Origin: Escherichia phage RB69
Sequence record: NC_004928.1
Direction: 5' to 3' (one strand)
Length of the DNA stretch: 64,000 nt
In this document: piece by piece, positions 1 to 64,000 of the stretch
Position numbering within the stretch: position 1 is the first letter of the stretch
Layout of the letters: each line of letters opens with the position of its first letter
Translations under genes and position numbers: made by a program
The notes under the pieces: model-generated
Told to the model about the DNA's origin: nothing
Databases searched by the model: none
The model's input: only the letters and a program-made list of their open reading frames with translations

Positions 1-1
1 T

Positions 2-259
2 CATAGTATTCGTCAGAAATTCGTTGATTGGCAAGGTATTGCAGCAGGACAAGGTAATGAAATTACCGGTGGTAAACCTGCTGAATATAAAAAGTCTGCT
101 ATCGTTCGTCAATTTGCTCGTGATGCTAAAACTGTCACTAAAGAAGTTGAAATTGTTGGCTTGTGGCCTACTAACGTTGGCGAAGTATCTCTTGACTGGG
201 ACAGCAATAACGAGATTGAAACGTTCGAAGTAACTCTTGCTCTTGATTGGTGGGAATAA
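2..259 (+). CDS. 19: tail tube protein gp19, C-terminal part (5' end outside window)
   Basis: Open frame from window edge to TAA at 257-259; hand translation ends ...FEVTLALDWWE, recalled T4 gp19 C-terminus. Confidence 0.8.
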   Translation, partial: HSIRQKFVDWQGIAAGQGNEITGGKPAEYKKSAIVRQFARDAKTVTKEVEIVGLWPTNVGEVSLDWDSNNEIETFEVTLALDWWE

Positions 260-307
260 TCTGGTTGGGGAGAAATCCCCAGCTTCCCGTGATGACGGAG
301 AAGTCCA

Positions 308-315
308 TATAAATA
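308..315 (+). promoter_or_regulatory. late promoter TATAAATA upstream of gene 20
   Basis: Exact TATAAATA about 30 nt upstream of ATG. Confidence 0.6.
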
Positions 316-343
316 TAACTATAATTCCCATTTGGAGAATACA

Positions 344-1915
344 ATGAAATTTAATATCTTAAGTTTGTTTGCTCCATGGGCAAAAATGGACGAACGTGAT
401 TACAAAGACCAAGAAAAAGAAAATTTAGAATCGATCACCTCACCAAAATTAGACGACGGCGCTAAAGAATACGAAGTATCTGAAAATGAAGCACAGCAAA
501 CATATAATGCTATGTTTCAGAGAATGTTCGGTAGCCAAGAACCAGGGCTCAAATCAACGCGTGAATTAATCGATACGTATCGAAATTTGATGACGAACTA
601 TGAAGTGGATAATGCAGTCTCTGAAATAGTTTCCGATGCTATCGTATATGAAGATGATACAGAAGTCGTTTCTATAAATTTAGACAACACAAAATTTAGT
701 CCAAATATCAAATCAATGATGTTGGATGAATTTAACGAAGTGTTAAATCATTTATCTTTCCAACGTAAAGGTTCAGATCATTTTAGACGTTGGTATGTGG
801 ATTCTCGAATTTTCTTCCATAAAATTATTGACCCTAAACGCCCTAAAGAAGGTATTAAAGAGCTTCGTCGTTTAGACCCACGTCAAGTTCAATATGTCCG
901 TGAAGTTATTACAACCACTGAAGCCGGTGTTAAAATAGTCAAGGGTTATAAAGAATATTTCATTTATGACACATCACACGAATCTTATGCTTGTGATGGT
1001 CGCATATATGAAGCTGGCACAAAAATAAAAATCCCTAAAGCCGCGATTGTTTATGCCCATTCTGGTTTAGTTGATTGTTGTGGTAAAAATATCATTGGTT
1101 ATTTGCATCGGGCTATTAAGCCGGCGAACCAATTAAAACTTCTTGAAGATGCCGTCGTAATTTATCGTATTACTCGTGCTCCTGATCGTCGTGTATGGTA
1201 TGTTGATACAGGTAATATGCCTTCAAGAAAAGCAGCAGAACATATGCAACATGTTATGAATACGATGAAAAACCGTATTGCATATGATGCTACCACAGGC
1301 AAGATTAAAAACCAACAGCATATTATGTCGATGACCGAAGATTATTGGTTACAACGACGTGATGGTAAAGCAGTAACAGAAGTTGATACATTACCAGGTG
1401 CAGATAATACTGGAAATATGGAAGATGTACGTTGGTTCCGTAATGCGCTTTATATGGCTTTACGTATTCCTATTACCCGTATTCCAAGTGACCAAGGTGG
1501 TATACAGTTTGATGCTGGTACTTCTATTACACGAGATGAATTGTCATTTGGTAAATTTATTCGTGAGCTGCAACATAAATTTGAAGAGATATTCCTAGAC
1601 CCGCTTAAAACTAATTTAATTCTTAAAGGAATTATTACAGAAGATGAGTGGAACGATGAAATAAATAATATTAAGATAAAATTTCATCGGGATAGTTATT
1701 TCTCGGAATTAAAGGATGCTGAGATTCTGGAGCGTCGAATTAATATGCTTCAGATGGCCGAACCATTTATTGGTAAATATATTTCTCACAGAACAGCTAT
1801 GAAAGATATTCTTCAGATGTCTGACGAGGAAATTGAACAAGAGGCTAAGCAAATTGAAGAAGAGTCGAAAGAGGCTCGTTTCCAAGACCCCGACCAAGAA
1901 CAAGAGGATTTTTAA
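344..1915 (+). CDS. 20: portal vertex protein gp20
   Basis: Track ORF 332..1915; near-identical to recalled T4 gp20; ATG at 344 (MKFNIL) follows GGAG at 334-337, track start at 332 is TTG. Confidence 0.95.
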
Positions 1916-2151
1916 TGGACGATTTAATTCAAGCTATTAAATCAAACGACCTCGTTGCTACTCGAAAGTTTTTTGAAAGTGCAATGGCAGAAAAAACGGT
2001 TCGTTTGATTGAAGCACGCAAAGCAGAAATCGCTTCTCAATTTTTGATTGAAGGCGAAGAACCTGAAGAAGAAAAGAAAGCTAAAGCTTCGGAAGACGAC
2101 GCTGATGAAGGCGATGACGACGAAGACGAAGATGATGAGGACGATGAATAA
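1915..2151 (+). CDS. 67: prohead core protein gp67 (acidic C-terminus)
   Basis: 78 aa ORF, start overlaps gp20 stop (TAATG); position and acidic tail as in T4. Confidence 0.85.
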
Positions 2152-2576
2152 TGTATCTTATCCCTGAATCTTATGAATTGGTACTCGAAAATGTCGAAGC
2201 ACTTATTCCTGAAGCACAGGGCCGAATCGATGCATTGTCTTCTGCTCTCGATATTGACGATATAAATACTATTATCGAGAACATGCTTGAAACTGAAACG
2301 GATTTAGCTGTTGCAATGGCTTCCATTATTAATGAAGAACAGTTAAATGAGTTTATCGTTAAACATGTTTCTTCTCGTGGTGAAGTCACCCGCACTAAAG
2401 ACCGTAAAACTCGTGAACGTAACGCGTTCCAAACAACCGGTCTTTCTAAAGCAAAACGTAGACAAATCGCTCGTAAGGTCGTTAAAGCTAAAAAAGCTAA
2501 CCCTTCAGGCCAAGTTAAAGGCTTGCGTAAGCGTAAAAAGGCTCTTAAACGTCGTAAAGCATTAGGATTAAGCTAA
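2151..2576 (+). CDS. 68: prohead core protein gp68
   Basis: 141 aa ORF, ATG overlaps upstream stop; basic C-terminus; T4 position. Confidence 0.85.
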
Positions 2577-3217
2577 TGAATAAACCCGAGTTACTTATTG
2601 AAACTTGGGGTCAACCCGGTGAGATTATTGATGGCGTTCCAATGTTGGAATCTCATGATGGAAAAGATTCTGGCTTAAAACCAGGGCTTTATATAGAAGG
2701 TATTTTTCTTCAGGCAGAGGTTGTTAACCGAAATAAACGTTTATATCCTAAACGCGTTTTGGAAAAAGCAGTAAGTGACTATATTAAAGAACAAGTCGCA
2801 ACCAAACAAGCCCTTGGAGAATTAAACCATCCACCTCGCGCAAATGTTGACCCTATGCAAGCCGCTATCATTATTGAAGATATGTGGTGGAAAGGAAACG
2901 ATGTATATGGACGCGCTAGAATTATTGAAGGCGACCATGGTCCCGGCGATAAATTAGCTGCTAATATACGAGCTGGTTGGATTCCAGGTGTTTCCTCTCG
3001 TGGTCTTGGTTCTTTAACCGACACCAATAAAGGGTACCGTATCGTGAACGAAGGATTTAAATTAACCGTCGGCGTAGATGCCGTATGGGGACCTTCTGCT
3101 CCAGATGCTTGGGTTACTCCTAAACAAATATCAGAATCAGAAAATTCGGTGGAAATCACCAAAAACAGTGCTGACGAAGCATTTAAAGCTCTCGCAGAGA
3201 GTTTAAAAGCATTATAA
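2576..3217 (+). CDS. 21: prohead core protease gp21
   Basis: 213 aa ORF; T4 gp21 similarity and gene order. Confidence 0.92.
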   Translation: MNKPELLIETWGQPGEIIDGVPMLESHDGKDSGLKPGLYIEGIFLQAEVVNRNKRLYPKRVLEKAVSDYIKEQVATKQALGELNHPPRANVDPMQAAIIIEDMWWKGNDVYGRARIIEGDHGPGDKLAANIRAGWIPGVSSRGLGSLTDTNKGYRIVNEGFKLTVGVDAVWGPSAPDAWVTPKQISESENSVEITKNSADEAFKALAESLKAL

Positions 3218-3220
3218 ATA
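3213..3220 (+). promoter_or_regulatory. late promoter TATAAATA upstream of gene 22
   Basis: Exact TATAAATA. Confidence 0.6.
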
Positions 3221-3250
3221 ATAATGTAATCTAAACCACAGGACACTAAA

Positions 3251-4063
3251 ATGATCAAAAGAACAATTTTGAAAGAAGCTCAGAATATCGAGACTTCAGT
3301 TGCTCTTAATAGTGTTTTCGAATCAGTAGAACTGTCTCCGGACGTTAAAGCTAATTTCAGCACTGTATTCGAAGCCACCGTTAAGCAGGAAGCAGTCAAA
3401 CTGGCTGAATCTCATATCAAAGCCATCGCCGAAAAAGCCGAAGAAGAAGTTGAAAAGGCTAAAGAAGATGCTGAAGAGAAAGCTGATAAAAAATTGGCTG
3501 AACAAGCTTCTAAATTCCTGGACCATCTTGCAAAAGAATGGCTCGCAGAAAACCAAATCGCAGTTGATAAAGGCATTAAAGCTGATTTGTTCGAATCCAT
3601 GCTTGGTGGTCTGAAAGAACTGTTTGTTGAACATAACGTTGTTGTTCCAGAAGAATCTGTAGATGTTGTAGCAGAAATGGAAGAAGAGCTGGCCGAACAT
3701 AAAGAAGAAACCGCTCGTTTGTTCGAAGAAGTTACCAAACGTGATGCATATATCAATTACGTTCAGCGTGAAACCGCTATTAATGAAAGCGTGAAAGACC
3801 TGACTGAATCTCAGAAAGAAAAAGTTATTGGCCTGGTTGAAGGTATGGATTATTCTGACGCATTTGGTACTAAGTTAACTGCTATTGTAGAAATGGTTAA
3901 AGGTTCTACTAAAGAAGAAGCCGCTATTACCGAAAGTATAAATACAGTTGACAATGACGCTGCCGGTCTTAATTTTGTTGCCGAAGCAGTTGACACTACC
4001 ACAACTCAGGTAGAACAGAATTCTAATGTAAGTTTATATGCGAAAGTCGCATCTCGTTTCTAA
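3251..4063 (+). CDS. 22: prohead scaffolding core protein gp22
   Basis: 270 aa, acidic coiled-coil-like; TATAAATA late promoter at 3213-3220. Confidence 0.92.
   Translation: MIKRTILKEAQNIETSVALNSVFESVELSPDVKANFSTVFEATVKQEAVKLAESHIKAIAEKAEEEVEKAKEDAEEKADKKLAEQASKFLDHLAKEWLAENQIAVDKGIKADLFESMLGGLKELFVEHNVVVPEESVDVVAEMEEELAEHKEETARLFEEVTKRDAYINYVQRETAINESVKDLTESQKEKVIGLVEGMDYSDAFGTKLTAIVEMVKGSTKEEAAITESINTVDNDAAGLNFVAEAVDTTTTQVEQNSNVSLYAKVASRF
3937..3944 (+). promoter_or_regulatory. possible late promoter for gene 23, inside 3' end of gene 22
   Basis: Exact TATAAATA about 140 nt upstream of gene 23 start. Confidence 0.4.
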
Positions 4064-4080
4064 TTTAAAGGTTAACACAA

Positions 4081-5649
4081 ATGACTACTATCAAAACTAA
4101 AGCTCAGCTCGTAGACAAATGGAAAGAACTGCTGGAAGGTGAAGGCCTGCCGGAAATCGCTAATAGCAAGCAGGCTATTATCGCTAAAATCTTCGAAAAC
4201 CAGGAAAAAGATTTCGAAGTATCCCCTGAATATAAAGACGAGAAAATCGCTCAGGCATTTGGTTCTTTCTTGACCGAAGCTGAAATTGGTGGTGACCACG
4301 GTTATAATGCTCAGAACATCGCAGCAGGTCAAACCTCTGGTGCAGTAACCCAGATTGGGCCGGCAGTTATGGGTATGGTTCGTCGTGCTATTCCTAATCT
4401 GATCGCTTTTGATATTTGTGGTGTTCAGCCTATGAACAGCCCTACCGGTCAGGTATTTGCTCTCCGTGCAGTATATGGTAAAGACCCTATCGCTGCTGGC
4501 GCTAAAGAAGCTTTCCATCCGATGTATGCTCCGGATGCAATGTTCTCTGGTCAGGGCGCTGCTAAGAAATTCCCAGCGCTGGCTGCTAGCACACAAACTA
4601 AAGTAGGTGATATCTATACTCACTTCTTCCAGGAAACTGGTACTGTATATCTGCAAGCTTCTGCTCAAGTAACAATTAGTTCAAGTGCTGATGATGCAGC
4701 TAAATTAGATGCAGAAATTATCAAACAAATGGAAGCTGGCGCACTGGTAGAAATCGCTGAAGGTATGGCTACTTCTATCGCTGAACTTCAGGAAGGCTTC
4801 AATGGTTCTACCGACAACCCGTGGAACGAAATGGGCTTCCGTATCGACAAACAAGTTATTGAAGCTAAATCTCGTCAGCTGAAAGCAGCTTACTCCATCG
4901 AATTGGCACAAGACCTCCGTGCAGTACACGGTATGGATGCTGATGCTGAACTGAGCGGTATTCTTGCTACTGAAATTATGCTGGAAATCAACCGTGAAGT
5001 TGTTGACTGGATTAACTACTCCGCTCAGGTTGGTAAATCTGGTATGACTAATATCGTTGGTTCTAAAGCTGGTGTATTTGACTTCCAAGACCCGATTGAT
5101 ATTCGTGGTGCTCGTTGGGCCGGTGAAAGCTTTAAAGCTCTGTTGTTCCAGATTGATAAAGAAGCAGTTGAAATTGCTCGTCAAACCGGTCGTGGTGAAG
5201 GCAACTTTATTATCGCTTCCCGTAACGTAGTTAACGTACTGGCATCAGTCGATACTGGTATTTCTTACGCTGCACAGGGTCTGGCTTCTGGTTTTAATAC
5301 CGACACTACTAAGTCTGTATTTGCCGGTGTACTTGGTGGTAAATACCGCGTATACATCGACCAGTATGCTAAACAGGATTACTTCACTGTTGGTTATAAA
5401 GGCGCTAACGAAATGGATGCAGGTATTTACTACGCTCCTTACGTTGCACTTACCCCACTGCGTGGTTCCGATCCTAAGAACTTCCAGCCGGTAATGGGCT
5501 TTAAAACTCGTTATGGTATCGGTGTTAACCCGTTTGCTGAAAGTTCCCTGCAGGCTCCAGGTGCTCGCATCCAGTCCGGTATGCCGTCTATCCTGAACAG
5601 CCTTGGTAAGAACGCTTACTTCCGCCGTGTATATGTAAAAGGCATCTAA
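4081..5649 (+). CDS. 23: major capsid protein gp23
   Basis: 522 aa, near-identical to recalled T4 gp23 along whole length. Confidence 0.98.
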   Translation: MTTIKTKAQLVDKWKELLEGEGLPEIANSKQAIIAKIFENQEKDFEVSPEYKDEKIAQAFGSFLTEAEIGGDHGYNAQNIAAGQTSGAVTQIGPAVMGMVRRAIPNLIAFDICGVQPMNSPTGQVFALRAVYGKDPIAAGAKEAFHPMYAPDAMFSGQGAAKKFPALAASTQTKVGDIYTHFFQETGTVYLQASAQVTISSSADDAAKLDAEIIKQMEAGALVEIAEGMATSIAELQEGFNGSTDNPWNEMGFRIDKQVIEAKSRQLKAAYSIELAQDLRAVHGMDADAELSGILATEIMLEINREVVDWINYSAQVGKSGMTNIVGSKAGVFDFQDPIDIRGARWAGESFKALLFQIDKEAVEIARQTGRGEGNFIIASRNVVNVLASVDTGISYAAQGLASGFNTDTTKSVFAGVLGGKYRVYIDQYAKQDYFTVGYKGANEMDAGIYYAPYVALTPLRGSDPKNFQPVMGFKTRYGIGVNPFAESSLQAPGARIQSGMPSILNSLGKNAYFRRVYVKGI

Positions 5650-5673
5650 TCTTAATTGATTAAATCTTATTTT

Positions 5674-5699
5674 GGGAGACTTCGGTCTCCCATTTTTGG
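5674..5699 (+). terminator. rho-independent terminator after gene 23, C(UUCG)G hairpin plus T-run
   Basis: gggagac-ttcg-gtctccc followed by ttttt. Confidence 0.75.
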
Positions 5700-5730
5700 T
5701 TTTATTTCTGCGCAATTTCGATGTAAGTTT

Positions 5731-5971
5731 TCAAAATATTTTGCCAATTAGGCATACCTTCTGAACATATGCCGGAGAACCGTCTTTATTTTTGAATGAT
5801 GCAAGTTTATCAGTGGCCCAATAACCTTTAGTTCGAGCTTCAGAATCAACTTTCATCCATACTTTGTTGAAGGCATTACCATTAACTTTTGCACCATATT
5901 TTTGTACTTTCGGTTACAGATCCAGCTTCCAGAACTTTTACAGTATCTCGTAAGAAACGTGCTTTAGTCAT
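5731..5971 (-). pseudogene. small ORF interrupted by a 1-nt frameshift at an A5 run (about 79 codons if corrected)
   Basis: Hand translation of minus strand: MTKARFLRDTVKVLEAGSVTESTK then stop; adjacent frame continues ...YGAKVNGNAFNKVWMKVDSEARTKGYWATDKLASFKNKDGSPAYVQKVCLIGKIF*. Confidence 0.45.
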
Positions 5972-6037
5972 TTTGTTTACTCCTCTGCAGCTGATAAGTC
6001 GATAGTATCACATACCAAATACGTTGTAAACAATCTT

Positions 6038-6045
6038 TATAAATA
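6038..6045 (+). promoter_or_regulatory. late promoter TATAAATA upstream of gene 24
   Basis: Exact TATAAATA. Confidence 0.6.
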
Positions 6046-6072
6046 ATCTATATCACATAAGGGAAAAATGCA

Positions 6073-7356
6073 ATGAGTAAAATCCAAAAATTATCGCGTG
6101 AATCTACAACGTCTACCAGCAACTCAATTGGTCGCCCAAATCTCGTTGCTTTGACTCGCGCTACGACTAAATTAATATATTCTGACATCGTAGCAACACA
6201 AAGAACTAATCAACCTGTTGCTGCTTTTTATGGTATCAAATATCTTAACCCAGATAACGAATTCACATTTAAAACTGGTGCTACTTATGCTGGCGAAGCT
6301 GGATATGTAGACCGAGAAAAAATTACTGAGCTCACAGAAGAATCAAAAGCCACACTAAATAAAGGCGATTTTTTCAAATATAATAATATCGTCTATAAAG
6401 TGTTAGAAGATACACCATTTGCAGATATTCAAGAAAGTGATCTAGAATTAGCTCTTCAGATTGCAGTCGTTCATTTAAAGGTACGGTTGTTTTCAGATGC
6501 AGCGGTAACAAGCAAATTTGAAAGCTCTGGTAGCGAAATTTCTGATGCAAGATTCCAGATTAATAAATGGCAAACTTCAGTCAAATCTCGTAAACTTAAA
6601 ACCGGCCTCACGGTTGAATTAGCGCAAGATTTGGAAGCGAATGGATTTGATGCCCCTAACTTCTTAGAAGATTTGCTTGCAACTGAAATGGCTGATGAAA
6701 TTAATAAAGATATTCTTCAGTCTTTAATTACTGTATCGAAACGTTATAAAGTTACTGGAATTACTGACACCGGATTTATTGACTTGAGCTATGCATCCGC
6801 TCCAGAAGCAGGTCGTTCGTTATATCGAATGGTGTGTGAAATGGTATCACACATTCAAAAAGAGTCAACTTATACTGCGACGTTTTGTGTAGCTTCAGCT
6901 CGTGCAGCTGCTATTCTTGCTGCTTCCGGTTGGTTAAAACATAAACCAGAAGATGATAAGTATCTTTCACAAAATGCTTACGGGTTCTTAGCTAATGGTT
7001 TACCGCTTTATTGCGATACTAACAGTCCATTAGATTATGTGATCGTTGGCGTAGTAGAAAATATCGGTGAAAAAGAAATTGTTGGATCAATTTTCTATGC
7101 TCCGTATACAGAAGGTCTCGACTTAGATGACCCGGAACATGTTGGTGCATTTAAAGTTGTAGTTGATCCAGAAAGCTTGCAACCGTCTATTGGTTTATTG
7201 GTTAGATACGCTTTATCAGCAAATCCTTACACAGTAGCAAAAGACGAAAAAGAAGCGAGAATAATTGATGGCGGGGACATGGATAAAATGGCAGGACGTT
7301 CAGACTTGTCTGTTTTACTCGGTGTTAAATTGCCTAAAATTATTATAGATGAATAA
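6073..7356 (+). CDS. 24: capsid vertex protein gp24
   Basis: 427 aa, near-identical to recalled T4 gp24; TATAAATA at 6038-6045. Confidence 0.97.
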   Translation: MSKIQKLSRESTTSTSNSIGRPNLVALTRATTKLIYSDIVATQRTNQPVAAFYGIKYLNPDNEFTFKTGATYAGEAGYVDREKITELTEESKATLNKGDFFKYNNIVYKVLEDTPFADIQESDLELALQIAVVHLKVRLFSDAAVTSKFESSGSEISDARFQINKWQTSVKSRKLKTGLTVELAQDLEANGFDAPNFLEDLLATEMADEINKDILQSLITVSKRYKVTGITDTGFIDLSYASAPEAGRSLYRMVCEMVSHIQKESTYTATFCVASARAAAILAASGWLKHKPEDDKYLSQNAYGFLANGLPLYCDTNSPLDYVIVGVVENIGEKEIVGSIFYAPYTEGLDLDDPEHVGAFKVVVDPESLQPSIGLLVRYALSANPYTVAKDEKEARIIDGGDMDKMAGRSDLSVLLGVKLPKIIIDE

Positions 7357-7359
7357 ACA

Positions 7360-7388
7360 AAAAAAGGGACCTTACGGTCCCTTTTTTC
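7360..7388. terminator. bidirectional terminator between gene 24 and rnlB
   Basis: aaaaaa-gggacc-ttac-ggtccc-tttttt between convergent genes. Confidence 0.75.
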
Positions 7389-7389
7389 G

Positions 7390-8388
7390 TTATGATACTA
7401 ATTCAATCCATGCAGGACGCAGAACATCTTGCACCATTCGGACTAATTCTTTCTTAACAAGATTCGGATTATCAGATGTTGTTAATACAATACCTTCACG
7501 AGAAGTTTCTTCCAGAATATCTTGAACAGTCAATCCCATCACTTTGCCAAAATCTTTTGGCGTTACAGTCCCAATCTTAGAAATAACATTATTAACACGA
7601 TTTAATGTAACATAACAAGCTAGAACATCAAGCAAGTTTTTGTCAATTTCGGTTAATGGAACCTGAGTTTTAATAGGCTTATCAGACTTTTTCTTTTCAC
7701 TGAATTTAGAGTTCTTGCACTTAATCGCTACACGAGTACCGTTTGGCAGCCATTTAGGGAAACAAGGCTTCAGAACATAACCTTCTGCAGTATTATCACC
7801 AATAACATTAGCATCAAATACACAATTATTTGCTTCTACAAGGTCTTCTGACGCAGTAGCATTATAAGCGGCTAAAACGGAATCAAGGTCATTTGGAATC
7901 ATGATAAGAGAATCAAATGTTCCACGACCAAGCATTGGTGCCATTTTAAAACCGAATTCATTACAGAAATCTTGCATTTCGTAATCGGTCAAATACGTAT
8001 TATCACCACTTTCTGTATTGATAAGGATATCGAACACATAAAAATCTTTTTCACCGTAGTCAACACCTTTCTGGATTCCACCACCAGCGAATTCACCGAA
8101 TACTTGATATGATACGGCTCGAGCTGTGTACATGAATTTCTGAACGGTTTTAATAGCTTTATCATACTTCTTGAGTACGATTTCATAACCATAAAAATCT
8201 TCTGCTGGAAGAATAGGGCCTGTGCGCTTGGCGCATGTGACGTTGTCACGTTCAATTATTAACGAGAAGTTGGTCCCATGGATTTTCTCACGTGCTACCC
8301 AAACACCAGTAGTCAAACCATTAGTGTAGAGTTTTTCAATAAACTTAGAGTTGTAGTGGTTTTCAAGACTGCTGTATTTCTTAAACAT
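7390..8388 (-). CDS. rnlB: RNA ligase 2
   Basis: 332 aa; N-terminus [16 protein letters not shown] and KIHGTN ligase motif I as in T4 Rnl2. Confidence 0.93.
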
Positions 8389-8507
8389 AAATCACCATTA
8401 TAAATAATAATATCAAAATAATTAGCAGAGACTCTATCTCCGACCCGATGTTTAATTTGAATGGATAGAACCTAGATTCATTATACCATCAAAAAATGTA
8501 AAGCATA

Positions 8508-8759
8508 TTAGAACTTGATTTCTATCCAATGACCATCACGTTGGTCGTGATTAATTTTGTACTGAAAGCCGTTATCACGAAGCCATTGACCGACTTGTTC
8601 AGTTATAGTTAAATCGTTCTTTGACGGGTAGTACGTGAATTGTGTCTGACCTTTGTCAGCGGCTTTCTCTGCCATCGCAGAGAAGTTAGTAATAAAATCA
8701 CTCAACAAATTAGCTTTAGTGGCCAGAGCCCTTTCTCTTAATTCCTGTGCAAAACTCAT
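8508..8759 (-). CDS. hypothetical protein (24.2-like by position)
   Basis: 83 aa ORF, overlaps upstream stop, T4-like position. Confidence 0.6.
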   Translation of the reverse strand: MSFAQELRERALATKANLLSDFITNFSAMAEKAADKGQTQFTYYPSKNDLTITEQVGQWLRDNGFQYKINHDQRDGHWIEIKF

Positions 8760-8956
8760 TTCTTCACCTTTTTGTTAATCAAACGTTTACGGTATACAAC
8801 TTTTTCTTTTGCTTTAAACTTTGACCGAGCTGTCTCGGCTTTAGTCCATAGTAATCCAACTTCTTTAGGTTGTAAACCGATTTTTTGAGCAATTTCTACG
8901 AATGAAAATCCCGCCTCATGTAATGTATAAACTTCAACTTCAGCTCTCATAATCAA
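8756..8956 (-). CDS. hypothetical protein (24.3-like by position)
   Basis: 66 aa ORF between hoc and 24.2. Confidence 0.55.
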   Translation of the reverse strand: MIMRAEVEVYTLHEAGFSFVEIAQKIGLQPKEVGLLWTKAETARSKFKAKEKVVYRKRLINKKVKK

Positions 8957-9010
8957 TCCCGTATTATTTGGTTTGTGCCATTATATACATCAATCTCACG
9001 TTGTGTTTTG

Positions 9011-9046
9011 TATGCTTTAAAAACGAAGAAAGGGGCCGAAGCCCCT
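9011..9046 (-). terminator. terminator hairpin downstream of hoc
   Basis: ggggc-ttcg-gcccc on minus strand followed by T-rich tract. Confidence 0.6.
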
Positions 9047-9051
9047 TACGA

Positions 9052-10467
9052 TTATGGATATGTATAGATGATACCAGTTTCCAAAGCAGTTTTATGGATG
9101 ATGTATCCATTACGTGATTCTTGAACATCAACTTCTGGATAGTCTTTCATCATCTTCTGAAGAGTGTAACGATGCAGGTAGTATTTACTATCTGGATCTT
9201 CAGTTTTCCAATCTTTACCTTCTTCAGTCATTTTTTGGATTTCATCCATAACCCACCAACCGCACCAGATGTAAGCTGAAGTACGATGTGGAAGAGGATG
9301 AACATAAGGTAGTTCACCTTCTGGCTCAATTGGAGTCTGTTCAGTAATAACAACTTCAGCGGTTGAACTAATTGTCTTTGAAGTATAGTTATCTTTAGTT
9401 AATACTGCTTCAACTTTAATTGTATGAGTACCAGCTGAGGAGGTATCAATACTGTAAGTATTAGTAGAATTACTTTCTGCTACATTGTCTTTCTTCCAAG
9501 AATACACAATATTAGTATCACCTGGAGCACCAGTAACAGATGCTGTTAAAGTTGCAGTTCCGCCAACAGTAGTATTAACTGATGGCGGAGATAAAGAAAT
9601 GGTGGCACTATTAAATGTAGCATTATTAGTTACTACTGTTGCTTCTGCTGAAATTTCTTTTGTAACATAATTTGTTGCAGAAACAGATACGGTGCATTTA
9701 AGAGTTTTACTTCCGACCTCGGTTGGAGTGAATTTATACGTAGCAGAAGTTGCATCCAGAATATTACTGTCATCCATTGACCATTGGAATGATGTAGTAG
9801 CACCTGAAGGTGCACCAGAGACATTTGCAGTTAAAGTAATAGGAACACCAAAGACCGTAGTCGGAGACTCAGGCGTAATTTTTAGTGTTGAAGAATTAGC
9901 CTTTTTATTTACAGTCAAAGAAACCGCTGATGATTCTACTGTTTTATCAACGTAATCAGTTGCAGTCACTGTGACAGAACAAGTTATAGACTTAGTTCCT
10001 TCAGATGTTGGTGTATATTCAAAGGTTGATTGCTTTTGACCATCAACAGCGACCCCGTCAACTTTCCATGTATAAGCAATAGCAGCACCACTAGGTTGAT
10101 TGCTTACATTAGCAGTGAATGTTGTTGCTGTTCCAATTTCTACTGCCGCCGGAGAAGCCGGAGTAACAGCGACGGTAGAATTATTTTCTTTCTTATTAAC
10201 AGTGATAGTTGTTGACGCTTCAGCTATTTCCGGATCTCCTGCGGAAAGTGTATTGGTTGCAACCACTTTAATTTTTTTTGTTCCTGCCGGAGAAGCAAGA
10301 GTATAATCCATTGTAGCAGCCGTAGACTCCTGTGCTATATCATCTACAGTCCAGACGTATGTAATAGTACCATCTGGAGTTTCACCTGCAGGTGTAGCAG
10401 TGAATGTTTGTGAACCTCCAATAACCCCTGTAGGAGTTAAAGGAGATAACGTGACAGTGAATGCCAT
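9052..10467 (-). CDS. hoc: highly immunogenic outer capsid protein Hoc with expanded Ig-like repeat array
   Basis: 471 aa; four tandem Thr/Ser-rich Ig-like repeats plus W-rich C-terminal capsid-binding region; position between 24.3 and inh. Confidence 0.85.
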   Translation of the reverse strand: MAFTVTLSPLTPTGVIGGSQTFTATPAGETPDGTITYVWTVDDIAQESTAATMDYTLASPAGTKKIKVVATNTLSAGDPEIAEASTTITVNKKENNSTVAVTPASPAAVEIGTATTFTANVSNQPSGAAIAYTWKVDGVAVDGQKQSTFEYTPTSEGTKSITCSVTVTATDYVDKTVESSAVSLTVNKKANSSTLKITPESPTTVFGVPITLTANVSGAPSGATTSFQWSMDDSNILDATSATYKFTPTEVGSKTLKCTVSVSATNYVTKEISAEATVVTNNATFNSATISLSPPSVNTTVGGTATLTASVTGAPGDTNIVYSWKKDNVAESNSTNTYSIDTSSAGTHTIKVEAVLTKDNYTSKTISSTAEVVITEQTPIEPEGELPYVHPLPHRTSAYIWCGWWVMDEIQKMTEEGKDWKTEDPDSKYYLHRYTLQKMMKDYPEVDVQESRNGYIIHKTALETGIIYTYP

Positions 10468-10476
10468 AAGTTATCC

Positions 10477-11145
10477 TTATTTTAATGTTACGAAAGAAGA
10501 ATTACGAGTTTCACGAATTAGAACTGATCCATCGCGATTAATATAATAAATTAAGCTAAATAATGTTTGGTGAGCAGAAGCATGCACAAAACTCGTTGGG
10601 TGAGATTTCCAATCTGGGGTTTCGGCTATCCATTGATAAATCCACCAAGGAACAGTAACATATCCTGGGCCTTTGCCTAATTTAATGAGTGTAGGACTAA
10701 AATTTTCAGGCAGAACAAAATTTACTTCTTTATTTACTTCTGGCTCAGGCTCTTTTTCAGATTCAACAACCTGAGTAATTGCTTCTTCGAATTTATCATG
10801 GTCGAATTCTTTTTCTTGTTCGACAACTTCTAATACTTCAACTTGTTCTGTTGGAGAATCAAACAACAGAATAGCTTCTTCTTTAACTTCTTCGTTGGTG
10901 AAATTAACACCGTCCACATCATCTGCGGCAGTAATTAAATCAGTAATAGATAATCCATCAGTTTCAGGTAATGGTTCATCAGCCAGTGCGTTAAGAGCTT
11001 CTTCGATATCAATAACAATATTATCGAACGATTTTGTTTTCTTAACACTAATGCCAAATTGTTCTGCATATTCAAACAGTTTAGCTTTAGCTTCCTTTTT
11101 ATCAGAAAGAGCACGTAACTCTTCAATATAGTCTTTATCGATCAT
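10477..11145 (-). CDS. inh: prohead protease inhibitor Inh-like protein
   Basis: 222 aa acidic protein at T4 inh position. Confidence 0.7.
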   Translation of the reverse strand: MIDKDYIEELRALSDKKEAKAKLFEYAEQFGISVKKTKSFDNIVIDIEEALNALADEPLPETDGLSITDLITAADDVDGVNFTNEEVKEEAILLFDSPTEQVEVLEVVEQEKEFDHDKFEEAITQVVESEKEPEPEVNKEVNFVLPENFSPTLIKLGKGPGYVTVPWWIYQWIAETPDWKSHPTSFVHASAHQTLFSLIYYINRDGSVLIRETRNSSFVTLK

Positions 11146-11158
11146 GGTATTTCCTCAT

Positions 11159-11166
11159 TATAAATA
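11159..11166 (+). promoter_or_regulatory. late promoter-like TATAAATA upstream of uvsW
   Basis: Exact TATAAATA. Confidence 0.5.
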
Positions 11167-11195
11167 TAACTATATTTATTACATGGTAATTTGAC

Positions 11196-12710
11196 ATGAC
11201 TGACATTAAAGTACATTTTTATGATTTTAGTCACGTGCGCATTGAATGCGACGAAAGTACGTTTTACGAACTTCGTGACTTTTTTAGCTTTGAAGCTGAC
11301 GGGTATAAATTTAACCCAAAATATCGCTATGGGCAATGGGATGGTAGAATTCGACTTTTAGATTACAATCGTTTGTTACCATATGGACTTGTAGGACAAA
11401 TAAAAAAGTTCTGTAACAATATGAGTTATTCTGTATGGATTGACCCTAAAATCTTTGAGACCGAAGACCTTACCAGGGAAGATTTTGACGCGTGGCTTTC
11501 TAAACAAGAAATTTATTCAGGCAACGCCAAAATCGAACCACATTGGTATCAAAAAGATGCCGTATATGAAGGTCTGGTTAATCGTCGTCGAATTTTAAAC
11601 CTTCCGACATCAGCAGGTAAATCACTAATCCAAGCACTTTTAGCTCGATATTATCTAGAGAACTATGAAGGTAAAATTCTCATTATCGTCCCTACAACAG
11701 CATTGACAACCCAAATGGCTAATGATTTTGTTGATTATCGCTTGTTTAGTCATTCGATGATTAAGAAAATTGGCGGTGGTGCTGATAAAGCGGACAAATC
11801 TAAAAACGACGCTCCAATTATTGTTGGCACATGGCAAACGGTAGTTAAGCAGCCTAAAGAATGGTTCTCTCAGTTCGGTATGATGATGAACGATGAATGC
11901 CACTTAGCAACAGGCAAAAGTATTTCTTCAATCATCTCAGGATTAAATAATTGCATGTTTAAATTCGGTTTATCTGGCTCATTAAGAGACGGAAAAGCCA
12001 ATGTAATGCAGTACGTAGGTATGTTCGGCGAAATCTTCCGTCCTGTTAGCACGTCTAAATTAATGGAAGACGGACAGGTAACTGAGCTTAAGATTAATAG
12101 TATTTTCCTTCGTTATCCAGACGAATTCGCCACCAAATTAAAAGGTAAAACATACCAAGAAGAAGTTAAAATTATTACCGGACTAAAACGTCGTACAAAG
12201 TGGATTGCTCAACTTTCGGTAAAATTGGCTAAGAAAGACGAGAACGCCTTTGTAATGTTTAAACACGTTACACACGGTAAAGAAATATTTGAAGCTATTA
12301 AAGAGCTTGGATACGAAAAAGTTTATTACGTATCAGGTGAAGTTGATACTGAAACACGTAACGCTCTTAAAGTCATGGCAGAAAATGGTAAAGGCATTAT
12401 TATTGTCGCATCATATGGAGTATTCTCTACCGGTATTTCAGTCAAGAATCTTCATCATGTTATTTTTGCTCATGGTGTTAAATCAAAAATTATCGTACTT
12501 CAAACCGTAGGTCGTGTGCTTCGTAAGCACGGTTCTAAAGCTGTTGCTACAGTTTGGGATCTCATCGATGACGCAGGTGTAAAACCTAAATCATTAAATA
12601 CTAAAAAGAAGTATACTCATCTTAATTACTTGTTAAAACACGGTATTGATCGTATCCAACGTTACGCTGATGAGAAATTTAACTATGTAATGAAAACAAT
12701 TAATTTATAA
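11196..12710 (+). CDS. uvsW: UvsW helicase (SF2 ATPase)
   Basis: 504 aa; Walker A-like PTSAGKS, DECH box; TATAAATA at 11159-11166. Confidence 0.93.
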   Translation: MTDIKVHFYDFSHVRIECDESTFYELRDFFSFEADGYKFNPKYRYGQWDGRIRLLDYNRLLPYGLVGQIKKFCNNMSYSVWIDPKIFETEDLTREDFDAWLSKQEIYSGNAKIEPHWYQKDAVYEGLVNRRRILNLPTSAGKSLIQALLARYYLENYEGKILIIVPTTALTTQMANDFVDYRLFSHSMIKKIGGGADKADKSKNDAPIIVGTWQTVVKQPKEWFSQFGMMMNDECHLATGKSISSIISGLNNCMFKFGLSGSLRDGKANVMQYVGMFGEIFRPVSTSKLMEDGQVTELKINSIFLRYPDEFATKLKGKTYQEEVKIITGLKRRTKWIAQLSVKLAKKDENAFVMFKHVTHGKEIFEAIKELGYEKVYYVSGEVDTETRNALKVMAENGKGIIIVASYGVFSTGISVKNLHHVIFAHGVKSKIIVLQTVGRVLRKHGSKAVATVWDLIDDAGVKPKSLNTKKKYTHLNYLLKHGIDRIQRYADEKFNYVMKTINL

Positions 12711-12735
12711 GGGCTTCGGCCCTTAGGAGATAAAA

Positions 12736-12966
12736 ATGGTACTTGAATTTAAACAATTTTTATACGAAGCATCTATTGACGAATTCATGGGTAAAATTGC
12801 TAGTTGTCATACCTTAGAAGGGCTTGAAGAATTGGAAGCTTATTATAAGAAACGTATAAAAGAAACGGAATTAAAAGATACAGATGATATTTCTGTCAGG
12901 GATGCCTTAGCAGGTAAGCGTGCCGAACTTGAAGGCGACGATGAGGATGCGGAAGAAGATTTCTAA
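12736..12966 (+). CDS. uvsW.1: UvsW.1-like small acidic protein
   Basis: 76 aa ORF with RBS AGGAGA, directly after uvsW. Confidence 0.75.
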   Translation: MVLEFKQFLYEASIDEFMGKIASCHTLEGLEELEAYYKKRIKETELKDTDDISVRDALAGKRAELEGDDEDAEEDF

Positions 12967-13023
12967 TTAAAAAAAGGCCCGACCTTTTTGGAAGGGCCAA
13001 AAACCATAGGCAAAAAGGTAACA

Positions 13024-13191
13024 CTATAGTAAAAGTTGGGTTTCGTTCAATTGCTCTTCTGAACTTTCTGAAACCGGCAATTGTTGTACATAATTATAAC
13101 AAGGACCAGGATGTGCTGGACCTTTGTCTGTTTCAACAACCAATGCAGAATCGATTGGAGTTTTACAGACAACACAAATCTTATCTGACAT
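13024..13191 (-). CDS. small Cys-containing protein (55 aa, CxxC..C)
   Basis: Hand-translated minus-strand ORF MSDKICVVCKTPIDS...; below the 60-aa track cutoff. Confidence 0.35.
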   Translation of the reverse strand: MSDKICVVCKTPIDSALVVETDKGPAHPGPCYNYVQQLPVSESSEEQLNETQLLL

Positions 13192-13316
13192 GATTGTCTC
13201 CTCTGAATTATATATATCTATTTATAACCCCATCTTAAAGCGCATTTCTTGTACACGCTTTAAACATGCTTCCATTTCTGCTAAAAGTCTAAATACTTCT
13301 TTATAATTTGTCATAT

Positions 13317-13544
13317 TTACCCCATATCTCTCATATGCATATCAATGCCCATATCTTTAGAATAAAAATATTCATCAAGATATCCGGCAAATTTTCCTTT
13401 AATATAAAGGACATCTTCACCACACGGGTGGTTCGTCAGAATACGAATATCCTGACGTCGTAGACGATACTTTTCCATTAAGAATTTAATTTCTGTTTCA
13501 AATTCTTCATCATTATTAAAGGCATCTTCAATTGAATAACGCAT
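13317..13544 (-). CDS. hypothetical protein downstream of uvsY
   Basis: 75 aa ORF, stop/start adjacent to uvsY. Confidence 0.6.
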   Translation of the reverse strand: MRYSIEDAFNNDEEFETEIKFLMEKYRLRRQDIRILTNHPCGEDVLYIKGKFAGYLDEYFYSKDMGIDMHMRDMG

Positions 13545-13957
13545 TATTGCCCCGCTTCAAATTCTCGCATATCTTGAATATGTTTAAGTGCAAAACTACG
13601 AGACTTAACCGCATCAAGTGCACCACTACAGAACTCAAGTAAAATTCCCCAGTATTGTAAAGTAGTCTCTATTTTAAGCACATCTTTATCTGCGGCCAGG
13701 ACAGTTTTCATTTCAGATTTCTCGTATCGGTCCATACTGAATTCATCACCATCACCTCGTCCCGAGTAGTAGTCTAATCTTGCTTTTAGAGCAGTTTTCT
13801 TCTGAGTCTCTATACGCAACATTTCTTTACGAATAAATGAGTGCTTACGTAGCCATTTGCTGTATAACTTAACATTATTCGCCGTCTCATATTGCAACTT
13901 TGTCGTATCAATAGCTAAGTCTGCGTCTAACTCTTCCTGTAAATCTTCCAGCTTCAT
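13544..13957 (-). CDS. uvsY: recombination mediator UvsY
   Basis: Track ORF 13544..14038; from internal Met (MKLEDLQEEL) 137 aa matching T4 UvsY length and sequence. Confidence 0.9.
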   Translation of the reverse strand: MKLEDLQEELDADLAIDTTKLQYETANNVKLYSKWLRKHSFIRKEMLRIETQKKTALKARLDYYSGRGDGDEFSMDRYEKSEMKTVLAADKDVLKIETTLQYWGILLEFCSGALDAVKSRSFALKHIQDMREFEAGQ

Positions 13958-14037
13958 AATATTCTCTCTTTTAACTAATAATCTCCCGGCTGTATCGGAA
14001 GGACCTAAAACCATTATACATAGGTTGCCTTGAAGCA

Positions 14038-14436
14038 TTACACTCTATTGCTTGACGCTAACTGAAGTTTAATTTGTTCAATATCGTCAGGGTTGTCTAC
14101 GACCGAAAATCTAATCTCTACTATAACCGTATAGTCGTCATATACCGGCGTTACACTTACAGAAAGTTTGTCGATGCGTGGCTCATAGTTACGAACAGCT
14201 GCCTGGATATTACGCTCAATCGTATCGGCTGTAAGTGGTGTCATATTCTCGAAAAGTTCATCAACCAAATCGCATCCAAATTCAGGGTCGAAGGGGCGTG
14301 AGCCTTTTCTAGTTGTCACTATGCCAAGAAGACTATTTTTAATAGAACGAAGTCCTACAGAACGAGCAACGTCCTTGTTCCAATCCATACGCATTTCTGG
14401 GTCGATATCTGAATAAAGTTTATTGATATTAGACAT
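14038..14436 (-). CDS. 25: baseplate wedge protein gp25
   Basis: 132 aa, near-identical to recalled T4 gp25. Confidence 0.95.
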   Translation of the reverse strand: MSNINKLYSDIDPEMRMDWNKDVARSVGLRSIKNSLLGIVTTRKGSRPFDPEFGCDLVDELFENMTPLTADTIERNIQAAVRNYEPRIDKLSVSVTPVYDDYTVIVEIRFSVVDNPDDIEQIKLQLASSNRV

Positions 14437-15062
14437 TATAGTAACTCAAAGAATTCTTTGAGGCCTCGTATTGTGTGAACGTGTGACGCCCCACATTTGG
14501 GACATTTAATAGGGGTTGCCAGATAAATTGATGGCGACACCAAAAGATTTTTAATATTGATCATGTCATCTTCTGTTATAAGGCCGTAAAGGTCGTTTAT
14601 TTCTGCTTCAGTTAAATCTTCAACAGGGATGGACTCTCCATTGACAAAAACAGCCTCAATACATGAAGCAATCATTAATGCGATATTTTTATCATCAAAT
14701 AATTTAGGTTGACGGAACTTAATTTTAATACCGCTGAACGAATACCAGGGATCGGCCTGTTCATCTAATTGAGTGTGCAATAAATTCATATAGACTTGAA
14801 ATGAATGCCCACAGGAACAATTCCAGGTGTGTTCTTGATTCACTTCACCTAATGAATGTGCCCACAGATTTACCAACAATAACTCGGCTTCTTGTTTAGT
14901 CAAGTTTTTAGCGTTAGAGCAATTAGTGATAATATTGTTCACTGCTGATTCAATAGTACCGGTAGCCCGCGCACCTATGAGTCCTAAATATTCTTTTAAA
15001 GTAAAGGCTCTACAATTCACTTCTTTATCGCCTAAACGTACGGTAAACGTATATTTGTACAT
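14436..15062 (-). CDS. 26: baseplate hub protein gp26
   Basis: 208 aa; position and T4 similarity. Confidence 0.88.
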   Translation of the reverse strand: MYKYTFTVRLGDKEVNCRAFTLKEYLGLIGARATGTIESAVNNIITNCSNAKNLTKQEAELLLVNLWAHSLGEVNQEHTWNCSCGHSFQVYMNLLHTQLDEQADPWYSFSGIKIKFRQPKLFDDKNIALMIASCIEAVFVNGESIPVEDLTEAEINDLYGLITEDDMINIKNLLVSPSIYLATPIKCPKCGASHVHTIRGLKEFFELL

Positions 15063-15080
15063 GTTAACTCCTTTATTGTG

Positions 15081-15092
15081 TATTTATAAATA
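15081..15092. promoter_or_regulatory. overlapping divergent late promoters for gp26 (minus) and gp51 (plus)
   Basis: TATTTATAAATA gives TATAAATA on both strands between divergent genes. Confidence 0.55.
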
Positions 15093-15109
15093 ATAGAAAA
15101 GGAGTAATT

Positions 15110-15865
15110 ATGGCTAATATAATTCGTTGTAAATTACCGGATGGTGTTCATCGTTTTAAGCCGTTCACTGTGGCGGATTATAGAGACTTTTTACTAGTTA
15201 GAAATGATATCGAACATCGTTCGCCGCAAGAACAAAAAGAAATAATTGCCGATCTGATTGATGATGATTATTTTGGCGAGTACCCTAAAACATGGCAACC
15301 ATTTATATTCCTGCAAGTTTTTGCAGGCTCTATAGGCAAAACAAAAGTTCCCGTTATTTTCACTTGCCCTAAATGCTCTAAAGAAAAAACTGCACCATTT
15401 GAGATATATCAAAAAGAACTAGTCGAACCTGAACTTGATGTTGCTGGTATAAAAATACGTTTTTCTTTCCCTGAAAAGTTTTATGACAATAAAGCATTAA
15501 TGATAAGTGAAAACATAAAAGAAATATATTATAATGATGAATGGTACCCATGGAATGATTTGACTGAAGAGAACCAAATCCAAGTAATAGAAGCAATAGA
15601 CATTGACTCGCTCGAGAAGGTTATTGCTTCTATGAATCCTATTAATTTGACCCTTAGATTAGGTTGTTGTGAACGTCATGTTAAAACATATACTGATATC
15701 TTAGAGGTTTTTAAATTGTTAGTTAACCCTGATGAGATTTTTACATTTTATCAGATAAACCATTCACTAGTAAAGAGTCAATACACATTGGATTCTATTA
15801 TGCAAATGATTCCTGTTGAACGTGGTATTGCTTTAACATTAGTAGAAAAGGACCATAAAAAATGA
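15110..15865 (+). CDS. 51: baseplate hub assembly protein gp51
   Basis: 251 aa; divergent from gp26 across a late-promoter region. Confidence 0.88.
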
Positions 15866-17034
15866 CAGTATTCCAACGTCCAGGATATCCTAACTTAAGC
15901 GTTAAATTATATCAAGATTATTCGGCTTGGCAAGAAAATAGATACGTTGAACTCGCGGCAACAATAACAACTTTAACCATGCGAGATTCGCTATATGGAA
16001 GAAATGAAGGGATTCTTCAATTTTATGACACTAAAAACATCCACACTAAAATGGATGGTAGACAGATAGTCCAAATCTCTGTTTCAAATTCAAACACACC
16101 TCTCCAAGTTAGAACTCGAATTTATGGATGTAGACATTATTCTGTGTCTGTAGACTCAAAAGGTGACAATATTATTGCAATTGAGCTTGGAACAATACAT
16201 TCTATAGAGAACCTTAAATTTGGACGGCCATTCTTCCCAGACGCAGGAGAATCTATACGTGAAATGTTAGGTGTCATATACAAAGACCGTACGTTAATTA
16301 CTCCGCCAATAAACACTATTAATGCTTATGTTCCTGATATTCCTTGGACAAGCACATTTGATGATTATTTGGCATATGTCAGAGAATTAGGACTTGCTAC
16401 AGCGAGTGATAAGTTCGTATTCGTATGGCAAGATATTTTAGGCGTAAACATGATTGACTACGATACTCTTATTGGCCAGGAAGGCATTAAGATGGTTGTA
16501 GGCGAGCCAAATACCGTAGGTCAGTATATTCAAGAGCTTGAGTATCCATTAGTATGGGATTTTACCTGGATGACTAAAGCTAACCAATTTACAAGAGACC
16601 CTATTAAAAACGCCACGGTATTCGCCCATTCATTTTTAGATACATCTATTCCGGTTATTGTTACAGGTGATGGTGATAACGCTATTGTTGTGTCAAGATC
16701 CGGTGGATATTCCGAAATGACCTATCGTAATGGATTTGAAGAAGCAAGTCGTCTTCAGACAATGGCTCAATATGACGGATATGCTAAATGCACTACTACA
16801 GGTAATTTTAACATAACGCCTGCTACTAAAATTATATTTGTTGACCAAAAGAACCAATTCAAATCTGAATTTTACGTAGATGAAGTTATTCATGAGTTAT
16901 CAAATAACAACTCACAAACTCATCTGTACATGTTTACCAACTCAATGGTGTTAGAACCTGTTAACCCAGTTAAGGTTAAAAATGAACTTAAATCTGATTC
17001 TACCTCTAAAGAAAATAATTCTACCACAGTCTAA
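15862..17034 (+). CDS. 27: baseplate hub protein gp27
   Basis: 390 aa; T4 gp27 similarity. Confidence 0.93.
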
Positions 17035-17515
17035 TAAAAAGGTAATGATTCCCAAATTAGGGCTCAAACATTATAATCTTTTAAAGGACGTTAAAGGTCC
17101 TGACGAAAACATGAAAATCTTAGCTGATTCTATTTGTAAAAATATGAGTCCCGCAGATTTTGATTTTGCATGTCTACACATATTGGAATTTAATAACAAA
17201 CTTAAGTCTGAAGTTGAAAAAGACGGATTCACATATAAACTAGATGACGTCTATGTATGCCAACGAACAGAATTCCAATTCCAAGGCAATACTTTTTATT
17301 TTAGACCCCCAGGCAAATTTGAACAATTCGCTACAATCAGTGAAATGCTATCAAATTGCTTAATAAAAGTTAATGACGAAGAGAAAGAAATTTCTTTCCT
17401 TGAGATGCCTGCTTTTGTAATCAAATGGGCAGAAGACCTTTCGACAACTATTGCTATTCCAGGCCCTAATGGCCCTATTAAGGGTATAGCAGAAATTATT
17501 GGATTGCTTGAATGA
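16982..17515 (+). CDS. 28: baseplate hub distal subunit gp28
   Basis: 177 aa, overlaps gp27 3' end. Confidence 0.8.
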
Positions 17516-19284
17516 AACCTGAAGAAATGAAATCCATGCGTAGAAATAAGGTCATTGCCGATAATAAACCACAAAAAGTAGCTGCAACAGCAGCTACCGA
17601 TTCATTAGAAGCATTGAATAACATTTCATCAAAACTAGACGATGTCCAAGCTGCGTCTGAACTCACATCACAAAGTGTAGAAGATAAAGGCAATGGAATT
17701 ATTGAATCAATTGGAGACTTAAAGAATTCGACAGATAATACTGCTGAAGGCACAGAGCTTATCGCAGAAGTTATTGAAAAACAAACTGAAGTCACTAAAA
17801 GTATAAACGAAGTTTCTAGTGCAATAAGCTCTAAGTTAGACCGATTAGCTACATTATTAGAGCAAAAATTACAAACATCTACCGCTATTCAAAATACAGG
17901 AGGCACCTCTCTTGAAGTAATTGAGAATGCAATACCTGTTAAAGTGGTTGAGAATGAAACTTCTGATGAGTTGTTTAAAGCATTCCCTACACCTGAAAAG
18001 ATCGATAATAAGCCAGACGAAGATTTCTTCCCAACGCCGGTTCAAGAAAGTGCTAATTCTACTTCCGATTCTAAAGGCGGGATTAGCTTTAAATTGAGCG
18101 ATAAAATTGCAATGCTCACCAAAACAGTTCAAACCGGGTTTAATAAATCAATATCAATTTCAGACAGAATTGCTGGAATGCTTTTCAAATACACTATAAC
18201 GGCTGCTATTGAAGCAGCAAAAATGGCCGCACTTATTCTTGGTATTGTTATCGGTATTGATTTATTGATAGTCCATTTCAAATATTGGACAGACAAGTTC
18301 ACTTCTGCCTGGGATTTATTTGATGAAAACTTTACTAAATTCTCCGATGAAGCTAAAGAGTGGGGTAAATTCTTAAGTGATATATTCACTTCTATTGACT
18401 CGATAAAACAATTGTGGGAAGCTGGAGACTGGGGTGGTTTAACCGTTGCTATTGTCAAAGGTGTAGGAACAGCATTAATGAACTTAGGTGAACTAATTCA
18501 ATTAGGAATGGCTAAACTCTCCGCATCTATATTGCGTGCTATAGGTTTTGGTGATACCGCGGACGAAATAGAAGGACGTGCTTTAGAAGGATTCCAAGAA
18601 ACTACTGGGAACAAATTAAAGAAAGAAGACCAAGAGAAAGTCGCCAAATATCAAATGAAGCGTGACGACGGGGAATTAGGAACCGTTTCTAAAGGTCTTG
18701 ATATGTTACAACGCGGCAAAACATTCGTTACTAACTGGGTTCGTGGTAATGATAATAAAGAAGAGTTTAGTACAAGCGATGAGCGTGCTGCGGAATCGGC
18801 AAAATTAAAAGAGTTACCTGAAGAGGAACGTAAAGAGGCATATATAAAAGCTAATGAAACTCGGGCAGCCTTAGTTAGATTTGAGGATTATATCGATAAA
18901 ATCGATATGACTAATCCGGAAAATGCTAAAAACGTTGAGAAGTCTTATGCCGATTTAAGTAAACTTATTAAAGACCCTGAACTTAATAAAACTCCTGTTG
19001 TTAAAAAGGAATTAGATGCTAGATTTGAAAAGCTAAATAATAAAATGGCTGAAGCCAAAAAGGCTCAGACAACAGTTAAGCCTGAATCTTCGTCTAAATC
19101 TCCGGAAGCAAAACAAGTTCAGTCAATAGAGAAAGGACGTGCTTCTGAATCTAAACAACAGCAACCGGTAGCGACGATTAGTAATACAAATAATGTCGTC
19201 AAAAAGAATACCGTAGTCCAGAATATGACCCCTGTAACAAGTACAACGGCTCCTGGAATTTTCCATGCCACCGGTGTTAATTAA
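17512..19284 (+). CDS. 29: tail tape measure / baseplate hub protein gp29
   Basis: 590 aa, same length as T4 gp29; central hydrophobic segment. Confidence 0.9.
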   Translation: MKPEEMKSMRRNKVIADNKPQKVAATAATDSLEALNNISSKLDDVQAASELTSQSVEDKGNGIIESIGDLKNSTDNTAEGTELIAEVIEKQTEVTKSINEVSSAISSKLDRLATLLEQKLQTSTAIQNTGGTSLEVIENAIPVKVVENETSDELFKAFPTPEKIDNKPDEDFFPTPVQESANSTSDSKGGISFKLSDKIAMLTKTVQTGFNKSISISDRIAGMLFKYTITAAIEAAKMAALILGIVIGIDLLIVHFKYWTDKFTSAWDLFDENFTKFSDEAKEWGKFLSDIFTSIDSIKQLWEAGDWGGLTVAIVKGVGTALMNLGELIQLGMAKLSASILRAIGFGDTADEIEGRALEGFQETTGNKLKKEDQEKVAKYQMKRDDGELGTVSKGLDMLQRGKTFVTNWVRGNDNKEEFSTSDERAAESAKLKELPEEERKEAYIKANETRAALVRFEDYIDKIDMTNPENAKNVEKSYADLSKLIKDPELNKTPVVKKELDARFEKLNNKMAEAKKAQTTVKPESSSKSPEAKQVQSIEKGRASESKQQQPVATISNTNNVVKKNTVVQNMTPVTSTTAPGIFHATGVN

Positions 19285-19292
19285 GGATTATT

Positions 19293-20402
19293 ATGATTAG
19301 TGTAAAAGAAATAGTAGTAGATGCAAAGGATTTAAATAAAGCAATCCCAGTCTCAGAAAGTGCTGGGCAAAGCACTAAAACCGAAACAACTACTAAAACT
19401 TATGTTGCTCAATTTCCTACAGGAAGAGCAGCCGGAAATGACTCCACAGGAGACTTCCAGGTAACAGACCTTTATAAGAATGGATTATTATTTACCGCGT
19501 ACAATATGTCTGCACGCGATTCAGGATCCCTAAGAAATTTACGTCCGGCATACGCCGGGACTTCATCTAATGGTATCATATCAGATTTAACTGATAATGT
19601 GAAAGATGCAGTGACTAAATTCTCAAATGGATTGCTTCCTGCCGGAGCTAATAAATCTACTATAAATAAAACTCCTGTTGCTAATATACTTTTGCCACGT
19701 TCCAAATCTGACGTTGATACAACTTCACATCGTTTTAATGATATCGGTGATAGCCTTATTACTAAAGGTGGAGGTACTGCTACGGGCGTTTTAAGTAACA
19801 TTGCTTCTACTGCAGTTTTTGGTGCATTAGATTCTATTACTCAAGGGCTTATGGCTGATAATAACGAACAGATTTATACGACTTCTCGTAGTATGTATGG
19901 CGGTGCTGAGAACCGTACTAAAGTCTTTACATGGGATTTAACTCCACGTTCAACTGAAGACCTTATGGCTATTATAAACATTTACCAGTATTTTAACTAT
20001 TTCTCATATGGTGAGACCGGTAAATCACAATACGCCCAAGAGATTAAAAGTTATTTAGACGAATGGTACCGTTCAACGTTTATTGAGCCTATGACACCAG
20101 ACGATGCTGTAAAAAATAAGACATTGTTTGAAAAGATTACTGCGTCATTAACAAACGTATTAGTTGTAAGCAACCCTACGATTTGGATGGTTAAAAACTT
20201 TGGACACACATCTAAATTTGACGGGTTAACTGATGTATTTGGCCCATGTCAAATTCAAAGCGTACGTTTTGATAAAACTCCAAATGGACAATTTAATGGT
20301 CTTGCTGTTGCTCCTAACTTACCGTCAACATTTACGTTAGAGATAACAATGCGAGAAATTATTACATTAAACCGTTCTTCACTTTATGCGGGGACTTTCT
20401 AA
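19293..20402 (+). CDS. 48: baseplate tail tube cap gp48
   Basis: 369 aa; T4 order. Confidence 0.88.
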   Translation: MISVKEIVVDAKDLNKAIPVSESAGQSTKTETTTKTYVAQFPTGRAAGNDSTGDFQVTDLYKNGLLFTAYNMSARDSGSLRNLRPAYAGTSSNGIISDLTDNVKDAVTKFSNGLLPAGANKSTINKTPVANILLPRSKSDVDTTSHRFNDIGDSLITKGGGTATGVLSNIASTAVFGALDSITQGLMADNNEQIYTTSRSMYGGAENRTKVFTWDLTPRSTEDLMAIINIYQYFNYFSYGETGKSQYAQEIKSYLDEWYRSTFIEPMTPDDAVKNKTLFEKITASLTNVLVVSNPTIWMVKNFGHTSKFDGLTDVFGPCQIQSVRFDKTPNGQFNGLAVAPNLPSTFTLEITMREIITLNRSSLYAGTF

Positions 20403-21364
20403 TGTACTCTTTAGAAGAATTTAATAACCAAGCTATAAATGCAGATTTCCAACGAAACAATATGTTTAGTTGTGTATTTGCTACTACACCGTCGACCAAA
20501 TCGTCTTCACTAATTTCGTCAATTGGTAGTTTTGCTTATAATAACTTAGGGTTGGATTCAGATTGGCTAGGATTGACTCAAGGTGATATCAATCAGGGCG
20601 TAACAACCCTGATTACAGCAGGAACACAGAAATTAATTCGAAAATCAGGTGTAAGTAAATATCTGATTGGAGCAATGAGCCAACGTACGGTACAAAGCTT
20701 GTTAGGTGAGTTCACAGTAGGAGCTTATCTGATAGACTTCTTCAATATGGCATATAATAATACAGGTTTAATGATTTATTCTGTAAAAATGCCTGAGAAC
20801 CGATTATCTTATGAAACGGATTTCAACTATAACTCCCCGAACATCCGAATTACCGGTCGAGAAATGGACCCGTTAGTAATAAGCTTTAGAATGGATTCCG
20901 AAGCATCTAACTTTAGAGCAATGCAGGACTGGGTAAACTCAGTCCAAGACCCTGTAACAGGTCTTCGCGCTTTACCACAAGACGTCGAAGCAGATATTCA
21001 GGTTAATTTACATGCGCGAAATGGTTTACCACATACCGCTGTCATGTTCACTGGATGTATTCCTGTTAGCGTCTCTTCTCCTGAGTTAACGTATGATGGT
21101 GATAACCAAATAACAGTTTTTGACGTAACATTTGCTTATCGCGTTATGCAATCAGGTGCTGTAAATAGACAGGCTGCTTTAGAATGGCTGGAATCAGGAC
21201 TTATTAGTAGTGTTTCAGGAATGTTTGGAAATAATCAGAATGATTCTGGACTAGGAAGTGCAGTATCAAGACTTTCTAGATTAGGTGGGACTGCTGGTGG
21301 TGTGTCTAATATAAACACATTGACAGGTGTGGTGAATTCTGCGTCAAGAGTTTTAGGACTATAA
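20402..21364 (+). CDS. 54: baseplate tail tube initiator gp54
   Basis: 320 aa as in T4 gp54. Confidence 0.9.
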   Translation: MYSLEEFNNQAINADFQRNNMFSCVFATTPSTKSSSLISSIGSFAYNNLGLDSDWLGLTQGDINQGVTTLITAGTQKLIRKSGVSKYLIGAMSQRTVQSLLGEFTVGAYLIDFFNMAYNNTGLMIYSVKMPENRLSYETDFNYNSPNIRITGREMDPLVISFRMDSEASNFRAMQDWVNSVQDPVTGLRALPQDVEADIQVNLHARNGLPHTAVMFTGCIPVSVSSPELTYDGDNQITVFDVTFAYRVMQSGAVNRQAALEWLESGLISSVSGMFGNNQNDSGLGSAVSRLSRLGGTAGGVSNINTLTGVVNSASRVLGL

Positions 21365-21369
21365 GAAAA

Positions 21370-21392
21370 AGGGAGACAACGTCTCCCTTTAG
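21370..21392. terminator. hairpin between convergent gene 54 and alt-downstream ORF
   Basis: gggagac-aacg-tctccc with flanking A/T runs. Confidence 0.6.
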
Positions 21393-21396
21393 GGGT

Positions 21397-21690
21397 TTAT
21401 TTACGGAATGAAAGGAATGCTGGTGCTCGGAATGGAGTATCATCTTTAGAGTATTTAACTAATACGACCATTGGTACCTCTGTTTCTAAATGACCTGTCA
21501 CTACACCTATAAAAATTTGGTCGGTGTGCTCAGGGTCACGAAAGTTTTTAAGAGGTTCCATAGCAATATGGAATGCACCTGGGAATACTCGATTCAATTC
21601 GTCAATCACAGCTTCGTTAAAAACATCATCTGCTGGAATAACATTTTCAACTACTAGTTCTTGACCATTAAAGCGAAGCATAGATTTCAT
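21397..21690 (-). CDS. hypothetical protein downstream of alt
   Basis: Track ORF 21397..21762; internal Met at 21690 follows GAGGAA RBS and an early promoter-like element. Confidence 0.55.
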   Translation of the reverse strand: MKSMLRFNGQELVVENVIPADDVFNEAVIDELNRVFPGAFHIAMEPLKNFRDPEHTDQIFIGVVTGHLETEVPMVVLVKYSKDDTPFRAPAFLSFRK

Positions 21691-21719
21691 AACGGTTTCC
21701 TCATGTTGTTGATGGGATG

Positions 21720-21749
21720 ATAGTATAACACATCCATGTGCTTGTAAAC
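21720..21749 (-). promoter_or_regulatory. early promoter-like element (GTTTAC -35, TACTAT -10)
   Basis: Hexamers on minus strand in the alt intergenic region. Confidence 0.4.
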
Positions 21750-23836
21750 TATCCTTGGACAAATTTAAACGGAACTGATTCTAAATCCATTAAAGATGCT
21801 AACAATTTCAAACCTTTAGGTGCGCTAGTTTTTTCTACAAATGAAGAGAACGATACCGGCTCATCTGATTCGATTTCACCTGTCATAGCAACCACCTCAC
21901 CTGTTTCCATGAGAACATCACCATCATAAATGACAGCTTCATCTAACTGGTCTGAGGACATGACTTCAGCTTGAATAAATTTAAGGTTGGATTCTAAACC
22001 TGCACCAGTGTCAGATGACGCATCTGTAATTTTATTTATCTGCAAGAGAATGCCTCTAGGCAAAATAATTTCTTGCTCATTAGGGTGATTACTCAACTGT
22101 CCTGGATAAATCACGTTAACTTTATGAGCACCATCAATAGCCCATCCAACGTTAACACGGATTTGTTCTGGTGCATGCATAGCTGTTCTTACTTGACTAG
22201 GAGAAATAGTAACACCTTCGTCATTATTGTCAATGTTAAGCTCTTTGCGAACGTTCTTCAGGAGCAAGTCCAAGGGCAACGTTCTCTTTAAACCCACCGA
22301 AAATAATAGGAGCTTGTGAAGTGGAAACATAGTTTCTGAAGTAGAATACCTTATTTTTAACCATTGCTTCGTAAATAGGCATTCTGATAGACTGAGCTCT
22401 ATATAACGTTTGTCCTTCAGGTAACGGTCTCCATTTAAAAACGCCGAATCAAGACCATCAATAGCGCGTTTAACTTCATCTTCATCTGCAACATCGTAAA
22501 AATCTGGTTTATAACGACCTAACAACATATTATTGATATCGGTATACGCAGAAGAGGCATATTCACGAATAGCTCGTTTTTCAGCAACAGAGTATTGTTT
22601 AGGGTCCCGATTCATTGTTATATTAAAGGTGCCTCTAGCCGATTCTCGTGCATAAGTATACATCACATTAGACAAGAACGCTGATTTACGTTGTTTCCAA
22701 GTTTTTTCAGATACTTCAGCTAAAACGTCGTCGGCCAGTTGGAAATTATCACGTCTAAAATCTTCAAACCATTCGTCTTTAATAGAGTCTGCAATCTCAT
22801 TTGCAGCTTCAACAAAAGCAGCTAATGCTTTAACAGATGTTGTTTTTTCAGTTTTAATTTTCTTAGCAAACTTTTCTAAAGTTGGCTTAATAACACCACC
22901 ATAAGAAACTTCATCAGCAAATTTAAAGGATTCATCAATACGATTATAAATCTTATTTTCGATATCAGCAACTAAAGTGCCTTTTGCTGTGGACGATGCT
23001 TGGGCTAGTACTATTTCATATGCTTCAGGAAGTAATTCGGCTGTAGCCGGGCCACTAACTTCTTTAGCAGAATTTTCGTATTTCTGGAATAACTCACCTT
23101 CTTGGCGGTCCGCTTCTAAAGATTGACTTGCTGCAATAGCACGACGAGAAATTTTAGTACGAGCAATAACAGGCTTATCTTTACGTTTTTCTTCTACAGC
23201 AGCAATAGAACCAGCGATAGCCGTTTCTTTGGTGACCTTTTCGCCAGTCTTTTTACTCACATAAACTTCGCCAACATCAGAATCTACTTTCGTGTACAAC
23301 TCTGTGTTAATGTTAGGGATGCCTTTAATATCTTCAATGTTGGCATTTTTACGAACCATCATCACATAGGTGTGTTTACCTGTGAATTGATACATTGCCG
23401 ACAATACTTTAAAACGACCACCGGTTTTAGTAGAAACTAAACGAGCAAGAAGAGTTTGAAGCTGCTGTCCACGTCCTTTCAATTTCTTGGTAGGGAATCG
23501 GAACAGAACTGCATCCATACGAAGAGCTTTAACCTGTTCATATACTGTATTGAAAATGGTGTTGATTGCATCAATAGGAGCAGGACCAAGGCCATTTTTC
23601 AATTCAGCGAGATTACCCTTTTCAGATAGACTCATAATAACAACATGAGCGTATTTGTCGCCAAGTTTAACTTGTTTTACAGCATCACCTTCGGAAAGGT
23701 AAGAGAATAAGCGAACTACGATGTTTGTATCGATATCACCAATTTTCCAGACTTGTGGAACTTTAGCTTTAGGGTTCAAATTGACGACAGGAAGACTGCC
23801 TTCAGATTCAAACACTTCATTTAATTGTTCAGACAT
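21749..23836 (-). CDS. alt: Alt-like ADP-ribosyltransferase (packaged); ORF open but an internal segment appears frame-shifted
   Basis: 695 aa; T4 Alt position; ART-type helix motif YTDINNMLLGR and EQEIILPRG in ORF frame, but YRA and STS motif region reads in another frame (see findings). Confidence 0.8.
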   Translation of the reverse strand: MSEQLNEVFESEGSLPVVNLNPKAKVPQVWKIGDIDTNIVVRLFSYLSEGDAVKQVKLGDKYAHVVIMSLSEKGNLAELKNGLGPAPIDAINTIFNTVYEQVKALRMDAVLFRFPTKKLKGRGQQLQTLLARLVSTKTGGRFKVLSAMYQFTGKHTYVMMVRKNANIEDIKGIPNINTELYTKVDSDVGEVYVSKKTGEKVTKETAIAGSIAAVEEKRKDKPVIARTKISRRAIAASQSLEADRQEGELFQKYENSAKEVSGPATAELLPEAYEIVLAQASSTAKGTLVADIENKIYNRIDESFKFADEVSYGGVIKPTLEKFAKKIKTEKTTSVKALAAFVEAANEIADSIKDEWFEDFRRDNFQLADDVLAEVSEKTWKQRKSAFLSNVMYTYARESARGTFNITMNRDPKQYSVAEKRAIREYASSAYTDINNMLLGRYKPDFYDVADEDEVKRAIDGLDSAFLNGDRYLKDKRYIELSLSECLFTKQWLKIRYSTSETMFPLHKLLLFSVGLKRTLPLDLLLKNVRKELNIDNNDEGVTISPSQVRTAMHAPEQIRVNVGWAIDGAHKVNVIYPGQLSNHPNEQEIILPRGILLQINKITDASSDTGAGLESNLKFIQAEVMSSDQLDEAVIYDGDVLMETGEVVAMTGEIESDEPVSFSSFVEKTSAPKGLKLLASLMDLESVPFKFVQG

Positions 23837-23891
23837 AGTGTTTTCCTTTTAGTAATAATTTATATTTATGCCAAAAAGAGCCCGAAGGCTC

Positions 23892-24080
23892 TTAATCCAC
23901 AATCTGGAGCAAAGTACGATAAACTTCAAAATTAGGGCCTTTTTCGTACTTATCAAAATTGTCCATAAAAATATGATAGGAATCGTTATTAGGAAAATCT
24001 AATACAATTTGGGAACAAGAGGTGGAAACATCACCACCATCTTTATTAGCGACAACTACTGTTTCTAAATAAGCTTTCAT
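23892..24080 (-). CDS. hypothetical small protein
   Basis: 62 aa ORF between DNA ligase and alt, followed by hairpin. Confidence 0.55.
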   Translation of the reverse strand: MKAYLETVVVANKDGGDVSTSCSQIVLDFPNNDSYHIFMDNFDKYEKGPNFEVYRTLLQIVD

Positions 24081-25573
24081 TATACACCCGTCTGGTCCCA
24101 GGACCCAAATACGTCTTCAAACGAATCCGCTTCTGTTTTATCAAAACGGAACCCTTTAATAATTGGAAGGAAAATACCTACAGTACCTTCACGGCCTTTA
24201 GAATGAACCCAACCATTACATTCACAATCAGCGATACGTCCAATCAATTTACCTTCACGAGCTTCGGACATTAATCGTTCACGGTCCAAATCATGACGCT
24301 CGTCTAAAGGAATAAGAACCTTTACACCGTCAACTGTTTTATGAGTTGTATCTTTAAAACCTGAACCACAATCGGTTGTAATACGACGACAACGTGATAC
24401 GAGTTCGACACCACCCAATTTGTTAGGGTCTTTAGAGTGTTCATAGTATCCTACAACTTCTAAAGCTATATCAATAACTTCTTTAAATTTAATTAGGTTC
24501 TTAGAGCGTTTGTTTTCCCAATATGAATCACGGTTTTTAAGGATAATACCTTCAAGACCTTGGTCAACATATTTTTTATAAACCACTTTAGCTTCGTCAA
24601 GATTACGAACTAACTGATTTTCAATTGGCTCAATTCGTTTAAAGCCTTCAGCCATATTTTCAAGAGCAGCAAAACGAACATCGTATTTCTGACCTTTAAT
24701 TTTGCCATCAGAATAGACTTCATCTAAAGGAACATAGTCCCAGGCTTGAAGAACCATACCTTCAGCTTCTTTAGGAGAAATAGTCCCTTGAAGAGATTTA
24801 TTTGCTAAACCGTTTGAAGTGCTACGGTCTGCAACTTGTACTTCTTCGGATTCTTCATTATCACCAAATAAGAACGACAGGTCATTTCCTGAGCTCACAG
24901 CCTTTTTAATATCAAATGAATGATAAACTAATTCGCCGTCGATTAAAACCCCATTAGGGTGTCTTTCACGAGCTTCTTTAGTCATTTCCATTAGTTCATC
25001 TGCTAATAGGGTAAGACCATGGTATTCATTACCAGCACGAGAAAAGAATTGAACACCATCATCGCGAACTTCAGCGAAACAACGAGCACCATCTGCTTTT
25101 AATTGAGCAAATGCAGGCCATTTAATATTTTTAGTAATCAATTTCTCATCATATGCAGATGCTAACATCTGTGGTTGCAATTGAATAAGTCCTGGCCACA
25201 CCTTATTCGCGATAGACACTGAAGCACCTACTTCAAGGTCGCGCATCATTACACGACGAAGGACTTCTACATCATCAGGTTTACCGTCAGCGATATAACC
25301 CATGAGCTCTTTAATTGCAGCATTACCAGTGAGTTTACGAGTGGCTAATGTGAACTCAATAAAATCCAACATGTCATCTAATTCAAGAAGACCATATGCC
25401 TGAGACCTTTCACCTGGCCCAGGCCATTTCTTAATATAATACTGAATGCCACGTGCATATGTTAAACGATACACGCGTTCAAGTAATTTGTTGTCCTTAT
25501 TTTTCTTAAGGATTTCCTGTTTTGTTTTAGTAGAACCGATCGCAGCTATTTGGTTTAAAATATCTAAAATCAT
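24080..25573 (-). CDS. 30: ATP-dependent DNA ligase gp30
   Basis: 497 aa; adenylation motif KADGAR; T4 ligase similarity. Confidence 0.95.
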   Translation of the reverse strand: MILDILNQIAAIGSTKTKQEILKKNKDNKLLERVYRLTYARGIQYYIKKWPGPGERSQAYGLLELDDMLDFIEFTLATRKLTGNAAIKELMGYIADGKPDDVEVLRRVMMRDLEVGASVSIANKVWPGLIQLQPQMLASAYDEKLITKNIKWPAFAQLKADGARCFAEVRDDGVQFFSRAGNEYHGLTLLADELMEMTKEARERHPNGVLIDGELVYHSFDIKKAVSSGNDLSFLFGDNEESEEVQVADRSTSNGLANKSLQGTISPKEAEGMVLQAWDYVPLDEVYSDGKIKGQKYDVRFAALENMAEGFKRIEPIENQLVRNLDEAKVVYKKYVDQGLEGIILKNRDSYWENKRSKNLIKFKEVIDIALEVVGYYEHSKDPNKLGGVELVSRCRRITTDCGSGFKDTTHKTVDGVKVLIPLDERHDLDRERLMSEAREGKLIGRIADCECNGWVHSKGREGTVGIFLPIIKGFRFDKTEADSFEDVFGSWDQTGV

Positions 25574-25839
25574 TTGATATCCTCGATTTTGGTTACGGTT
25601 CTATTATAAGCCACTTCATCTAGAAGCGATTTCAGCGTTTTCTGATAAGTGGTAATCCGTTTACCGAGTCCTTCAACATAATATTCTGAAATGTAGATGA
25701 ACCCTTGTTCAACACACTCTTTAAATATTTCTGCGTCTTTTACTGAACGAAACAATGGCCGGTCTCGAAAGAACATGTTAACGTGACCGTAGTCACGCGT
25801 TGTGTTTTTGCCATCTGTAATATCATGAACTACAAACAT
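25570..25839 (-). CDS. hypothetical protein (30.1-like)
   Basis: 89 aa ORF overlapping ligase start. Confidence 0.6.
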   Translation of the reverse strand: MFVVHDITDGKNTTRDYGHVNMFFRDRPLFRSVKDAEIFKECVEQGFIYISEYYVEGLGKRITTYQKTLKSLLDEVAYNRTVTKIEDIK

Positions 25840-25848
25840 AATTAACCC

Positions 25849-26664
25849 TTAACAATTTATAGACCAAGTCCATTTAGACGAATCTAAAGGAAAGTTTTGA
25901 ATCGTCCACCACGGCTGCATATCGGTTGGTCCTGGAGTTCGCCAGGTGTACGGATTTGACGGAGCGCCAATTTGATTAGGCCATGCGCCTGGACTTGTTG
26001 CACCAGATTCTTTAAGCAAATCCGCCAATCGTTTTAAAAGGTCTTCACGATCTGAATCTGAATTATGCTCGGGCGGAACCAAACGAGATTCAATATCATC
26101 CCACGTGTGTACACGTTGTGCAGTGCGAGGAATATCATCACGTTCACCACGAGCCAACCAATAAATCGGTACATTAAGAATTTCTGCCGCATGGTCACAG
26201 TGATGAGCTAAATCGTCAACGTAACAAATCACGTTATATTTTGTTTTAGCTAGTTCGAATAATTGTTCCTTTGAAGAATCATGACCACACATCATTACTT
26301 CAGAGAAAGCGCCTGGGAACAAAGCATTCAAATTAAATTGTCTATTCAATCGAGCATCAATTGAATCACCTAGCGCCGTCACGGCTACAAAATTATAGTC
26401 TTCTTTTAGTTTATTGATAACTCGAAGAGCATCCGAATAAGGCGCTAAGTAACGAATAAAATCAGAGCGATTATATTTTTCTATTAATTGTTTACCAAGG
26501 TTATCGTCGGTATTGAACAGTTTACCAGGAGAAATAAATTTTTCGTCCTGAATCATTTTTAAAATATGTTCTAATGGAAGATTATATTTTTGGGCAAAAT
26601 AAGGAAGACCAGATTGCCAGCTTAAACATACACCATCAATATCAGTCAAAATAGTAGGCTTCAT
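25849..26664 (-). CDS. HAD-superfamily hydrolase-like protein with Trp/Pro-rich C-terminal tail
   Basis: 271 aa; N-terminal DIDGV motif typical of HAD phosphatases. Confidence 0.6.
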   Translation of the reverse strand: MKPTILTDIDGVCLSWQSGLPYFAQKYNLPLEHILKMIQDEKFISPGKLFNTDDNLGKQLIEKYNRSDFIRYLAPYSDALRVINKLKEDYNFVAVTALGDSIDARLNRQFNLNALFPGAFSEVMMCGHDSSKEQLFELAKTKYNVICYVDDLAHHCDHAAEILNVPIYWLARGERDDIPRTAQRVHTWDDIESRLVPPEHNSDSDREDLLKRLADLLKESGATSPGAWPNQIGAPSNPYTWRTPGPTDMQPWWTIQNFPLDSSKWTWSINC

Positions 26665-26706
26665 AAAGAGTCTCTTAATAGGTTTAACACATCAATAAAT
26701 TCAGCT

Positions 26707-27129
26707 TCAAGTTAGTATTGTATCATCTTTTGTTAGACCACTAGCCATGCTGTGCTTCAAAATTTTTCCTTTAGAGGCTTGTAAGGCATCACGAAACCCC
26801 TTGTTTTGGATCGCGGCTTCAAAATATGCATTTGTGTATAATTCTTTCCACGCTTCGGAGTATCTTGAAAATGGAACTCCTAACCAGAAGAGAGTCCCAC
26901 GGTCCTGAGCTCTTGCATAAGACCTTCCTGCTTGCTGTGCAGCCAATCCAGACAACCCAAATATACTATGTTGTTGTTCAACATTTTTCACCTTACATCC
27001 TTGGAGAAATCCTTCAAGACCTCCGAATTGAATACCATCCATAACAAAAGGCCATTGAGCAAAGTTACTTAATGCACATGACGGCCACTTGAAATTACTT
27101 CTAATCTCTAACTCAGGCATCTTTAACAC
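26707..27129 (-). CDS. NADAR / YbiA-like (DUF1768) domain protein
   Basis: 140 aa; SNFAQWPF...DG...EGFLQGCK resembles the YbiA/NADAR N-terminal signature (recalled). Confidence 0.55.
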   Translation of the reverse strand: MLKMPELEIRSNFKWPSCALSNFAQWPFVMDGIQFGGLEGFLQGCKVKNVEQQHSIFGLSGLAAQQAGRSYARAQDRGTLFWLGVPFSRYSEAWKELYTNAYFEAAIQNKGFRDALQASKGKILKHSMASGLTKDDTILT

Positions 27130-27328
27130 TTATAATTTCAACATCAGCCCAATGACCATAACCAGGTATACGGTCTTCGATAGATAAATTTCCGTCATTT
27201 TTAGGCATTTTAATTGACGTAACGTATGGTTCTAAACGATTTTCTGCGTGTGGAGAAACATCTGTCACACGATAAGTAACTTCAATCGTTTCCATACCAA
27301 ACAATTTCTGGATTAATTTTTTAAGCAT
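27113..27328 (-). CDS. hypothetical protein
   Basis: 71 aa ORF in operon-like array. Confidence 0.5.
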   Translation of the reverse strand: MLKKLIQKLFGMETIEVTYRVTDVSPHAENRLEPYVTSIKMPKNDGNLSIEDRIPGYGHWADVEIISVKDA

Positions 27329-27332
27329 TTTA

Positions 27333-27677
27333 TTAGAACCTCATCTGAAAGCCATGTGATTTAACATTACCGCCGCCAATATCAGAAATGTTAATTTCAC
27401 TTGCAATCGAAGGATCGATGTCAATTTCACGATTAAGTTTAGTGATAGCCAAAGTATCATGCCCATTTACTGTACGAAACTCCAAAGGACATACTACGTT
27501 GACATAGTGTTTAATTGACTCGCTAGTAGGTTGCAAATGGACCGGAAGGTTTTTAGGTGCTTTAGAGAAAACAACTTCACAAAAGTTTTTGCGGGTATCA
27601 AAATAAGTGGTCATAAACATAATATTTTCCTCAATTGGGAAGCCGAAGCTCCCAGTTAAATTAGATATCGAATTCAT
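27333..27677 (-). CDS. hypothetical protein
   Basis: 114 aa ORF. Confidence 0.5.
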   Translation of the reverse strand: MNSISNLTGSFGFPIEENIMFMTTYFDTRKNFCEVVFSKAPKNLPVHLQPTSESIKHYVNVVCPLEFRTVNGHDTLAITKLNREIDIDPSIASEINISDIGGGNVKSHGFQMRF

Positions 27678-28026
27678 TAAGAACTACATCAAAGATTGCT
27701 TCGAGATGTTCAGGTTTAGCTCGGTTACTCAGGATATGACGAATCCAAGTTTTAACCAAAAGTTTACGATTAACACCGTTCCAGCAAGGATGAGTACCTA
27801 AATCACGCTGACGGAAATCATCATCTAATGCAATTTTGAAGTTGGAACCTTCCATCGTGATTGAAACCGTGATGCCATTTTCAAATCGCATATAAACGTA
27901 ATTAGGAGTCATGCACTGTTCGATTTCACAAACTGTACCGTTTTTGTGTTTCCATAAGCAAATAACTTCAGAAGAACCAGCGATACCGTTAGAAACATAT
28001 TTACGTTCGAAGTTGATGTAGTTCAT
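27661..28026 (-). CDS. hypothetical protein
   Basis: 121 aa ORF preceded by early promoter-like element. Confidence 0.55.
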   Translation of the reverse strand: MNYINFERKYVSNGIAGSSEVICLWKHKNGTVCEIEQCMTPNYVYMRFENGITVSITMEGSNFKIALDDDFRQRDLGTHPCWNGVNRKLLVKTWIRHILSNRAKPEHLEAIFDVVLNEFDI

Positions 28027-28067
28027 TTTATTCTCCAGATGTTTAAGTTGTTTGTTGGTACAGGTCT

Positions 28068-28096
28068 ATAATAACATATCCTGTACCAAAGTAAAC
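28068..28096 (-). promoter_or_regulatory. early promoter-like element (GTTTAC, 17 nt, TATTAT) within dyad symmetry
   Basis: Minus-strand hexamers; 8-bp inverted repeat ggtacagg/cctgtacc brackets the -10. Confidence 0.45.
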
Positions 28097-28101
28097 ATTT
28101 T

Positions 28102-28473
28102 TTATTTGATTTTTGTCCACTTAGCTGAATCAATAACACCTTTTGCTTTAATCTTCTCGATTAATGACTCTGCGCGATTTCTGGCATTTTCGTACCATAC
28201 AACGTCTTCAGAGTAACCAGTTTCTTCATCTTCGTAAGTTTTAGAACGAATACAGCCATAAACTGTAGAATTCAGACGGTAAATTTCACCAGTGAAAAAG
28301 TTTTCGATTTCGATATGATAACAAAAATCGTCTGAAGGGCCATCAGGAGTTGTACAATAAACCACATCACCTTGAACTGAACGAACCATCCACTGTAACT
28401 CGTTAACAACTTGAGATTTATATCCATCATGGTCACGGCATTTAATTGTAGCATTTAAATTGATAGTGTTCAT
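28102..28473 (-). CDS. hypothetical protein
   Basis: 123 aa ORF preceded by early promoter-like element. Confidence 0.55.
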   Translation of the reverse strand: MNTINLNATIKCRDHDGYKSQVVNELQWMVRSVQGDVVYCTTPDGPSDDFCYHIEIENFFTGEIYRLNSTVYGCIRSKTYEDEETGYSEDVVWYENARNRAESLIEKIKAKGVIDSAKWTKIK

Positions 28474-28514
28474 TTTATTCTCCGGTTGTTTTATTGATTA
28501 GGTGGTACAAGTCT

Positions 28515-28543
28515 ATAGAAACACATCCTACAGGAGAGTAAAC
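28515..28543 (-). promoter_or_regulatory. early promoter-like element (GTTTAC -35, weak -10)
   Basis: Similar in sequence to the 28068-28096 element. Confidence 0.35.
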
Positions 28544-28602
28544 ATCTTTTTAAACTTTTTCTGCCCTAAACGCACAAAAGGGAGACCGAAGTCTCCCTAA
28601 AA

Positions 28603-28782
28603 TTATGCAACAACCTTTCCAAAACGAGAAGCATCATCTCGAAGAACTGCACGTGCTCTGCGCATGATCTTCTCAACGGTTTGATTAATACGAGAGTTCG
28701 ACCCACGCTTGTATCCAGCGCGTTTAGAGGTACCATCAACTTTCTTTTCAACTGCTTTCTTTGCTTTAGCTTGTTTTGCCAT
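28603..28782 (-). CDS. small basic protein (59 aa)
   Basis: Hand translation MAKQAKAKKAVEKKVDGTSKRAGYKRG...; followed by C(UUCG)G hairpin; below track cutoff. Confidence 0.45.
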   Translation of the reverse strand: MAKQAKAKKAVEKKVDGTSKRAGYKRGSNSRINQTVEKIMRRARAVLRDDASRFGKVVA

Positions 28783-29045
28783 TATAAATTCTCTTTAAAT
28801 GAAAATGCAGGACTTATTGGCGTTGCCTGCGCAAGCCCTCAACGGGAACATAGGTTTTGGATATTTAACGACAGGATAACCATAAACCTCGTCATCATAC
28901 CAACCACGACTTAGACAGATAACCTTTTTCTGACGCGTGATAGTACAAAATACATTCAAGAGGTACACCGTAAAACTGCCGGGGTCTTAAAACTATAATG
29001 ATTCGCAAATCATTAATCAGACAGTTCGACGGCTCCTCGATTTAC

Positions 29046-29294
29046 TTACTTCAGGGTAATAACAAAATGACGTACTGCTTTACGAGCCGCAGAAGCCAGA
29101 GGCTTAGCAAATTTCAGTTCATCTTTAGCTTCCAGTTCAGCAGCCAGAGTAGCCTGAGCAGGATTCAGATGTTTGAAATAACGCAGGATTTCCAGTGCTT
29201 CGGCTTCAACATCAATAGATGCGCCGTAATTGTCATGGCCGTTATTCCATGCATGGCGTTGCAGTTCAAGAGCGTGTTGTAATTGTTTAATCAT
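29046..29294 (-). CDS. rIII: rIII lysis inhibition accessory protein
   Basis: 82 aa, MIKQLQHALELQR... as recalled for T4 rIII; position upstream of 31. Confidence 0.85.
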   Translation of the reverse strand: MIKQLQHALELQRHAWNNGHDNYGASIDVEAEALEILRYFKHLNPAQATLAAELEAKDELKFAKPLASAARKAVRHFVITLK

Positions 29295-29418
29295 TTTAAA
29301 TTCTCAATTCGAGATAATATTTAGTAGCCACGTTCTTCTGAATTTCACCTTCTTTCGACAAGTCTCTCAGTTGTAGGCTACCGCTTAGAAGAGTGTTCTC
29401 TTCATATAGTTATTTATA

Positions 29419-29751
29419 TCACTTATAAAGACACGGAATAGCTTTATAGTGGCATGTTACGAATTTCTGTTTAATTTCTTTAGGTTGTTTAAGTCCCAAA
29501 GCCACAAATGGATGTGGAACATTTCGAATTTGTCCAACCGGTAGTGGAGTCAAATCACCGACTTCAACAAAACCTTCAGGAACATCAGGACCTACAGAAT
29601 GAACTACACATAGTTCAGGAACTTCACCTTGAACACGTTTACCAATCACAAGTCCTGATTCAGTAACTTCTTCATCACCTGCTTGAGCGGGTTCAGAAAC
29701 CAGAATGACATATTCACCAACAGCACGAATTGGGAGTTGTACTTCAGACAT
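29419..29751 (-). CDS. 31: co-chaperonin gp31 (GroES analogue)
   Basis: 110 aa, near-identical to recalled T4 gp31. Confidence 0.93.
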
Positions 29752-29808
29752 CTTATTTCCTTGTTGTTTGACGATAGATTAATAATACCATACTATTCGT
29801 AAAGCATA

Positions 29809-30117
29809 TTACATAAGAAGCAAACGTTCGACCGGAGTACCATCAACCGAAATTACTTTATCAAGGCGGAAAGAACGCCACTGACCTAACTTGGTATCGA
29901 ATGCTCGAACTGATTCACGAGGTTCAGAACGAACTTCTGTTGCCGGATTGTTATTTTCATATTTGACTTCAAGTTCATCGCGCGAGGCAAACATCGTACG
30001 AATATCACCGTTAGCCTTTTCAAATACAACACAATGAACGCCTACAGACAGAATAGTTTTAATACGTTCACGAAGAACCATAGTTTCTTGTTCAGTTAAA
30101 ATCATATTATTCACCAC
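29809..30117 (-). CDS. hypothetical protein (31.1-like)
   Basis: 102 aa ORF. Confidence 0.55.
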   Translation of the reverse strand: MVNNMILTEQETMVLRERIKTILSVGVHCVVFEKANGDIRTMFASRDELEVKYENNNPATEVRSEPRESVRAFDTKLGQWRSFRLDKVISVDGTPVERLLLM

Positions 30118-30181
30118 AAAAGTTTCGGATTTGTTCCCAATTCAGAGAACGAAGATTATTACCGAGAAGTACTGAATTACT

Positions 30182-30691
30182 TCAATACCAGCTTGGTTTT
30201 AGAATGTCTGCCCAATTTTCAGGAGATCGGTTGTATAATTCTGCGTATACAACCTTTTTAATACCTGACTGCGTAATAGCTTTAGTGCAATCAGGACACG
30301 GAGAAAGCGTAGTATATAACGTAGCGCCTTCAATAGAATTACCTTTACGAGCTGCAAACAAAATTGCATTCAATTCCGCATGGATTTCGTTATTAGCAGA
30401 CCATGCACTATGAGCGGCCCGATGTTCTTTAGCCAAAACAAAATTATCTGCCCGTCCAAATGCTGTAGTGCCTTCTTTATGTCCAGCAACGATGGCCGGG
30501 CTTGATTTATTCTTCAACCAACCATTTTCGGATGCATGTTCGCAACAGTTAACGCCACCTGCGGGTGAACCATTATATCCAGTAGAGATAATGCGTCCAT
30601 CTTTTTCAATGACCGCACCAACTTTCCATGAACAACATTTTGATTCTTGAGAAATCAAATAAGCAATTTGAAGATATGTGCTAGCTTTCAT
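30182..30691 (-). CDS. cd: dCMP deaminase, C-terminally truncated by local frame disruption
   Basis: 169 aa ORF with HAE and PCPDC zinc motifs; conserved C-terminus (LNWEQIRNFCGE) lies downstream after an in-frame TGA (see findings). Confidence 0.85.
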   Translation of the reverse strand: MKASTYLQIAYLISQESKCCSWKVGAVIEKDGRIISTGYNGSPAGGVNCCEHASENGWLKNKSSPAIVAGHKEGTTAFGRADNFVLAKEHRAAHSAWSANNEIHAELNAILFAARKGNSIEGATLYTTLSPCPDCTKAITQSGIKKVVYAELYNRSPENWADILKPSWY

Positions 30692-30942
30692 TATAGTGTT
30701 CCGTATACGCGAGTTGCTTCAACTAAACCGTCACTGCCTAATTTAAGGCTAGTAATCTGGTCACCATCTTTAGGATTAACGATTATGAGAAAAGAACGTG
30801 GAGATTCTTGAATAACTCGTAATGTTGCATCTTGGAAACGTTCAGACACCTTATTGATGAGTGCTTGAGCAAATTCTTGTACTTTAATCTGAAATTCGTG
30901 TACTGTAATTGGGGTTTCACTTAGCCTTTCGATTTCCCTCAT
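30691..30942 (-). CDS. hypothetical protein
   Basis: 83 aa ORF abutting cd. Confidence 0.5.
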   Translation of the reverse strand: MREIERLSETPITVHEFQIKVQEFAQALINKVSERFQDATLRVIQESPRSFLIIVNPKDGDQITSLKLGSDGLVEATRVYGTL

Positions 30943-30989
30943 TGTGTTGGTAGAGTTATAGTATCACAACTCCACCATGTTGTAAACCA

Positions 30990-31265
30990 TTAAATTGCTT
31001 TGCATTCAATTTTTTGTGTACCGAAATTGATATCACATTGGATAACTAAATCACCGTCAAGATCAAATACCACTATGACGTGTGCAGACCCAGGGAGAAG
31101 AGTAATAGCAATAGAATCTACTTGGTCTGGGAGCAAAGCATTGAGTACATGAGTTAGTTGAGCATGAACTCTGAGTTCGGCTGCATTATCAAGCACTTCA
31201 AACATATTATTAGCAATAATCTGACTGAAGACTACCTTTACAATTTCAGAATAAGTTGGGAACAT
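30990..31265 (-). CDS. hypothetical protein
   Basis: 91 aa ORF. Confidence 0.5.
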   Translation of the reverse strand: MFPTYSEIVKVVFSQIIANNMFEVLDNAAELRVHAQLTHVLNALLPDQVDSIAITLLPGSAHVIVVFDLDGDLVIQCDINFGTQKIECKAI

Positions 31266-31272
31266 AATTACC

Positions 31273-31497
31273 TCAGTGTACAGTATTTACTTTAACTCGA
31301 ACAACAAATCGCTCGGTCGGTTCACCTACAGGAACAAACTCTACATGATATTCGCCTTTGTAACGAGTATTCAGATCATTACGAATTCCTGCGAGTTTGT
31401 TGATTAATGTAGGACTCATATTAAGTCCCACTAGTTTACGAAGCATTTTGTATGCTTCATCTTCGATTTCATGATGTTTATCGTACATAGTTTTCAT
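31273..31497 (-). CDS. hypothetical protein
   Basis: 74 aa ORF. Confidence 0.5.
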   Translation of the reverse strand: MKTMYDKHHEIEDEAYKMLRKLVGLNMSPTLINKLAGIRNDLNTRYKGEYHVEFVPVGEPTERFVVRVKVNTVH

Positions 31498-31668
31498 TTA
31501 ACCATTCAATTGCCTGGTCGACGTTATCAAATATACCGCCGTCCAAACGTTCTTCATGCTCATAGTCCAGCACATCAATACCGAACTGTCCATTTACTAA
31601 AGGCCAGGCTACAAACAAATATTCTTTATGCTGTTCGATGGCCTCAATCACTTCATATAATCGTTTCA

Positions 31669-31669
<1 letters not shown>
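31478..31669 (-). CDS. hypothetical protein
   Basis: 63 aa ORF. Confidence 0.45.
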
Positions 31670-32755
<1,086 letters not shown>

Positions 32756-32756
<1 letters not shown>

Positions 32757-33055
32757 TATTTTATTCCTAAGAAAGTTTCAAGAATACGAATGTTATGCTC
32801 GCGTCGGTCTTTATTAATTTCAGCAACGTTTTTATTAATTGACGTACTTCTAACGTTTGAAGAAATAAATTTAATCATATGACTTTTGAGTTGTTGCAAA
32901 TCCAAACCTTTTTCTTTAGCAGCTTTACGAAGAGCTTTACCTGCTTCATCTAGGGCCTTTGCTGCATCTTTATCATAATTGACAAGTGACATTCCACGGC
33001 AGATATCAATATACTCATCCGACCATTTGATGTAATTTTCTAGTAATATTTTCAT
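32756..33055 (-). CDS. hypothetical protein
   Basis: 99 aa ORF with early promoter-like element upstream. Confidence 0.55.
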
Positions 33056-33083
33056 TTAGATTTCCTCAATTATCCATAGGAGC

Positions 33084-33113
33084 ATTATACTCTGCTCCCG
33101 AGAGTTTGTAAAC
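33084..33113 (-). promoter_or_regulatory. early promoter-like element (GTTTACA -35, TATAAT -10) with dyad symmetry
   Basis: Minus-strand hexamers; ggagca/tgctcc inverted repeat around the -10. Confidence 0.5.
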
Positions 33114-33337
33114 TATTTTACTAAAGATTCGATATACTCATGAAGAGCTTTAGTCGCTACTGCCCACTTGTTCTGATATTCATTTTTCAGATTAGCACGA
33201 GACTGAACTAACAAGCGGTCATTAGTCGGAGGCAAAGATTCTAATCGTTGAATCTGACGGCCATAAATCATAGCCGCCATTTCAGATTCATAGATAAGCC
33301 CTTTAATGTATTCATGCTGTTCTTTAGTCATTGGCAT
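33113..33337 (-). CDS. hypothetical protein
   Basis: 74 aa ORF. Confidence 0.5.
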   Translation of the reverse strand: MPMTKEQHEYIKGLIYESEMAAMIYGRQIQRLESLPPTNDRLLVQSRANLKNEYQNKWAVATKALHEYIESLVK

Positions 33338-33618
33338 TTTTCCTCTTTTAAACCACTACGATAATAACATAACATAGTCTTCTGGTCATGTACATATCTT
33401 TTTACGTCGTTTAACCAGATACGAAATTCTTGAGAGTCTTCAAATGGCATTCCAACCCATGGATTACCATCAATAACCTTTACTTGCCATTTCTGGTTAT
33501 ATTCAACAATAGATTCAGGCCATTGCGGATGTAAAGTTTCTTTAGGGCTTAAGGGCACATCCTGGGCACATCCAGCCAAAATGCCAATAGATAATACAAC
33601 TGCGGTTAATTTAATCAT
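33328..33618 (-). CDS. outer-membrane lipoprotein, probable o-spanin
   Basis: 96 aa; signal peptide with lipobox LAGC; overlaps upstream gene. Confidence 0.7.
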   Translation of the reverse strand: MIKLTAVVLSIGILAGCAQDVPLSPKETLHPQWPESIVEYNQKWQVKVIDGNPWVGMPFEDSQEFRIWLNDVKRYVHDQKTMLCYYRSGLKEEKCQ

Positions 33619-33971
33619 TCTGAGAGCTTCCTGAGGTCTTCTGCAAAGGAATCGAAGGACCTGTTGATTTGTTTTTCGACCAATCCTGGTTTACTTGCCA
33701 CCACGTTCTTCTTCTTCGAATCCTTACGGAGCTTTTCATTTTCGGCCTTAAGTTGGTCAACTAAAACACGGTTCTTATAAGTCATTTCTTCGATTGACTG
33801 ATATTGAACCTTGAAGTCGTCTAATACTTTAGCATTGTTTTTAGCGGTCTCTTTGACAGAAGCTAATTCAGTATTCAACGAATCAACTTTGTTGTTTAAG
33901 ACAACTATTGTTACCGTAGAAACTAGAGCAAAAGCTGCTACTATAGCATAAATCGGATTTACTTTAAGCAT
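33615..33971 (-). CDS. membrane-anchored coiled-coil protein, probable i-spanin
   Basis: 118 aa; N-terminal TM helix then charged coiled coil; precedes the lipoprotein gene. Confidence 0.7.
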   Translation of the reverse strand: MLKVNPIYAIVAAFALVSTVTIVVLNNKVDSLNTELASVKETAKNNAKVLDDFKVQYQSIEEMTYKNRVLVDQLKAENEKLRKDSKKKNVVASKPGLVEKQINRSFDSFAEDLRKLSE

Positions 33972-34459
33972 GTTTTAATAATCTCAATGATTTCATCTCG
34001 GGATAATCCATTGATAAGAACGGTTTTCAAACCATCACACTGGATTTTGTACGATTCAAACAATACACACAACTCTTCTGCTGTATGATACGGGCTTGAA
34101 ATTCCGAGGCGGTTGAATTTGTCGGTAAGAGGGTCGCAAATGATGTAGAATTTTATACCTGCGATATGTACGTTTGGTTGACTAATATTAATGAACACAT
34201 TAGCGTCGTATTTAGTCAAATTATTTTGAAGAAATTCTACCATGGCATTAACTGCTTCCGGCATCGCTTCGCGTTTCTCTTCAGCGTATCGGGTGGAATA
34301 CTCTTTTTGTTTTACTTTCTTTTTAAGATTTTTGGCCAGTGTAACACGGAGGTCAGTAAGATAACCAACTGGACGTCCTTTCTTAAAGACTCGGATTCCG
34401 TCAGTTGTGTCTCCAAAAGCGGTTACGACCATATCGTTAGTAATCAATTGCATATTCAT
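33959..34459 (-). CDS. hypothetical protein (position and size consistent with T4 Alc)
   Basis: Track ORF 33959..34522; Met at 34459 preceded by GAGGAG RBS gives 166 aa. Confidence 0.45.
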   Translation of the reverse strand: MNMQLITNDMVVTAFGDTTDGIRVFKKGRPVGYLTDLRVTLAKNLKKKVKQKEYSTRYAEEKREAMPEAVNAMVEFLQNNLTKYDANVFINISQPNVHIAGIKFYIICDPLTDKFNRLGISSPYHTAEELCVLFESYKIQCDGLKTVLINGLSRDEIIEIIKTCLK

Positions 34460-34521
34460 AATTTTCTCCTCGTGTTGTTGATAAAAGCCATAGTAACACC
34501 TTCCTTGGTGTTTGTAAACCA

Positions 34522-35655
<1,134 letters not shown>

Positions 35656-35702
35656 TCAGTTAGTTTTTTTTAAATTGTACCACAATCCTTGTGGTATGTA
35701 AA

Positions 35703-36113
35703 CTACTTTTTCTTATGTTGGATATTCCAAGGCGGGTTGAACTTTTTGATAAAAAGTGGTTCTTCAAGGTCCATTGTTGCGATGGTCATTGAACCAAGTT
35801 CGTTGGTGACTGAAAGGTCAAAACATTGGCGGGCCCAGAATTCAACCTTTTTGCCTTGCATTAAGGCATCCAAAATCATAAGTGATTTTCTTGAATCTGA
35901 AGTCTGGTCTTTTCGATTTATGGCTGTTCGATAATAGTTAATGCGTTTCTTTAAATTCTTGGTTTTACCAATATACACAAGTTCGTCATCTATAGCAATA
36001 GCATATATAACATTTTTCTTATTAGGGGCATCAATGGTTTTAATTGTTGCATCTTCTAATAGCTCCAATTCTATATATTTAATAAAGGAATATTCGGCGG
36101 CAATATCTTTCAT
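35703..36113 (-). CDS. denA: endonuclease II (GIY-YIG-like)
   Basis: 136 aa as in T4 DenA; position upstream of nrdB. Confidence 0.85.
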   Translation of the reverse strand: MKDIAAEYSFIKYIELELLEDATIKTIDAPNKKNVIYAIAIDDELVYIGKTKNLKKRINYYRTAINRKDQTSDSRKSLMILDALMQGKKVEFWARQCFDLSVTNELGSMTIATMDLEEPLFIKKFNPPWNIQHKKK

Positions 36114-36139
36114 AATAAAGTGGGACCGAAGTCCCGTCC

Positions 36140-37312
36140 TTAGAAATATTTTTTGTATGAATTGATTACATTTTGGTCTACATCATTATCAATTTGTGCG
36201 ACAAGATAAGAACTGATTTCAACTTCCTGAGGAGCTGCTTGAACTAAATCAGAGTTCAGATATTCACGAATCCAAGGATACGGATGCTTGGTCGGAGCAT
36301 CAGTAATTGGACATGGCAAACCGCACTGTTTCATACGAGACACAGTCAAGTAATCAACAAAAGCACACATACTCTGTGTATTGATACCTGGACATGTACC
36401 GTCTTTAAAGAGGTGTGCAGCCCATTCCTTGTACTTGACTATTAACTTCCATAAAAATGTCAACTGCTTCTTGTTCACATTCTTTAGCAATTTGAACCCA
36501 CTCATCGCCATCAGTACCAGATTGAAGTTGACGGATAATGTACTGAGTACCCTGAGATGGAGTTGTTCGTCACGAGCAATGAACTTCATAATCTTTGCAT
36601 TACCTTCCATAATTTCCATATTTTTATGGAAGTTGAAAGTACATGCAAATGATACGTAAAAACGAATAGCTTCTAAGGCGTTGATAACATGCAAACAGAG
36701 ATAAAGAGACTTCATTAAATCGCGCTTGGCGTTAAACATTATTTCTTCGTACATCTCAATATCATTCTGCTGGCATGAGCCTATTGAACACTCATAAACT
36801 TCCTTAGCATTTTCCCAATTACGAGTCTTGACTAGAACATCGTCATAATATTTACCTATTGATTCAGCTCGTTTCATGATTGCTTCGTCTAATACAATCT
36901 CATCAAATACTTTGGATGGATCGGTATAAAGATTTCGCATAATATGAGTATATGAACGAGAGTGAATAGTTTCACTGAATGTCCATGTTGCAACCCACGT
37001 ATCTAATGAAGGGTCGGAAATCAGTGCCATAAGTACCGCAGATGGGGCCCTGCCTTGGATAGAATCCAATAATGATTGATACTTAAGATTGTTTGTACAG
37101 ATGTCCTGTTGGAACTGAGGAAGCTTATTGAACTGTGCAGAGTCCAACATCAAGTTTACCTCTTCGGGGCGCCAGAAAAATGACAGGATTTCTATAAGTT
37201 CTTCAAAAACTTTATGACGCTGAATATCATACCGTGCAAGACCAAGACCAGAACCAAAGAACATCGGTTCGTTCAAAACATCGACTTGTTGTGTATTAAA
37301 AACTGTACTCAT
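36140..37312 (-). CDS. nrdB: ribonucleotide reductase small subunit NrdB; intronless, with internal out-of-frame segment
   Basis: 390 aa ORF; N- and C-terminal parts match class Ia NrdB; about 50 codons in the middle are read out of the conserved frame (see findings). Confidence 0.9.
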   Translation of the reverse strand: MSTVFNTQQVDVLNEPMFFGSGLGLARYDIQRHKVFEELIEILSFFWRPEEVNLMLDSAQFNKLPQFQQDICTNNLKYQSLLDSIQGRAPSAVLMALISDPSLDTWVATWTFSETIHSRSYTHIMRNLYTDPSKVFDEIVLDEAIMKRAESIGKYYDDVLVKTRNWENAKEVYECSIGSCQQNDIEMYEEIMFNAKRDLMKSLYLCLHVINALEAIRFYVSFACTFNFHKNMEIMEGNAKIMKFIARDEQLHLRVLSTLSVNFNLVLMAMSGFKLLKNVNKKQLTFLWKLIVKYKEWAAHLFKDGTCPGINTQSMCAFVDYLTVSRMKQCGLPCPITDAPTKHPYPWIREYLNSDLVQAAPQEVEISSYLVAQIDNDVDQNVINSYKKYF

Positions 37313-37367
37313 TATATTTTCTCACTTAGTTATTAACTCATCCATGAGTAAATTATAATCAAAAGTC

Positions 37368-39623
37368 TTAAAGCTTACAAGCAGAGCAATCTTCAGCTTT
37401 AGGTGTTTCTAATTCATAGTCATCTGTACCTGACCCATCACGAGTGTTATGATAGTAGAGATTTTTTCCGCCAAAGTACCAGAAGTAAAGCAGATCGTCA
37501 AGCATTACCGACATTGGCACTTTACCTTTCTCAAATACAGCAGGGTCATAATAAGTATTAGCAGAAGCAGATTGGCACACCCATTTCAACATGATAGCAA
37601 CTTGGGTCAAATAAGGTTTATTACCTTTCTTAGCAAGTTTCCACGCGTAGTCGTAAAGACTCATGTTATGTTCGATATTAGGAACAACCTGTCGGAAGTT
37701 GCCTTCTTTAGATTCTTTAATACTTACAGGTCCACGAGGTGGTTCTATACCATTTGTGCTATTTGAGACTTGACTGCTTGATTCACATGGCATGAGAGCA
37801 CTAAGTGTACTGTTACGAATTCCATGTTCTTTTGAGTTCAGCTCGAAGTTCTTCCAGTCACAGACGTAGTTCGGGGCTGCGATTTGGTCAATCTTTTTAT
37901 TGTACCAGTCGATAGGTAATTCGCCTCTAGACCATTTAGTGTCTGAATAATACTCACAAGGTCCTTTTTCTTTGGCGAGTTTGATTGAAGCTTTGATAAG
38001 GCCATATTGCAATCTCTCGAACAATTCATGAGTCAAATAGTTAGCGTCTTCATATGAAGCAAAGTTAGAAGCTAACCATGCAGCATAGTTCGTCACACCG
38101 ACACCGAGATTTCGACGCTTTTTAGCTTTTAAAGCTTCTGGAACCGGATAATCTTGATAGTCTAACAGGTTATCAAGTGCACGTACTTGTACTTCAGCAA
38201 GTTCATTAATTTTATCTTGGTCTTGCCAATCAAATTTATCTAATACAAAAGCAGATAACGTGCATAAACCAATTTCAGCATCAGGACCATTCACATCATT
38301 AGTTGGAATAGCGATTTCACAACATAAGTTACTCTGACGAATTGGAGCTTTTTCACGAATAAACGGAGTGTAGTTATTCGTGTTATCAACAAACTGTGGA
38401 TAAATTCGAGCAGTACCAGAACGTTCAGTCATGAACAATTCAAAGAGTTCTAGTGCTTTGATTCTTTTCTTTCTGATTGTTGGGTCTTTTTCAGCTTTCT
38501 CATAAAGCTCACGGAATTTATCTTGATCTTCAAAGAATGAGTAATATAGTTCGCCTGACATTTCGTGAGGGCTAAATAAAGTAATATAATCATTTTTACC
38601 AAGGCGTTCCATCATGAGGTCATTAATCTGAATTCCGTAGTCCATATGTCGAATACGGTTTTCATCCACGCCTTTGTTATTTTTCAGAACTAATAGGTTC
38701 TCTACTTCTAAGTGCCACATTGGATAATACGCTGTAGCAGCACCACCACGAATACCACCTTGAGAACAAGATTTTACTGCAGTTTGGAAATGTTTCCAGA
38801 ATGGAATAACACCCGTATGTCGAACTTCACCCATACCGATCTTAGAACCTTCTGCACGAAGCATACCAACGTTGATACCGATACCAGCTCGTTTAGAAAT
38901 ATATTCAATAATTGATGCTGAAGTTTTGTTAATAGATTTTAACGAATCACCGGCTTCAATAACTACACAACTAGAGAACTGGCGAGTTGGAGTACGAGCA
39001 CCTGCCATAATTGGGGTTGGCAATGAAACTTGATGAGTAGAAACGGCATCATAAAAACGAATAATATGTTTCAAACGGTCATGAGTTTCGTCTTGGTGTA
39101 AGGCCATGCCAATAGCCATGATAGCAAACTGGGGAGTTTCATAAATCTTACCAGTTGTTTTATCTTTAACCAGGTATTTTTCTTTAAGCTGCATAGCACC
39201 AGCATAAGTCAGATCAAAATCTCGCTCATGTTTAATCCGAGAATCAAGATAAATGATTTCTTCTGCAGAATATCTAGACAACAACTCAGGATCATATTTG
39301 CCTTCATTAACACAATAAGAAATATGGTCGATAAAAGCAGGCGGTTCAAACTGCCCATATACATCTTTACGAAGTGCAAACATTAGCCCTTTGGCGGCGA
39401 CATACTGATAATCAGGTTCTTCGACAGAAATCGAGTTAGCTGCAACTTTAATACAAATCTTCTGGATATCTTTGGTGCTCATCCCGTCGACAAGATGGGT
39501 CTTAATTTCTTCGTACAATTCATATGGGTCGATTTGTGTTCCTTCACATTGCCAAGTTAAGACTTGAATAATTTTCTGTGCATCAAAATTTTGGGATACA
39601 CCACTGCTCTTAGTTACTTGCAT
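37368..39623 (-). CDS. nrdA: ribonucleotide reductase large subunit NrdA
   Basis: 751 aa; active-site NLCCE and C-terminal CSACKL cysteines. Confidence 0.95.
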   Translation of the reverse strand: MQVTKSSGVSQNFDAQKIIQVLTWQCEGTQIDPYELYEEIKTHLVDGMSTKDIQKICIKVAANSISVEEPDYQYVAAKGLMFALRKDVYGQFEPPAFIDHISYCVNEGKYDPELLSRYSAEEIIYLDSRIKHERDFDLTYAGAMQLKEKYLVKDKTTGKIYETPQFAIMAIGMALHQDETHDRLKHIIRFYDAVSTHQVSLPTPIMAGARTPTRQFSSCVVIEAGDSLKSINKTSASIIEYISKRAGIGINVGMLRAEGSKIGMGEVRHTGVIPFWKHFQTAVKSCSQGGIRGGAATAYYPMWHLEVENLLVLKNNKGVDENRIRHMDYGIQINDLMMERLGKNDYITLFSPHEMSGELYYSFFEDQDKFRELYEKAEKDPTIRKKRIKALELFELFMTERSGTARIYPQFVDNTNNYTPFIREKAPIRQSNLCCEIAIPTNDVNGPDAEIGLCTLSAFVLDKFDWQDQDKINELAEVQVRALDNLLDYQDYPVPEALKAKKRRNLGVGVTNYAAWLASNFASYEDANYLTHELFERLQYGLIKASIKLAKEKGPCEYYSDTKWSRGELPIDWYNKKIDQIAAPNYVCDWKNFELNSKEHGIRNSTLSALMPCESSSQVSNSTNGIEPPRGPVSIKESKEGNFRQVVPNIEHNMSLYDYAWKLAKKGNKPYLTQVAIMLKWVCQSASANTYYDPAVFEKGKVPMSVMLDDLLYFWYFGGKNLYYHNTRDGSGTDDYELETPKAEDCSACKL

Positions 39624-39710
39624 ATATTCCTCAGTATAGGTTGATAGACATTACTCCAAACGGGATAGTATTTATCCCGTTAATTTATTATACACTTTTA
39701 AACTGAAGCG

Positions 39711-39965
39711 TTAATTATTCTTAGCAATAATTTCTTTGTATTCTTTAGGTGTCAAGACTGTGATATCGAAATAAACCAATGGTTCTTTTTCCATACCGTA
39801 ACCACCACAAAATTCACGATATTCATAAATTCGTTCATGTGAATAACAAATGAATCGTTCACCTTTAACTGTGATTTCACTATTCGGTGAAGGGATATCT
39901 AGTTCGGTAGGATTTTTCATTTCAAAAATTGTGGTGCCATATGAATTAATAAAACGTAAAATCAT
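39711..39965 (-). CDS. hypothetical protein
   Basis: 84 aa ORF between nrdA and td. Confidence 0.55.
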   Translation of the reverse strand: MILRFINSYGTTIFEMKNPTELDIPSPNSEITVKGERFICYSHERIYEYREFCGGYGMEKEPLVYFDITVLTPKEYKEIIAKNN

Positions 39966-40826
39966 TTATACCGCCATTTTAGCTTTGATAGTTGGATGAG
40001 ATTCGTAATTTTTAAGAACGAAATCAGAATGTGTCATCGTTCCAGTAACCCAGTCCATTTGGATTTTTGTAGGCCAATTCTCAAAATTACTAGGCCAATT
40101 AATTTCAAGAGAACACAACTCTTTAGGTTCACGACGAAGAACTTCTTTGCATTGTTCTACATGATTGCTGTAGATATGCGTGTTGCCGCCTGAGAACACT
40201 AAATCACCCGGGATAAGGTTACACATCTTCGCTACAATATGCGTCAAGGCAGCGTACGAGGCGATGTTGAACGGCAGGCCCAAGAAAACATCTACACTGC
40301 GTTGATACCATTGTAAATCAAGATGTCCATTACGCACATTAAATTGATAGAACATATGACAAGGAGGAAGAGCCATTTGGTCAATTTCGGCAGGGTTCCA
40401 TGCAGAAACTATTTGTCGACGATCATTAGGAAGAGCTTTAATACGGTCGATAGTTTTGACCAATTGGTCTACACCACCAAAATCACGCCATTGCTTACCA
40501 TAAATAGGACCAAGTTCGCCGCTATGATATCCAAGGTCTTTTGCCTGATTTTCATAGTTGTCGTCCCAAATAGTTTTACCTTCAATTAGACTACCATGAG
40601 TACGAATACGCAAATCATTAACATTGGTAGAACCAGACATGAACCACAGTAGTTCGGCAATACAAGCTTTCCATGCAAGCTTCTTGGTTGTTACTGCAGG
40701 GAATCCTTTAGTCAGGTCCCATCGCAATTTAGTTCCGAACAGGGCAATAGTGCCTGTGCCTGTACGGTCGTCTGTTTCGTAGCCATTTTCTAGGATATCA
40801 TTAATCAGGTATTGGTATTGTTTCAT
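39966..40826 (-). CDS. td: thymidylate synthase (intronless)
   Basis: 286 aa continuous ORF; catalytic PPCH motif. Confidence 0.95.
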   Translation of the reverse strand: MKQYQYLINDILENGYETDDRTGTGTIALFGTKLRWDLTKGFPAVTTKKLAWKACIAELLWFMSGSTNVNDLRIRTHGSLIEGKTIWDDNYENQAKDLGYHSGELGPIYGKQWRDFGGVDQLVKTIDRIKALPNDRRQIVSAWNPAEIDQMALPPCHMFYQFNVRNGHLDLQWYQRSVDVFLGLPFNIASYAALTHIVAKMCNLIPGDLVFSGGNTHIYSNHVEQCKEVLRREPKELCSLEINWPSNFENWPTKIQMDWVTGTMTHSDFVLKNYESHPTIKAKMAV

Positions 40827-41410
40827 TTATACACGCTCTCAGTAATTTCGGTGAGTTCATCGATTCTGTAGTAATGAGATTCTACCATAGAACGTTGAAG
40901 CATAATATCTTGGACGAAATCTTTATCAAGTTGAACATCGGAATTAACACGACATTTCTTAATGATTTTAGTCATCACGATTTCATCGGCATAAGGCAGT
41001 GCTTGTTTTAATAATGCAGGACCACCAATAACCGAGACATCAACATGTTCAGTAGAAAGTTTAAACGGTACGTCGGTTGAAGGGCTAAACAGGTTAATTT
41101 CACCACCCATTACCAAGGTAATAAATTCTGCTTGGGTGATATAGAACCGTGCAAGTTCATCAGTTTTAGTCCTAGGCAGTTTTCTGGCCATATCAGTGAC
41201 AACCATATGAGTACGATCTGGTAGTAGACGAGGTAATGATGCAAAAGTCTTAGCACCCATAACCATTACAGTGTTTTTAGTGCGAGCAACAAAGTTACTC
41301 ATATCTTGTTTGATATGCTTCCATGGAAGTCCATCACCTAATCCAAAAGCATATTCCAGTTTATCATCAACTGTTTTAGACGGTGCGCATGCGAATACTA
41401 ATTTAAGCAT
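40823..41410 (-). CDS. frd: dihydrofolate reductase
   Basis: 195 aa; overlaps td start; T4 Frd similarity. Confidence 0.9.
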   Translation of the reverse strand: MLKLVFACAPSKTVDDKLEYAFGLGDGLPWKHIKQDMSNFVARTKNTVMVMGAKTFASLPRLLPDRTHMVVTDMARKLPRTKTDELARFYITQAEFITLVMGGEINLFSPSTDVPFKLSTEHVDVSVIGGPALLKQALPYADEIVMTKIIKKCRVNSDVQLDKDFVQDIMLQRSMVESHYYRIDELTEITESVYK

Positions 41411-41413
41411 TTT

Positions 41414-41662
41414 TTATTTCCTCAGATTTTTCTTAATAACTTTCCAATCAGCTTTGAACATTTCAACGTCGGAGTGGTGAATCCAGAATCCTGCGCTTTC
41501 ACCGTCTTCGTAGAGTGGACATCCATCACATTCTTCGTTCCAACCCATTTCACGTAAAGCTTCTTCAGCTTGTTCAAGGAGTTCAGCGTCTTTACCGACG
41601 ATGTTGAAGTACCATTTACCTCTAACTTCTGAATCTTTGATGCTCTGGCGTTGCAATCTCAT
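41414..41662 (-). CDS. hypothetical protein (frd.1-like)
   Basis: 82 aa ORF. Confidence 0.55.
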   Translation of the reverse strand: MRLQRQSIKDSEVRGKWYFNIVGKDAELLEQAEEALREMGWNEECDGCPLYEDGESAGFWIHHSDVEMFKADWKVIKKNLRK

Positions 41663-41725
41663 TTTATTCTCCTCTTCACTTTTATTTGATAGGGCTACTA
41701 TAAAATAGCCCTATCTTGTTATAAA

Positions 41726-42118
41726 CTACTTTTTAAAAGTTTTTTGCAAAAGTTTGATGATTTCGTCGACGTTGGTTTCATCTACGATACAATGGATTTT
41801 TGTTACACCTAAAGTTATACCTTCGTTAGTAGGTTGAGGCTTTACTAAATCTACCTCAGTAAAGTATTTGAACTCATCATAATAAATCTCAAAATAAGTT
41901 TCAATTTCACCACCGGCAGAACATACAGTACCATCTTCCATAGTTACACTTACTACGTTTGACGTATCGCTATCATAATCAGGTTCCATTCCGTTTACAA
42001 CAAAACTAGGCCCGTGGAGTTCAATCAATTTTAACATCTTAGCGTTACTGTGTGGTGCTTCTTGAACAAAGTCGTCTTTAAATAAAGGGTTAATGATATA
42101 AGATTTTCCAATTTCCAT
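41726..42118 (-). CDS. hypothetical protein (frd.2-like)
   Basis: Track ORF to 42217; Met at 42118 preceded by GAGGAA RBS. Confidence 0.5.
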   Translation of the reverse strand: MEIGKSYIINPLFKDDFVQEAPHSNAKMLKLIELHGPSFVVNGMEPDYDSDTSNVVSVTMEDGTVCSAGGEIETYFEIYYDEFKYFTEVDLVKPQPTNEGITLGVTKIHCIVDETNVDEIIKLLQKTFKK

Positions 42119-42128
42119 TTTGATTTCC

Positions 42129-42380
42129 TCATTTGTTGATGTGTTGTAATAAAGATTCTGCAAACGTCTCATATGATTCCAGGTGTTCTTCTTTAATGCG
42201 AACTGCATGATTATCACCCGAAGAATAGAACATCTGTACGATAAGAGCTTCGTAATCAGACGAAATACATGCTACGTTTTCCGGCTTCAGGCATTCATTG
42301 TATGTCGCAACTGGGTCAGTGAAAGCTGCAACGTTTTTGCTACCGCAGTAATCCATACTTCTTTGAATAATAAAAATCAT
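42129..42380 (-). CDS. hypothetical protein (frd.3-like)
   Basis: 83 aa ORF. Confidence 0.5.
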   Translation of the reverse strand: MIFIIQRSMDYCGSKNVAAFTDPVATYNECLKPENVACISSDYEALIVQMFYSSGDNHAVRIKEEHLESYETFAESLLQHINK

Positions 42381-42471
42381 TTTATTTTCCTCTCATTTGT
42401 TGATAAGTCTATAGTATCATGTTTAAAGGAAAAGTAAACAACTTTTTTTGGCAATTTACAGATACTCAAAA

Positions 42472-42489
42472 GGGAGACCGAAGTCTCCC
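42472..42489 (-). terminator. C(UUCG)G hairpin downstream of gene 32
   Basis: gggagac-cgaa-gtctccc (UUCG loop on minus strand), T-run follows. Confidence 0.6.
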
Positions 42490-42496
42490 TAATTTA

Positions 42497-43396
42497 TTAT
42501 AGACCAGCTAACAGGTCATCGAGGTCGCCATCGTCAGAAGACGAGGAACTCATGAAGTCATCTTCAGTTTTTGCAGAACTAAAGGCTTCCATGTCTTTAT
42601 CAAAATCGTCGAGGTCAGAAGCAACTTTATCTGCAACAGAAGCTGCTGCGGCTGCTGCACCACCCAGAGCGGCAGTACCAAGAACTTGATTAAATTTAGT
42701 ATTCAATTCTTCAAACGATTTGAACTTATCTTTAGAAGTCATTTCAGAAAGGTCAACCATTTGTTCGAACAATTCTTTCTGGAAAGATTCATCATCAATG
42801 TTTGGAATCGCAGATTGATTCAGGAATTTAGATTCGTCATAGTTACTGAAACCAGAAACCTGTTTAACTTTCAGCACAAAGTTAGCACCTTCCCATGGAC
42901 AAGTTACATCAACAGGAGTTTCACCCATTTCAGTATCAACTGCAATCATTGCATTGATTTTGTCCCAAATCTTTTTACCAAAACGGTATTTGAATACCTT
43001 ACCTTCATTATCTGGAGCTTGTGGGTCTTTAACAACCAGAATATTAGCCCAATAAGAAGTTTTACGTTTCAGTTGAGAATATTCAGTTTTGTTGGTATTG
43101 TACAGGTCATTTTTACTAATGTACTGACATACAGGACAAGAGTCATAATCGCCGTGTGTAGATGAACAGGTTTCAATATACCATTTGCCATTTTTCTTGA
43201 ACCCGTGGTTAACAAGAATTGCAAACGGAAGTGCGTCATCTGTTTTTGCCGGCAGGAAACGAATTACCGCTTGACCATTACCGGATGCATCGAGTTTCAG
43301 CTTCCATTCACCTTTATCTTCTGAAGAGAAACCTTTGTTACCATTCAGTTTAGCCATCTGAGCTGCGAGGTCTGCGGTACTTTTACGTTTAAACAT
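42497..43396 (-). CDS. 32: single-stranded DNA-binding protein gp32
   Basis: 299 aa; zinc ligands [11 protein letters not shown]; acidic C-terminus; T4 gp32 similarity. Confidence 0.97.
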
Positions 43397-43512
43397 TATA
43401 TTTACCTTTATTTAGATTATTTAATTTATTTACAGTTGGTTGCTACGACACTTATACCTCGTAGCTGGTATGATTTATTTATAAAGTAATTTTAACACAG
43501 ATAAAATAAAGC

Positions 43513-44166
43513 TTAATACTTACATGATTTTATTGTTTCTATGAACAATTTCTTAGCAGCATTTACATCGATTTGAAGTATTTTTCGATATGCCTTTAAT
43601 TTGGTAGAATAATTTTGCCAGACTAAATTGTCAGTAAGTTCGTCATGCTTATCTATAATATTCAAGAATGAATCCAACAACAAGAAGGTTTCAAACGAAA
43701 TTATATTGCTTTGTAGCAATTTAAATATGTAGCTCGACTGAACTTTATTATTATAATCAAATATCTCTTGAAGCGCACTAACTTCCACTTTCTTACTGAA
43801 ATAGTAGATGTTACGTACATCTTCAGCAAACGTCTCCTTGGCTTGTTTGAGACGTCCAATATATTCCCTATAGAAAACTAATGCATCAGCGTCTGATATC
43901 TCACCAATCCATGCATCTTGGTTAGCAACTAAGTTACTGATGAATATCAAAGTGAGTTCCTTTAACTTATATTTCTCTGCTAGTTTCTCAAAGAAATATT
44001 TATCTCGGCGTTTTTGATATGCATTATCCGAAACACGCATGCACCAGTTATATTTGATTACGTCATACCGACCATTAAAATGTTGTTTGCACATCAAGTA
44101 TAGTTTGTATACCGATTTTCCATTAATATAACGTTCTCCGTCGGGAGGCATGCGTATTTTAATCAT
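43513..44166 (-). CDS. 59: helicase loader gp59
   Basis: 217 aa as in T4 gp59. Confidence 0.92.
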   Translation of the reverse strand: MIKIRMPPDGERYINGKSVYKLYLMCKQHFNGRYDVIKYNWCMRVSDNAYQKRRDKYFFEKLAEKYKLKELTLIFISNLVANQDAWIGEISDADALVFYREYIGRLKQAKETFAEDVRNIYYFSKKVEVSALQEIFDYNNKVQSSYIFKLLQSNIISFETFLLLDSFLNIIDKHDELTDNLVWQNYSTKLKAYRKILQIDVNAAKKLFIETIKSCKY

Positions 44167-44501
44167 AATAAGAAATCTAACGTATTAGTTTTTTCACCAC
44201 GAGCAACTGATGGGCGAAGCATGTTTTCGTCAATTGCTTCGCTTGTAATTTTTTCAACAATTCCTGTAGGAATAAATTTAGCAAATTGTGTTTCTGGAAT
44301 AGAATTTTCTTCCAAGAAAGCAGTTGTTGCTTCTAAATAAGACATACCAAATTGTTCAACCATGGATTCGATAATGAATCCGTTTTCTTGACGGTCAAGC
44401 AATTTAGCGATATCATCTTTATCATGTTTTACTGCTAATTCTTGTTCAGATAAACCGGTCTCATCAACCGGTTTAATATCACTTAGTGAAAACTGTGTCA
44501 T
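44163..44501 (-). CDS. 33: late transcription co-activator gp33
   Basis: 112 aa as in T4 gp33. Confidence 0.9.
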   Translation of the reverse strand: MTQFSLSDIKPVDETGLSEQELAVKHDKDDIAKLLDRQENGFIIESMVEQFGMSYLEATTAFLEENSIPETQFAKFIPTGIVEKITSEAIDENMLRPSVARGEKTNTLDFLL

Positions 44502-44748
44502 AAAGCTCGACTACCTCTTCGTTTTCAGCTTCAAATTGGTCACGAGCATCTTTATGATAAAGAGCTAACAAACGATTAAACATTTTTCCATCAACGCCAA
44601 GCTCTTCTTTAGCACGAGTACGAATGTCTTTAATCAGTTCATTATAACCAGAAATTTTAAGTTTGTTATCGGAAGCTTCCTTGACTAGTTTAGCCAGTTC
44701 TTCACCATGCACATCTTGATTAAATTCAACTGCTTCTTTCTTAGCCAT
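44479..44748 (-). CDS. dsbA: dsDNA-binding protein DsbA
   Basis: Track ORF to 44766; Met at 44748 (MAKKEAVEF) matches recalled T4 DsbA start and follows AGGT RBS. Confidence 0.85.
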   Translation of the reverse strand: MAKKEAVEFNQDVHGEELAKLVKEASDNKLKISGYNELIKDIRTRAKEELGVDGKMFNRLLALYHKDARDQFEAENEEVVELYDTVFTK

Positions 44749-44799
44749 GTTTACCTCAGAATTCATTAATTACACTTGTTAATTTAGAAAGACCGGATT

Positions 44800-45672
44800 T
44801 TACAAGTATGAATAAATCTTGCCTTTAGGTTGTGGTTGATATGAGTTATAATACTCTATAATGGTTGAAGCAATATTATCAGGGATATAATCAAAATCAA
44901 TGAGAACCAAATTTTCTTGGTACCGTTTATATTCTTCTGCACTTAATAATACTTCAGCTTGAGAACGATCATTGGCAAGTGCTTCAATGATCGTTGTTTT
45001 CATGCTTGGAGTTCGTTCGCCTTCGACTCGAGTAAACCAGAAATCACCACGAACTCGAACAGACGCAACACCATCTTTACGGTCGCCTTTAAGAATTTTA
45101 GTCATGCAATCAATTTCGGCAGAACCATTCTTAATTTTAACCCATTTTTTCTGCGGTGGCGACCACTGTTTAACGTTAGGGTATTTGTGTAATTGTGTAA
45201 AGTCACCATCTGATGCAACAATACACACCTTATGACCAGCTAATGACAAATATTTAGTTAATACGCCGATATGGTCATCCGCTTCGTATTTGTCAATATC
45301 CATTACAACGTATGGCATATATTTCTTAATCTCATCAACGACTTGATGAAGTGCAGTAAAATATCCTTCCCAATCCCACTTTGAAGCTTCACGATCAGTT
45401 TTACGATTTTTCTTGTAGTAGTAAGCAAAGTCGCGTCGCCAATACCCAGAAGTAGCGTTATCCATGCACAATACAAATTTTGTATAACCTTGCTTACGGA
45501 ACATCACTACGTTTTTACGAATTGAATTCAAGACTACATGACGAACCATCGGAACGGTAATTTTATCACCATCTTCAAAGTTGTTTAATGCAGCTGCCAA
45601 TGCAATGTTACTAAAGTCTGCAAGCGCAATACCTTCTTTGTAATCTTCATCCAACATCATTTCTAAATCCAT
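44800..45672 (-). CDS. rnh: RNase H (5'-3' exonuclease), 3' end disrupted by apparent 1-nt deletion
   Basis: 290 aa ORF; conserved C-terminus LVKSGLSKLTSVINEF* continues in the +2 frame to 44756. Confidence 0.88.
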   Translation of the reverse strand: MDLEMMLDEDYKEGIALADFSNIALAAALNNFEDGDKITVPMVRHVVLNSIRKNVVMFRKQGYTKFVLCMDNATSGYWRRDFAYYYKKNRKTDREASKWDWEGYFTALHQVVDEIKKYMPYVVMDIDKYEADDHIGVLTKYLSLAGHKVCIVASDGDFTQLHKYPNVKQWSPPQKKWVKIKNGSAEIDCMTKILKGDRKDGVASVRVRGDFWFTRVEGERTPSMKTTIIEALANDRSQAEVLLSAEEYKRYQENLVLIDFDYIPDNIASTIIEYYNSYQPQPKGKIYSYL

Positions 45673-45750
45673 ATGAACCTCTTGTTCAGTTAGTCAACTT
45701 AGACCATAGTAACATACTAGTTCGAAAGCGTAAATAGTCTTTTACTCATT

Positions 45751-45758
45751 TATAAATA
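45751..45758 (+). promoter_or_regulatory. late promoter TATAAATA upstream of gene 34
   Basis: Exact TATAAATA. Confidence 0.6.
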
Positions 45759-45792
45759 GTAAAATAGAACACATAATGATAAGAGGACTACC

Positions 45793-48700
45793 ATGGTTGA
45801 CATCAAACGTAAGTTCAGGGCCGAAGATGGTCTTGACGCAGGCGGTGATAAGATAGTTAACGTTGCGCTTGCTGACCGCACAGTTGGCACCGATGGCGTG
45901 AACGTTGACTTTTTGGTGCAAGAAAACACCGTACAGAATTATGACGAGACGCGCGCGTATACAAAAGATTTTATTGTTCTTTATGATAATCGTTTTTATC
46001 AAGCTTTAAGCGATATTCCAGCTCCGGCAGGCCCTTTCTCTTTGGCTAAATGGAAGGCAACTCGTACAGATGCAGAATGGATTACAGTTCAAGGCGGAGA
46101 TTTCCAATTATCAGTAGGTAACTCTATTGCGGTTGATACTTCAGCTGGCATTGATATTAATTTCACTTTGCCTCAAAATCCTTTAGATGGCGATACAGTT
46201 ATTTTGTCTGATATTGGCGGTAGAGTAGGCTATGTAAAAGTTCAAATTACTGCAGAGGCTCAAAGTATTGTAAACTTTAGAGGACAACAGGTTCGTTCAG
46301 TTTTAATGACGCACCCAAAATCTAAAATAGTATTCATTTTTAGCAACCGCCTATGGCAAATGTATGTTTCTGATTATGAACGTAATGCAGTCACAGTAAC
46401 TCCTGCTAAGCCATATCAGGCGCAACCTAACGATTTTATCATTCGACGTTTTACATCAGCCGCTCCTATTAATATTACATTGCCTCGCAATGCTAATAAT
46501 GGCGATATTATTAATTTAGTTGATTTAGACAAATTAAACCCGTTATATCACACAATTGTCAAAACTTACGATGATACAACTTCTATACGAGAAGCCGGTG
46601 TTCATGTAGCAGAAGGACGTAATACTGCAGAAGCGTTCTTTGTTTATGATTCTGCTAATAGCTTATGGCGTGTTTGGGAAGGTGACCAGAAATCTCGTTT
46701 ACGTATAGTTCGTAATGATACTGATTTACGCCCTAATGAAGAAGTTCTTGTTTTTGGAACTAATAATGATACAATCTCGACGGTAAATCTTACTTTGCCT
46801 ACAGATATTTTGTCTGGTGATACTGTTAAAATATCGTTGAATTATATGCGTAAAGGGCAAACTGTAAAAATTAAAGCTGCTGAAGGCGATACAATTGCTA
46901 GCAGTATTTCTTTATTACAGTTCCCAAAACGTTCAGAGTATCCACCTGATGCACAATGGGTTTCTGTTAGTGAGCTGGAATTTAATGGCGATACTTCGTA
47001 TGTCCCTGTACTTGAGTTGGCTTATATAGAAGATTATTCATCTGAAACAAAATATTGGGTAGTTCAACAAAACACTGTAACCGTCGAACGAGTCGATGCA
47101 TCGAGCAATACAACTCGAGCTCGTTTAGGTGTTATTGCTCTTGCTTCTCAAGCACAAGCAAATGTTGATTTAGAAAATGCTCCTGGTAAAGAACTGGCTA
47201 TTACTCCGGAAACATTAGCAAATCGTACAGCAACTGAAACTCGTCGCGGTATTGCTCGTATTGCAACAACTGCACAAGTTAACCAGAATACCGATTTTGC
47301 ATTCCAGGACGATTTGATTATTTCTCCTAAGAAATTGAACGAACGTACAGCAACTGAAACCCGTAGAGGTGTTGCTGAAGTTGCAACTCAGGCTGAAACT
47401 AATGCTGGAACAGATGATACCACTATTATTACTCCTAAGAAATTGGATGCCCGTCAAGGTTCTGAAGTTTTATCTGGTATTGTAAAATACACATCTACGA
47501 CTGGTACTACAGCTGCTACTGTTCGTGGTAATGCTGGGACTAACGTTTATAACAAAGCCGTAGATAATTTAACTATTTCTCCAAAGGCTCTTGACCAGTA
47601 TAAAGCTACCCATACTCAACAGGGCGCAGTAATTCTTGCTATTGAAAGTGAAGTTATCGCTGGCGAATCACAAGCCGGTTGGGCTAATGCTGTAGTGACC
47701 CCTGAAACTCTGCATAAGAAAACTTCTACTGATGGACGTATTGGTTTAATTGAAATTGCTACGCAAGCAGAAACTAACACTGGAACTGATTATACTAGAG
47801 CAGTAACGCCTAAGACGTTAAATGATAGGAAAGCTACGGAAGGATTATCCGGCATAGCCGAAATTGCTACGCAAGTTGAATTTGATACTGGAACTGACGA
47901 TACTCGTATCTCGTCTCCACTGAAAATTAAAACTCATTTTGATTCTTCTGACCGTACCAGTGTTAATTCTGATTCCGGACTTATTGAAGAAGGAACCTTG
48001 TGGAACCATTATACTCTTGATATTTCTAAAGCAAATGAAACACAACGCGGTACACTTCGCGTAGCGACCCAGGCAGAATCTAATGCAGGAACTTTAGATG
48101 ATGTTCTTATTACTCCTAAAAAGCTTTTAGGGACTAAGTCCACTGAAACGTCTGAAGGCGTGATTAAGGTTGCTACTCAGGCTGAAACTGTAACAGGAAC
48201 TTCTGCTAATACTGCTGTATCACCTAAGAATTTAAAATGGATTGTTCAATCAGAACCATCATGGACTGCTACTACGGCAATTCGTGGATTCGTTAAAACT
48301 TCATCTGGTTCTATTACATTTGTCGGTGACGATACTCAAGGTAATACCCAGGATTTGAATCTTTATGAGAAAAATAGTTATGCTATTTCTCCATATGAAT
48401 TAAACCGTGTACTTGCTAACTACTTACCGTTGAAAGCTAAAGCAGCTGATAGTAATTTGTTAGATGGTCTAGATTCTCTTCAGTTCATCCGTAGAGACAT
48501 CGACCAGACGGTTAATGGTTCTTTAAGTCTTACTAAACAGACCAACCTGAGTGCTCCTTTAGTATCTACAAGCACCGCTTCTTTTGGTTCCGAAGCATCT
48601 GTTACTCGTAGATTAACTCTTAATGACTCTAGCGGTTCCGAAATAGTTTTCACTAAAGGAACCCAATCTCTTAGTAATAAAGAGAATTTCGTTGTTAGAG

Positions 48701-49626
48701 CATGGGGTAATAGCGCTACAGCTGGTGACCGTGATACAGTATTTGAAGCGGGTGACGAAACCGGATACCATTTCTATTCTCAGCGCGCTGCTGATAATAA
48801 AGTATCATTTAATATTAATGGAACACTTTATTCAACAGGTATTGTTTCTACAAATGGATTAAATGTTACAGGTGTTTCTACCTTTACCGGGCCTATTAGT
48901 GCTACAGGCGAAATTGTTTCTAGTTCTCCTATTGCATTCAGAGCTATTAACGGTAACTATGGTGTTATGCTTTATAACGCTGGTAACAGTTCTTATATTG
49001 CATTAACTAACTCAGGTGACCAGACCGGGACGTTTAATAACTTACGCCCGATCACGATTAACAATGCCACAGGATTAGTTCGTCTTGACAACGGTGTTCA
49101 AATCACAAGTGGTGCAACAATAACTACCGGTGGGTTAACTGTAAATAACAGGATTATTTCTAACGGCGTTAAAACTGCCACGGTTTATACCGATAAACCA
49201 ACAGCTTCTACTGTAGGTTTTTGGTCTATTGACATTAACGATTCTGCTGTATATAGCCAATTCCCTGGATACTGGACGCGTGATAACAAAGGTAACCGTG
49301 ACCAAGAAATTAAATATCCTGGTACTTTGACTCAATTCGGCAATAGCTTAGATTCGCTTTATCAGGATTGGATTTGTTATCCTACAGGTGCAAATGGTGG
49401 TAGTATTCGATATACTCGTACCTGGCAGAAAAATAAAGACGCTTGGACCTCATTTGCAATGGTATTTGATAGTGGCAACCCACCTTCACCTAGCGATGTC
49501 GGTGCTATCCCATCCGATAATGCTGTGATTGGAAACCTTACTGTTCGAGACTTCTTACAATTAGGAAATGTGAGAATTGTTCCAGACCCGGTTAACAAAA
49601 CCGTTAAATTTATATGGGTTGAATAA
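45793..49626 (+). CDS. 34: long tail fibre proximal subunit gp34
   Basis: 1277 aa; repeated ATETRRG...ATQAETNxGTDDT...ITPKKL motifs; TATAAATA at 45751-45758. Confidence 0.95.
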   Translation: MVDIKRKFRAEDGLDAGGDKIVNVALADRTVGTDGVNVDFLVQENTVQNYDETRAYTKDFIVLYDNRFYQALSDIPAPAGPFSLAKWKATRTDAEWITVQGGDFQLSVGNSIAVDTSAGIDINFTLPQNPLDGDTVILSDIGGRVGYVKVQITAEAQSIVNFRGQQVRSVLMTHPKSKIVFIFSNRLWQMYVSDYERNAVTVTPAKPYQAQPNDFIIRRFTSAAPINITLPRNANNGDIINLVDLDKLNPLYHTIVKTYDDTTSIREAGVHVAEGRNTAEAFFVYDSANSLWRVWEGDQKSRLRIVRNDTDLRPNEEVLVFGTNNDTISTVNLTLPTDILSGDTVKISLNYMRKGQTVKIKAAEGDTIASSISLLQFPKRSEYPPDAQWVSVSELEFNGDTSYVPVLELAYIEDYSSETKYWVVQQNTVTVERVDASSNTTRARLGVIALASQAQANVDLENAPGKELAITPETLANRTATETRRGIARIATTAQVNQNTDFAFQDDLIISPKKLNERTATETRRGVAEVATQAETNAGTDDTTIITPKKLDARQGSEVLSGIVKYTSTTGTTAATVRGNAGTNVYNKAVDNLTISPKALDQYKATHTQQGAVILAIESEVIAGESQAGWANAVVTPETLHKKTSTDGRIGLIEIATQAETNTGTDYTRAVTPKTLNDRKATEGLSGIAEIATQVEFDTGTDDTRISSPLKIKTHFDSSDRTSVNSDSGLIEEGTLWNHYTLDISKANETQRGTLRVATQAESNAGTLDDVLITPKKLLGTKSTETSEGVIKVATQAETVTGTSANTAVSPKNLKWIVQSEPSWTATTAIRGFVKTSSGSITFVGDDTQGNTQDLNLYEKNSYAISPYELNRVLANYLPLKAKAADSNLLDGLDSLQFIRRDIDQTVNGSLSLTKQTNLSAPLVSTSTASFGSEASVTRRLTLNDSSGSEIVFTKGTQSLSNKENFVVRAWGNSATAGDRDTVFEAGDETGYHFYSQRAADNKVSFNINGTLYSTGIVSTNGLNVTGVSTFTGPISATGEIVSSSPIAFRAINGNYGVMLYNAGNSSYIALTNSGDQTGTFNNLRPITINNATGLVRLDNGVQITSGATITTGGLTVNNRIISNGVKTATVYTDKPTASTVGFWSIDINDSAVYSQFPGYWTRDNKGNRDQEIKYPGTLTQFGNSLDSLYQDWICYPTGANGGSIRYTRTWQKNKDAWTSFAMVFDSGNPPSPSDVGAIPSDNAVIGNLTVRDFLQLGNVRIVPDPVNKTVKFIWVE

Positions 49627-49634
49627 GAGGTTAT

Positions 49635-50759
49635 ATGGAAAAATTTATGGCAAGGTTTGGACAGGGATACGTCCAAACGCCGTTTTTATCGGAAAGCAAT
49701 TCAGTTAGATTTAAGCTAAGTATAGCGGGTTCATGCCCGCTTTCAACAACTAATCCGTATATTTTGTTCCAAAACGAGCCTTTAGGGTTGCAGTCTTTTG
49801 GTATTGGACTAAATGTTAGGGTGATAAATCCGGAAAATGGAACTATAGTTGATAGTAAATTATACAATTTTGCGCCTACAAATAATGCAACTTCAGCTGC
49901 ATTTATTTCGTTTGTTAATACATACGCAGATAATTTCATTTTCGCATTTATTTCTAATAACAAATTTAATTTGCCGCCAGAAATAATTGAATGGTTTAAA
50001 GCTGCTGGGAGTTCAGTTATACCGTCAATTGAAGTTGCTAGTCTTGTTGATATTTCATATTCAGCGTTTTATGTTTCAGGTAAAAATACTATTGCATTAG
50101 AACACATAAAATACAGTAATAAGAAAACAATTTCTGATTACGCAACTCCATTAGATATTGTATATGACTCTATTGCTGATATAGGTGCTACCGGCTATCC
50201 TAGACGTACATATGAAGCTCTAGAAACGTTTTTATCTCCTGTTGGAGGAACTAACAATGAAATAAAAAGGGTGCCTACATCATCCCTTGTTACTCCTATC
50301 GCAAACTATGGATTAAAGCCTACAGATTTTCTTTATTTGAAATTTCAATTAATGGCTGATGAAGAATTATTAGAGGAAGGAACCACAAGACTTTCAATTC
50401 GTTTCTTTAAGTCTCCATCTAGCTCTCCTATATCATCTAAAGATATAAACTTTGATGGAACTGCCGGGGAGTGGAAGCTATATGAAGAATACGTTGAAAT
50501 ACCAGCTGAAGCTGATGGCTTTACAGTATATTGTTACCGTACGGCCTCAGTCGGTCAAGGTGGACTAAGAAATGTTATTTTCACTGAAGTATCATGTAAC
50601 GGAAGTATAGCAAAACCCGCCGAGTTTGGTATAAACGGTATTCGTGTTAATTACATTGATGAATCATTAACCGGTAATGATATAATGGACTTGCCTACTC
50701 AGTTATCTAACGACACAGGTAAGGTATTTGGGCAGGAATTTAAAGAGTACACAGAATAA
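49635..50759 (+). CDS. 35: long tail fibre hinge protein gp35
   Basis: 374 aa, MEKFMARFGQGYVQTP as recalled for T4 gp35. Confidence 0.92.
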   Translation: MEKFMARFGQGYVQTPFLSESNSVRFKLSIAGSCPLSTTNPYILFQNEPLGLQSFGIGLNVRVINPENGTIVDSKLYNFAPTNNATSAAFISFVNTYADNFIFAFISNNKFNLPPEIIEWFKAAGSSVIPSIEVASLVDISYSAFYVSGKNTIALEHIKYSNKKTISDYATPLDIVYDSIADIGATGYPRRTYEALETFLSPVGGTNNEIKRVPTSSLVTPIANYGLKPTDFLYLKFQLMADEELLEEGTTRLSIRFFKSPSSSPISSKDINFDGTAGEWKLYEEYVEIPAEADGFTVYCYRTASVGQGGLRNVIFTEVSCNGSIAKPAEFGINGIRVNYIDESLTGNDIMDLPTQLSNDTGKVFGQEFKEYTE

Positions 50760-50760
50760 A

Positions 50761-50780
50761 GGAGACTTCGGTCTCCTTTT
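50761..50780 (+). terminator. C(UUCG)G hairpin plus T-run after gene 35
   Basis: ggagac-ttcg-gtctcc-tttt. Confidence 0.7.
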
Positions 50781-50784
50781 CGCG

Positions 50785-50792
50785 TATAAATA
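50785..50792 (+). promoter_or_regulatory. late promoter TATAAATA upstream of gene 36
   Basis: Exact TATAAATA. Confidence 0.6.
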
Positions 50793-50818
50793 CTTTAATA
50801 TTAATAAGGAGACACGAA

Positions 50819-51475
50819 ATGGCCGATTTAAAAGCCGGAAGTACAGTTGGTGGTTCCGTCATATGGCATCAAGGCAATTTTCCTTTAATGCCAGCTGGCG
50901 ACGACATCCTATATAAAACATTTAAATTATACACTGAATATAACAAGCCAAAAGCGGCTGATAACGATTTCGTATCTAAAGCAAATGGTGGGACATATCT
51001 CAAAAAGGTAATCTTTAACGAAGGTGTTGCAGTCAAAACAGCAGATGACCAAACGAATGGTATTTTTTCTGGTGGTGGTGACGCCGCGACATTCGACCAA
51101 ACAAACATGGATATTGTTTCGTGGTATGGTATTGGGTTTAAATCATCTCAAGGTACAGGTGAAAGAACTGTTGTAATTGATACTCGCACCGGTAATATAA
51201 GTTCTAAAGGCGTTATTGAAGCATCTCAATTCAGAGCCACAACGTTAGCACCTTTAAATAATTACGACCTTACTCGCAAAGATTATGTTGATAGTCAAAT
51301 AAATACAGTTAATGCTAATGCAAACAGTCGTGTACTCCGTTCAGGAGATACGATGACCGGCGCGCTAACCGCCCCAAACTTTTTCTCACAGAATCCTGCA
51401 TCTCAACCCTCGCATGTTCCACGATTTGATCAAATTGTTATTAAGGATTCTGTTCAAGATTTCGGCTATTATTAA
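50819..51475 (+). CDS. 36: long tail fibre distal connector gp36
   Basis: 218 aa; TATAAATA at 50785-50792. Confidence 0.92.
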   Translation: MADLKAGSTVGGSVIWHQGNFPLMPAGDDILYKTFKLYTEYNKPKAADNDFVSKANGGTYLKKVIFNEGVAVKTADDQTNGIFSGGGDAATFDQTNMDIVSWYGIGFKSSQGTGERTVVIDTRTGNISSKGVIEASQFRATTLAPLNNYDLTRKDYVDSQINTVNANANSRVLRSGDTMTGALTAPNFFSQNPASQPSHVPRFDQIVIKDSVQDFGYY

Positions 51476-51483
51476 GAGGACTT

Positions 51484-54400
51484 ATGGCTACTTTAAAACA
51501 AATACAATTTAAAAGAAGCAAAACTGCAGGAGCACGTCCTGCCGCTTCAGTATTAGCCGAAGGTGAATTGGCTATAAACTTAAAAGACCGTGTACTTTTT
51601 ACTAAAGATGACCAAGGAAATATTATTGATCTGGGTTTTGCTAAAGGTGGTAGTATTGACGGGAATGTTATTCATACTGGCAATTATAACCAAACTGGCG
51701 ATTATACTTTAAATGGCACCTTCACTCAGACAGGTAATTTTAATTTAACCGGTATTGCTCGAGTAACTCGTGATATTATTGCCGCTGGGCAGATTATGAC
51801 TGAAGGCGGTGAACTTATTACAAAAAGTTCAGGTACAGCACATGTTCGTTTTCATGATTCGGCTGATCGTGAACGTGGCATTATTTATGCACCGGCTAAT
51901 GATGGATTAACTACGCAAGTAGTTAATATCCGCGTTAAAGACTACGCCGCTGGTGATGAAAGCACCTATGCATTTTCGGGCAGTGGACTATTTACTTCAC
52001 CTGAAGTGTCAGCATGGAAATCTATGTCAACTCCTCAGATTTTGACAAATAGAGTTATTACTAATAATAAATCTACGAGCGATTATGACATTTATTCTAT
52101 GGCAGACAACGTTCCATTGTCTGAAAGCACTACTGCTATTAATCATCTCCGTGTTATGCGCAATGCTGTAGGCGCTGGTGTATTCCATGAAGTTAAAGAT
52201 AATGATGGAATAACTTGGTATACTGGAGATGGCTTAGACACTTATCTTTGGTCGTTTACCTGGTCCGGTGGATTGAAAGCAGGCCATTCTATTTCTGTTG
52301 GTACTCCTGGTGGCAATAAAGGATACTCTGAATTAGGGACTGCTTCAATTTCTCTTGGCGATAATGATACAGGCTTAAAATGGCATCAAGATGGATATTA
52401 TTTCAGCGTTAATAATGGAATAAAAACGTTTTTATTTAGTCCCAACGAAACAACTAGCCTAAGAAAATTTGTAGCTGGATATTCTACCACCGGAACCGAT
52501 TTAACTACTCCTCCAACTGAAAACTATGCTTTGGCCACTGTTGTTACTTACCATGATAATAACGCGTTTGGAGACGGTCAGACTCTTTTAGGATATTATC
52601 AAGGCGGTAACTATCATCATTATTTTCGCGGTAAGGGTACTACAAACATTAATACTCACGGCGGTTTGTTAGTTACTCCAGGTAATATTGATGTTATTGG
52701 CGGTTCTGTTAATATCGATGGTAGAAATAATTCTTCTACACTGATGTTTAGAGGTAACACGACCGGAGCTAGTTCAGTTGATAATATGACAATTTCCGTT
52801 TGGGGCAATACGTTTACTAATCCTAATGTAGGTAATCGTAAAAACGTCATGGAAATTTCTGATGCAACTAGCTGGATGAGCTATATTCAAAGACTTACTA
52901 CTGGTGAAGTAGAAATGAACGTTAATGGTTCATTTGAATCATCTGGTGTTACTGCTGGAGATAGGGGAGTTCACACAACAGGCGAAATTTCATCTGGGGC
53001 TGTGAATGCGCTTCGTATTTGGAATAATGATTATGGAGCCATTTTTAGACGTTCAGAAGGCAGTCTTCATATTATTCCAACTGCTTATGGTGAAGGTAAA
53101 CATGGTGATATCGGTCCACTTCGCCCGTTTAGTATGGCTTTAGATACCGGTAAAGTTACTATTCCAGATTTACAATCAAGTTACAATACGTTCGCTGCGA
53201 ACGGCTATATTAAATTTGTTGGTCATGGCGCTGGCGCTGGTGGTTATGATATTCAATATGTTCAAGCGGCTCCTATTTTCCAGGAAATCGATGATGATGC
53301 TGTAAGTAAATATTATCCTATTGTTAAGCAGAAGTTTTTAAACGGTAAAGCAGTTTGGTCTTTAGGTACTGAAATTAATTCGGGTACATTTGTTTTACAC
53401 CATATCAAAGAAGATGGATCACAAGGCCATACATCTCGTTTTAATCAAGACGGCACAGTTAATTTCCCTGATAATGTTCAGGTTGGTGGTGGTGAAGCTA
53501 CTATTGCTCGCAACGGTAACATCTGGTCTGATATCTGGAAAACGTTTACTTCTGCCGGTGATGTAACTAATATCCATGACGCTATTGCTACTCGTGTTGC
53601 CAAAGAAGGTGATACGATGACAGGCCGCTTAACTCTTAATGCAAACTCGGATGTTATTGTTATTAACAGTGCTGCAACCGAATCTGGCTATTTGAAAGGA
53701 CAAAAAGCCGGCGTTGATAACTGGTATGTAGGTAATGGTGGGGCTGATAATGCCATATCGTTTTATAGTTTCCGAAATAATTCAGGCATAAATGTTAATA
53801 ATGGTGGCGATATTGCTTTAAACCCAGAAGGGTCCGCCACTTTTAATTTTAATAAGGACCGACTTTATATAAATGGTTCGGTTTGGACCTCACACCAGGC
53901 CGGCGATTGGGGAAATCAATGGCGCCAGGAAGCTCCTGTATTTGTGGATTTTGGCTACGTCGGTAATGATAGTTATTATCCAATTATCAAAGGAAAATCT
54001 GGTATTACTAACGAAGGATATTTTTCAGGCGTTGATTTTGGTATGCGACGCATTCCTAATAACTGGGCACAAGGTATTATTCGTGTTGGTAACCAGGAAA
54101 ATGCTAGCGATCCGCAAGCTATCTTCGAATTCCACCATAATGGAAACATGTACGTTCCTGACATGGTTAAAGCTGGAGTAAGATTATCAGCTGGTGGAGG
54201 TGACCCTGCATGGACAGGCGCATGTGTTGTTATTGGTGATAATGACACTGGGTTAGTTCATGGCGGTGACGGTCGTATTAACATGGTTGCAAATGGAGTG
54301 CATATTGCTTCGTGGTCAGCTGCTTATCAGATCCATGAAGGTCTTTGGGATTCAACTGGTGCTTTATGGACTGAAACAGGAAGAGCTATTATTTCTTATG

Positions 54401-54795
54401 GGCATTTAGTCCAACAAAGTGATGCCTATTCCACATATGTCCGCGATGTTTATGTCCGCTCTGATATTCGTGTTAAAAAGAACCTCGTTAAATTTGAAAA
54501 TGCTTCTGAGAAGCTTTCTAAAATTAACGGTTACACTTATATGCAGAAGCGAGGCCTAGATGAAGAAGGCAATCAGAAATGGGAACCTAACGCCGGTTTA
54601 ATTGCTCAAGAAGTTCAAGCTATTTTACCAGAATTAGTTGAAGGCGACCCGGATGGTGAAGCTTTACTTCGTTTGAACTATAACGGTGTAATTGGTTTAA
54701 ATACAGCTGCAATCAATGAGCATACTGCAGAAATTGCAGAACTTAAGTCAGAGATTGAAGAGCTTAAAAAATTAGTTAAATCATTGTTAAAATAA
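51484..54795 (+). CDS. 37: long tail fibre distal subunit gp37 with C-terminal intramolecular-chaperone-like domain
   Basis: 1103 aa; C-terminal SDIRVKKNL...coiled coil resembles S74-type chaperone domain. Confidence 0.93.
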
Positions 54796-54800
54796 TAAGA

Positions 54801-54814
54801 GGGGCTTCGGCCCC
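54801..54814 (+). terminator. intercistronic C(UUCG)G hairpin between 37 and 38 (attenuator or stabiliser)
   Basis: ggggc-ttcg-gcccc immediately followed by the gp38 RBS, no T-run. Confidence 0.45.
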
Positions 54815-54826
54815 TTGGAGGTGTAT

Positions 54827-55600
54827 ATGGCAGTTGAAGGACCGTGGGTAGGATGGTCTGCAAGGGTACAGACTGGAGATCCTTGGATGGGTGGTGCCGC
54901 ACAGAGATTGAGAATGGGAATTCCGTTTTGGATGAGTAATATGATAGGTCGATCTGTTGAAGTAATTCACACGCTTGGAGCAGACCATAACTTCAATGGT
55001 CAATGGTTCCGAGATAGATGTTTTGAGGCAGGTAGTGCACCTATAGTGTTTAATATCACCGGAAATTTGGTATCATATAGTAAAGATGTTCCATTATTCT
55101 TTATGTATGGCGATACACCAAATGAATATGTTACTTTGAATATTCATGGTGGAGTTCATATGTGGGGACGAGGTGGTAACGGTACTGTAAACGGAAACCC
55201 AGGCACAAATGGCGGCGATGTAATCCAAAATGATATCGGCGGAAGACTTCGTATTTGGAACTATGGCGTTATTGCATCAGGCGGCGGTGGTGGTGGTGCA
55301 GTGTCATTACAGAATAGCTGGGCGCCAAATGCTACAGCAGGCGGCGGTGGTGGTAGACCATTTGGCATCGGCGGAGGCGGCGTTAATTGGCCGGGTGGTA
55401 ATGCTAGTTATGACGCCCCGGGCGGTGCCGGTTACACTTCCCAATTCGGCGGAGGCAATGGCGGTGATGCTGGAGGTCGGGGCGGAGATGGATGGGGTAA
55501 TCACTTATCTAGATCTGGCGGTGGTGCTCCTGGCAGAGCAGTATTCGGAAGTTCACCGTCATGGGGTGCTACAGGCACAATCTACGGCTCCTGGATTTAA
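54827..55600 (+). CDS. 38: receptor-recognising tail fibre tip adhesin gp38 (T2/T6 type, glycine-rich motifs)
   Basis: Track ORF 54815 is TTG; ATG at 54827 (MAVEGPW) follows GGAGG; several poly-Gly motifs. Confidence 0.9.
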
Positions 55601-55618
55601 ACGATAATACCTCTCAAT

Positions 55619-55626
55619 TATAAATA
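55619..55626 (+). promoter_or_regulatory. late promoter TATAAATA upstream of t
   Basis: Exact TATAAATA. Confidence 0.6.
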
Positions 55627-55645
55627 TTGATAAATGGGAGGTAAT

Positions 55646-56305
55646 ATGGCAGCACCAAAAGTATCATTTTCGCCTAGTGATATTTTATTTGGGTTGCTAG
55701 ACCGCATTTTCAAAGATAACGCCTCTGGAAATATTCTTATTTCAAGAGTTGCTGTTGTAGTTCTTTTGTTCCTAATGGCACTAATATGGTACAAAGGGAA
55801 TATTTTTATGGATTATTACGTGAGGTCGAAATATGATACTTACACAGAAGTAATTCAAAAAGAAAGAAATACACGATTTGAATCTGCGGCTTTAGAACAA
55901 CTACAAATAGTCCACGTCACATCAAGGGCGGATTTTAGTTCGGTGTATTCTTTCAGACCTAAAAATCTAAATTATTTCGTCGACCTTATTGCGTATGAAG
56001 GTAAGTTACCTAGCACAGTAACTGAAAAATCTATGGGAGGATTTCCTGTCGATAAAACGACAGCAGAATATTCGGTCCATTTAAGTGGACTTCACTTTAC
56101 TTCTAAAACAGATTTTGCTTTCTTACCTACCAAATCAAAAACTCCGGAACTGGCATATATGTATAGTTGTCCTTACTTCAATTTGGATAACATATATGCG
56201 GGAACTGTTTCTATGTATTGGTATAAGGGGTCGGATGTGTTAAATGAAGAACGCTTGGCTGCAATATGCAACCAAGCAGCAAGGATATTAGGGCGGGCTA
56301 AATAA
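55646..56305 (+). CDS. t: holin T
   Basis: Track ORF 55634; ATG at 55646 (MAAPKVSF) follows GGAGG; N-terminal TM helix; T4 T similarity. Confidence 0.93.
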   Translation: MAAPKVSFSPSDILFGLLDRIFKDNASGNILISRVAVVVLLFLMALIWYKGNIFMDYYVRSKYDTYTEVIQKERNTRFESAALEQLQIVHVTSRADFSSVYSFRPKNLNYFVDLIAYEGKLPSTVTEKSMGGFPVDKTTAEYSVHLSGLHFTSKTDFAFLPTKSKTPELAYMYSCPYFNLDNIYAGTVSMYWYKGSDVLNEERLAAICNQAARILGRAK

Positions 56306-56578
56306 TTAGTTGTTAGAATACATCGTCAAATGGCGATAAATATTTTCAAAACCTTCATTGAATTCACTAATCAGTGTTTTCTTTTCTTCGGCAGTTAAAT
56401 TTGTAATTAGTTTTCTGAACGAATTCTGATTTAGCTGCCGACCATCTTTTTTAATTCCAATCTCATTCAAGAATCCGATGAAATTTGCTCGGTCTTCAAC
56501 AATATCTTCCCTAGAGAATTTAATCAAAATAGAAGCAATAGTAATAATTTCACGTACGATTTCAATGTCTTTATTCAT
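56306..56578 (-). CDS. asiA: anti-sigma70 factor AsiA
   Basis: 90 aa, near-identical to recalled T4 AsiA. Confidence 0.95.
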   Translation of the reverse strand: MNKDIEIVREIITIASILIKFSREDIVEDRANFIGFLNEIGIKKDGRQLNQNSFRKLITNLTAEEKKTLISEFNEGFENIYRHLTMYSNN

Positions 56579-56625
56579 AACGTTTTATTCATTCCATTTG
56601 GTTCGATATGAGTATAGTACCATTA

Positions 56626-56787
56626 TCAGTGTTGATTGTAAACAGCTTTTTCTACACTTTTAACGTAATCAGTGTAGTCTTCCTGTTCATACGAGTGTAA
56701 GGCCAAGAACGTGGCTAATAGTTCATTATAGACTAAAGCCTCACGCTCACGTTCGGCCTCTACTACGTTCTGAAGATTATGACTCAT
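56626..56787 (-). CDS. hypothetical small protein
   Basis: Track ORF to 56841; Met at 56787 preceded by AAGGAA RBS. Confidence 0.45.
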   Translation of the reverse strand: MSHNLQNVVEAEREREALVYNELLATFLALHSYEQEDYTDYVKSVEKAVYNQH

Positions 56788-57076
56788 ATTGTTCCTTATA
56801 ACTATCAATGTAGTCCTGTATGTCGAAGAATGACATTTCATATTCTAGGACATTAAGAGCCCGTTCTTCAGTATAGTCAGAACCAAATACGATAGTGATT
56901 TCACCAGGCTTCATACGATCGAAATCAACACTAAAATGAATACGAGAACATACTTCGTCTGCCATATCTGCAACAACACTACGATACACTTCTCGGTTAA
57001 CCTGATAAAGCTCTGCAAGTTCTTCACATCGAATAACAAGTTCAGTGGCAGGATTTTCTTTTATTTTAGTAAGCAT
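56777..57076 (-). CDS. acidic small protein, possibly Arn-like anti-restriction protein (positional guess)
   Basis: Track ORF to 57163; Met at 57076 gives about 99 aa, net acidic; T4 arn lies between asiA and motA. Confidence 0.4.
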   Translation of the reverse strand: MLTKIKENPATELVIRCEELAELYQVNREVYRSVVADMADEVCSRIHFSVDFDRMKPGEITIVFGSDYTEERALNVLEYEMSFFDIQDYIDSYKEQYES

Positions 57077-57159
57077 AGTCTTTACCCTTATGTTTTTGTT
57101 TGCGTTTAGATTGAAGTTCCGATTTCTTCTTGTCCTTATGGACGGAAGCCTTATTGAAA

Positions 57160-57378
57160 TCATGTTTTGCTACAAGATTGTTCATAATGATTTATAACCT
57201 CATTTAAACATTTATCGGTAAAAGAAAACTTTTTAGCCACAGAACATTCGATAATGTGTTCTTTCAAATCTTTAGAGTCAGTATAACCCATCTCAGTAAT
57301 AAAGTGGCGAATTAAAGCTTTATTCTTATCATTAACAGAATTAAAATAATCTGCTTTAGAATCAATTATTCTCATCAT
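57160..57378 (-). CDS. hypothetical protein
   Basis: 72 aa ORF. Confidence 0.5.
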   Translation of the reverse strand: MMRIIDSKADYFNSVNDKNKALIRHFITEMGYTDSKDLKEHIIECSVAKKFSFTDKCLNEVINHYEQSCSKT

Positions 57379-57643
57379 CTAATTTCCTTAATTGATATTG
57401 CAACGAGCTAATAATTTCTTCGTTCATTTTAATATACATGTCACGCAAGAAAGGTTTTAACCCTTCACGAATAATTGCTAATGTATCACCTTTACATAAA
57501 TTAACCAAATACGGATGATCTAAAGCGTCCCAACCAGGCTGATTAGCATACATGCCATAGTTTTCTTCCATCATATGATTAAGACGTTTGATATCTTGGA
57601 TACGTGATTCAATAGCATCTTTCTGGAGTTGTTTAATATTCAT
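57362..57643 (-). CDS. hypothetical protein
   Basis: 93 aa ORF. Confidence 0.5.
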   Translation of the reverse strand: MNIKQLQKDAIESRIQDIKRLNHMMEENYGMYANQPGWDALDHPYLVNLCKGDTLAIIREGLKPFLRDMYIKMNEEIISSLQYQLRKLDDENN

Positions 57644-58104
57644 TAATAAAGGTCCTCTGAATAAAGTTCTTTCTCACTTCCACCACGTTCAATACGTACC
57701 TGTCCAGCATACGTTGCAATAATCATTGCTTCTTCACGCGTCCAGTAATTAGAGTATTGGTCAATAAAGCCTTGGTCGTCACCACAAACTTGTTGCGAGA
57801 CTAATTGAGGACCAACTATATCAAGTACTTCAGCCATATCTTTAGAGTAATGACGAACTCCAGGAATAATCAGAGTTCCGCCGCTCTTCAATTTAAATCT
57901 ATTAGCTGCACATACTATAACACGTTGAACTTTTTGGTCATTGTTCCAATAGCACGTTTGCCAACAGATTTCAGGAACTTCATTCATTATATCATCAGCA
58001 GAATAATTATAACCGTAGGACTGGAATTTTTCTGCTAGACTTTCAGGAGTCTCACGAGACAAGGCCAAATCTAATAGCTCTAAACGTTCTTTAAATGATT
58101 TCAT
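57643..58104 (-). CDS. hypothetical protein
   Basis: 153 aa ORF. Confidence 0.55.
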
Positions 58105-58430
58105 TTAAGCCATTCCTTAATACGTTGCCAAATAGATTTTTGTGATTGTTTATTTACACCAATCGAACGAATAACCGGTTGTGACTGCTGATATTCTTTA
58201 TAATCTTCTTTATAGATTTCGTAAGCTGCATCAACAAATGAACTGATCGCTGCCATGTAGTTTTTACGAAGGCCAAATGGCGCGTCATTATTTTCACGAA
58301 TAACCGTATATTGGCCTGCTTTAATCTTTACAATTGTCCCTAAATAAGCCCCGTGGTACCAAATATCCCATCCTTCCTGAGTAGGTTCTGCACATTTACG
58401 AAGTTCGTTAATAATATTCAGCTTATTCAT
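58101..58430 (-). CDS. hypothetical protein
   Basis: 109 aa ORF. Confidence 0.55.
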
Positions 58431-58440
58431 TATGTATTCC

Positions 58441-59073
58441 TCACAGTACGTTAGTTACAAGGGTAATGATTTCTTTGGACACATTAGGGAAGTCAATGTA
58501 AGTATATTTACCACCGATCTTAATCTTAACATCATTTTCAAGAGAAGTAAACAGCTTTGATTCAGTTTCTGACATGTTGTATGCAAAGATTCTAAGAGCG
58601 CCATCTCGTCGAATTTCAATTTGGCGAATGCCTAGAACTCGTTTAGCGAATCGAACTTCTAAGTTACTACGGTTTTCACCAATTTCTTTAACTTCAACTT
58701 TATCTTTAATATTTTCAAAAACAAAGTTTGCTAATTCATGCATTTCAGGAGTAACTCCACGTGCTTTTCTGGTGTTACGTTTCTGAAGAAGTTCTGGAGC
58801 ATTTTCTTGGGCAAAGAGGTCTGCAGCTTTTTGGATAATATCCATTGCTTCGCCGGTTGCCACAAGTCCATCACCAGATTTTTCGACTAAACCTTTCTTA
58901 ATCAATACACCAATGTTAGAGTTAACAACTGATGCATTGTATTCTGCTTCCAGAGCTTCACGGACATTGGCAGCAGTGGTGAAGTTGTTCTTAATGATAT
59001 AAACCATTATTGCAGCAGTTTTTTCATTCAGAGCGTTTTCAGAAGCTTTGATGATGTAAGTAACTTTAGACAT
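58441..59073 (-). CDS. motA: middle-promoter transcription activator MotA
   Basis: 210 aa; N-terminus MSKVTYIIKAS as in T4 MotA; early promoter-like element upstream. Confidence 0.9.
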   Translation of the reverse strand: MSKVTYIIKASENALNEKTAAIMVYIIKNNFTTAANVREALEAEYNASVVNSNIGVLIKKGLVEKSGDGLVATGEAMDIIQKAADLFAQENAPELLQKRNTRKARGVTPEMHELANFVFENIKDKVEVKEIGENRSNLEVRFAKRVLGIRQIEIRRDGALRIFAYNMSETESKLFTSLENDVKIKIGGKYTYIDFPNVSKEIITLVTNVL

Positions 59074-59100
59074 TTTATTTCTCCAAATTAGTATTTGTTT

Positions 59101-59129
59101 TGATAGGTCTATAATATCATGTTTGAAGC
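59101..59129 (-). promoter_or_regulatory. early promoter-like element upstream of motA (GTTTAC, 17 nt, TATTAT)
   Basis: Minus-strand hexamers upstream of motA. Confidence 0.5.
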
Positions 59130-59145
59130 ATATGTAAACTGTTTT

Positions 59146-59182
59146 GTGAGAAAAAAATGCACAAAAGGGAGCTTCGGCTCCC
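59146..59182 (-). terminator. terminator downstream of gene 52
   Basis: gggagc-cgaa-gctccc with T-run on minus strand. Confidence 0.6.
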
Positions 59183-59258
59183 TAATCATGTTTGTCCAAC
59201 CAATACAGCCAAATCACTAATGCAGCTATTGCACCGAGAAATCCTAAGGCTAGGGCAC

Positions 59259-60584
59259 TCAAAGTGCCTCCAAGTCTTTAGTGTACTCTGTCACAACATC
59301 AGTAGACTTCCAATACTCATTTTCTTCTTTCTTAGCTTTAGCTTCTTCTGCCAGTTTACGTGATTCATCGGAAGTGATATGGAAGATGTTAAGACCTACC
59401 AGTTTATCGACATGTTCTTTATACATTTCGATTTGTGCTAGCTCTTCAGTCAAAGCTTTACGAGTCTTGCCCTGAATCACAATTTCGCCACTGATAACTT
59501 TTTTGATGAAGTGGGCCTTAGCAAAAGCAAGTTTAAATGCTTTTTCAGATTCAAGGATTTTGTTGTCAATACGTTTCTGAACGTAAGTCTTACGGACTTC
59601 AACAAAATCTTTGATTAAGTCCACTACGTTATCGTAGACAGCTAATTTACCCTTTTCATTAATCACTGTGATGTTTTGTGAACGACGTTCGATGAGACTA
59701 AAATCTTTCATGATTTTTTCATGACGTAGCTCTTCATCATCAGGAAGCGAGTACTCTTTACGGAACTTCACCTTAAACCCAAAGCCGTGTTCACCGCAAT
59801 CATCTTCCCATGAGATTAGACCTTTGTCTTCCAACGGGTCAAGAACCTTACTCACATACGTTTCACGGTCGAATTTATATGGGATTTCAGTTATCTGCAT
59901 TTGAGTGCGAGATGTGAACTTATATGTTCCGTGAATCTCATAACGCCCATCAACTTCATGTACTTCACCACGGAATTCCGGGAATTCAACTTTTGGCTTA
60001 GTGACATTTTTACCTTGAAGAGCTTGTAATACGGCCTTTTTGACCGATTTAAAACTATGAGGCAGAATATTTGTTGCGTAACCGGTTGCAATACCGGAGA
60101 CACCATTCAAAAGAACTGTTGGAATAATAGGAAGATAGAATTTTGGCGGAATGTGTTCTTTATCTTCATGAGCTGGAGCATATTCAGTATCTTTATATAC
60201 GTTATAGAAATTTTTACTTACACGAGCAAAAATATAACGAGATGCTGCAGCCTTTTGGACTGTTCTAGAGCCAAAGTTGCCTTGGCCATCTAACAGTGGA
60301 TAGTTGTTATTCCATGTGTTAGCCATCAATGCACCTGCATCTTGTGCAGAAGATTCACCATGGTGATAACCTAAATCTGCAACACCGCCTGCAATTGACG
60401 CAAGTTTATGAAATTTTTCTTTATTACCACGAGCCAAATCTAACGCACGATGAACCACAAAACGTTGAACCGGCTTAAATCCATCAATCATGTTCGGGAT
60501 TGCACGGTTTTCAACGGTGTACATCGCATATGCTAAGGCTTCGTTATCAATAATACTTTTTAGATTACGAGAATTCAATTGCAT
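59259..60584 (-). CDS. 52: DNA topoisomerase II medium subunit gp52
   Basis: 441 aa, near-identical to recalled T4 gp52. Confidence 0.95.
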   Translation of the reverse strand: MQLNSRNLKSIIDNEALAYAMYTVENRAIPNMIDGFKPVQRFVVHRALDLARGNKEKFHKLASIAGGVADLGYHHGESSAQDAGALMANTWNNNYPLLDGQGNFGSRTVQKAAASRYIFARVSKNFYNVYKDTEYAPAHEDKEHIPPKFYLPIIPTVLLNGVSGIATGYATNILPHSFKSVKKAVLQALQGKNVTKPKVEFPEFRGEVHEVDGRYEIHGTYKFTSRTQMQITEIPYKFDRETYVSKVLDPLEDKGLISWEDDCGEHGFGFKVKFRKEYSLPDDEELRHEKIMKDFSLIERRSQNITVINEKGKLAVYDNVVDLIKDFVEVRKTYVQKRIDNKILESEKAFKLAFAKAHFIKKVISGEIVIQGKTRKALTEELAQIEMYKEHVDKLVGLNIFHITSDESRKLAEEAKAKKEENEYWKSTDVVTEYTKDLEAL

Positions 60585-60588
60585 ATTT

Positions 60589-60729
60589 TCACCATATTAA
60601 TGAATGAATAACCATTATAACATCTGAAATGAAAAGCACTACTTGGACTAGTCCAAACATCACACCATAGTACAGAACCGTAAGCAACAACAAGAGCCCT
60701 AAGGCTCCTGCTAAGATTTTCTTAATCAT
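60589..60729 (-). CDS. small hydrophobic membrane peptide (46 aa)
   Basis: Hand translation MIKKILAGALGLLLLLTVLYYGVMF...; start overlaps upstream stop (TAATG). Confidence 0.45.
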   Translation of the reverse strand: MIKKILAGALGLLLLLTVLYYGVMFGLVQVVLFISDVIMVIHSLIW

Positions 60730-60875
60730 TACTCGCCTTTTAATACGTTAAGAAGAGCTAAGACTGCTAAGGTACCTTGTGATACTGCTTGTTGAAATAC
60801 TGTTGTTTCGCCTGTAACTAAAGTGTTAACGAATAAAAACGACCAACACAGCAATGCAATAATCCATGCTACCAT
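60729..60875 (-). CDS. small hydrophobic membrane peptide (48 aa)
   Basis: Hand translation MVAWIIALLCWSFLFVNTLVTGETTVF...; between ndd and gene 52. Confidence 0.45.
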   Translation of the reverse strand: MVAWIIALLCWSFLFVNTLVTGETTVFQQAVSQGTLAVLALLNVLKGE

Positions 60876-60927
60876 TTTAATTACCTCACAAATAAATTAA
60901 AGGCCTATTAAGCTAGGCCTATATAAA

Positions 60928-61374
60928 TTAGTAACTCTGCAGAATGAATCTGAAATTATCTGCCAGAAGACGGTTCATTTCAGTGAGTGTTTGATATTCT
61001 GATGAATGATTGCGAGTGAACGCCAGAGCCAATTGACCTTTACCGTAACCAGTAGTCAGAGGTTTCATGTTCTTAGCTGAAACAAAGATTACATCATATT
61101 CAATATTGTTAGTGCCCATGGTACGGGCTAGTTGCGAACGGCCTTGACGAATGTGAGAAAGAATTGCATCCAACCCTTGTTTAGAACGTTGACGTCCTAC
61201 AAAGAATCGTGCTGCTACTTGTCGCCAATCAGATGAACCTTTAACAAAGAAGTAAAAACCTTCACGAGAACGAAACTCTTTAGAAACTTCAGAACCGTAT
61301 TCGCCATTACGAACTACTGCAACAACTTCACCGCCAACTGCCAGAAGGTCTTTACGAGTTAAATATTTGGACAT
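60928..61374 (-). CDS. ndd: nucleoid disruption protein Ndd
   Basis: 148 aa; T4 position and size; early promoter-like element upstream. Confidence 0.75.
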
Positions 61375-61418
61375 GCTAATTTCCTCAATTGATTAATGTT
61401 TTTGTAATCCATGAGAGC

Positions 61419-61448
61419 ATTATACTCTGCTCTCAAGAGTTTGTACAA
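61419..61448 (-). promoter_or_regulatory. early promoter-like element upstream of ndd (TTGTAC -35, TATAAT -10)
   Basis: Near-copy of the element at 33084-33113. Confidence 0.5.
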
Positions 61449-61450
61449 TT

Positions 61451-61651
61451 TTATTCGGTCATATCAGAACGTTCAAAAAGCTCTTCAACAGTTAAACATT
61501 CGGTGTCATCCTCAATAAAGAATCGGGTCCAACACGTTGGGGCGATGCAGTTATGAGTTTGTCCGGCTATAGAAGCTACACGAATAAGCTGCTGACCATT
61601 ATTCAGGACAAATTTTTCACCAATTTCAACATCTTTAAAAAGCTTAGCCAT
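61451..61651 (-). CDS. hypothetical protein
   Basis: 66 aa ORF. Confidence 0.5.
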   Translation of the reverse strand: MAKLFKDVEIGEKFVLNNGQQLIRVASIAGQTHNCIAPTCWTRFFIEDDTECLTVEELFERSDMTE

Positions 61652-61711
61652 TTTGTATTCCTCGTGTTTTGATAGGACTACTATACCATAATCCTACCTT
61701 GATGTAAACAA

Positions 61712-61822
61712 TTAAATTACATTAAAATATGTTAAAGCCAACCATGTTCCGGTGAACGAACATGCGATGTAAAAACCTGTATCGCAAATTGTTCTTAGTA
61801 CAATAAGAAGTGCATTTTTCAT
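61712..61822 (-). CDS. tiny hydrophobic peptide (36 aa)
   Basis: ATGA start/stop overlap with upstream mini-ORF. Confidence 0.3.
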   Translation of the reverse strand: MKNALLIVLRTICDTGFYIACSFTGTWLALTYFNVI

Positions 61823-61905
61823 AAGTACCTCAATACAATTGAAAATATTATACAAATCATAGGGATACTAAGCAACCATATTCCGATCCACATTTTAGAG
61901 CTCAT
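61819..61905 (-). CDS. tiny hydrophobic peptide (28 aa)
   Basis: ATGA overlap with stop of the 87-aa ORF upstream. Confidence 0.3.
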   Translation of the reverse strand: MSSKMWIGIWLLSIPMICIIFSIVLRYL

Positions 61906-62165
61906 ATCTCAACTTCCGCGAGTTCCATATATCCTTTGTTGATAACCTCTTTAAGGTCTTTAGAAAGAATAACACTAAAATGGTCGTTCATATGTCCATT
62001 AACTAAACGAGTTATTTCGGCTTCAGATGACATATAAGGCACGTCTGAGTCCCAATGAGATAGACCTAAATGGGTATAAATCATCCCTTCGTCGTCTGCA
62101 GTGTTGTACATTGAAACAAATTCGCCTGTTACTTTATGTTTTGCGTAGAAAAATTTAAATTTCAT
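61902..62165 (-). CDS. hypothetical protein
   Basis: 87 aa ORF. Confidence 0.5.
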   Translation of the reverse strand: MKFKFFYAKHKVTGEFVSMYNTADDEGMIYTHLGLSHWDSDVPYMSSEAEITRLVNGHMNDHFSVILSKDLKEVINKGYMELAEVEI

Positions 62166-62190
62166 GATGTTATCCTCTTTTAGATAGGAC

Positions 62191-62221
62191 TACTATATCA
62201 TAGTCCTACTTAGTTGTAAAC
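62191..62221 (-). promoter_or_regulatory. early promoter-like element (GTTTACA -35) with dyad symmetry
   Basis: taggacta/tagtccta inverted repeat around AT-rich -10. Confidence 0.35.
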
Positions 62222-62233
62222 ACTTTTATGAAA

Positions 62234-62791
62234 TTAAAGATGAAGATACCACCCGTTGTAGTTGCTCTTGCGGACGATTTTCTTTAGGTCTTCATGGTCT
62301 CCCACGAACTTTATAGAATAAGAGAAGACGTCAGGTGAGGTTTCTTTGACATCTAATATAATAATGCAATCTGCGACTCGATGGTTCAAGAAGGGCCCTA
62401 TATTGATTCCATTACCACCAGGATAATCACCCCTGTATCCTGTGGTAACCGAAATCCATTTACAATCTATCTGGTGCGTTTTGACTTCGACACGCAACCC
62501 GCAGTATTTAGGATGAGCTAACACGTCCCATGCATACGTGTACGGGTCTTCTACGTCTTCATTACCTTTATTAACATATCCGTCTAGCCAATTTGCTACT
62601 ACATACTCTGCAAAGACTGCAACCTTACAACGTCGAACAACGTCTTCTTTTATTTGACCTGGATCTTGTTTCAACGAGTACCGAGCAGTATCAGCGATCT
62701 TAACCTTCATTTCGCTAGTCAAAAACTCATTCGACAGGATAAATGTCGGAAGACTCTTCAGCCTCAACAGTCCCAAGTTCGTCTTTACCAT
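62234..62791 (-). CDS. denB: probable endonuclease IV (DenB) by size and position
   Basis: Track ORF to 62854; Met at 62791 gives 185 aa, the T4 DenB length; adjacent to rIIB. Confidence 0.45.
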   Translation of the reverse strand: MVKTNLGLLRLKSLPTFILSNEFLTSEMKVKIADTARYSLKQDPGQIKEDVVRRCKVAVFAEYVVANWLDGYVNKGNEDVEDPYTYAWDVLAHPKYCGLRVEVKTHQIDCKWISVTTGYRGDYPGGNGINIGPFLNHRVADCIIILDVKETSPDVFSYSIKFVGDHEDLKKIVRKSNYNGWYLHL

Positions 62792-63014
62792 AGATACCTC
62801 TGATGTGTAGTTCACCAAAATAAATGCGGTCACCTTCTTCAAGATATTCTGCATCTACAGGCGGAATTTCAATAACAACTTCGTCGCATTCTAACCAGCC
62901 GTAGTGTGCATCGCCAGGATGTTTTACCAATTTAGCACAATAAACTGATTTACACTTATGATGACCACGAAGATTAGCAATTTTGGATTCTGATACGTCA
63001 AATGGATGAATCAT
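62727..63014 (-). CDS. hypothetical protein (denB.1-like)
   Basis: 95 aa ORF overlapping the proposed denB start. Confidence 0.4.
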   Translation of the reverse strand: MIHPFDVSESKIANLRGHHKCKSVYCAKLVKHPGDAHYGWLECDEVVIEIPPVDAEYLEEGDRIYFGELHIRGIYGKDELGTVEAEESSDIYPVE

Positions 63015-63021
63015 AATTACC

Positions 63022-63051
63022 CCTAAAGAAAAAAGGGGACCGAAGTCCCCA
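63022..63051 (-). terminator. terminator downstream of rIIB
   Basis: ggggac-cgaa-gtcccc followed by T-run on minus strand. Confidence 0.65.
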
Positions 63052-63055
63052 ATTA

Positions 63056-63991
63056 TTATTCTGCAAATAATTCAGTAACGTCTGAAATTACTTCATAACG
63101 ACAAGTACGGGTCGTAGCATCGCCATAGTCAACTGGGATGGATACAACATCACGTGGATGAACTTTAACCTTAACAACTTTATCTGAGCTAGAACCAAAG
63201 TAACGAATATATGATTTAGCGCAAACATGTAGACCACGGGAGCAGGTTTGTGTATCATCATCGTTAACACGAGTACGAGGCATTGAAACAACTTTACCAG
63301 GCGAGTTATCAAATGTGCCACTATAGCAATCTAAATAGTCTTTACGAACTACTTTCCACGCATAGAAATGTCCGTCTTCAGTGATTTCAATATCGTTTGC
63401 AACCAAGAAGTCGAATAAACGTTGTACAGCTTTTTCGCTTGGGTTTTCTAACAGGTTTTCAAGGAACGGCAGATAGAATTTAAAGTCTTCGCCTTTTTCC
63501 ATAGAATCAATAATACGATTAACCAGTCCTGAACGAATTTCTATACCTTGATAAAATAAACTACCACCTTCAATAGTAACATTACCGTCAACAAACTTAG
63601 TAATAGCTTTCTTGATGTTAATAAGTTCGACAGCTTTACTAAGGTTTCCTGCGACCAAATTAGCTTTAATTTCTTCAAAATTTGCATGACTTGATGGGGT
63701 CGCATTGTATGCTACGCGTCCTTCAATGATTGAAATAAATTTAGATGATGCGTTCCATACGATTTCTGGACGATGACCTGTAATAATAGGTTCATTATTT
63801 TCTGGGACCTGTTCTTCGTCTTCAAATTCAGCTGCTTTCTCTTCAGCTTTAAAATTCTTAACAATCTTACGAAGAGTATCTGTTGAAATGTCGAAGTAAT
63901 CGGCAATTTCTTTACGAGTCCATTTGCCTGATTCAACCAGGCCGTAAGCTTCTAACTGTTCTTCTTGGGACAAGCATTTAATATTGTACAT
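63056..63991 (-). CDS. rIIB: rIIB protein
   Basis: 311 aa; MYNIKCL start and conserved C-terminal half as recalled for T4 rIIB. Confidence 0.93.
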   Translation of the reverse strand: MYNIKCLSQEEQLEAYGLVESGKWTRKEIADYFDISTDTLRKIVKNFKAEEKAAEFEDEEQVPENNEPIITGHRPEIVWNASSKFISIIEGRVAYNATPSSHANFEEIKANLVAGNLSKAVELINIKKAITKFVDGNVTIEGGSLFYQGIEIRSGLVNRIIDSMEKGEDFKFYLPFLENLLENPSEKAVQRLFDFLVANDIEITEDGHFYAWKVVRKDYLDCYSGTFDNSPGKVVSMPRTRVNDDDTQTCSRGLHVCAKSYIRYFGSSSDKVVKVKVHPRDVVSIPVDYGDATTRTCRYEVISDVTELFAE

Positions 63992-64000
63992 AATGTTTCC

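Follow-up and report, generated by a model that had tools for sequence, protein, structure and literature searches.

Between genes 23 and 24 of Escherichia phage RB69, the reference sequence displays a small minus-strand open reading frame that runs into a stop and then continues in the adjacent frame. Is this a gene in decay, a gene read in two frames, or an intact gene that is broken in the record only? RB69 is a type phage, the species exemplar of Mosigvirus, and the DNA polymerase obtained from it is in wide use; its record of 2003 still serves as a reference. An earlier note on this DNA had offered three answers, a pseudogene, a homopolymer sequencing error or a slippery site. We analysed a window of 64,000 nucleotides from that record (NC_004928.1; all positions are those of the window) and compared it with related phages and with re-sequenced RB69. 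The interrupted frame is present in the record as given, but its break had been mis-located and incompletely described, and we consider that, most likely, the interruption is a fault of the reference record itself.

In the ORF list of the window, gene 23 (4081-5649) and gene 24 (6073-7356) lie on the plus strand and rnlB (7390-8388) on the minus strand, leaving between the first two a gap of 423 bp (5650-6072), in keeping with the 420 bp or so previously indicated. The beginning of the frame had also been correctly seen: an ATG at 5971 opens, on the minus strand, a stretch of 29 amino acids, MTKARFLRDTVKVLEAGSVTESTKIWCKS, followed by a stop (5882-5971), and the adjacent frame is indeed open over 60 codons (5731-5913), reading ...KYGAKVNGNAFNKVWMKVDSEARTKGYWATDKLASFKNKDGSPAYVQKVCLIGKIF up to its own stop. 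The record has annotated both pieces. The first is an exact match to RB69ORF189c (NP_861879.1) and the second, counted from an internal Met, to the 41 amino acids of RB69ORF188c (NP_861878.1; 5731-5856, minus strand). When aligned with the intact 270-nt ORFs of phages PhAPEC2 and APCEc01 and of re-sequenced RB69, they are found to be parts of a conserved small gene, of 89 codons and a stop in relatives, that spans 5702-5971 on the minus strand. Residues 1-16 of RB69ORF189c are homologous to the intact gene, the remainder being out of frame or scrambled, while the last 10 codons of RB69ORF188c (KVCLIGKIF and the stop) are out of frame after a -1 indel; the conserved C-terminus, 19 codons reading EGMPNWQNILKTYIEIAQK and a stop, is encoded at 5702-5761, in frame with that first ATG (5971). 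The product of 79 amino acids proposed in the earlier note must be replaced by one of 89, as given by the intact relatives, the tail ...KVCLIGKIF being out of frame. By exact look-up, each of the two annotated fragments is a singleton, present in one contig, and the intact 89-aa protein is present in 262. Taken together, RB69ORF189c and RB69ORF188c correspond to a single intact gene of 89 amino acids.

The way in which the frame is lost and recovered can be followed in the alignment with intact relatives, where the record departs by two compensating indels, +1 and -1. The first belongs to a record-private patch of 21 nt on the minus strand (5903-5923), written GGATCTGTAACCGAAAGTACA in the record and GAAGCAGTTAAGTTAGTAGA in re-sequenced RB69 and in all relatives, which amounts to 7-8 substitutions and a net gain of one nucleotide. 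The second, at 5761 (5760-5762, minus strand), is the absence of one A, the record having C-AGAAGG where relatives and re-sequenced RB69 have CAAGAAGG; located about 150 nt downstream of the patch, it puts reading back into the frame of the ATG, hence the conserved C-terminus, and it was missing from the first description of the break. That description had placed the accident at a homopolymer, A5 on the coding strand, seen as a T-run at 5897-5903. The plus-strand T5 is in fact at 5899-5903, and all intact relatives, as well as RB69 sequenced anew, have an A5 here too; the extra base sits just upstream of the run, within the divergent patch. We found no second copy of the patch in the window at up to three mismatches, and no hairpin in it. 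In JGI metagenome contigs the record's version had 0 matches and the consensus version three, a weakly informative result, the three matches being other Mosigviruses and not RB69; in scans of IMG/VR neither the record's patch nor the consensus control was matched, so that these negatives carry no weight.

That a gene exists at this place is not in doubt. The earlier note had suggested a protein database search with the frame-corrected product and had considered that a lack of homologues would speak against its reading; homologues are abundant. The frame-corrected product matches phrog_6003 with E = 6.5e-39 over profile positions 1-90 of 90, and the protein of an intact relative does so with E = 2.1e-45; the split ORF goes far beyond chance. 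The phage collection used to look for relatives was without the RB69 record; the best relatives in it are 96-98 % identical to the window, and the nearest database phage is at 97.9 % identity. PhAPEC2 and APCEc01 each have, in the gap between genes 23 and 24, one intact minus-strand gene of 270 nt encoding MTKARFLRDTLKVLEAEAVKLVEKYGAKVNGNAFNKVWMKVDSEARAKGYWATDKLASFKNKDGSPAYVQEGMPNWQNILKTYIEIAQK (PhAPEC2_170, AHV82879.1; APCEc01_119, AKO61172.1), with the same locus, strand, promoter and terminator as in RB69. The coding segments of the window are 94-96 % identical to these genes in DNA and the protein of re-sequenced RB69 is identical to theirs, whereas the RB69 record, with its +1 and -1 indels and its scrambled patch, was annotated with two ORFs.

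A tblastn search recovers the 89-aa protein in 118 phage records with an identity of at least 95 %, and at 30-38 % identity in about 119 more, mainly of Dhakavirus and Gaprivervirus. Over 100 Mosigvirus genomes have the gene in their 23-24 gap; the homologues of VR7, JS98 and phage 04086 occupy this gap as well, again on the strand opposite to that of its neighbours. The homologous ORFs encode 87-93 amino acids, and their position and orientation have been kept across Mosigvirus, Dhakavirus and Gaprivervirus, with 17 residues invariant in the alignment of the three genera. JS98 orf173 and VR7ORF190c (88-93 aa) share with the RB69-type protein the slot, the strand opposite to that of genes 23 and 24, an NGNA motif and the 17 invariant residues, although they are merely 30-38 % identical to it. 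The dN/dS ratio between JS98 and phage 04086 is 0.14, and among natural Mosigvirus alleles there are 3-4 synonymous differences and 0 nonsynonymous ones. AlphaFold gives the 89-aa protein a confident model (pLDDT 88), a three-helix bundle (3-25, 31-48 and 76-88) with a beta-hairpin (56-70). In view of the conservation of the homologues, the phrog_6003 match, the invariant residues, the low dN/dS and this model, the small gene is a real protein-coding gene, already annotated as conserved hypothetical in relatives.

It was then possible to compare the record with RB69 sequenced anew. RB69 assemblies were sought among the Logan (Illumina) assemblies by means of the exact RB69 versions of marker proteins. 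Exact gp23 is encoded in SRR16629523, SRR29299748 and SRR29299745; exact RnlB in SRR16629525, SRR29299747 and SRR29299748; and exact gp37 (1103 aa), the hypervariable tail-fibre protein, in SRR16634590, SRR16629520, SRR16629524 and SRR16629527. Three intervals of the window, 1081-5760, 6190-12388 and 41484-61442, some 31 kb in all, were compared with representatives of the series, which have 0 substitutions there; single runs (L018 and L019) add a private mismatch or two near the ends of contigs. As about 2 % of sites would be different in the closest database phage, we may, on this evidence, take these SRA samples to be RB69. The comparison was made on assemblies, and the samples are identified by this sequence match; some of the runs may be evolved or crossed RB69 derivatives, and one SRA series may derive from RB69 x T2 crosses (PRJNA1120483), its locus being of the RB69 type.

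All the substitution differences between the record and Illumina RB69, 15-16 in number (8 isolated and 7-8 in the patch), fall within a zone of 430 bp, 5761-6189, the sites of difference in this zone being 5761, 5832, 5904-5922, 5941, 5988, 5991, 6001, 6063, 6095 and 6189. Outside this zone the differences are five single-base indels, at 3257 and 3266, which form a pair, and at 42490, 44804 and 56604. A single uninterrupted ORF of about 87-93 codons, absent from the window, is present in the Illumina assemblies, where the small gene is intact and its 89-aa protein identical to the common Mosigvirus form; the lesions expected of a pseudogene are not reproduced in at least three runs belonging to two SRA series with exact RB69 marker proteins. 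Moreover, at the sites that vary among relatives (G at 6023 and the codons AAT, GTT and GCG) re-sequenced RB69 always agrees with the record, and at those where the record stands alone it agrees with the consensus of all relatives. Such a haplotype pattern is what one expects of a true RB69 plus errors, and not of recombination with another phage.

The lesions are in the record, they are private to it, and the gene is intact in independent assemblies; from this we infer that the cause is a sequence error, and not a lesion of the stock that was sequenced. It is very probable, in our opinion, that the frameshifts come from a low-quality stretch in the Sanger-era GenBank record of 2003. The gene of present-day laboratory RB69 would then be intact, encoding 89 amino acids on the strand opposite to that of the late genes 23 and 24, while some 430 bp of the record (5761-6189) would hold many base-calling or assembly errors, including the +1 in the scrambled patch and the -1 about 150 nt further on, which would have cut the ORF into RB69ORF189c and RB69ORF188c. 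Among the early proposals, sequencing error is therefore the best supported, but it is not an error of homopolymer length, as the A5 is unchanged. The record-private changes inside the small ORF are all nonsynonymous or frameshifting (L11V, A47T and the patch), and they look unselected, unlike the natural alleles; a search of 134 related records and of metagenomes found none of the record-private variants. According to the laboratory that did the sequencing, its shotgun plasmid libraries were poor in regions with novel ORFs, and PCR was used to close these (PMC1524935), which is consistent with thin coverage at this locus. What fits less well with a record error is the 21-nt patch, which, with its 7-8 substitutions, has an odd shape for base-calling. 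In the literature we found no mention of ORF188c or ORF189c and no reported correction of the RB69 reference, and the SRR accessions were uncited where they could be searched. T4 provides a precedent: comparison with T4-like genomes, and then re-sequencing, moved the gene boundaries of uvsW and uvsW.1 (PMC1524935). There, one ORF became two; at the RB69 locus, two annotated ORFs should become one.

The same facts have to be weighed against other explanations. If the interruption were that of a genuine pseudogene, the stock sequenced in 2003 must itself have carried the indels and substitutions, brought about for example by local error-prone repair or by a recombination patch, and present-day stocks would come from an unmutated sub-line. 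It is true that the gene seems dispensable, T4 being without it, that three natural Mosigvirus assemblies have a frameshift in it, and that the scrambled patch is hard to account for by simple miscalling. However, this history asks that 430 bp should have taken about 16-18 changes while the other 31 kb or so that were compared took 0 substitutions; the changes also reach gp24 (L8S), an essential capsid protein, as well as the promoter and the leader; the private variants are seen neither in the related records nor in metagenomes; and similar indel discrepancies affect gene 22 and rnh of the same record. We consider this history improbable. Still harder to accept is the view that there is no gene at all, and that chance ORFs occupy a spacer whose only contents are promoters and a terminator. 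The two fragments have no more than 29 and 41 aa, no Pfam family is matched above threshold, no informative fold match was obtained and we found no literature on them; against this, an ORF of 87-93 aa has been kept in three genera down to 30-38 % identity with its invariant residues, dN/dS is low, the predicted structure is confident, and the gene has a promoter and a Shine-Dalgarno sequence of its own, both predicted. The pattern of conservation already refutes the chance reading, and we give it almost no credence.

Recoding or phase variation at the A5 run must also be considered. In the first version the ribosome would shift by +1 on A-AAA-A before a rare AUA codon; in the second, slippage of the polymerase would toggle the gene on and off in the style of a contingency locus. 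A +1 slip on AAA-A would join ...STK to YGAKV..., the gene is split by a run of four A in mogra, ERZ13616402 and ERZ24991164, and homopolymer contingency loci have lately been described in T2 and T4 (10.1101/2025.10.21.683753). Yet the run of RB69 has the length that it has in intact genes, which leaves run-length variation without a role in the frameshift, and its 5 nt are below the minimum of the study just cited, where a contingency locus is a homopolymer of at least 6 nt. A second, opposite shift would moreover be needed at the non-slippery CAG-AAG if the conserved C-terminus were to be made, the homologues of the three genera all encode their protein in a single frame and none conserves a two-frame arrangement, and re-sequenced RB69 requires no shift. 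The slippery site that had been suggested is not borne out: programmed frameshifting at the RB69 locus appears very unlikely on these comparisons, and recoding or phase variation, already largely refuted for RB69 as far as sequences can tell, is at most a very slight possibility.

The A-run is of interest in other lineages. A5 has become A4 in three Mosigvirus assemblies, mogra (MN850579; L012/L026), ERZ13616402 NODE_89 (L025) and ERZ24991164 NODE_14445 (L032), and this splits the same gene into ORFs of 38 and 51 amino acids in mogra and in the two metagenome contigs. As the three sequences differ from one another by private substitutions, this frameshift has the look of a real, natural one. 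It may point to a lineage in which the gene is a natural pseudogene, or else to a hotspot where slippage recurs; in both cases the A5 run would be a natural site of frameshift in some lineage or lineages, and the presence of the A4 frameshift in natural assemblies makes the gene probably dispensable. The parallel with the contingency loci of T2 and T4 (10.1101/2025.10.21.683753) lies in a homopolymer frameshift in a non-essential gene; the difference, in RB69, is that the run is unchanged and has 5 nt and not 6 or more. It is conceivable, but unlikely, that the A5 acts in RB69-like phages as a recurrent hotspot of slippage which turns a dispensable early accessory gene off and may even turn it on again. 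It would then resemble the T2 and T4 loci, only with a shorter tract, and the damage of the RB69 record would have nothing to do with it. A weaker variant of this unlikely reading would have the gene toxic to Escherichia coli, so that mutated clones or poor coverage resulted in a bad stretch of reference.

The surroundings of the gene suggest how it might be expressed. A predicted sigma-70-type promoter, T4 early-like (TTTACA and TACTAT 17 nt apart, the latter with a TG extension), occupies 6002-6030 of the minus strand and the Shine-Dalgarno sequence GAGGAG is at about 5980-5985, so that the small gene would be expressed early from a promoter of its own. This predicted promoter stands back to back with TATAAATA on the plus strand (6038-6045), which, following established T4 knowledge, we take to be a T4-type late promoter motif, here for gene 24. 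At the other end, the gene stops right against the intrinsic terminator that follows gene 23 on the plus strand (5673-5702, annotated in PhAPEC2), TGGGAGACttcgGTCTCCCA and then a T-run; its hairpin (5673-5692), when read on the minus strand, is without a U-tract, and Rfam gave sub-threshold matches only, on this hairpin. The 36-nt region of the leader and Shine-Dalgarno sequence (5965-6000) is repeated elsewhere in Mosigvirus genomes, for instance at 71485-71520 of KAW3E185. This second copy, which is outside the window, lies just downstream of an ORF of about 100 aa on the same strand, and at its end it runs into the first codons of another ORF, of 54 aa. The repeat may be the reason why the Logan contigs of RB69 are broken near 5982-5994.

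The divergent block, that is, the late TATAAATA for gene 24 and an early GTTTACA, N17, TA(C/T)TAT for the minus-strand gene, is common to RB69 (6002-6045), T4 (before segD; L020, 6234-6323), VR7 (L013, 1096-1200) and JS98 (L014, 1100-1200). The earlier note was right in recalling that T4 carries segD at this place: this gene, for a homing endonuclease of the GIY-YIG type, is encoded by the minus strand of the T4 23-24 gap, with the slot, the orientation and the divergent promoters of the RB69 gene. Its product, of 223 aa against 89, has no sequence similarity with that of RB69. That the small gene might itself specify a homing endonuclease was considered and rejected, as there is no BLASTP alignment to SegD at E <= 100 and no Pfam GIY-YIG match. 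We can therefore picture the 23-24 gap, tentatively, as an exchangeable 'cargo slot' expressed early, which would hold a homing endonuclease in T4 and the 89-aa protein in three other genera.

As for what this protein does, our best guess is a dispensable early accessory protein with a role in host take-over or counter-defence; a conserved gene in a slot where genes are swapped in is a reasonable, if unremarkable, candidate for a host-interaction protein. Searches of Pfam gave a sub-threshold match to DUF4859 only, those of PADLOC and NCBIfam nothing meaningful, and Foldseek, run against the PDB and BFVD, matched only the family itself, while, among 1.8 billion representatives searched with the profile, just a few more small phage proteins came to light. 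The family profile also matched, over several stretches, three long repetitive or low-complexity proteins (P0034, P0036 and P0038; about 1000-1350 aa), one of them rich in Big_2 and LRR_5 repeats; we judged these matches compositional or spurious.

The practical meaning of this finding is mostly housekeeping. The locus is to be annotated as one gene of 89 amino acids and not as two orphan mini-ORFs; counts of 'RB69-specific ORFs', of core genes or of pseudogenes, as well as variant calls made on this reference, meet false signals here. The same comparison flags probable errors at the N-terminus of gene 22, at S8 of gene 24, which should be L8, and at the C-terminus of rnh. At the start of gene 22 (3251-3270) the record has an extra A at 3257 and lacks a C at 3266, 9 nt apart. 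It gives MIKRTILKEAQ as the N-terminus of gp22, where Illumina RB69 and a natural relative (L003) have MIKEQLLKEAQ and T4 has MLKEQLIAEAQ; the KEQL core is common to T4 and re-sequenced RB69, and the paired indels are probably an error of the record. Codon 8 of gene 24 (6094-6096) is TCG, for Ser8, in the record, while gp24 has Leu8 in re-sequenced RB69, PhAPEC2, APCEc01, L003 and T4. An exact look-up of the gp24 of the window found no other contig, a negative that fits a private S8 residue (one further protein gave the same result), and the S8 is probably another error, within the same 430-bp bad stretch. An independent RB69 gp24 was sought in the PDB, but 1YUE and related entries are T4 gp24, which confirms L8 in T4 only. 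In rnh (44800-45672, indel at 44804), the record has an RNase H of 290 aa ending in ...KIYSYL and Illumina RB69, with one extra A, a product of 305 aa ending in ...KIYSYFVKSGLSKLTSVINEF; the record probably truncates the C-terminus, to judge from the two versions. The remaining indels appear intergenic, 42490 lying just past the stop of gene 32 and 56604 between asiA and a 53-aa ORF. Finally, of the eight isolated substitutions that are private to the record, five bring a 6-bp palindrome into being or abolish one (5832, 5941, 5985-5993 and 6001), as was noticed post hoc: the record gains overlapping PvuII and PstI sites (CAGCTGCAG) and loses XhoI (CTCGAG), DraI (TTTAAA) and CTATAG.

Follow-up and report, generated by a model that had tools for sequence, protein, structure and literature searches.

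The frame disruptions seen in the genome record of phage RB69 are, on comparison with independently assembled sequences of the same phage, very probably mistakes in the Sanger sequence that was deposited in 2003, not features of the phage. This reading is favored because the disruptions are absent from later assemblies, are private to the record, and give way to restored homology on correction. The window analyzed here is a 64,000-nt stretch of that record (AY303349/NC_004928, deposited 2003, Sanger sequence), and we compared it, over 61,442 nt (window positions up to 61,442), with independent short-read Logan assemblies of RB69 from at least 10 runs. Beyond that point, the RIIB, DenB and small-ORF sequences gave either no exact record or relatives alone. 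The Logan contigs match the window at 99.8-100% identity, including stretches of 16,105 nt (L026) and 12,184 nt (L036) with 0 mismatches and one of 5,507 nt (L040) at 100% identity, whereas the nearest database phage reaches only ~95.5-97.6%. Because of this identity, and because RB69-specific gene content is common to contigs and window, the comparison contigs are, judged on sequence, RB69 itself. The later runs were judged from their assemblies. A further RB69 contig was reached through the RnlB sequence; the UvsW sequence matched relatives instead. A lone match of at least 99% to the nrdB region turned out to be no independent RB69 record, and a literature search for reports of RB69 re-sequencing or of errors in the record found none.

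Record and assemblies differ at 58 sites, made up of 25 indel events and 33 substitutions, 21 of which are transversions. We examined each differing site in 18 relative loci and 20 re-sequenced contigs. The record's state occurs at none of them (0/18 and 0/20) for any of the 58 sites, the alternative state is common to assemblies and relatives at nearly all sites, and every one of the differences falls on the record's side, with none on the other lineage. Most single-base indels are miscounted runs of 1-5 bases. Compensated +1/-1 shifts, of which the initial annotation had counted two pairs, number seven and lie in six genes (gp22, the 23-24 ORF, alt, 30.3 twice, nrdB and nrdA).

The five disruptions first reported, in nrdB, alt, cd, rnh and the small 23-24 ORF, are all present in the window where they had been placed:

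5705..5974, minus strand: small 23-24 ORF, conserved in Mosigvirus; -T at 5762, +G at 5912 and 10 substitutions between 5832 and 5941.
22253..22425, minus strand: alt; +G at 22253 and -A at 22425, with codons ~471-528 (~57) out of frame and the ORF open.
30163..30196, minus strand: cd; +C at 30163, +A at 30167 and +G at 30196, with a stop at 30182-30184 between.
36431..36554, minus strand: nrdB; +A at 36433 and -T at 36554, with codons ~253-293 (~40) out of frame.
44800..44806, minus strand: rnh; -A at 44806 (AAA read as AA) in codon 289, followed by a stop at 44800-44802.

All five are gone from every independent RB69 assembly. The assemblies encode an NrdB of 391 aa and an unshifted Alt; Cd is 169 aa in the record vs 193 aa in every relative and every re-sequenced contig, and RNase H is 290 aa in the record vs 305 aa in contigs from 5 runs. 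The 23-24 ORF, which in the window has several stops between its two indels, keeps its full 89 aa in 5 re-sequenced RB69 contigs, and its corrected sequence is present on 262 contigs. Corrected Alt, Cd, NrdB and Rnh are found on 8, 7, 8 and 9 contigs, respectively, vs 1 for the window versions, and the record's NrdB and Alt form singleton clusters at 90% identity. When the consensus base is put back, homology to T4 and other relatives is regained across the affected segments, and Pfam matches become continuous or full length.

The corrected Alt segment aligns to residues 469-526 of T4 Alt with a score of 179, against 22 for the window's segment, and the Pfam ADPrib_exo_Tox match rises from 56.5 bits, split, in the window to 97.9 bits in corrected Alt. 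The corrected NrdB segment shares 92.7% identity with T4 NrdB; the window's segment matches T4 solely out of frame. The true alt gene contains no stop-free 57-codon window in either off-frame. Each of the substitutions at 22315 and 22411 in alt, and at 36431 and 36444 in nrdB, deletes one stop in the wrong frame, so that 4/4 substitutions at these stretches erase off-frame stops, an outcome with a probability of 3.1e-7 for random substitutions. This pattern suggests that poor reads at alt and nrdB were edited by hand, with the ORFs as guide.

Frame changes inside functional genes are also known from T4 gene 60, which is translated by bypassing, and one might ask whether those in RB69 are decoded by bypassing or by programmed ribosomal frameshifting. 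Nothing speaks for this except that such frame changes exist in a T4-like phage. Recoding signals in T4-like phages are conserved in relatives and lie in real DNA, whereas the RB69 frame changes occur in one database record alone and the translations of the shifted segments have no homologues. Because no relative and no re-sequenced RB69 contig carries the frame change, there is nothing to recode; we reject programmed recoding, whose likelihood we consider negligible.

Alignment along the whole comparison revealed further lesions beyond the first five:

3260..3267, plus strand: gp22, the essential scaffold protein; +A at 3260 and -C at 3267, so that residues 4-6 read RTI instead of EQL.
15266..15268, plus strand: gp51, essential; an extra GAT within a GAT repeat, adding one Asp.
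26710..26970, minus strand: 30.3; two short compensating pairs (26710/26714 and 26967/26970) and one substitution.
30850..30938, minus strand: cd.2; three substitutions and +C at 30938, by which the record gains a spurious N-terminal extension of 5 residues.
32149..32389, minus strand: pseT; six clustered record-only substitutions, four of them altering the protein.
37098..37189, minus strand: N-terminal part of nrdB; a substitution at 37098 (F->C in the record); at 37186-37189, a net loss of 3 nt, with one residue missing and one changed.
37833..37856, minus strand: nrdA; +T at 37833 and -C at 37856, scrambling seven residues (591-597).
29045, 42490 and 56604: record-only single-base indels in non-coding DNA.

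Some isolated substitutions (in pseT, in cd.2 and at 5988-6189) could in principle be true differences between stocks. Corrected gp22 is present on 346 contigs. With the gp22 pair and the extra GAT of gp51, it is not fully true, as the initial annotation had it, that only dispensable genes are disrupted, and its list of genes that read cleanly does not fully hold either, given the pair in NrdA and an S8L substitution in the record's gp24. Separately, 30.3 is 137 aa in the re-sequenced RB69 contigs too, vs 152 aa in relatives, a genuine frameshift in a dispensable gene.

Essential coding sequence makes up 49% of the covered window, not the much larger share that had been supposed. Essential genes hold just 2/13 coding error clusters (P = 0.008), and to that extent the earlier impression that they are under-hit is statistically sound. 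However, the early-gene block (21,397-45,672), with 39.5% of the covered length, holds 13/17 error clusters (P = 0.002) and is only 15% essential; 0/13 clusters lie in its essential genes, which at P = 0.12 is not distinguishable from chance. The skew towards dispensable genes is thus real but positional: the apparent preference arises because the error-rich early block holds few essential genes. Enrichment in dispensable genes beyond what position explains, as relaxed selection would predict, is not seen (P = 0.008 overall, P = 0.12 within the block).

The leading idea of the initial annotation was that the disruptions are real mutations in the 2003 stock, tolerated since laboratory growth does not require nrdB, alt, cd, rnh or the small ORF. 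It is true that the truncating lesions sit in genes non-essential in T4, that essential genes are avoided overall, and that a real frameshift in a dispensable RB69 gene exists in 30.3. Nevertheless, relaxed selection offers no explanation for differences that lie 58/58 on the record's side, for an indel:substitution ratio of ~1:1 with transversions in excess, or for seven compensated cases on an otherwise identical background, and it provides no reason why frames should be restored or stops removed within a scrambled segment (P = 3e-7). Systematic alignment also found frame breaks of the same kind in essential gp22 (and in nrdA), the read-based assemblies contain none of the five first-reported lesions, and the skew disappears within the early block. 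We judge real mutation under relaxed selection very unlikely; if the disruptions are mistakes in the record, they are uninformative about such selection.

Errors scattered uniformly and left unedited, missing the essential genes by chance, would account for the predominance of short-run miscounts and for the lesions in gp22, gp24, gp51 and intergenic DNA. Such errors would not be expected to cluster so strongly in the early block, to compensate one another exactly in six genes, or to clear the off-frame stops of both alt and nrdB, and we give uniform error as little credence as relaxed selection.

We instead envisage that record errors arose from reads of low quality and low coverage that were clustered between alt and rnh in the early-gene block, a block that may clone poorly in E. 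coli and may have been closed by PCR. According to the RB69 genome paper, plasmid shotgun libraries under-represented some regions, which were obtained only when gaps were closed by PCR (PMC1524935), a statement that concerns 'novel ORF' regions and not the early block specifically. In poor stretches, short base runs would have been miscounted and bases miscalled, and finishing may then have resolved base calls so as to keep frames open, with a second indel restoring the frame and stop-making bases called otherwise. The survivors would be those lesions that cause no obvious break in an annotated gene: shifts that are compensated (alt, nrdB, nrdA, gp22 and 30.3), C-terminal truncations (cd and rnh) and the altered start of cd.2. 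The lesions of the 23-24 ORF would have survived as well, the ORF probably having gone unnoticed. The possibility that the initial annotation had held in reserve, indel-prone sequencing or a frame-preserving step, is thereby upheld, by the short-run miscounts and by the stop-removing substitutions in alt and nrdB.

The same under-representation in plasmid libraries (PMC1524935) would also suit an origin of the lesions in the E. coli clones themselves, if host-toxic early genes could be cloned only as mutants that then entered the consensus, and the errors do concentrate in a block with host-directed enzymes (alt, denA-adjacent genes, cd and rnh). However, inactivation predicts a single early knock-out and not restored frames with stops removed; the cd and rnh lesions, at codons 166/193 and 289/305, leave the catalytic domains intact; and intergenic DNA, gp22 and gp51 are also hit. 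We consider mutant clones improbable, if somewhat less so than either relaxed selection or uniform error, and they would in any case still be an artefact and not phage biology.

There is a slighter chance still that the 2003 stock was a divergent RB69 sub-line that had accumulated frameshifts, compensations and stop-removing substitutions in auxiliary genes. Mutagenesis and mutator polymerase backgrounds were common in the laboratory studying RB69 gp43, and such a sub-line could stem from either. Were this true, the record would faithfully capture dispensable genes in the midst of rapid decay and repair.

Authentic lesions are found in T4-like phages, and likewise in non-essential genes: I-TevIII of T4 is defective, and alt.-1/alt.-2 are a decayed duplication of alt. 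By contrast with the five reported for RB69, authentic lesions reproduce in independent sequencing. Closer parallels to record error are the interrupted coding sequences of Mycobacterium smegmatis that were traced to sequencing errors (Genome Biol 2007, PMC1852416) and the corrections made on re-sequencing Treponema pallidum Nichols/SS14 (PMC3769245). In both, as in RB69, Sanger-era frameshifts or stops vanish when the same strain is re-sequenced and full-length homology is regained. RB69 differs from them in that most of its lesions are hidden as +1/-1 pairs, with the ORF open and off-frame stops removed, a pattern suggestive of manual finishing in addition to base-calling error.

If the record is in error as we conclude, the nrdB, alt, cd, rnh, nrdA and gp22 genes of RB69 are normal, and the disruptions have no biological import. 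They call for caution in inferring pseudogenes or relaxed selection from Sanger-era records, and they suggest that ORF-guided finishing can mask frameshifts as open, scrambled stretches. NC_004928 serves as the reference genome for a widely used model phage, and proteins derived from it carry wrong segments or are truncated, with the wrong versions spreading into UniProt and protein clustering. The affected record proteins are NrdB (NP_861928), Alt (NP_861900), Cd (NP_861914) and RNase H (NP_861940), together with NrdA, gp22, gp51, gp24, PseT, 30.3 and cd.2.

The frame disruptions in the deposited 2003 RB69 sequence are artefactual, a product of this legacy reference record. ORF content and similarity searches place the window in a T4-like Mosigvirus phage, its closest database matches being ~95.5-97.6% identical, and exact matches for six of its proteins, on a 167,560-nt contig, establish it as Escherichia phage RB69. 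Lesions were sought against the relative phiC120 in two ways, by comparing the translated phiC120 genes that match the window (n=92 annotated) with the window itself, and by tabulating every indel from the DNA alignment of the two. Both scans recover the five disruptions of the initial annotation, which was largely correct as an observation but incomplete, and which had listed nrdA as clean.

Lesions in the RB69 record (window coordinates), with record protein accessions
5762 to 5912, minus strand: small ORF between genes 23 and 24, -1 at 5762, +1 at 5912, out of frame in between
22253 to 22425: alt, +1 at 22253, -1 at 22425, out of frame in between, yet open, 695 aa (Alt, AAP76109)
30163, 30167, 30196: cd, +1 at each, stop at 30182-30184, 169 aa versus 193 (Cd, AAP76123, 169 aa)
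36433 to 36554: nrdB, +1 at 36433, -1 at 36554, shifted between; 3 nt missing at 37186-37189 (NrdB, AAP76137/NP_861928)
44806: rnh, one A missing, 290 aa versus 305 (RNase H, AAP76149, 290 aa)
Overlooked in the initial annotation:
3260/3267: gp22 (essential), +1/-1 pair
37833/37856: nrdA, +1/-1 pair
30.3: two short compensating pairs
cd.2: +1 at gene start
gp51: one additional GAT

Our comparison rests on assemblies of later public short-read runs (SRR16629520/23/24/25/26/27, SRR16634588/98, SRR29299745/47/48), in which contigs were found via exact copies of the RB69 proteins flanking the lesions (gp23, ligase, RnlA, gp59, RnlB and gp52). These contigs have RB69-specific gene content (cd without adjoining aroF, a gp37 of 1103 aa, a 30.3 of 137 aa) and are near-identical to the window: one matches at 100% over 5,507 nt (L040), another over 16,105 nt with 0 mismatches and 2 indels (L026), and a third over 12,184 nt with 0 mismatches and 1 indel (L036). 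They therefore represent RB69 sequenced anew. Throughout this set the 23-24 ORF is whole at 89 aa, protein lengths are 193 aa for Cd, 391 aa for NrdB and 305 aa for RNase H, and Alt lacks the shifted stretch. Corrected proteins, with the re-sequenced bases in place of the record's, are carried by 8 contigs for Alt, 7 for Cd, 8 for NrdB and 9 for RNase H; the window's versions occur in one contig only, the deposited record. A handful of isolated substitutions may reflect genuine differences between phage stocks. Programmed recoding is excluded, since the frame changes are absent from the real DNA.

Six re-sequenced contigs tile window positions 1-61,442, across which the record differs from them 58 times (25 indel events and 33 substitutions, the latter comprising 12 transitions and 21 transversions by our count). 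When the local window sequence and its alternative were sought for each difference in 18 relative loci and 20 re-sequenced contigs, the window's state was absent from all of these at 58 of 58 sites, and the alternative was common to relatives at nearly all. Two real lineages would divide the changes between them; all 58 lie on the record's side. Indels and substitutions in near-equal numbers (~1:1), an excess of transversions and tight clustering (11 differences inside 38 nt, 5904-5941) are likewise unlike natural divergence. A literature search for reports of these RB69 record errors found none. Exact window RIIB (311 aa, versus 315 aa in relatives) and DenB (158 aa), at 62234-63991, had no match in the contig index, and the last 2.5 kb of the window may hold more record-private differences. 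Within pseT, six record-only substitutions lie inside 240 nt (32149-32389), four of which alter the protein (G94V, K97E, N100K and P135L, record to re-sequenced); the reference polynucleotide kinase is probably also mis-sequenced.

Correction regains homology. For NrdB, the segment after correction shares 92.7% identity in frame with T4 NrdB, and the window's version matches T4 only if T4 is read out of frame. For Alt, the corrected stretch lines up with T4 Alt residues 469-526 (score 179 versus 22 for the window's) and contains LYR and STS stretches, putative elements of the ADP-ribosyltransferase active-site motif. Pfam matches improve too: ADPrib_exo_Tox, split in two at 56.5 bits in the window, becomes a single match of 97.9 bits; Ribonuc_red_sm gains from 103 to 130 bits; and RNaseH_C, limited to profile positions 1-109 in the window, spans 1-124 of 124 after correction.

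True alt has no 57-codon stop-free window in either wrong frame; the record's shifted stretch is nonetheless open. With the indel pair alone, the true sequence has 2 stops in the shifted stretch of alt and 2 in that of nrdB, and the record's sole substitutions there (22315 and 22411 in alt, 36431 and 36444 in nrdB) each turn exactly one off-frame stop into a sense codon. By enumeration of all substitution pairs, two random substitutions clear both stops with probability 4.1e-4 in alt and 7.5e-4 in nrdB (joint 3.1e-7). Random error does not yield such a pattern, and selection gains nothing by holding a scrambled segment open. Uniform random sequencing error fails on clustering as well as on stop removal. 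Real mutations under relaxed selection in dispensable genes, the biology favoured by the initial annotation, are contradicted by the independent assemblies without the lesions, the one-sided polarity, the restored frames and the removed stops. From the pattern of stop removal we infer ORF-guided hand editing as the simplest reading: ambiguous base calls in poor reads would have been settled by hand to hold the ORF open. Such editing would also account for which lesions survived, namely compensated shifts, a start-codon change and late truncations (cd codon 166 of 193, rnh codon 289 of 305), together with the lesion in the small ORF, which was probably not tracked. Mutations selected while cloning toxic genes might contribute, but these should be early knock-outs, not restored frames or C-terminal truncations, and would be artefact all the same.

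Contrary to the initial annotation, lesions are not confined to dispensable genes, as gp22 attests, but the skew that it perceived is present. Genes were classed after the T4 gene list, reportedly that of Miller et al. 2003; so classed, 49% of the covered sequence belongs to essential genes and 45% to other genes, and 6% is intergenic. The 58 differences group into 17 clusters, 13 of them coding, and essential genes hold 2 of these 13 (gp22 and gp51; P = 0.008 under uniformity), with one further cluster extending into gp24. The early-gene block (21,397-45,672, 39.5% of covered length) holds 13 of the 17 clusters (P = 0.002). This block is ~15% essential, and 0 of its 13 clusters fall in essential genes (P = 0.12); outside it, essential content is 71%, which agrees with the 2 to 3 of 4 clusters that reach into essential genes. 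Because clusters concentrate in a block with few essential genes, essentiality is confounded with position. In the genome paper on RB69 and four other phages, some regions under-represented in plasmid shotgun libraries were rescued only during PCR gap closure (PMC1524935), an account that leaves the early-gene block unnamed and fits lower-quality coverage of host-toxic early-gene blocks. The chief use of our finding is correction of the record, and caution.

Re-sequenced RB69 also has a 30.3 of 137 aa (window 26707-27120; contig L012, 8454-8867), versus 152 aa in relatives and T4; this C-terminal frameshift truncation, in a gene that is dispensable, seems to be a real characteristic of RB69. 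Another contig, L013 (SRR29299748), has a foreign tract within 30.3. Every short-read RB69 contig covering the gap between the 23-24 ORF and gene 24 starts or ends at 5982-5994, as would be expected if the assemblies branch there, possibly through mixed or hybrid populations in the samples; in T4 this position is occupied by segD. Contig L025 (13332-16228; SRR29299745_56; window ~40279-40866) is an RB69/T-even hybrid: between gp37 and frd it matches RB69 exactly, and from td on it is 98.9% identical to T4, td intron with I-TevI included. The hybrid is notable because recombination between RB69 and T4 is said not to occur. In phiC120 (NC_055718), the RefSeq gp29 (17955-19499) has an N at position 19475 and is annotated at 514 aa, whereas RB69, T4 and other relatives have 590 aa; this essential gene is probably mis-recorded in that genome.

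Follow-up and report, generated by a model that had tools for sequence, protein, structure and literature searches.

We found that the alt gene of phage RB69, as deposited, is open only because four coordinated changes lie close together within it, and that this scrambling of the reading frame very probably reflects a cluster of errors in the genome record and not the biology of the phage. The alt gene of RB69 itself is very probably an ordinary gene in a single frame. The window that we analyzed is a stretch of 64,000 nucleotides from the record, the 2003 Sanger reference sequence of RB69 (AY303349 / NC_004928). In alt, this record lacks one base, has gained another, and has two others wrong, all within 172 nt. 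The two wrong bases remove both stop codons of the shifted frame, so that the four changes together keep the ORF open. Based on these results, there is no biological novelty in this gene. The protein would be an ordinary Alt-like ADP-ribosyltransferase.

Four changes in the deposited alt gene

By exact protein look-up, the 695-aa product of the deposited alt ORF has the same sequence as NP_861900.1 / AAP76109.1, which is the Alt protein of Escherichia phage RB69. In the window, the ORF is flanked by the DNA ligase gene and by baseplate genes 54 and 48. The gene order (ligase gene 30, alt.1, alt, alt.-3, gene 54) matches that of phage JS09.

Part of alt can be read in two frames. The frame of the deposited ORF reads ...LNGDRYLKDKRYIELSLSECLFTKQWLKIRYSTSETMFPLHKLLLFSVGLKRTLPLDLLLKNVRKE... 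over this segment, and an overlapping frame, containing a 48-aa ORF (22236..22382), reads MPIYEAMVKNKVFYFRNYVSTSQAPIIFGGFKENVALGLAPEERSQRA. GC3 in the segment is 0.49 in the ORF frame compared to 0.30 in the other frame, and is 0.26-0.28 in the rest of alt. Leu makes up 26% of the peptide encoded by the ORF frame, compared to 9% of the whole of Alt. The peptide encoded by the other frame is identical to the Alt proteins of relatives at 54 of 56 positions. The two-frame signal is far beyond chance. An initial annotation of this DNA had proposed that the catalytic core of alt lies outside the ORF frame following a deletion and then an insertion, and we found this arrangement, and both of the peptides that it quoted, in the window. 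Its description of a Leu-rich stretch with G/C-ending codons in the ORF frame agrees with the composition given above. Its suggestion that the other frame, with a Tyr-Arg and an STS motif, belongs to Alt was borne out by the identity to relatives and by the conserved motifs.

We located the frame changes by gapped nucleotide alignment to alt from JS09 and G2469, each of which is 2088 nt (Table 1). In an ungapped comparison to these two genes, mismatches were scattered along most of alt but formed one solid block at gene positions 1414-1583, across which JS09 and G2469 are in a single frame (...LNGDRLPEGLTLYRAQSIRMPIYEAMVKNKVFYFRNYVSTSLAPIIFGGFKENVALGLAPEEVRKELN...). The extra base is within the interval 22240-22255 that had been proposed as the second site. 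The first site had been placed at a run of five Ts (22441-22437); it is actually in a TTT run 13 nt downstream, and the position first given was off by ~15-30 nt. The two T to A substitutions (at 22411 and 22315) had been missed. Putting back either T interrupts the 695-aa ORF. We calculated that the chance of two random substitutions abolishing both shifted-frame stops in the 171-nt segment of alt is ~4e-4. The chance is similar for nrdB (see below). The wrong-frame peptide in the deposited protein includes YLKDKRYIELSLSECLFTK...LLLKN.

Table 1. Features of alt, and other sites at which the RB69 record differs from re-sequenced RB69 DNA. Positions are those of the window.
Feature	Position	Strand	Description
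alt as deposited	21749..23836	(-)	695-aa ORF; from ORF list and exact protein look-up
First frame change in alt	22423..22424	(-)	TT in the record, TTT (CCGTTTACC) in every relative and in re-sequenced RB69; one base missing
Substitution in alt	22411	(-)	Coding strand A, true base T; Leu CTA to CAA (Gln); shifted-frame stop TAA to AAA (Lys)
Substitution in alt	22315	(-)	Coding strand A, true base T; Leu of STS-Leu, CTA to CAA (Gln); shifted-frame stop TAG to AAG (Lys)
Second frame change in alt	22253	(-)	Extra C (coding strand; G on + strand) in GAAGAA[C]GTTCG; original frame regained
Wrong-frame stretch in alt, 57 codons	22254..22422	(-)	True reading LPEGLTLYRAQSIRMPIYEAMVKNKVFYFRNYVSTSLAPIIFGGFKENVALGLAPEE; from alignment to JS09 and G2469, contigs L007 and L008, and Alt of T4, S16, Roth77 and an Aeromonas phage
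Probable catalytic Arg codon of R-S-E triad (LY-R-AQ)	22398..22400	(-)	True frame only; L(Y/W)R conserved in T4, S16, Roth77 and an Aeromonas phage
Ser-Thr-Ser motif (YV-STS-L)	22317..22325	(-)	True frame only; from frame translation and alignment
nrdB	36552, 36444, 36433, 36431		One base missing and another added, plus two substitutions; 40 aa scrambled
nrdA	37853, 37830		GGG to GG and AAA to AAAA, separated by 24 nt; scrambling of 8 aa
cd	30162, 30167, 30195		Single bases added at three sites and an early stop; product of 169 aa, not 193
pseT	32149-32389		Six substitutions, all nonsynonymous
rnh	44803		One base lost; product of 290 aa, not 305
ORF188c	5761-5991		14 differences, a pair of indels among them; broken in the record, intact (89 aa) in re-sequenced DNA

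Re-sequenced RB69 and related phages

We rebuilt four frame-restored versions of Alt (Gln/Gln, Leu/Gln, Gln/Leu, and Leu/Leu) and looked up each by exact sequence. The version in which all four changes were reverted (Leu/Leu; P0002) was present, exactly, on eight contigs assembled from public sequencing runs. The three versions that kept one or both Gln residues had no exact match in the protein collection. P0002 is in a 90% cluster of 289 members that includes Mosigvirus Alt proteins (JS09, G2469, HX01, F2, and others). The deposited protein, NP_861900.1, is a singleton in a collection of ~15 billion proteins and the sole member of its own 90% cluster; by exact look-up, its sequence was seen on one contig (167,560 bp). 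The differences are absent from independently sequenced RB69, and the version in the record was unseen elsewhere (eight contigs for P0002 versus one for the record protein).

The re-sequencing evidence consists of assembled contigs, which represent six or more runs with accessions in two ranges, SRR1662xxxx/SRR1663xxxx and SRR2929xxxx. A contig of 6,948 bp from SRR29299745 (L008; window positions 17270-24217) differs from the window at 22253, 22315, 22411, and 22422/3 and is otherwise identical to it. A 22 kb contig from SRR16629527 (L007) is 99.86% identical to the window and has the same four differences in alt. Among other phages, the closest reach only ~96.7% identity over 25 kb. Because L007 and L008 are nearly identical to the window while other phages are this much more distant, these contigs are RB69 itself, sequenced again. 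The initial annotation had named beforehand, as a check, read data that restore a single frame, and the contigs assembled from these two runs do so. It had also stated that the encoded enzyme was probably scrambled or inactive unless the sequence was in error. With alt in a single frame in the re-sequenced contigs, the reading of the enzyme as scrambled or inactive is not supported, and the proviso about an error is what applies.

Alt is also in a single frame in all 149 of the related Mosigvirus records. In these phages the gene is 98-98.5% identical to that in the record at the nucleotide level and is always 2088 nt. Over window positions 22200-22480, each of the 149 differs from the window by at least the four changes. 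The top identity, 98.6%, corresponds to the four changes themselves. Compared to the Alt of Mosigvirus phages (JS09, G2469, HX01, F2, and others), the record has the four changes specific to it, and the remaining differences are ordinary strain polymorphisms. We also looked for the junctions in public collections. A k-mer spanning the deletion junction of the record had no match in IMG/VR, JGI metagenomes, or GTDB genomes. A k-mer spanning the insertion junction was looked for in IMG/VR alone and was absent there. The true junction occurred once in IMG/VR, a weak positive control.

The discrepancies are not limited to alt. We compared the window to three re-sequenced stretches of RB69 (1-5994, 11746-33839, and 27368-49623; 43.9 kb in all) and found 61 differing positions in ~16 tight clusters, many of them indels (Table 1). 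Where two different runs overlapped, they had the same call at all 16 differences. The pattern of deletion and insertion that had been suggested for nrdB is there; it consists of two indels together with two substitutions, and these substitutions remove exactly the two stops (TAA and TAG) of the shifted frame. Literature searches found no documented errors in the RB69 record. A search of the window by tblastn with ORFs of relatives missed the frame switches in alt and nrdB because short matches in the other frame fall within the full-length match. Nucleotide alignment with lenient gap costs was too noisy, and we used strict gap costs instead. By exact look-up, there was no gene on record for the gp24 product of the window, and gp23 was used in its place. 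Two guessed versions of a corrected NrdB had no exact match in the protein look-up; NrdB of the re-sequenced DNA has two further differences, EKSL and F.

The restored Alt as an ADP-ribosyltransferase

The restored protein matches the family PF03496 (ADPrib_exo_Tox; gathering cut-off, 23.4 bits) over one stretch, residues 413-610, with 97.9 bits and E = 6e-28 (profile positions 14-183 of 196). The deposited ORF also scores above the cut-off (56.5 bits), with its match split in two stretches around the shifted segment. With the restored ART domain (204 aa), 1,213 phage records match at a coverage of >=80%, and the domain is unbroken among the matches listed. When solved structures were searched with the single sequence of the restored Alt, nothing matched at E <= 0.001.

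We aligned the restored segment in a set of six sequences that included Alt from T4, Salmonella phage S16, Klebsiella phage Roth77, and an Aeromonas phage. Through L(Y/W)R, (Y/F)VS(T/C)S, and ExE-(V/I)ILPRG, the restored segment is collinear with the others. In the true frame, and in the re-sequenced gene, the Arg is in the context TLYRAQ, aligned to TLYRSQ of T4. From what is known of R-S-E ADP-ribosyltransferases, this is presumably the catalytic Arg. The deposited frame reads LKDKRYIE at this site and has no counterpart there; that is, the aromatic residue followed by Arg is found in the phage gene and not in the ORF of the record. The STS motif is in the context YVSTSL in the true frame, compared to FVSTSL or YVSTSL in T4, S16, and Roth77, and the Leu that follows it, which is Gln in the record, is conserved in those three phages. 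An unrelated STS occurs by chance in the deposited frame (RYSTSE), 6 codons upstream. The ExE loop, NEQEIILPRG, is encoded downstream from the second of the frame changes, and both versions have it in frame. Its residues E184, E186, and ILPRG are invariant in the six sequences.

T4 Alt (gpAlt), the head-packaged mono-ADP-ribosyltransferase that acts on the alpha subunit of E. coli RNA polymerase, is encoded at the same genomic position as RB69 alt. T4 Alt aligns with the restored RB69 protein through LYR, VSTSL, and NExE-ILPRG, and the alt product of T4T is 50% identical to the restored ART domain. In contrast, the deposited RB69 ORF, with 57 codons out of frame, lacks the Arg and the true STS motif, a difference from T4 that is not found in the re-sequenced gene. 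PF03496 is also shared with the R-S-E ADP-ribosyltransferase toxins of bacteria (C3, VIP2, and iota-like). Unlike these toxins, Alt has a phage-specific N-terminal part of ~400 aa. By homology, then, RB69 Alt is predicted to be an ordinary Alt-like mono-ADP-ribosyltransferase of the R-S-E type. As a homolog of T4 Alt, it would be packaged in the head, would be injected along with the DNA, and would modify the alpha subunit of host RNA polymerase.

Origin of the changes

Tight clusters, a large proportion of indels, and the pairing of -1 and +1 changes are what poorly covered Sanger reads yield, and not what mutation yields. Compensated double frameshifts occur as errors in early Sanger genomes of low coverage, and the RB69 record resembles these in having -1/+1 pairs 24-170 nt apart with miscalls nearby. 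Three of the RB69 indels, one in alt (TTT to TT) and two in nrdA (GGG to GG and AAA to AAAA), are in homopolymer runs, as in that class of errors. Unlike that class, the miscalls in alt and nrdB fall exactly on stops of the shifted frame, which random error does not predict.

The laboratory that sequenced RB69 used plasmid shotgun libraries and PCR gap closure, and regions toxic to E. coli were under-represented (PMC1524935). Poor representation of toxic regions would fit low coverage over the ART domain, and the indels probably came from base-calling errors in such a poorly covered stretch of the assembly. The two stop-removing substitutions may have been introduced, or picked among ambiguous calls, during manual finishing guided by ORFs. 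Two substitutions that happen to hit both stops are improbable by chance, and this points to ORF-guided editing. We favor editing as their source, with appreciably less confidence than we have in an error of the record as such. Survivorship alone, in which only errors that preserve an ORF escape finishing, does not explain the removal of stops. A finisher might have resolved ambiguous calls at stops by hand so that ORFs expected from T4 stayed open, and might have left stops where there was no such expectation or attention, as in ORF188c and at the 3' end of cd. Not all of the clusters had their stops patched (in the record, cd and ORF188c are just broken), and so manual editing, if there was any, was selective.

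It is conceivable that the 2003 stock of RB69 truly carried this allele, with a -1 deletion, two mutations that removed stops, and a +1 insertion, and made an Alt that was full-length, catalytically dead, and still packaged. The gene alt is dispensable in T4, and a phage with such an allele would be viable. The changes are also exactly those needed to keep the ORF open, as selection for a full-length protein would give, and the re-sequenced contigs may all stem from the stock of another laboratory, that is, from one stock that differed from that of 2003. However, this would require four independent mutations in 172 nt and none in the surrounding 6.9 kb, and the pattern of four events recurs in nrdB. 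There are also indel pairs or runs in nrdA, ORF188c, and cd and nonsynonymous clusters in pseT, a distribution typical of read errors. We know of no reason why selection would maintain the C-terminal part of an enzyme without its Arg and STS motifs, and the allele was unseen in any other public data that we examined. We consider a true allele very unlikely. A more specific version, in which the stock carried compensated alleles of alt and likewise of nrdB, and the dead full-length proteins were kept by selection (Alt could, for instance, have a structural or packaging role that does not depend on ADP-ribosylation), seems slightly less likely still.

An error of the record could also have begun as a mutation in cloned DNA. 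T4 ADP-ribosyltransferases are hard to clone in active form. If the ART domain of RB69 is toxic, then only inactivated inserts would survive in E. coli, and a mutant clone could have given the consensus; this would fit with the under-representation of host-deleterious regions in plasmid libraries (PMC1524935). However, one frameshift is enough to inactivate the enzyme, and toxicity accounts for neither the compensating indel nor the removal of two stops. Similar clusters are also found in genes with no obvious toxicity (nrdA, nrdB, pseT, and ORF188c). We regard a mutant clone as unlikely, if somewhat less so than a true allele, and we rejected toxicity as the sole cause since it leaves the compensation and the removal of stops unexplained. 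Programmed ribosomal frameshifting at both sites could in principle give a normal Alt from the deposited sequence. What speaks for it is that the true frame is intact between the two sites, and nothing further. By direct reading, there is no slippery heptamer at either junction (CCGTTACCT and GAAGAACGTTCG), and the arrangement was found in 0 of the 149 relatives. RB69 DNA from other runs is in a single frame, with nothing to recode, and on this basis we rejected frameshifting, which we find barely credible.

The record is very probably in error, and this matters because RB69 is a model phage and its genome a widely used reference, with RefSeq and UniProt entries that contain wrong residues or false truncations. 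Errors of this kind can be mistaken for pseudogenization, recoding, or lineage-specific divergence. Those in NC_004928 would mislead structure prediction, phylogenies, and variant calls from read mapping. Since editing appears to have removed some stops, an intact ORF in the RB69 record does not guarantee that the frame is correct. The affected products in the window are Alt (NP_861900.1 / Q7Y4U1), NrdB, NrdA, Cd, PseT, RNase H, and ORF188c.

Scrambled segments in nrdB and nrdA

The initial annotation had likened the frame disruption in alt to one in nrdB, and the comparison held. Relative to re-sequenced RB69 (contigs assembled from public sequencing runs), nrdB in the record has lost one base, gained another, and acquired two substitutions, the same four-change pattern found in alt. 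The two substitutions abolish a TAA and a TAG of the shifted frame, and 40 amino acids directly downstream of the EQLH iron-ligand motif are scrambled. Near the 5' end of the gene, the record also lacks 3 nt, which turns EKSL into EIL, and has C in place of F. In re-sequenced RB69 (contig L009), NrdB is normal, with 391 amino acids.

In nrdA, a pair of homopolymer changes (GGG to GG and AAA to AAAA, spaced 24 nt apart) converts DWEELRAELKEH to DWKNFELNSKEH in the record. The corrected NrdA protein (P0017) has an exact match in the re-sequenced contigs.

Positions of the features and of sites at which the record and re-sequenced RB69 differ
Feature	Window position	Strand	Differing sites or remarks
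RB69ORF188c	5761-5991	-	between genes 23 and 24
gene 24	6073-7356	+	
chance Ser-Thr-Ser, shifted deposited alt frame	about 22334-22342	-	
gene 30.3	26664-27120	-	
cd (dCMP deaminase)	30107-30691	-	30162, 30167, 30195, 30232
pseT	31669-32568	-	32149-32389
nrdB	36140-37312	-	36552, 36444, 36433, 36431; also 37098, 37184-37188
nrdA	37368-39623	-	37853, 37830
rnh (RNase H)	gene start 45672	-	about 44803
small clusters or single sites	3260-3266; 15266-15268; 26710-26713; 26967-26970		
further small clusters or single sites	28519; 29043; 30850-30936; 42490		

Changes in cd, pseT and rnh

Three single-base insertions inside 34 nt of cd create a shifted stretch in the record. This stretch contains a stop that was left unpatched, and the open reading frame is 169 amino acids long, compared to 193 in re-sequenced RB69. 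The rnh gene in the record has lost one base close to its 3' end, which stops the reading frame at 290 amino acids, whereas RNase H has 305 in both re-sequenced RB69 and relatives. The pseT differences are six substitutions, each of them nonsynonymous; examples are V to G, E to K, K to N and L to P. This part of the record resembles sequence from a low-quality read.

Genes 23, 24 and 30.3

The small open reading frame RB69ORF188c is broken in the record by 14 clustered differences, among them a -1/+1 pair separated by 150 nt. Three re-sequenced contigs carry it intact (89 amino acids), resembling reading frames of the related phages JS09 and Shf125875. All of the RB69 contigs that we fetched end at window position 5994. 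The gp23 of the window was found in the gene-position index, on 14 contigs, but the gp24 product had no exact match there. The absence of gp24, together with the contig ends, may reflect a further discrepancy in the record or a break in assembly at the gp23/gp24 paralogues.

Gene 30.3 has one extra base near its 3' end compared to JS09 and Shf125875, in the record and in re-sequenced DNA alike. Its product is 137 amino acids in re-sequenced RB69 and 152 in these two phages. The extra base appears to be a true difference between strains rather than an error of the record.

A chance motif in the deposited Alt

The deposited Alt frame contains a Ser-Thr-Ser (in KIRYSTSETM) six codons upstream of the true YVSTSL. 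This chance occurrence, which arises from the near-repeat TCTACTTCA / TCCACTTCA, means that the deposited protein could mislead a motif scan.

Follow-up and report, generated by a model that had tools for sequence, protein, structure and literature searches.

Identity and start of the gene

The window, i.e. the whole stretch of 64,000 nucleotides of the Escherichia phage RB69 genome (NC_004928.1) that was analysed, carries gene 30.3 (adfN) on its minus strand within a T4-type gene block (Table 1). The ORF at 26707-27129, described in the first-pass annotation as a 140-aa protein containing the string ALSNFAQWPFVMDGIQFGGLEGFLQGCK, is present on this strand when read from a GTG codon. The true start of the gene is almost certainly the ATG at 27118-27120, which yields a protein of 137 and not 140 aa. 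This ATG overlaps the TGA stop codon of the upstream 71-aa gene 30.4 (ATGCCTGA), and it is annotated as the start in three of the four relatives that were fetched, the annotation of PhAPEC2 using a later one. When residues are counted from the ATG, E36 and K43 coincide with the published catalytic residues of the T4 protein.

Table 1. Features of the adfN locus and its neighbourhood in the RB69 window, with one locus of phage SV76 for comparison
Feature	Position	Strand	Remarks
adfN (gene 30.3), RB69-type truncated allele	26707..27120	-	137 codons and TGA stop at 26707-26709
GTG-TTA-AAG, three in-frame codons 5' of the ATG	27121..27129	-	part of the 140-aa ORF of the first-pass annotation; probably outside the translated protein
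Codon for E36, catalytic glutamate	27013..27015	-	invariant in 53 homologues; aligned with E of YbiA
Codon for K43, catalytic lysine	26992..26994	-	invariant in 53 homologues; aligned with K of YbiA
Codon for H123, histidine at the last strand	26752..26754	-	invariant in 53 homologues; marks the phage gp30.3 branch of NADARs
TT dinucleotide with the single inserted T (gene position 411/412)	26709..26710	-	frame shifted onto TGA
Orphaned ancestral 3' end, 15 codons (EAEFIDVLNLLRDSL) and TGA	26661..26708	-	codons at 26664-26708; out of frame, untranslated
alt	21749-23836	-	695 aa; PF03496 (E=3e-15), Alt-type ADP-ribosyltransferase
62-aa gene	between alt and gene 30	-	
DNA ligase gene 30	24080-25573	-	
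Gene 30.1	between genes 30 and 30.2	-	
Gene 30.2	25849-26664	-	271 aa; exact match to RB69 gp30.2; HAD-like hydrolase in the annotation of relatives
Gene 30.4	27113-27328	-	71 aa; no Pfam match
114-aa ORF	27333-27677	-	gp30.6-like in the annotation of relatives; no Pfam match
Genes 30.7 and 30.8	same block	-	
82-aa ORF	29046-29294	-	rIII by position and size; matches 'lysis inhibitor accessory protein' of Acinetobacter phage DP45
110-aa ORF	29419-29751	-	gene 31 by position and size; matches 'head morphogenesis' of DP45
Phage SV76 (OM339528.1, L012)	1001-1330 and 665-869		109-aa 'gp30.3' locus; 30.4 called as two short ORFs

The 137-aa protein is an exact match to RB69 gp30.3 (AAP76114.1, NP_861905.1; UniProt NADAR_BPR69, 'Anti-DarT factor NADAR'). 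It matches the Pfam family PF08010 (Phage_30_3) with E=6.7e-61 (204.6 bits; cutoff 36), the match spanning only positions 1-125 of the 138 in the profile, so that the last 13 are unmatched, and it also matches PHROG 652 (E=1.9e-45). Within the phage collection, the DNA is most similar to that of Mosigvirus phages (94-96% identity).

At codons 51-52 (26965-26970) CATAG stands against AGACG, i.e. four nucleotide differences within five bases, which gives R51H/R52S, the sole window-specific cluster of changes in adfN. RR is found at this place in T4 and in each of the four Mosigvirus relatives; since the wider family varies here, the two substitutions are probably neutral.

Membership in the NADAR superfamily

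By its fold, its catalytic residues and its profile links, all obtained here independently of the published work, the window protein is a member of the NADAR superfamily. The first-pass annotation had based this assignment on the resemblance of a SNF... motif to YbiA, and the resemblance proved to be far beyond chance: a family profile built from the alignment of 53 collected homologues reaches E. coli YbiA (PDB 2b3w) with E=0.006, and the motif (SNFa...dG...E.f.Q..Kf) is aligned in that match. The profile searches were less uniform. PF08719 (NADAR) was not matched in the Pfam search of the window protein itself, whereas 19 of the 53 homologues match it as well (E of 1 or less, best E=1.5e-7). 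When PDB chains were searched directly with the sequence of the window protein, nothing was matched, YbiA being reached by the family profile only. Structure prediction returned the NADAR fold.

The catalytic residues, whose absence would have spoken against the assignment, are all in place and do not vary among the 53 homologues. E36 and K43 form the E-x(6)-K motif, which in the profile match lies opposite the corresponding E and K of YbiA, and H123 follows the strand 120-122 in the predicted models. The residue at this last point distinguishes the branches of the superfamily: His is found in the phage gp30.3-type NADARs, Glu in the YbiA branch and Asp in the BC4488/DarG1 branch (PMC11125620).

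These comparisons bear on another reading, in which the protein would act not as a DNA de-ADP-ribosylase but, like YbiA, as a housekeeping N-glycosidase of riboflavin-pathway intermediates. In the structure comparison YbiA ranks second among the fold matches of the window protein, and residues 17-55 give a weak match (E=0.13) to TIGR02464, the riboflavin-intermediate N-glycosidase domain. However, with 12.5 bits the TIGR02464 match remains far short of the cutoff of 73.7 bits, the branch-defining residue in the last strand is the His of the phage proteins, where the YbiA family has Glu, and T4 gp30.3 removes ADP-ribose from DNA both in vitro and in infection. We consider the chance that this reading is correct to be close to negligible.

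Published function of AdfN

The function of gp30.3, as well as the defect of the RB69 allele, is already known and was published in 2024-2025, therefore the locus offers no new lead in this respect. The phage NADARs are referred to as gp30.3 proteins, and that of T4 hydrolyses guanosine-ADP-ribose, not thymidine-ADP-ribose, in vitro (Cihlova et al. 2024, PMC11125620). It fails to rescue uninfected E. coli from DarT1 in vivo (PMC11125620), and therefore the full mechanism needs an additional T-even factor. A candidate for such a cofactor was sought among the neighbours of adfN in the window, and none of their proteins recurs beside adfN outside Straboviridae.

The name AdfN was given to gp30.3 as a DNA guanine ADP-ribosylglycohydrolase (Johannesman et al. 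[quoted passage not shown] Upon deletion of adfN, T2 and T4 form no plaques on DarTG1 cells; purified AdfN takes ADP-ribose off DarT1-modified DNA, the substitutions E36A and K43A impair T4 AdfN, and the protein does not bind the DarT1 toxin in a two-hybrid assay (all PMC11825919). In the same study RB69 was the only DarTG1-sensitive phage among 17 Tevenvirinae tested. Expressed AdfN restored its plaquing on DarTG1 cells, and the RB69 x T2/T4 chimeras that gained DarTG1 resistance had all acquired the 3' end of 30.3. The RB69 30.3 allele was reported to be non-functional in the phage, and T4 AdfN cut at the same point as the RB69 protein showed reduced, not abolished, activity when over-expressed (PMC11825919).

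The same phages counter DarTG1 by a second protein, AdfA (gp61.2), found in both RB69 and T4. Unlike AdfN, AdfA is a small, non-enzymatic protein that binds DarT1; it is unrelated to AdfN and encoded elsewhere in the genome (PMC11825919).

Among the bacterial NADARs, the structural reference is Schuller et al. (2023, Mol Cell 83:2303), who described DarG1 of Geobacter lovleyi (PDB 8bat). The phage protein shares about 15% identity with it, lacks its N-terminal extension and has His where the DarG1-type (BC4488 family) NADARs have Asp, and AdfN of T4 cannot replace DarG1 in uninfected cells. While DarG1 pairs with DarT1 in an operon, the gene of the window does not, its neighbours being 30.4 and 30.2; no DarT gene was found in the 30.x block of the window. 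Phage gp30.3 has been published as an orphan antitoxin-like enzyme.

A single inserted thymidine truncates the RB69 allele

The adfN gene of RB69 is by descent a member of the gp30.3/AdfN family, but its product is incomplete. The protein is 15 residues shorter than that of every close relative because of a one-nucleotide insertion. In the DNA alignment with four Mosigvirus relatives, CTAAC-TGAAG stands against CTAACTTGAAG in the window, i.e. one extra T, and no further indel was found in adfN in this alignment. The extra T puts a TGA in frame directly after T137. When it is removed in silico, translation continues through EAEFIDVLNLLRDSL to a TGA that forms the overlap ATGA with the start codon of 30.2, an arrangement of 30.3 and 30.2 seen in all relatives fetched. 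This change corresponds to the 'thymidine insertion at position 411' with a loss of 15 residues that has been reported for RB69 (PMC11825919).

The T4 protein (NADAR_BPT4) is the ortholog and its gene occupies the same place between 30.4 and 30.2. Over the shared length 130 of 137 residues are identical, and E36, K43, H123 and the fold are the same; the seven substitutions include the window-specific R51H/R52S. T4 AdfN has 152 aa, as opposed to the 137 aa of the RB69 protein, which lacks the terminal helix, yet the peptide encoded by the out-of-frame tail of RB69 is identical to the C-terminus of T4 gp30.3. A product of 137 aa thus falls short of the full-length architecture of the family (about 150 aa including the C-terminal helix). 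A tblastn search with T4 AdfN found homologues in 1509 phage records, and in 1502 of them at least 80% of the query is covered.

The orphaned tail is well preserved. Its DNA is identical to that of Shf125875 over 26661..26708, and its 48 nt hold no window-specific substitution in comparison with the four Mosigvirus relatives, which suggests that the insertion is recent. It also seems to be private to the RB69 lineage. Of the 597 phage records that match a 66-nt stretch around the insertion (a set without RB69's own record AY303349), none is 100% identical and none has the insertion, the best of them aligning 65 bases of their own to the 66 bases of the query; an exact 41-nt pattern across the insertion had no match in IMG/VR.

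A consequence for the downstream gene is conceivable. The start of 30.2 now lies 42 nt past the adfN stop codon, where formerly the two overlapped, and therefore any translational coupling to 30.2 may be weakened.

Full-length AdfN could still be made from this allele if ribosomes shifted by +1 at ACU-UGA into the tail. The frame restored in this way is fully intact and ends at the ancestral stop codon, and +1 shifts are known to occur with a stop codon in the A site, e.g. in prfB. On the other hand, judging from the sequence, the tRNA-Thr on ACU would be unable to re-pair on CUU and an upstream Shine-Dalgarno-like stimulator appears to be missing; the intact tail is accounted for by a recent mutation, and RB69 acts as adfN-deficient on DarTG1 hosts, from which it is rescued by an intact 3' end of the gene. 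Such a bypass of the frameshift is, in our opinion, extremely unlikely.

The lost C-terminal helix

The full-length homologues extend about 15 residues farther than the RB69 protein, and in this tail the positions E, F, L and R (E-F...L...R) show a conservation of at least 90%. The model of a full-length relative (P0002, 152 aa, 86% identical), computed with the same alignment, reached a pLDDT of 94.2 and has one additional element, a predicted helix at 138-151 with a pLDDT of about 95-98. This helix aligns with a helix in each of the three solved NADAR structures, which shows the lost element to be a conserved part of the core of the NADAR fold. For the truncated 137-aa protein the fold was also predicted confidently, with confidence going down to 64 over the last residues, AlphaFold being insensitive to destabilising truncations.

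The RB69 allele and the sensitivity of RB69 to DarTG1

We consider it very probable that the ORF is the RB69 allele of adfN, in which the extra T makes the product end at T137, that this product is crippled or at best weakly active, and that RB69 is thereby left without effective AdfN protection against DarTG1. DarT1 attaches ADP-ribose to guanine in the phage DNA and so blocks replication. Full-length AdfN of T-even phages (152 aa) binds the ADP-ribosylated guanine and cleaves the ribosyl-guanine bond by means of its E36/K43/H123 centre, and the removal of ADP-ribose allows the phage to replicate in DarTG1-carrying cells. In RB69 the TGA created by the extra T costs the protein its terminal helix while leaving E36, K43 and H123 in place. 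A product without this core helix would render RB69 phenotypically AdfN-deficient, its DarTG1 sensitivity thus being due to a single base. The enzymology, the role against DarTG1 and the loss of function are taken from the literature, while the identity of the gene, the frameshift, the fold, the residues and the conservation of the helix were computed here.

Since the equivalent truncation only reduced the activity of T4 AdfN, the term 'non-functional' may overstate the defect of RB69. This leads to a further reading, which we regard as unlikely but as the most serious of those competing with the loss of AdfN protection, namely that the truncated protein is a working hypomorph that matters against weaker or different DarT1-like toxins or other guanine-specific ADP-ribosyltransferases, and not against E. 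coli DarTG1. Against a complete loss of function stand the remaining activity of the shortened T4 protein, the retention of every known catalytic residue and the confidently predicted fold. However, DarTG1 strongly blocks RB69, and an intact 3' end of 30.3 alone restores resistance; moreover, the helix that RB69 lacks belongs to the conserved core in all NADAR structures solved and carries near-invariant residues. The absence of further decay in the gene is equally expected from a recent mutation. With a similarly low probability, the 137-aa protein is stable and protects against another guanine-directed ADP-ribosyltransferase or at a lower level, or else resistance is readily regained by the deletion of one T. 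If this were true, the insertion site would constitute a simple on/off genetic switch of a counter-defence gene.

The loss of effective AdfN protection also determines what can be retained of the anti-defence function that the first-pass annotation thought plausible. As far as the family is concerned the proposal was right, as its members have been published to reverse guanine ADP-ribosylation by DarT1, but it does not extend to the RB69 copy, which is truncated and reported as non-functional in a DarTG1-sensitive phage. In annotation, the ORF should be labelled as the RB69 allele of adfN with a frameshift rather than as an active anti-defence gene. What is added here to the published account is an independent confirmation that the missing helix forms part of the conserved core in each NADAR structure solved, together with the findings that the insertion is private among about 600 sequenced relatives and that the nearness of alt is not conserved.

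Gene neighbourhood and the link to alt

The gene had been placed next to the virion ADP-ribosyltransferase gene. It does share the T4-type block with alt, but the two are 2.9 kb apart, with four genes (the 62-aa gene, 30, 30.1 and 30.2) between them. An Acinetobacter T4-like phage has preserved the order alt / ligase / 30.2 / 30.3. The homologue in phages of Aeromonas, Klebsiella, Vibrio, Caulobacter, Rhizobium and Ralstonia is surrounded by genes for tRNAs, RNA ligase or helicase, and tblastn detected neither alt nor ligase, 30.2 or 30.4 at a distance of up to 3 kb from it. Because it is absent in these six distant phages, we interpret the linkage to alt as inherited T4-type gene order and not as a conserved module.

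A functional pairing of this kind would mean that the protein edits or reverses the ADP-ribosylation carried out by the phage's own Alt, ModA and ModB, with the position beside alt and gene 30 reflecting their cooperation. The presence of an Alt-type gene on the same strand at a distance of 2.9 kb, and the preserved order in the Acinetobacter phage, would fit this view. Alt, ModA and ModB, however, modify arginine in proteins, whereas guanine-ADP-ribose in DNA, not thymidine-ADP-ribose, is the substrate of the NADARs tested so far, T4 gp30.3 among them. Furthermore, the phenotype of the adfN deletion is specific to DarTG1, and the linkage itself is interrupted by four genes and missing in the six distant phages. 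The pairing suggested in the first-pass annotation is therefore unsupported, and we think it very unlikely.

The block was also labelled as early; this label rests on general knowledge of T4, from which we take the 30.x genes to be early-expressed. A scan of 24000-31000 for promoters and terminators gave 21 sites versus 20.9 expected, i.e. chance level.

Several minor features of the neighbours were recorded. The 30.3' gene that T4 and T2 have between 30.4 and 30.3 is missing in RB69. A Pfam search of gp30.2 (271 aa) gave no match at E of 0.01 or less, and its N-terminus, MKPTILTDIDGV, resembles HAD motif I (DxD). Gene 30.2 adjoins adfN in the Acinetobacter T4-like phage (47% identity) and not in more distant phages. 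Alt has two separate regions of similarity to PF03496, aa 413-468 giving the best match, and YSTS and EQE motifs lie farther on. A double frameshift in Alt was considered for the unusually leucine-rich region at aa 470-540 and rejected: the other two frames are full of stop codons, therefore the alt ORF is intact.

Unusual database entries among the homologues

A 109-aa sequence from phage SV76 (P0010, 16 member sequences) was considered as another disrupted allele and rejected. The SV76 DNA holds an intact adfN gene of 152 codons, and therefore the short entry results from a mis-called GTG start. In the same phage gene 30.4 is called as a pair of short ORFs of 38 and 32 aa, each of which matches PF26911, and a frameshift may be present there.

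In six further entries (P0017, P0075, P0053, P0043, P0018 and P0014) either a foreign N-terminus is joined to the C-terminal half of AdfN or the sequence ends in mid-protein. The foreign part is gp30.7-like in P0017 and gp30.8-like in P0075, from phage vB_EcoM-RPN226. Such entries may reflect the destruction of adfN in other T-even phages by deletions within the 30.3-30.8 block or, equally, artefacts of gene calling. If the deletions are real, the T-even phages concerned are predicted to be DarTG1-sensitive.

The 90%-identity cluster to which P0076-P0090 belong comprises gp30.3 of RB69 and T4 (137 and 152 aa), yet it has a 279-aa gp30.2 as its representative and many gp30.2 members. As gp30.2 and gp30.3 were found to be unrelated when their sequences were compared, this looks like an artefact of database clustering, which may explain why the RB69 protein was missing as its own match in the homologue search. 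Finally, Klebsiella phage Roth21 (PQ657794.1, L007 3001-3450) encodes an AdfN homologue, 41% identical to T4 AdfN, that is annotated as 'anti-CBASS protein acb1', a label that looks like a mis-annotation.

Follow-up and report, generated by a model that had tools for sequence, protein, structure and literature searches.

The early stop in the dCMP deaminase gene of the bacteriophage RB69 reference genome is very probably an artefact of the deposited record

The dCMP deaminase gene (cd) of bacteriophage RB69 lies on the minus strand of the sequence analysed here, a 64,000-nt window of the reference genome NC_004928/AY303349, which is a Sanger-era record of 2003. Its annotated product has 169 residues, and an exact look-up against about 15 billion sequences identified it as AAP76123.1/NP_861914.1, the Cd dCMP deaminase. 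The neighbouring ORFs were likewise matched exactly, the 98-residue ORF downstream being AAP76122.1 (gp31.1) and the 83-residue ORF upstream being AAP76124.1 (Cd.2). The gene and its stop are laid out as follows.

30182..30691, minus strand: annotated 169-residue Cd ORF, from the ORF list, its translation and the exact look-up
30182..30184, minus strand: premature TGA, produced where the T-GA within ATT GAA (Ile-Glu in GIEV) falls into the shifted frame
30107..30691, minus strand: the whole cd gene as it would read with three extra bases removed, 582 nt or 193 codons plus stop

As deposited, the translation of the 169-residue ORF ends in ...ENWADILKPSWY, followed by TGA. Beyond this stop the cd frame stays open as SNSVLLGNNLRSLNWEQIRNFCGE and runs to a TAA at 30109..30107, which sits one base ahead of the ATG of the next gene. 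Of the residues that follow the stop, the final 17 match the C-terminus of the 193-residue Cd of Mosigvirus phages without a difference and are clearly homologous to T4 Cd. Across the stop itself, the neighbouring frame reads NQAGIEVIQYFSV... and contains QAGIEVIQY. A preliminary description of this DNA had held that cd is truncated by a premature TGA arising from indels, that the frame resumes after the TGA with the conserved Cd C-terminus, and that GIEV is encoded in another frame; translation and alignments bear out all three statements. The same description gave the product as 169 residues long and lacking about 25 C-terminal residues. The length stands, while the loss has to be restated, as 28 native residues (166-193) are missing from the deposited product and four foreign residues (PSWY) are added.

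Against the PF00383 profile (dCMP_cyt_deam_1), the 169-residue ORF scores 93.5 bits with a cut-off of 25 and holds the complete zinc-binding region (residues 3-150), and the repaired 193-residue Cd scores 92.9 bits. The motifs HAELNA (104-109) and SPCPDC (130-135) are the same as in T4 Cd, so that both the H-A-E and the P-C-x-x-C signatures are present. With T4 Cd (PDB 1VQ2), the repaired RB69 protein aligns from residue 1-193 to residue 1-193 with zero gaps (E 1.6e-94), whereas the deposited ORF fails to be collinear over the full length, with residues 166-193, including the GIEV stretch, missing. This failure is attributed to the record and not to the phage. Once repaired, the GIEV stretch also aligns to the ComEB and RibD deaminase profiles, the ComEB dCMP-deaminase match extending to residue 179. 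Furthermore, the Mosigvirus phages HX01, PhAPEC2, phiC120, ST0 and others encode a 193-residue Cd whose C-terminus, ...ADILKQAGIEVIQYSRNNLRSLNWEQIRNFCGE, is identical to that of the RB69 frame.

The position of the gene is conserved as well, with cd occupying the same place in T4 and RB69 within the block cd.2 - cd - 31.1 - 31 - rIII. Unlike RB69, most other Mosigvirus phages carry a gene resembling DAHP synthase between cd and cd.2. In HX01, phiC120, PhAPEC2 and DCP548 this intervening gene is about 1 kb long and is annotated as phospho-2-dehydro-3-deoxyheptonate aldolase (PF00793, DAHP_synth_1). The two genes abut in RB69 (30691/30692), and ECO111 5-P is arranged likewise.

The lesions within cd were mapped by aligning the gene with those of HX01 and ECO111 5-P and with near-identical re-sequenced contigs; the four outgroups named in the list are the Mosigvirus phages phiC120, ECO111 5-P, PhAPEC2 and DCP548, which were aligned over 20-44 kb of the window for polarising its differences.

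30195..30196, minus strand: first extra base, a doubled C (AAAAC[C]AAGC), seen against relatives and near-identical contigs and absent in all four outgroups
30167..30168, minus strand: second extra base, a doubled T (ACT[T]CTC), seen against relatives, near-identical contigs and outgroups
30162..30163, minus strand: third extra base, a doubled G (TCG[G]T), seen against relatives, near-identical contigs and outgroups
30232, minus strand: substitution found only in the window, A for G, giving Asn for the conserved Asp154, seen against near-identical contigs and outgroups

Thus, alignment to both relatives and re-sequenced contigs gives three single-base insertions and zero deletions, each insertion doubling its neighbouring base, and all four changes are packed into 70 nt (30162..30232). 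The first insertion (+1) turns GCT GGT ATT GAA into ..C TGG TAT TGA and so brings in a stop four codons on. The second and third follow 28 and 33 nt downstream of the first, so that the three are spread over about 34 nt. Given that together they amount to +3, the native frame resumes at NNLRSLNWEQIRNFCGE (NNLRS). The proposal that one 1-nt insertion and one 1-nt deletion, 14 nt apart, had created the stop is consequently wrong, and the supposed deletion site, GAAGTAATT, is the same in the window as in the relatives.

The inserted bases were then sought in other sequences. The phage collection searched does not hold the RB69 record, and its best matches are other Mosigvirus genomes, which are 95-98% identical to the window in nucleotide sequence across cd. 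None of the 149 Mosigvirus records that cover the site carries any of the three bases; over a 71-nt query spanning the site, the best identity among these records is 95.8% (68/71), with exactly three gaps. An exact-pattern scan of IMG/VR gave 0 matches to the context of the first insertion or to that of the second and third, and a scan of JGI metagenome contigs for the first context only also gave 0 matches. The lone match among GTDB genomes, in a Nostoc MAG, was rejected as a coincidence of 27 nt whose flanks bear no similarity. At the protein level, the 169-residue Cd was found on a single 167,560-bp contig, and the remaining members listed for its 90% cluster all have 193 residues. Homologues ending in ...KPSWY, which would have spoken for a genuine terminus, were absent from the 40 members examined of this 91-member cluster. 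A search of the literature found no report of errors in the RB69 reference or of a truncated Cd.

Sequences much closer to the window than any GenBank phage, of which the nearest are only about 95-96% identical to it, were retrieved from Logan short-read assemblies by exact protein look-ups. They come from at least eight runs (SRR16629520/23/27, SRR16634590/98 and SRR29299745/47/48), for which a literature search by SRA run number found no paper. The comparison was made at the level of assemblies and covers 7509..60760 of the window (53 kb), with 1-7508 and 60761-64000 lying outside it. Over this range the contigs are 99.84-99.99% identical to the window. Wherever they differ from it, they are concordant with one another, the exceptions being two mismatches within 10 nt of contig ends. 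From this level of identity, and from the one-sided polarity of the differences described below, we infer that the runs probably represent RB69 stocks.

All three contigs examined that reach the 3' end of cd (L003, L005 and L018) are without the three inserted bases. L003 (SRR16629527) and L018 (SRR16634598) span the gene and encode the intact 193-residue protein, while L005 (SRR29299747) covers its 3' part. By exact look-up, the 193-residue Cd is present on seven Logan contigs, and the repaired Cd and the repaired ribonucleotide reductase subunit NrdA are both found only in Logan assemblies. The preliminary description had left two options for the 169-residue product, a truly truncated enzyme or a sequencing artefact. 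With near-identical short-read assemblies that carry an intact 193-residue gene and lack all three extra bases, the former is unsupported and the latter is favoured.

To which side the differences belong can be judged from the outgroups. Natural divergence of two lineages would split the derived states roughly equally between them. Of the 43 differing columns within 20-44 kb, 41 show the outgroups in agreement with the re-sequenced contigs; the other two, one matching the window and one a tie, both fall in an alignment-ambiguous 4-nt spot at 26710-13. Hence, the contigs show the ancestral state of what is probably the same strain, and the anomalies lie on the branch of the reference. Judged by these alignments, the re-sequenced lineage has essentially no private changes in 20-44 kb and the reference nearly all of them.

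The character of the differences is equally distinctive. About 36-40 events were counted across the 53 kb, nearly half of which (about 17) are indels. As many as 33 of the events fall in 22.2-37.9 kb, where they form patches of 70-240 nt; the patches of the window lie at 22253-22422, 26710-26970, 30162-30232, 30850-30936, 32149-32389, 36431-36552, 37098-37188 and 37830-37853. The cd lesion is thus private to one record, and the differences around it are one-sided, indel-rich and clustered, all of which are marks of an artefact. This pattern fits reads from poorly covered Sanger sequencing or from a single clone, unlike divergence between phage stocks.

Several other genes of the record are affected in a comparable manner.

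21749..23836, minus strand: alt (ADP-ribosyltransferase), with an extra G at 22253, a missing A at 22422 and substitutions at 22315 and 22411
30691..30942, minus strand: cd.2, with a patch at 30850..30936 made up of three substitutions and an extra base at 30936, at the 5' end
31669..32568, minus strand: pseT (polynucleotide kinase), with six substitutions found only in the window, at 32149..32389 (241 nt)
36140..37312, minus strand: nrdB, with an extra base at 36433, a missing base at 36552, substitutions and a missing 3-nt block at 37188
37368..39623, minus strand: nrdA, with an extra T at 37830 and a missing C at 37853
44800..45672, minus strand: rnh, with a missing A at 44803, just before the stop

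Alt has about 56 residues read in a different frame from that used in the re-sequenced contigs and the four outgroups, although the product still has 695 residues. NrdB has about 40 residues out of frame and is 390 residues long against 391, its patches being 36431..36552 and 37098..37188. In NrdA, a patch of seven residues is read out of frame as KNFELNS against EELRAEL, and because of this patch in the reference protein an exact look-up of the NrdA of the window found no match. RNase H has 290 residues in the reference against 305 in the re-sequenced contigs, with the C-terminal 15 residues, FVKSGLSKLTSVINEF, being lost. The reference Cd.2 has 83 residues and the N-terminus MREIER, compared with 78 residues in both the re-sequenced contigs and other Mosigvirus phages. 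Lastly, the pseT substitutions lead to four amino-acid changes; the four outgroups match the contigs at 6/6 of these sites, with one outgroup having a third base at 32269.

Given these observations, we consider it very likely that the truncation of cd is artefactual, belonging to the deposited record alone, and that RB69 encodes a normal 193-residue dCMP deaminase of the T4 type. The 70-nt patch at 30162..30232 would then hold four miscalls, namely three doubled bases and one substitution, of which the first doubled base would shift the frame into the TGA while the other two would merely happen to restore it. A point against it is that random errors would show no special tendency to sum to +3, an outcome with a chance of about 1 in 3. 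As to the cause, errors of base-calling or editing, or one mutated clone, are presumably to blame, rather than a mutation carried by the sequenced phage stock. The sequencers of T4-like genomes have noted that certain stretches were poorly represented in the plasmid libraries used for shotgun sequencing and could be obtained only when gaps were closed by PCR (PMC1524935). Similarly, early Sanger genomes such as that of Mycobacterium smegmatis (PMC1852416) contained conserved genes broken by single-base indels that vanish on re-sequencing, as they do in RB69, and the two cases are alike in having several such genes per record and clustered errors. The test applied to RB69 differs in being indirect, as it consists of independent public short-read assemblies together with outgroup polarity and not of sequencing the same DNA again.

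The main alternative is that the lesion is real and confined to the material sequenced, either a cd-null stock or a plasmid or PCR clone in which a gene toxic to the host had been inactivated, with RB69 elsewhere being intact. We hold this to be improbable. It gains some weight from the concentration of the differences in 22.2-37.9 kb, among early genes that serve nucleotide metabolism or modify the host (alt, pseT, cd, nrdA, nrdB), and from the under-representation of some regions in plasmid libraries that was reported for these projects (PMC1524935). A sequenced stock carrying a real null allele would also be expected to grow. The cd gene is non-essential in T4, and since it is dispensable there, such a stock would have been viable. 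Nevertheless, a single inactivating mutation does not look like a cluster of four changes in 70 nt, three of them insertions and one a substitution, and the two insertions past the TGA could not have been selected. Moreover, similar multi-error patches with compensating pairs of indels occur in at least five other genes, and about 36-40 private events per 53 kb, with the opposite branch showing essentially none over the polarised part, far exceed the usual divergence of laboratory stocks. That the RB69 stock of 2003 was truly cd-null, with alt, nrdA, nrdB and rnh scrambled as well, seems to us very improbable; were it so, a laboratory lineage would have shed several functions of nucleotide metabolism and still grown on E. 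coli.

Two further explanations would accept the sequence as written. Full-length Cd could be made from it by programmed ribosomal frameshifting or translational bypass, as the original frame resumes past the stop, with the conserved C-terminus left open. T4-like phages do have a case of bypassing, in gene 60, which lends such recoding a precedent. For cd, however, three separate shifts would be required, in an arrangement that is present in 0/149 relatives and absent from the near-identical contigs. Nor is the TGA flanked by a matched pair of take-off and landing codons (TAT TGA, with no TAT downstream in register), and AAAACCAAG shows no slippery heptamer of the form X XXY YYZ; we regard recoding as next to inconceivable. 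Alternatively, cd could be a phase-variable contingency locus, toggled in phage populations by slippage in a simple repeat. Such loci have recently been reported for T2 and T4, at homopolymer runs, in a study that counted repeats of six or more bases (bioRxiv 10.1101/2025.10.21.683753). The sites in cd, by contrast, are single doubled bases beside A4, CT and CG, none of them a long repeat of this kind, and all the short-read assemblies examined at this site are alike in being intact there; the likelihood of phase variation is accordingly negligible.

If the early stop is an error of the record, its biological weight is small, as RB69 would have an ordinary full-length dCMP deaminase. Its practical weight is moderate. 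The record NC_004928/AY303349 serves as the type genome for Mosigvirus and is in wide use as a reference for mapping, and the 169-residue Cd has been propagated into RefSeq and UniProt (Q7Y4T4). At least five more proteins appear to be mis-translated in the window of this record, namely Alt, NrdA, NrdB, RNase H and Cd.2. With variant calling against the RB69 reference, every RB69 sample would be expected to appear fixed for mutations at these sites, and structural or evolutionary work on the deposited proteins would inherit the out-of-frame segments.

Several smaller differences were seen in addition. In the gene for gp51 (ORF 15110..15865, plus strand), the window has an extra TGA/GAT unit at 15259..15261, within a short GAT repeat, so that gp51 has 251 residues in the window against 250 in three independent assemblies. 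This extra unit is in frame and may represent an error or a genuine difference in repeat length. Gene 30.3 (ORF 26707..27129, minus strand) has a displaced base by its stop codon, at 26710..26713, and a scrambled 4-nt block at 26967..26970, where HS stands against RR. Further differences found only in the reference lie at 28519, 29043, 42490 and 56604, and they include single-base changes in intergenic DNA.

Follow-up and report, generated by a model that had tools for sequence, protein, structure and literature searches.

Paired frameshifts in nrdB of the deposited phage RB69 genome very probably reflect errors in the record

Introduction

In the deposited genome of Escherichia phage RB69, the gene for the beta subunit of class Ia ribonucleotide reductase (nrdB) forms one continuous open reading frame (ORF), inside which a part of the conserved protein core is encoded in a different frame. 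The question raised by this locus is whether the two changes of frame belong to the phage or to its record. In class Ia NrdB proteins, six metal ligands occur in the order Asp / Glu-x-x-His / Glu / Glu-x-x-His, together with the radical Tyr. No publication calling the RB69 record wrong was found in the literature on RB69 nrdB, NC_004928, the sequencing runs used here, and RB69 with I-TevI, nor was a description of these runs found there.

Materials and Methods

The analysed stretch of 64,000 nucleotides (hereafter, the window) belongs to the RB69 record AY303349 / NC_004928 (167,560 bp, released in 2003), and all positions refer to it. Positions 1-48000 of the window were aligned with the genomes of three Mosigvirus phages (PhAPEC2, NHEP11, and phiC120), and an indel was called private when it was confined to one genome and the other three agreed. 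The mutual identity of the four Mosigvirus genomes, RB69 included, was 96.2-96.7%, so that each of them could be used as a control for the others. The re-sequencing evidence was taken from de novo assemblies (Logan) of public runs, the base counts being read from contigs and not from raw reads. Contigs were taken as RB69, from independent stocks, on the basis of 99.8-100% identity over tens of kb. Three of the eight contigs with the canonical NrdB were checked base by base in DNA (SRR16634598, SRR29299747, and SRR16629523).

Results

Reading Frames of the Deposited Gene

The genes around nrdB are arranged in the order td, nrdA, nrdB, denA, and rnlA, which is the same in other Mosigvirus phages. 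The neighbouring ORFs of 751 aa and 136 aa were identified by exact-sequence look-up as exactly RB69 NrdA and DenA. The deposited NrdB was a singleton at 90% clustering of about 15 billion proteins, with the GenBank record as its sole contig. The coordinates of the gene, of its anomalies, and of further suspect sites are listed in Table 1.

Table 1. Deposited nrdB, its anomalies, and further suspect sites of the RB69 record, in window coordinates.
Feature	Position	Strand	Basis
nrdB as deposited, 390 aa	36140..37312	minus	ORF list; exact match to NP_861928.1 / AAP76137.1 (RB69 NrdB)
41 codons out of frame (RVLSTL...LIVKY); true reading KGTQYIIRQLQSGTDGDEWVQIAKECEQEAVDIFMEVNSQE	36431..36553	minus	translations; comparison with re-sequenced RB69
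Missing base, sense AAG > AG, plus strand TT > T	36552..36553	minus	alignments with relatives; base present in Logan contigs L010/L016, L017, and L018
Extra base 36433 and wrong base 36431, sense GAG > GTAC	36431..36433	minus	alignments with relatives; re-sequenced contigs
Wrong base, sense GTA > GTT	36444..36444	minus	re-sequenced contigs; stop-codon map of the corrected gene
Wrong base, sense TTT > TGT; conserved Phe of IFTNNLKYQ changed to Cys	37098..37098	minus	relatives; re-sequenced RB69; Phe in E. coli R2
Second small nrdB indel pair, two A and one T missing, GAAAAATCCTTGTCA > GAAATCCTGTCA	37184..37191	minus	relatives; re-sequenced contigs
nrdA pair, +1 then -1, 23 nt apart	37830..37855	minus	private indel scan; re-sequenced contigs
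gp22 cluster, N-terminus, +1/-1, 9 nt apart	3257/3266		private indel scan
ORF188c cluster, -1/+1, 151 nt apart, about 10 substitutions around	5761/5912, region 5761-5991		private indel scan
alt cluster, +1/-1, 169 nt apart, plus substitutions at 22315 and 22411	22253/22422	minus	private indel scan
cd cluster, three single-base insertions within 34 nt	30162/30167/30195	minus	private indel scan
nrdB clusters	36433/36552 and 37185	minus	private indel scan
nrdA cluster	37830/37853	minus	private indel scan
Changes in nrdB in contig SRR16634598_28	36431 G>C, 36433 deleted, 36444 A>T, +T 36553, 37098 C>A, +A 37185, +TT 37191		
Changes outside nrdB in contig SRR16634598_28	37833 deleted, +C 37855, 42490 deleted, +A 44805, 56604 deleted		

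Translations and DNA alignments confirmed for the deposited sequence what the preliminary description had reported, namely, a continuous ORF with the conserved NrdB core in a different frame. After ARDEQLHL, the ORF frame gives RVLSTLSVNFNLVLMAMSGFKLLKNVNKKQLTFLWKLIVKY, and the frames rejoin at KEWAAHLF, as had been described; the alternative frame over the same DNA gives GTQYIIRQLQSGTDGDEWVQIAKECEQEAVDIFMEVNSQ. The latter peptide is that of the relatives' NrdB across the entire shifted stretch, except for Q/R at one variable position, and this match is not due to chance. The shift itself is as described, but its length is 41 codons (gene nt 760-882) instead of the approximately 45 given at first.

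The two changes, a -1 and a +1 lying 120 nt apart, were placed by alignment with O157 typing phage 3 (O157tp3), TuIa, and T4. In the sense context, the deletion reads CTCAAGGGT > CTCAGGGT. A deletion in a G-run near 36550 had been proposed; the deletion is there, but the lost base is the A of a Lys codon (AAG) and not a part of the G-run. The insertion postulated near 36430 corresponds to the extra base at 36433, and together with the adjoining substitution it reads CAAG-AGAAGG > CAAGTACAAGG. In the 'phages' BLAST collection, from which the RB69 record is absent, the best nrdB DNA matches were relatives with 97.3% identity, and the best matches to the window were relatives with 97-98.5% identity. 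A 261-nt nrdB stretch was matched by 264 relatives, none of which (0/264) showed at least 99% identity; the single record counted at that level in the collection does not span the frameshift stretch.

Comparison with E. coli R2 (1piy_A) using HMMER gave 355 bits for the deposited NrdB, with the shifted stretch gapped and almost without identities, versus 425 bits for the corrected NrdB, which aligned end to end and cleanly over the helix after the iron ligands. The other-frame peptide, earlier assigned to this helix, does align to it (E. coli ...QEKDW); the helix, conserved after the second Glu-x-x-His, is missing from the deposited 390-aa protein and present in re-sequenced RB69. The segments LLDSIQGR, FSETIHSRSYTHI, ALEAIRFYVSF, and ARDEQLHL, which correspond to the ligand motifs of E. 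coli R2, are retained by the deposited as well as the corrected NrdB in the alignment to 1piy_A, and E. coli also shares the C-terminal QEVEISSYLVAQIDNDVD. At 100% coverage, a hand-repaired NrdB was 98-99% identical to its counterparts in PHB12 and the O157 typing phages; the NrdB proteins closest to it have no interruption and are 391-392 aa long. The closest protein to the hand-repaired NrdB, P0029 from an ENA metagenome, was set aside because it belongs to a relative of ~97% identity and not to RB69. Among the class Ia beta subunits (NrdB / R2, PF00268) known from T4-like phages and from E. coli, the product of the corrected RB69 gene is a typical one, whereas the deposited version has 41 unrelated residues after the second Glu/His motif, has lost the residue of codon 42, and carries Cys in place of Phe. 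The real RB69 nrdB encodes a canonical 391-aa class Ia NrdB.

Re-Sequenced RB69

Exact RB69 gp34 (1277 aa), gp37 (1103 aa), Hoc, gp35, and gp30 were each found on 8-9 contigs, Logan assemblies included, whereas exact-sequence look-up traced the deposited forms of NrdB, NrdA, and Alt to the GenBank record and to no Logan contig. The 54-kb contig SRR16634598_28 was 99.945% identical to window positions 35796-59627, with 13 differing columns. All 13 differences fall at suspect sites, where the relatives' state is restored, and there are no others; the 23.8 kb compared contain three substitutions, all within nrdB. The contigs from SRR29299747 and SRR16629523 showed identical nrdB and nrdA corrections. 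Wherever nrdB was corrected, re-sequenced RB69 has the same base as O157tp3, TuIa, and two metagenome contigs of ~97% identity. RB69-specific substitutions, e.g., CAT at 36557, were retained in the re-sequenced contigs, so these contigs represent RB69 and not a relative.

The corrected nrdB encodes 391 aa, and this exact protein (P0243) was found on eight contigs, all of them from Logan. None of the three re-sequenced DNAs (0/3) had the deposited nrdB indels, and the deposited NrdB protein was on 0/8 Logan contigs; between the deposited and the re-sequenced NrdB, 43 alignment columns differ. A different base count at the two sites, which the preliminary description had named as evidence that would speak against it, is what the independent assemblies show: the count is canonical at both sites. 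Since these are assemblies of the same phage, the feature belongs to the deposited record and not to the phage.

In at least one run, an assembled contig (L011, Logan SRR29299745_56) contained, at ~39175-40660, a divergent T4-like td region split by a 245-aa ORF of GIY-YIG / I-TevI type and was RB69-identical apart from the td region. This segment suggests that introns were homing, or that T4 and RB69 recombined, in the sample from which the run was made. Its T4-like td sequence with an I-TevI intron indicates that the runs stem from RB69 experiments and not from a plain reference stock. The T4/RB69 recombinant segments leave nrdB unaffected, and nrdB there is RB69-like at all positions except the corrected ones.

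Further Anomalies in nrdB and nrdA

The shifted frame had been regarded as stop-free by luck. It does lack a stop, but not by pure luck: the wrong base at 36444 is synonymous in the true frame and abolishes a TAA in the shifted frame, which keeps the deposited ORF open. The true sequence GAA GTA AAT, in frame after a one-base deletion, becomes AAG TAA, the sole stop of the shifted frame. According to the stop-codon map, only 3.1% of the 40-codon windows in that nrdB frame are without a stop. The small indel pair at the 5' part of the gene (gene nt 124-131, codon 42) turns EKSLS into EILS with the loss of one codon. In the deposited 751-aa NrdA (NP_861929.1), seven residues read KNFELNS, in place of EELRAEL in re-sequenced RB69 and the relatives. 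The wrong base calls over window positions 36431-37855 number about 10 and comprise missing bases, extra bases, and three substitutions.

Private Indels across the Record

Over the 48 kb aligned, 32 private indels were counted in RB69 and 4, 7, and 9 in the other three genomes; those with lengths that are not a multiple of three numbered 25 in RB69 and 3, 6, and 8 in the others. The several-fold excess of private frameshifting indels in the RB69 record over equally distant relatives points to the record and not to nrdB. The RB69 private indels form compensating clusters in gp22, ORF188c, alt, cd, nrdB, and nrdA, and every cluster that could be checked disappears in re-sequenced contigs. The gp22 and ORF188c clusters were corrected identically in SRR16629523, SRR16629520, and SRR29299748, and the errors in alt and cd and at 30936, where the record has one more extra base, were absent from the SRR16629527 contig (alt being corrected in SRR16629527_3). 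The sites at 42490, 44805, and 56604 were corrected in every highly matching contig spanning them, with two to four contigs per site.

The deposited Alt (NP_861900.1; ADP-ribosyltransferase) has ~56 codons out of frame and forms a singleton cluster; 51 alignment columns differ from the re-sequenced Alt across a 62-residue stretch. The deposited dCMP deaminase (cd) has a shifted end with an in-frame stop (…ADILKPSWY followed by the stop), the re-sequenced reading being …ADILKQAGIEVIQYSRNNLRSLNW…. At the 3' end of rnh (minus strand), the missing A at 44805 cuts the deposited RNase H to 290 aa, versus 305 aa, ending in …YSYFVKSGLSKLTSVINEF, in contigs from four runs. As some of the clusters truncate proteins (cd, rnh), there is no sign of selection holding the frames open.

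The single extra record bases at 42490 (just downstream of gene 32) and 56604 (just upstream of asiA) are apparently intergenic. The deposited gp51 gene contains a GAT repeat unit too many at 15262-15268 (251 aa versus 250 aa). Small clusters of substitutions between the record and SRR16629527_3 (L019) were observed at 26710-26713, 26967-26970, and 32149-32389; these clusters and the GAT unit of gp51 are either record errors or differences between stocks.

Discussion

The paired frameshift in nrdB is, with a high degree of confidence, an error in the deposited RB69 sequence (AY303349 / NC_004928) and not a feature of the phage. The indels are present in the record and missing from independent re-sequencing, and many similar private clusters occur in the same record. 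One missing and one extra base in nrdB, combined with a stop-removing substitution, leave the 390-aa ORF continuous, and since it was continuous, the annotation accepted it. Probably, Sanger reads of low quality were miscalled or wrongly edited by hand, and errors sparing long ORFs would be the least likely to be noticed. The coincidence at 36444 may be a matter of survivorship, gene-breaking sets of errors having been noticed and fixed in finishing and ORF-preserving sets not; a manual choice of an ambiguous base call at this position is also possible.

The pattern corresponds to that of compensated frameshift errors in early Sanger records, with likewise private +1/-1 indels, tens to ~170 nt apart, in conserved genes. 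As in such records, about half of the RB69 indels are in short homopolymer runs, wrong bases are found alongside, and the changes are gone on re-sequencing. Nothing essential differs, the unusual element being a third error that removes the only stop of the shifted frame. On paper, intragenic frameshift suppression in the Crick-Brenner +/- double mutants (T4 rII) is built alike, with a stop-free missense stretch between a -1 and a +1; however, independent sequencing lacks the RB69 changes, and nothing points to the existence of such a mutant.

It is very improbable that the stock of 2003 truly carried the compensated nrdB double frameshift and the stop-removing substitution while other stocks kept the wild type, and the extended version, a laboratory lineage that accumulated compensated frameshifts with further pairs in nrdA and alt, is no more probable. 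The NrdB of such an allele would be inactive or altered, which the phage would tolerate because the host supplies ribonucleotide reductase; the nrd genes of T4 are not essential on hosts having their own reductase. The only point in its favour from the sequence is that the ORF is open solely through the third change at 36444, which looks non-random given the scarcity of stop-free 40-codon windows (3.1%) and which selection on a genuine double frameshift would also yield; survivorship, too, explains this coincidence. A real allele would, moreover, require ~10 mutations in 1.4 kb of nrdB-nrdA plus the clusters in alt, cd, gp22, ORF188c, and rnh, nearly all of them indels, yet the 23.8 kb compared have only the three substitutions of nrdB. 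The truncating clusters show that the frames were not kept open by selection, and 8/8 contigs from other runs are canonical. It is the accumulation of ~10 mutations in 1.4 kb, with clusters in at least five other genes and almost no substitutions, for which a real allele is rated low.

Less probable still, and barely credible, is that the RB69 allele became resistant to homing endonucleases through the imprecise repair of nicks by MobE or of I-TevIII cuts at the nrdB intron site, the indels being the scars. The 5' indel pair coincides with the place in T2 nrdB, nt 122-126 (codon 42), at which MobE nicking was mapped in a study that took RB69 nrdB from this very record and used it in the target-site logo (PMC2790892). 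This coincidence carries no weight, because re-sequenced RB69 has neither the 5' pair nor the frameshift pair. In addition, the T4 intron in nrdB is inserted at the equivalent of window position 36643, which is 90 nt upstream of the first site of frameshift, the pair lying 90 and 210 nt from it in the T4 alignment, and similar indel clusters are found in genes without a known homing site. A homing scar was rejected since the frameshift pair is away from the intron site and the real phage lacks the 5' pair; the re-sequenced contigs refute it unless the stock of 2003 itself carried these changes.

Two programmed ribosomal frameshifts (or transcriptional slippage) restoring NrdB from the deposited DNA have a negligible probability and were rejected: the only point that suits them is the conserved peptide in the other frame between two defined points, but the sense sequence of the first site, CAACTCCATCTCAGGGTAC (CAT CTC AGG GTA), lacks a slippery heptamer of the form X XXY YYZ, and the shifted architecture is not conserved, 9/9 aligned nrdB genes being single-frame (O157tp3, TuIa, T4, PhAPEC2, NHEP11, phiC120, L008, L009, and re-sequenced RB69 itself) and 0/264 relatives reaching 99% identity to the stretch.

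The nrdB frameshift brings no new biology. The practical value of attributing it to the record is that several RefSeq proteins of the model phage RB69 need correcting: in the 64-kb window, NrdB, NrdA, Alt, Cd, RNase H, gp22, and ORF188c are wrong over 3 to 62 residues. Errors of the record create singleton protein clusters and can mislead alignments that include RB69, such as homing-site logos, and cloning from the deposited RB69 sequence would be misled in the same way. Scoring private non-triplet indels against equally distant relatives, followed by a check in assemblies of public runs, offers a quick error flag for other early records.

Among the relatives, phiC120 (L007, NC_055718.1) has a private single-base insertion at ~19475, at a shortened gp29 annotation (17955-19499, then a gap), which suggests that the gp29 of this record likewise contains a frameshift error or mutation.
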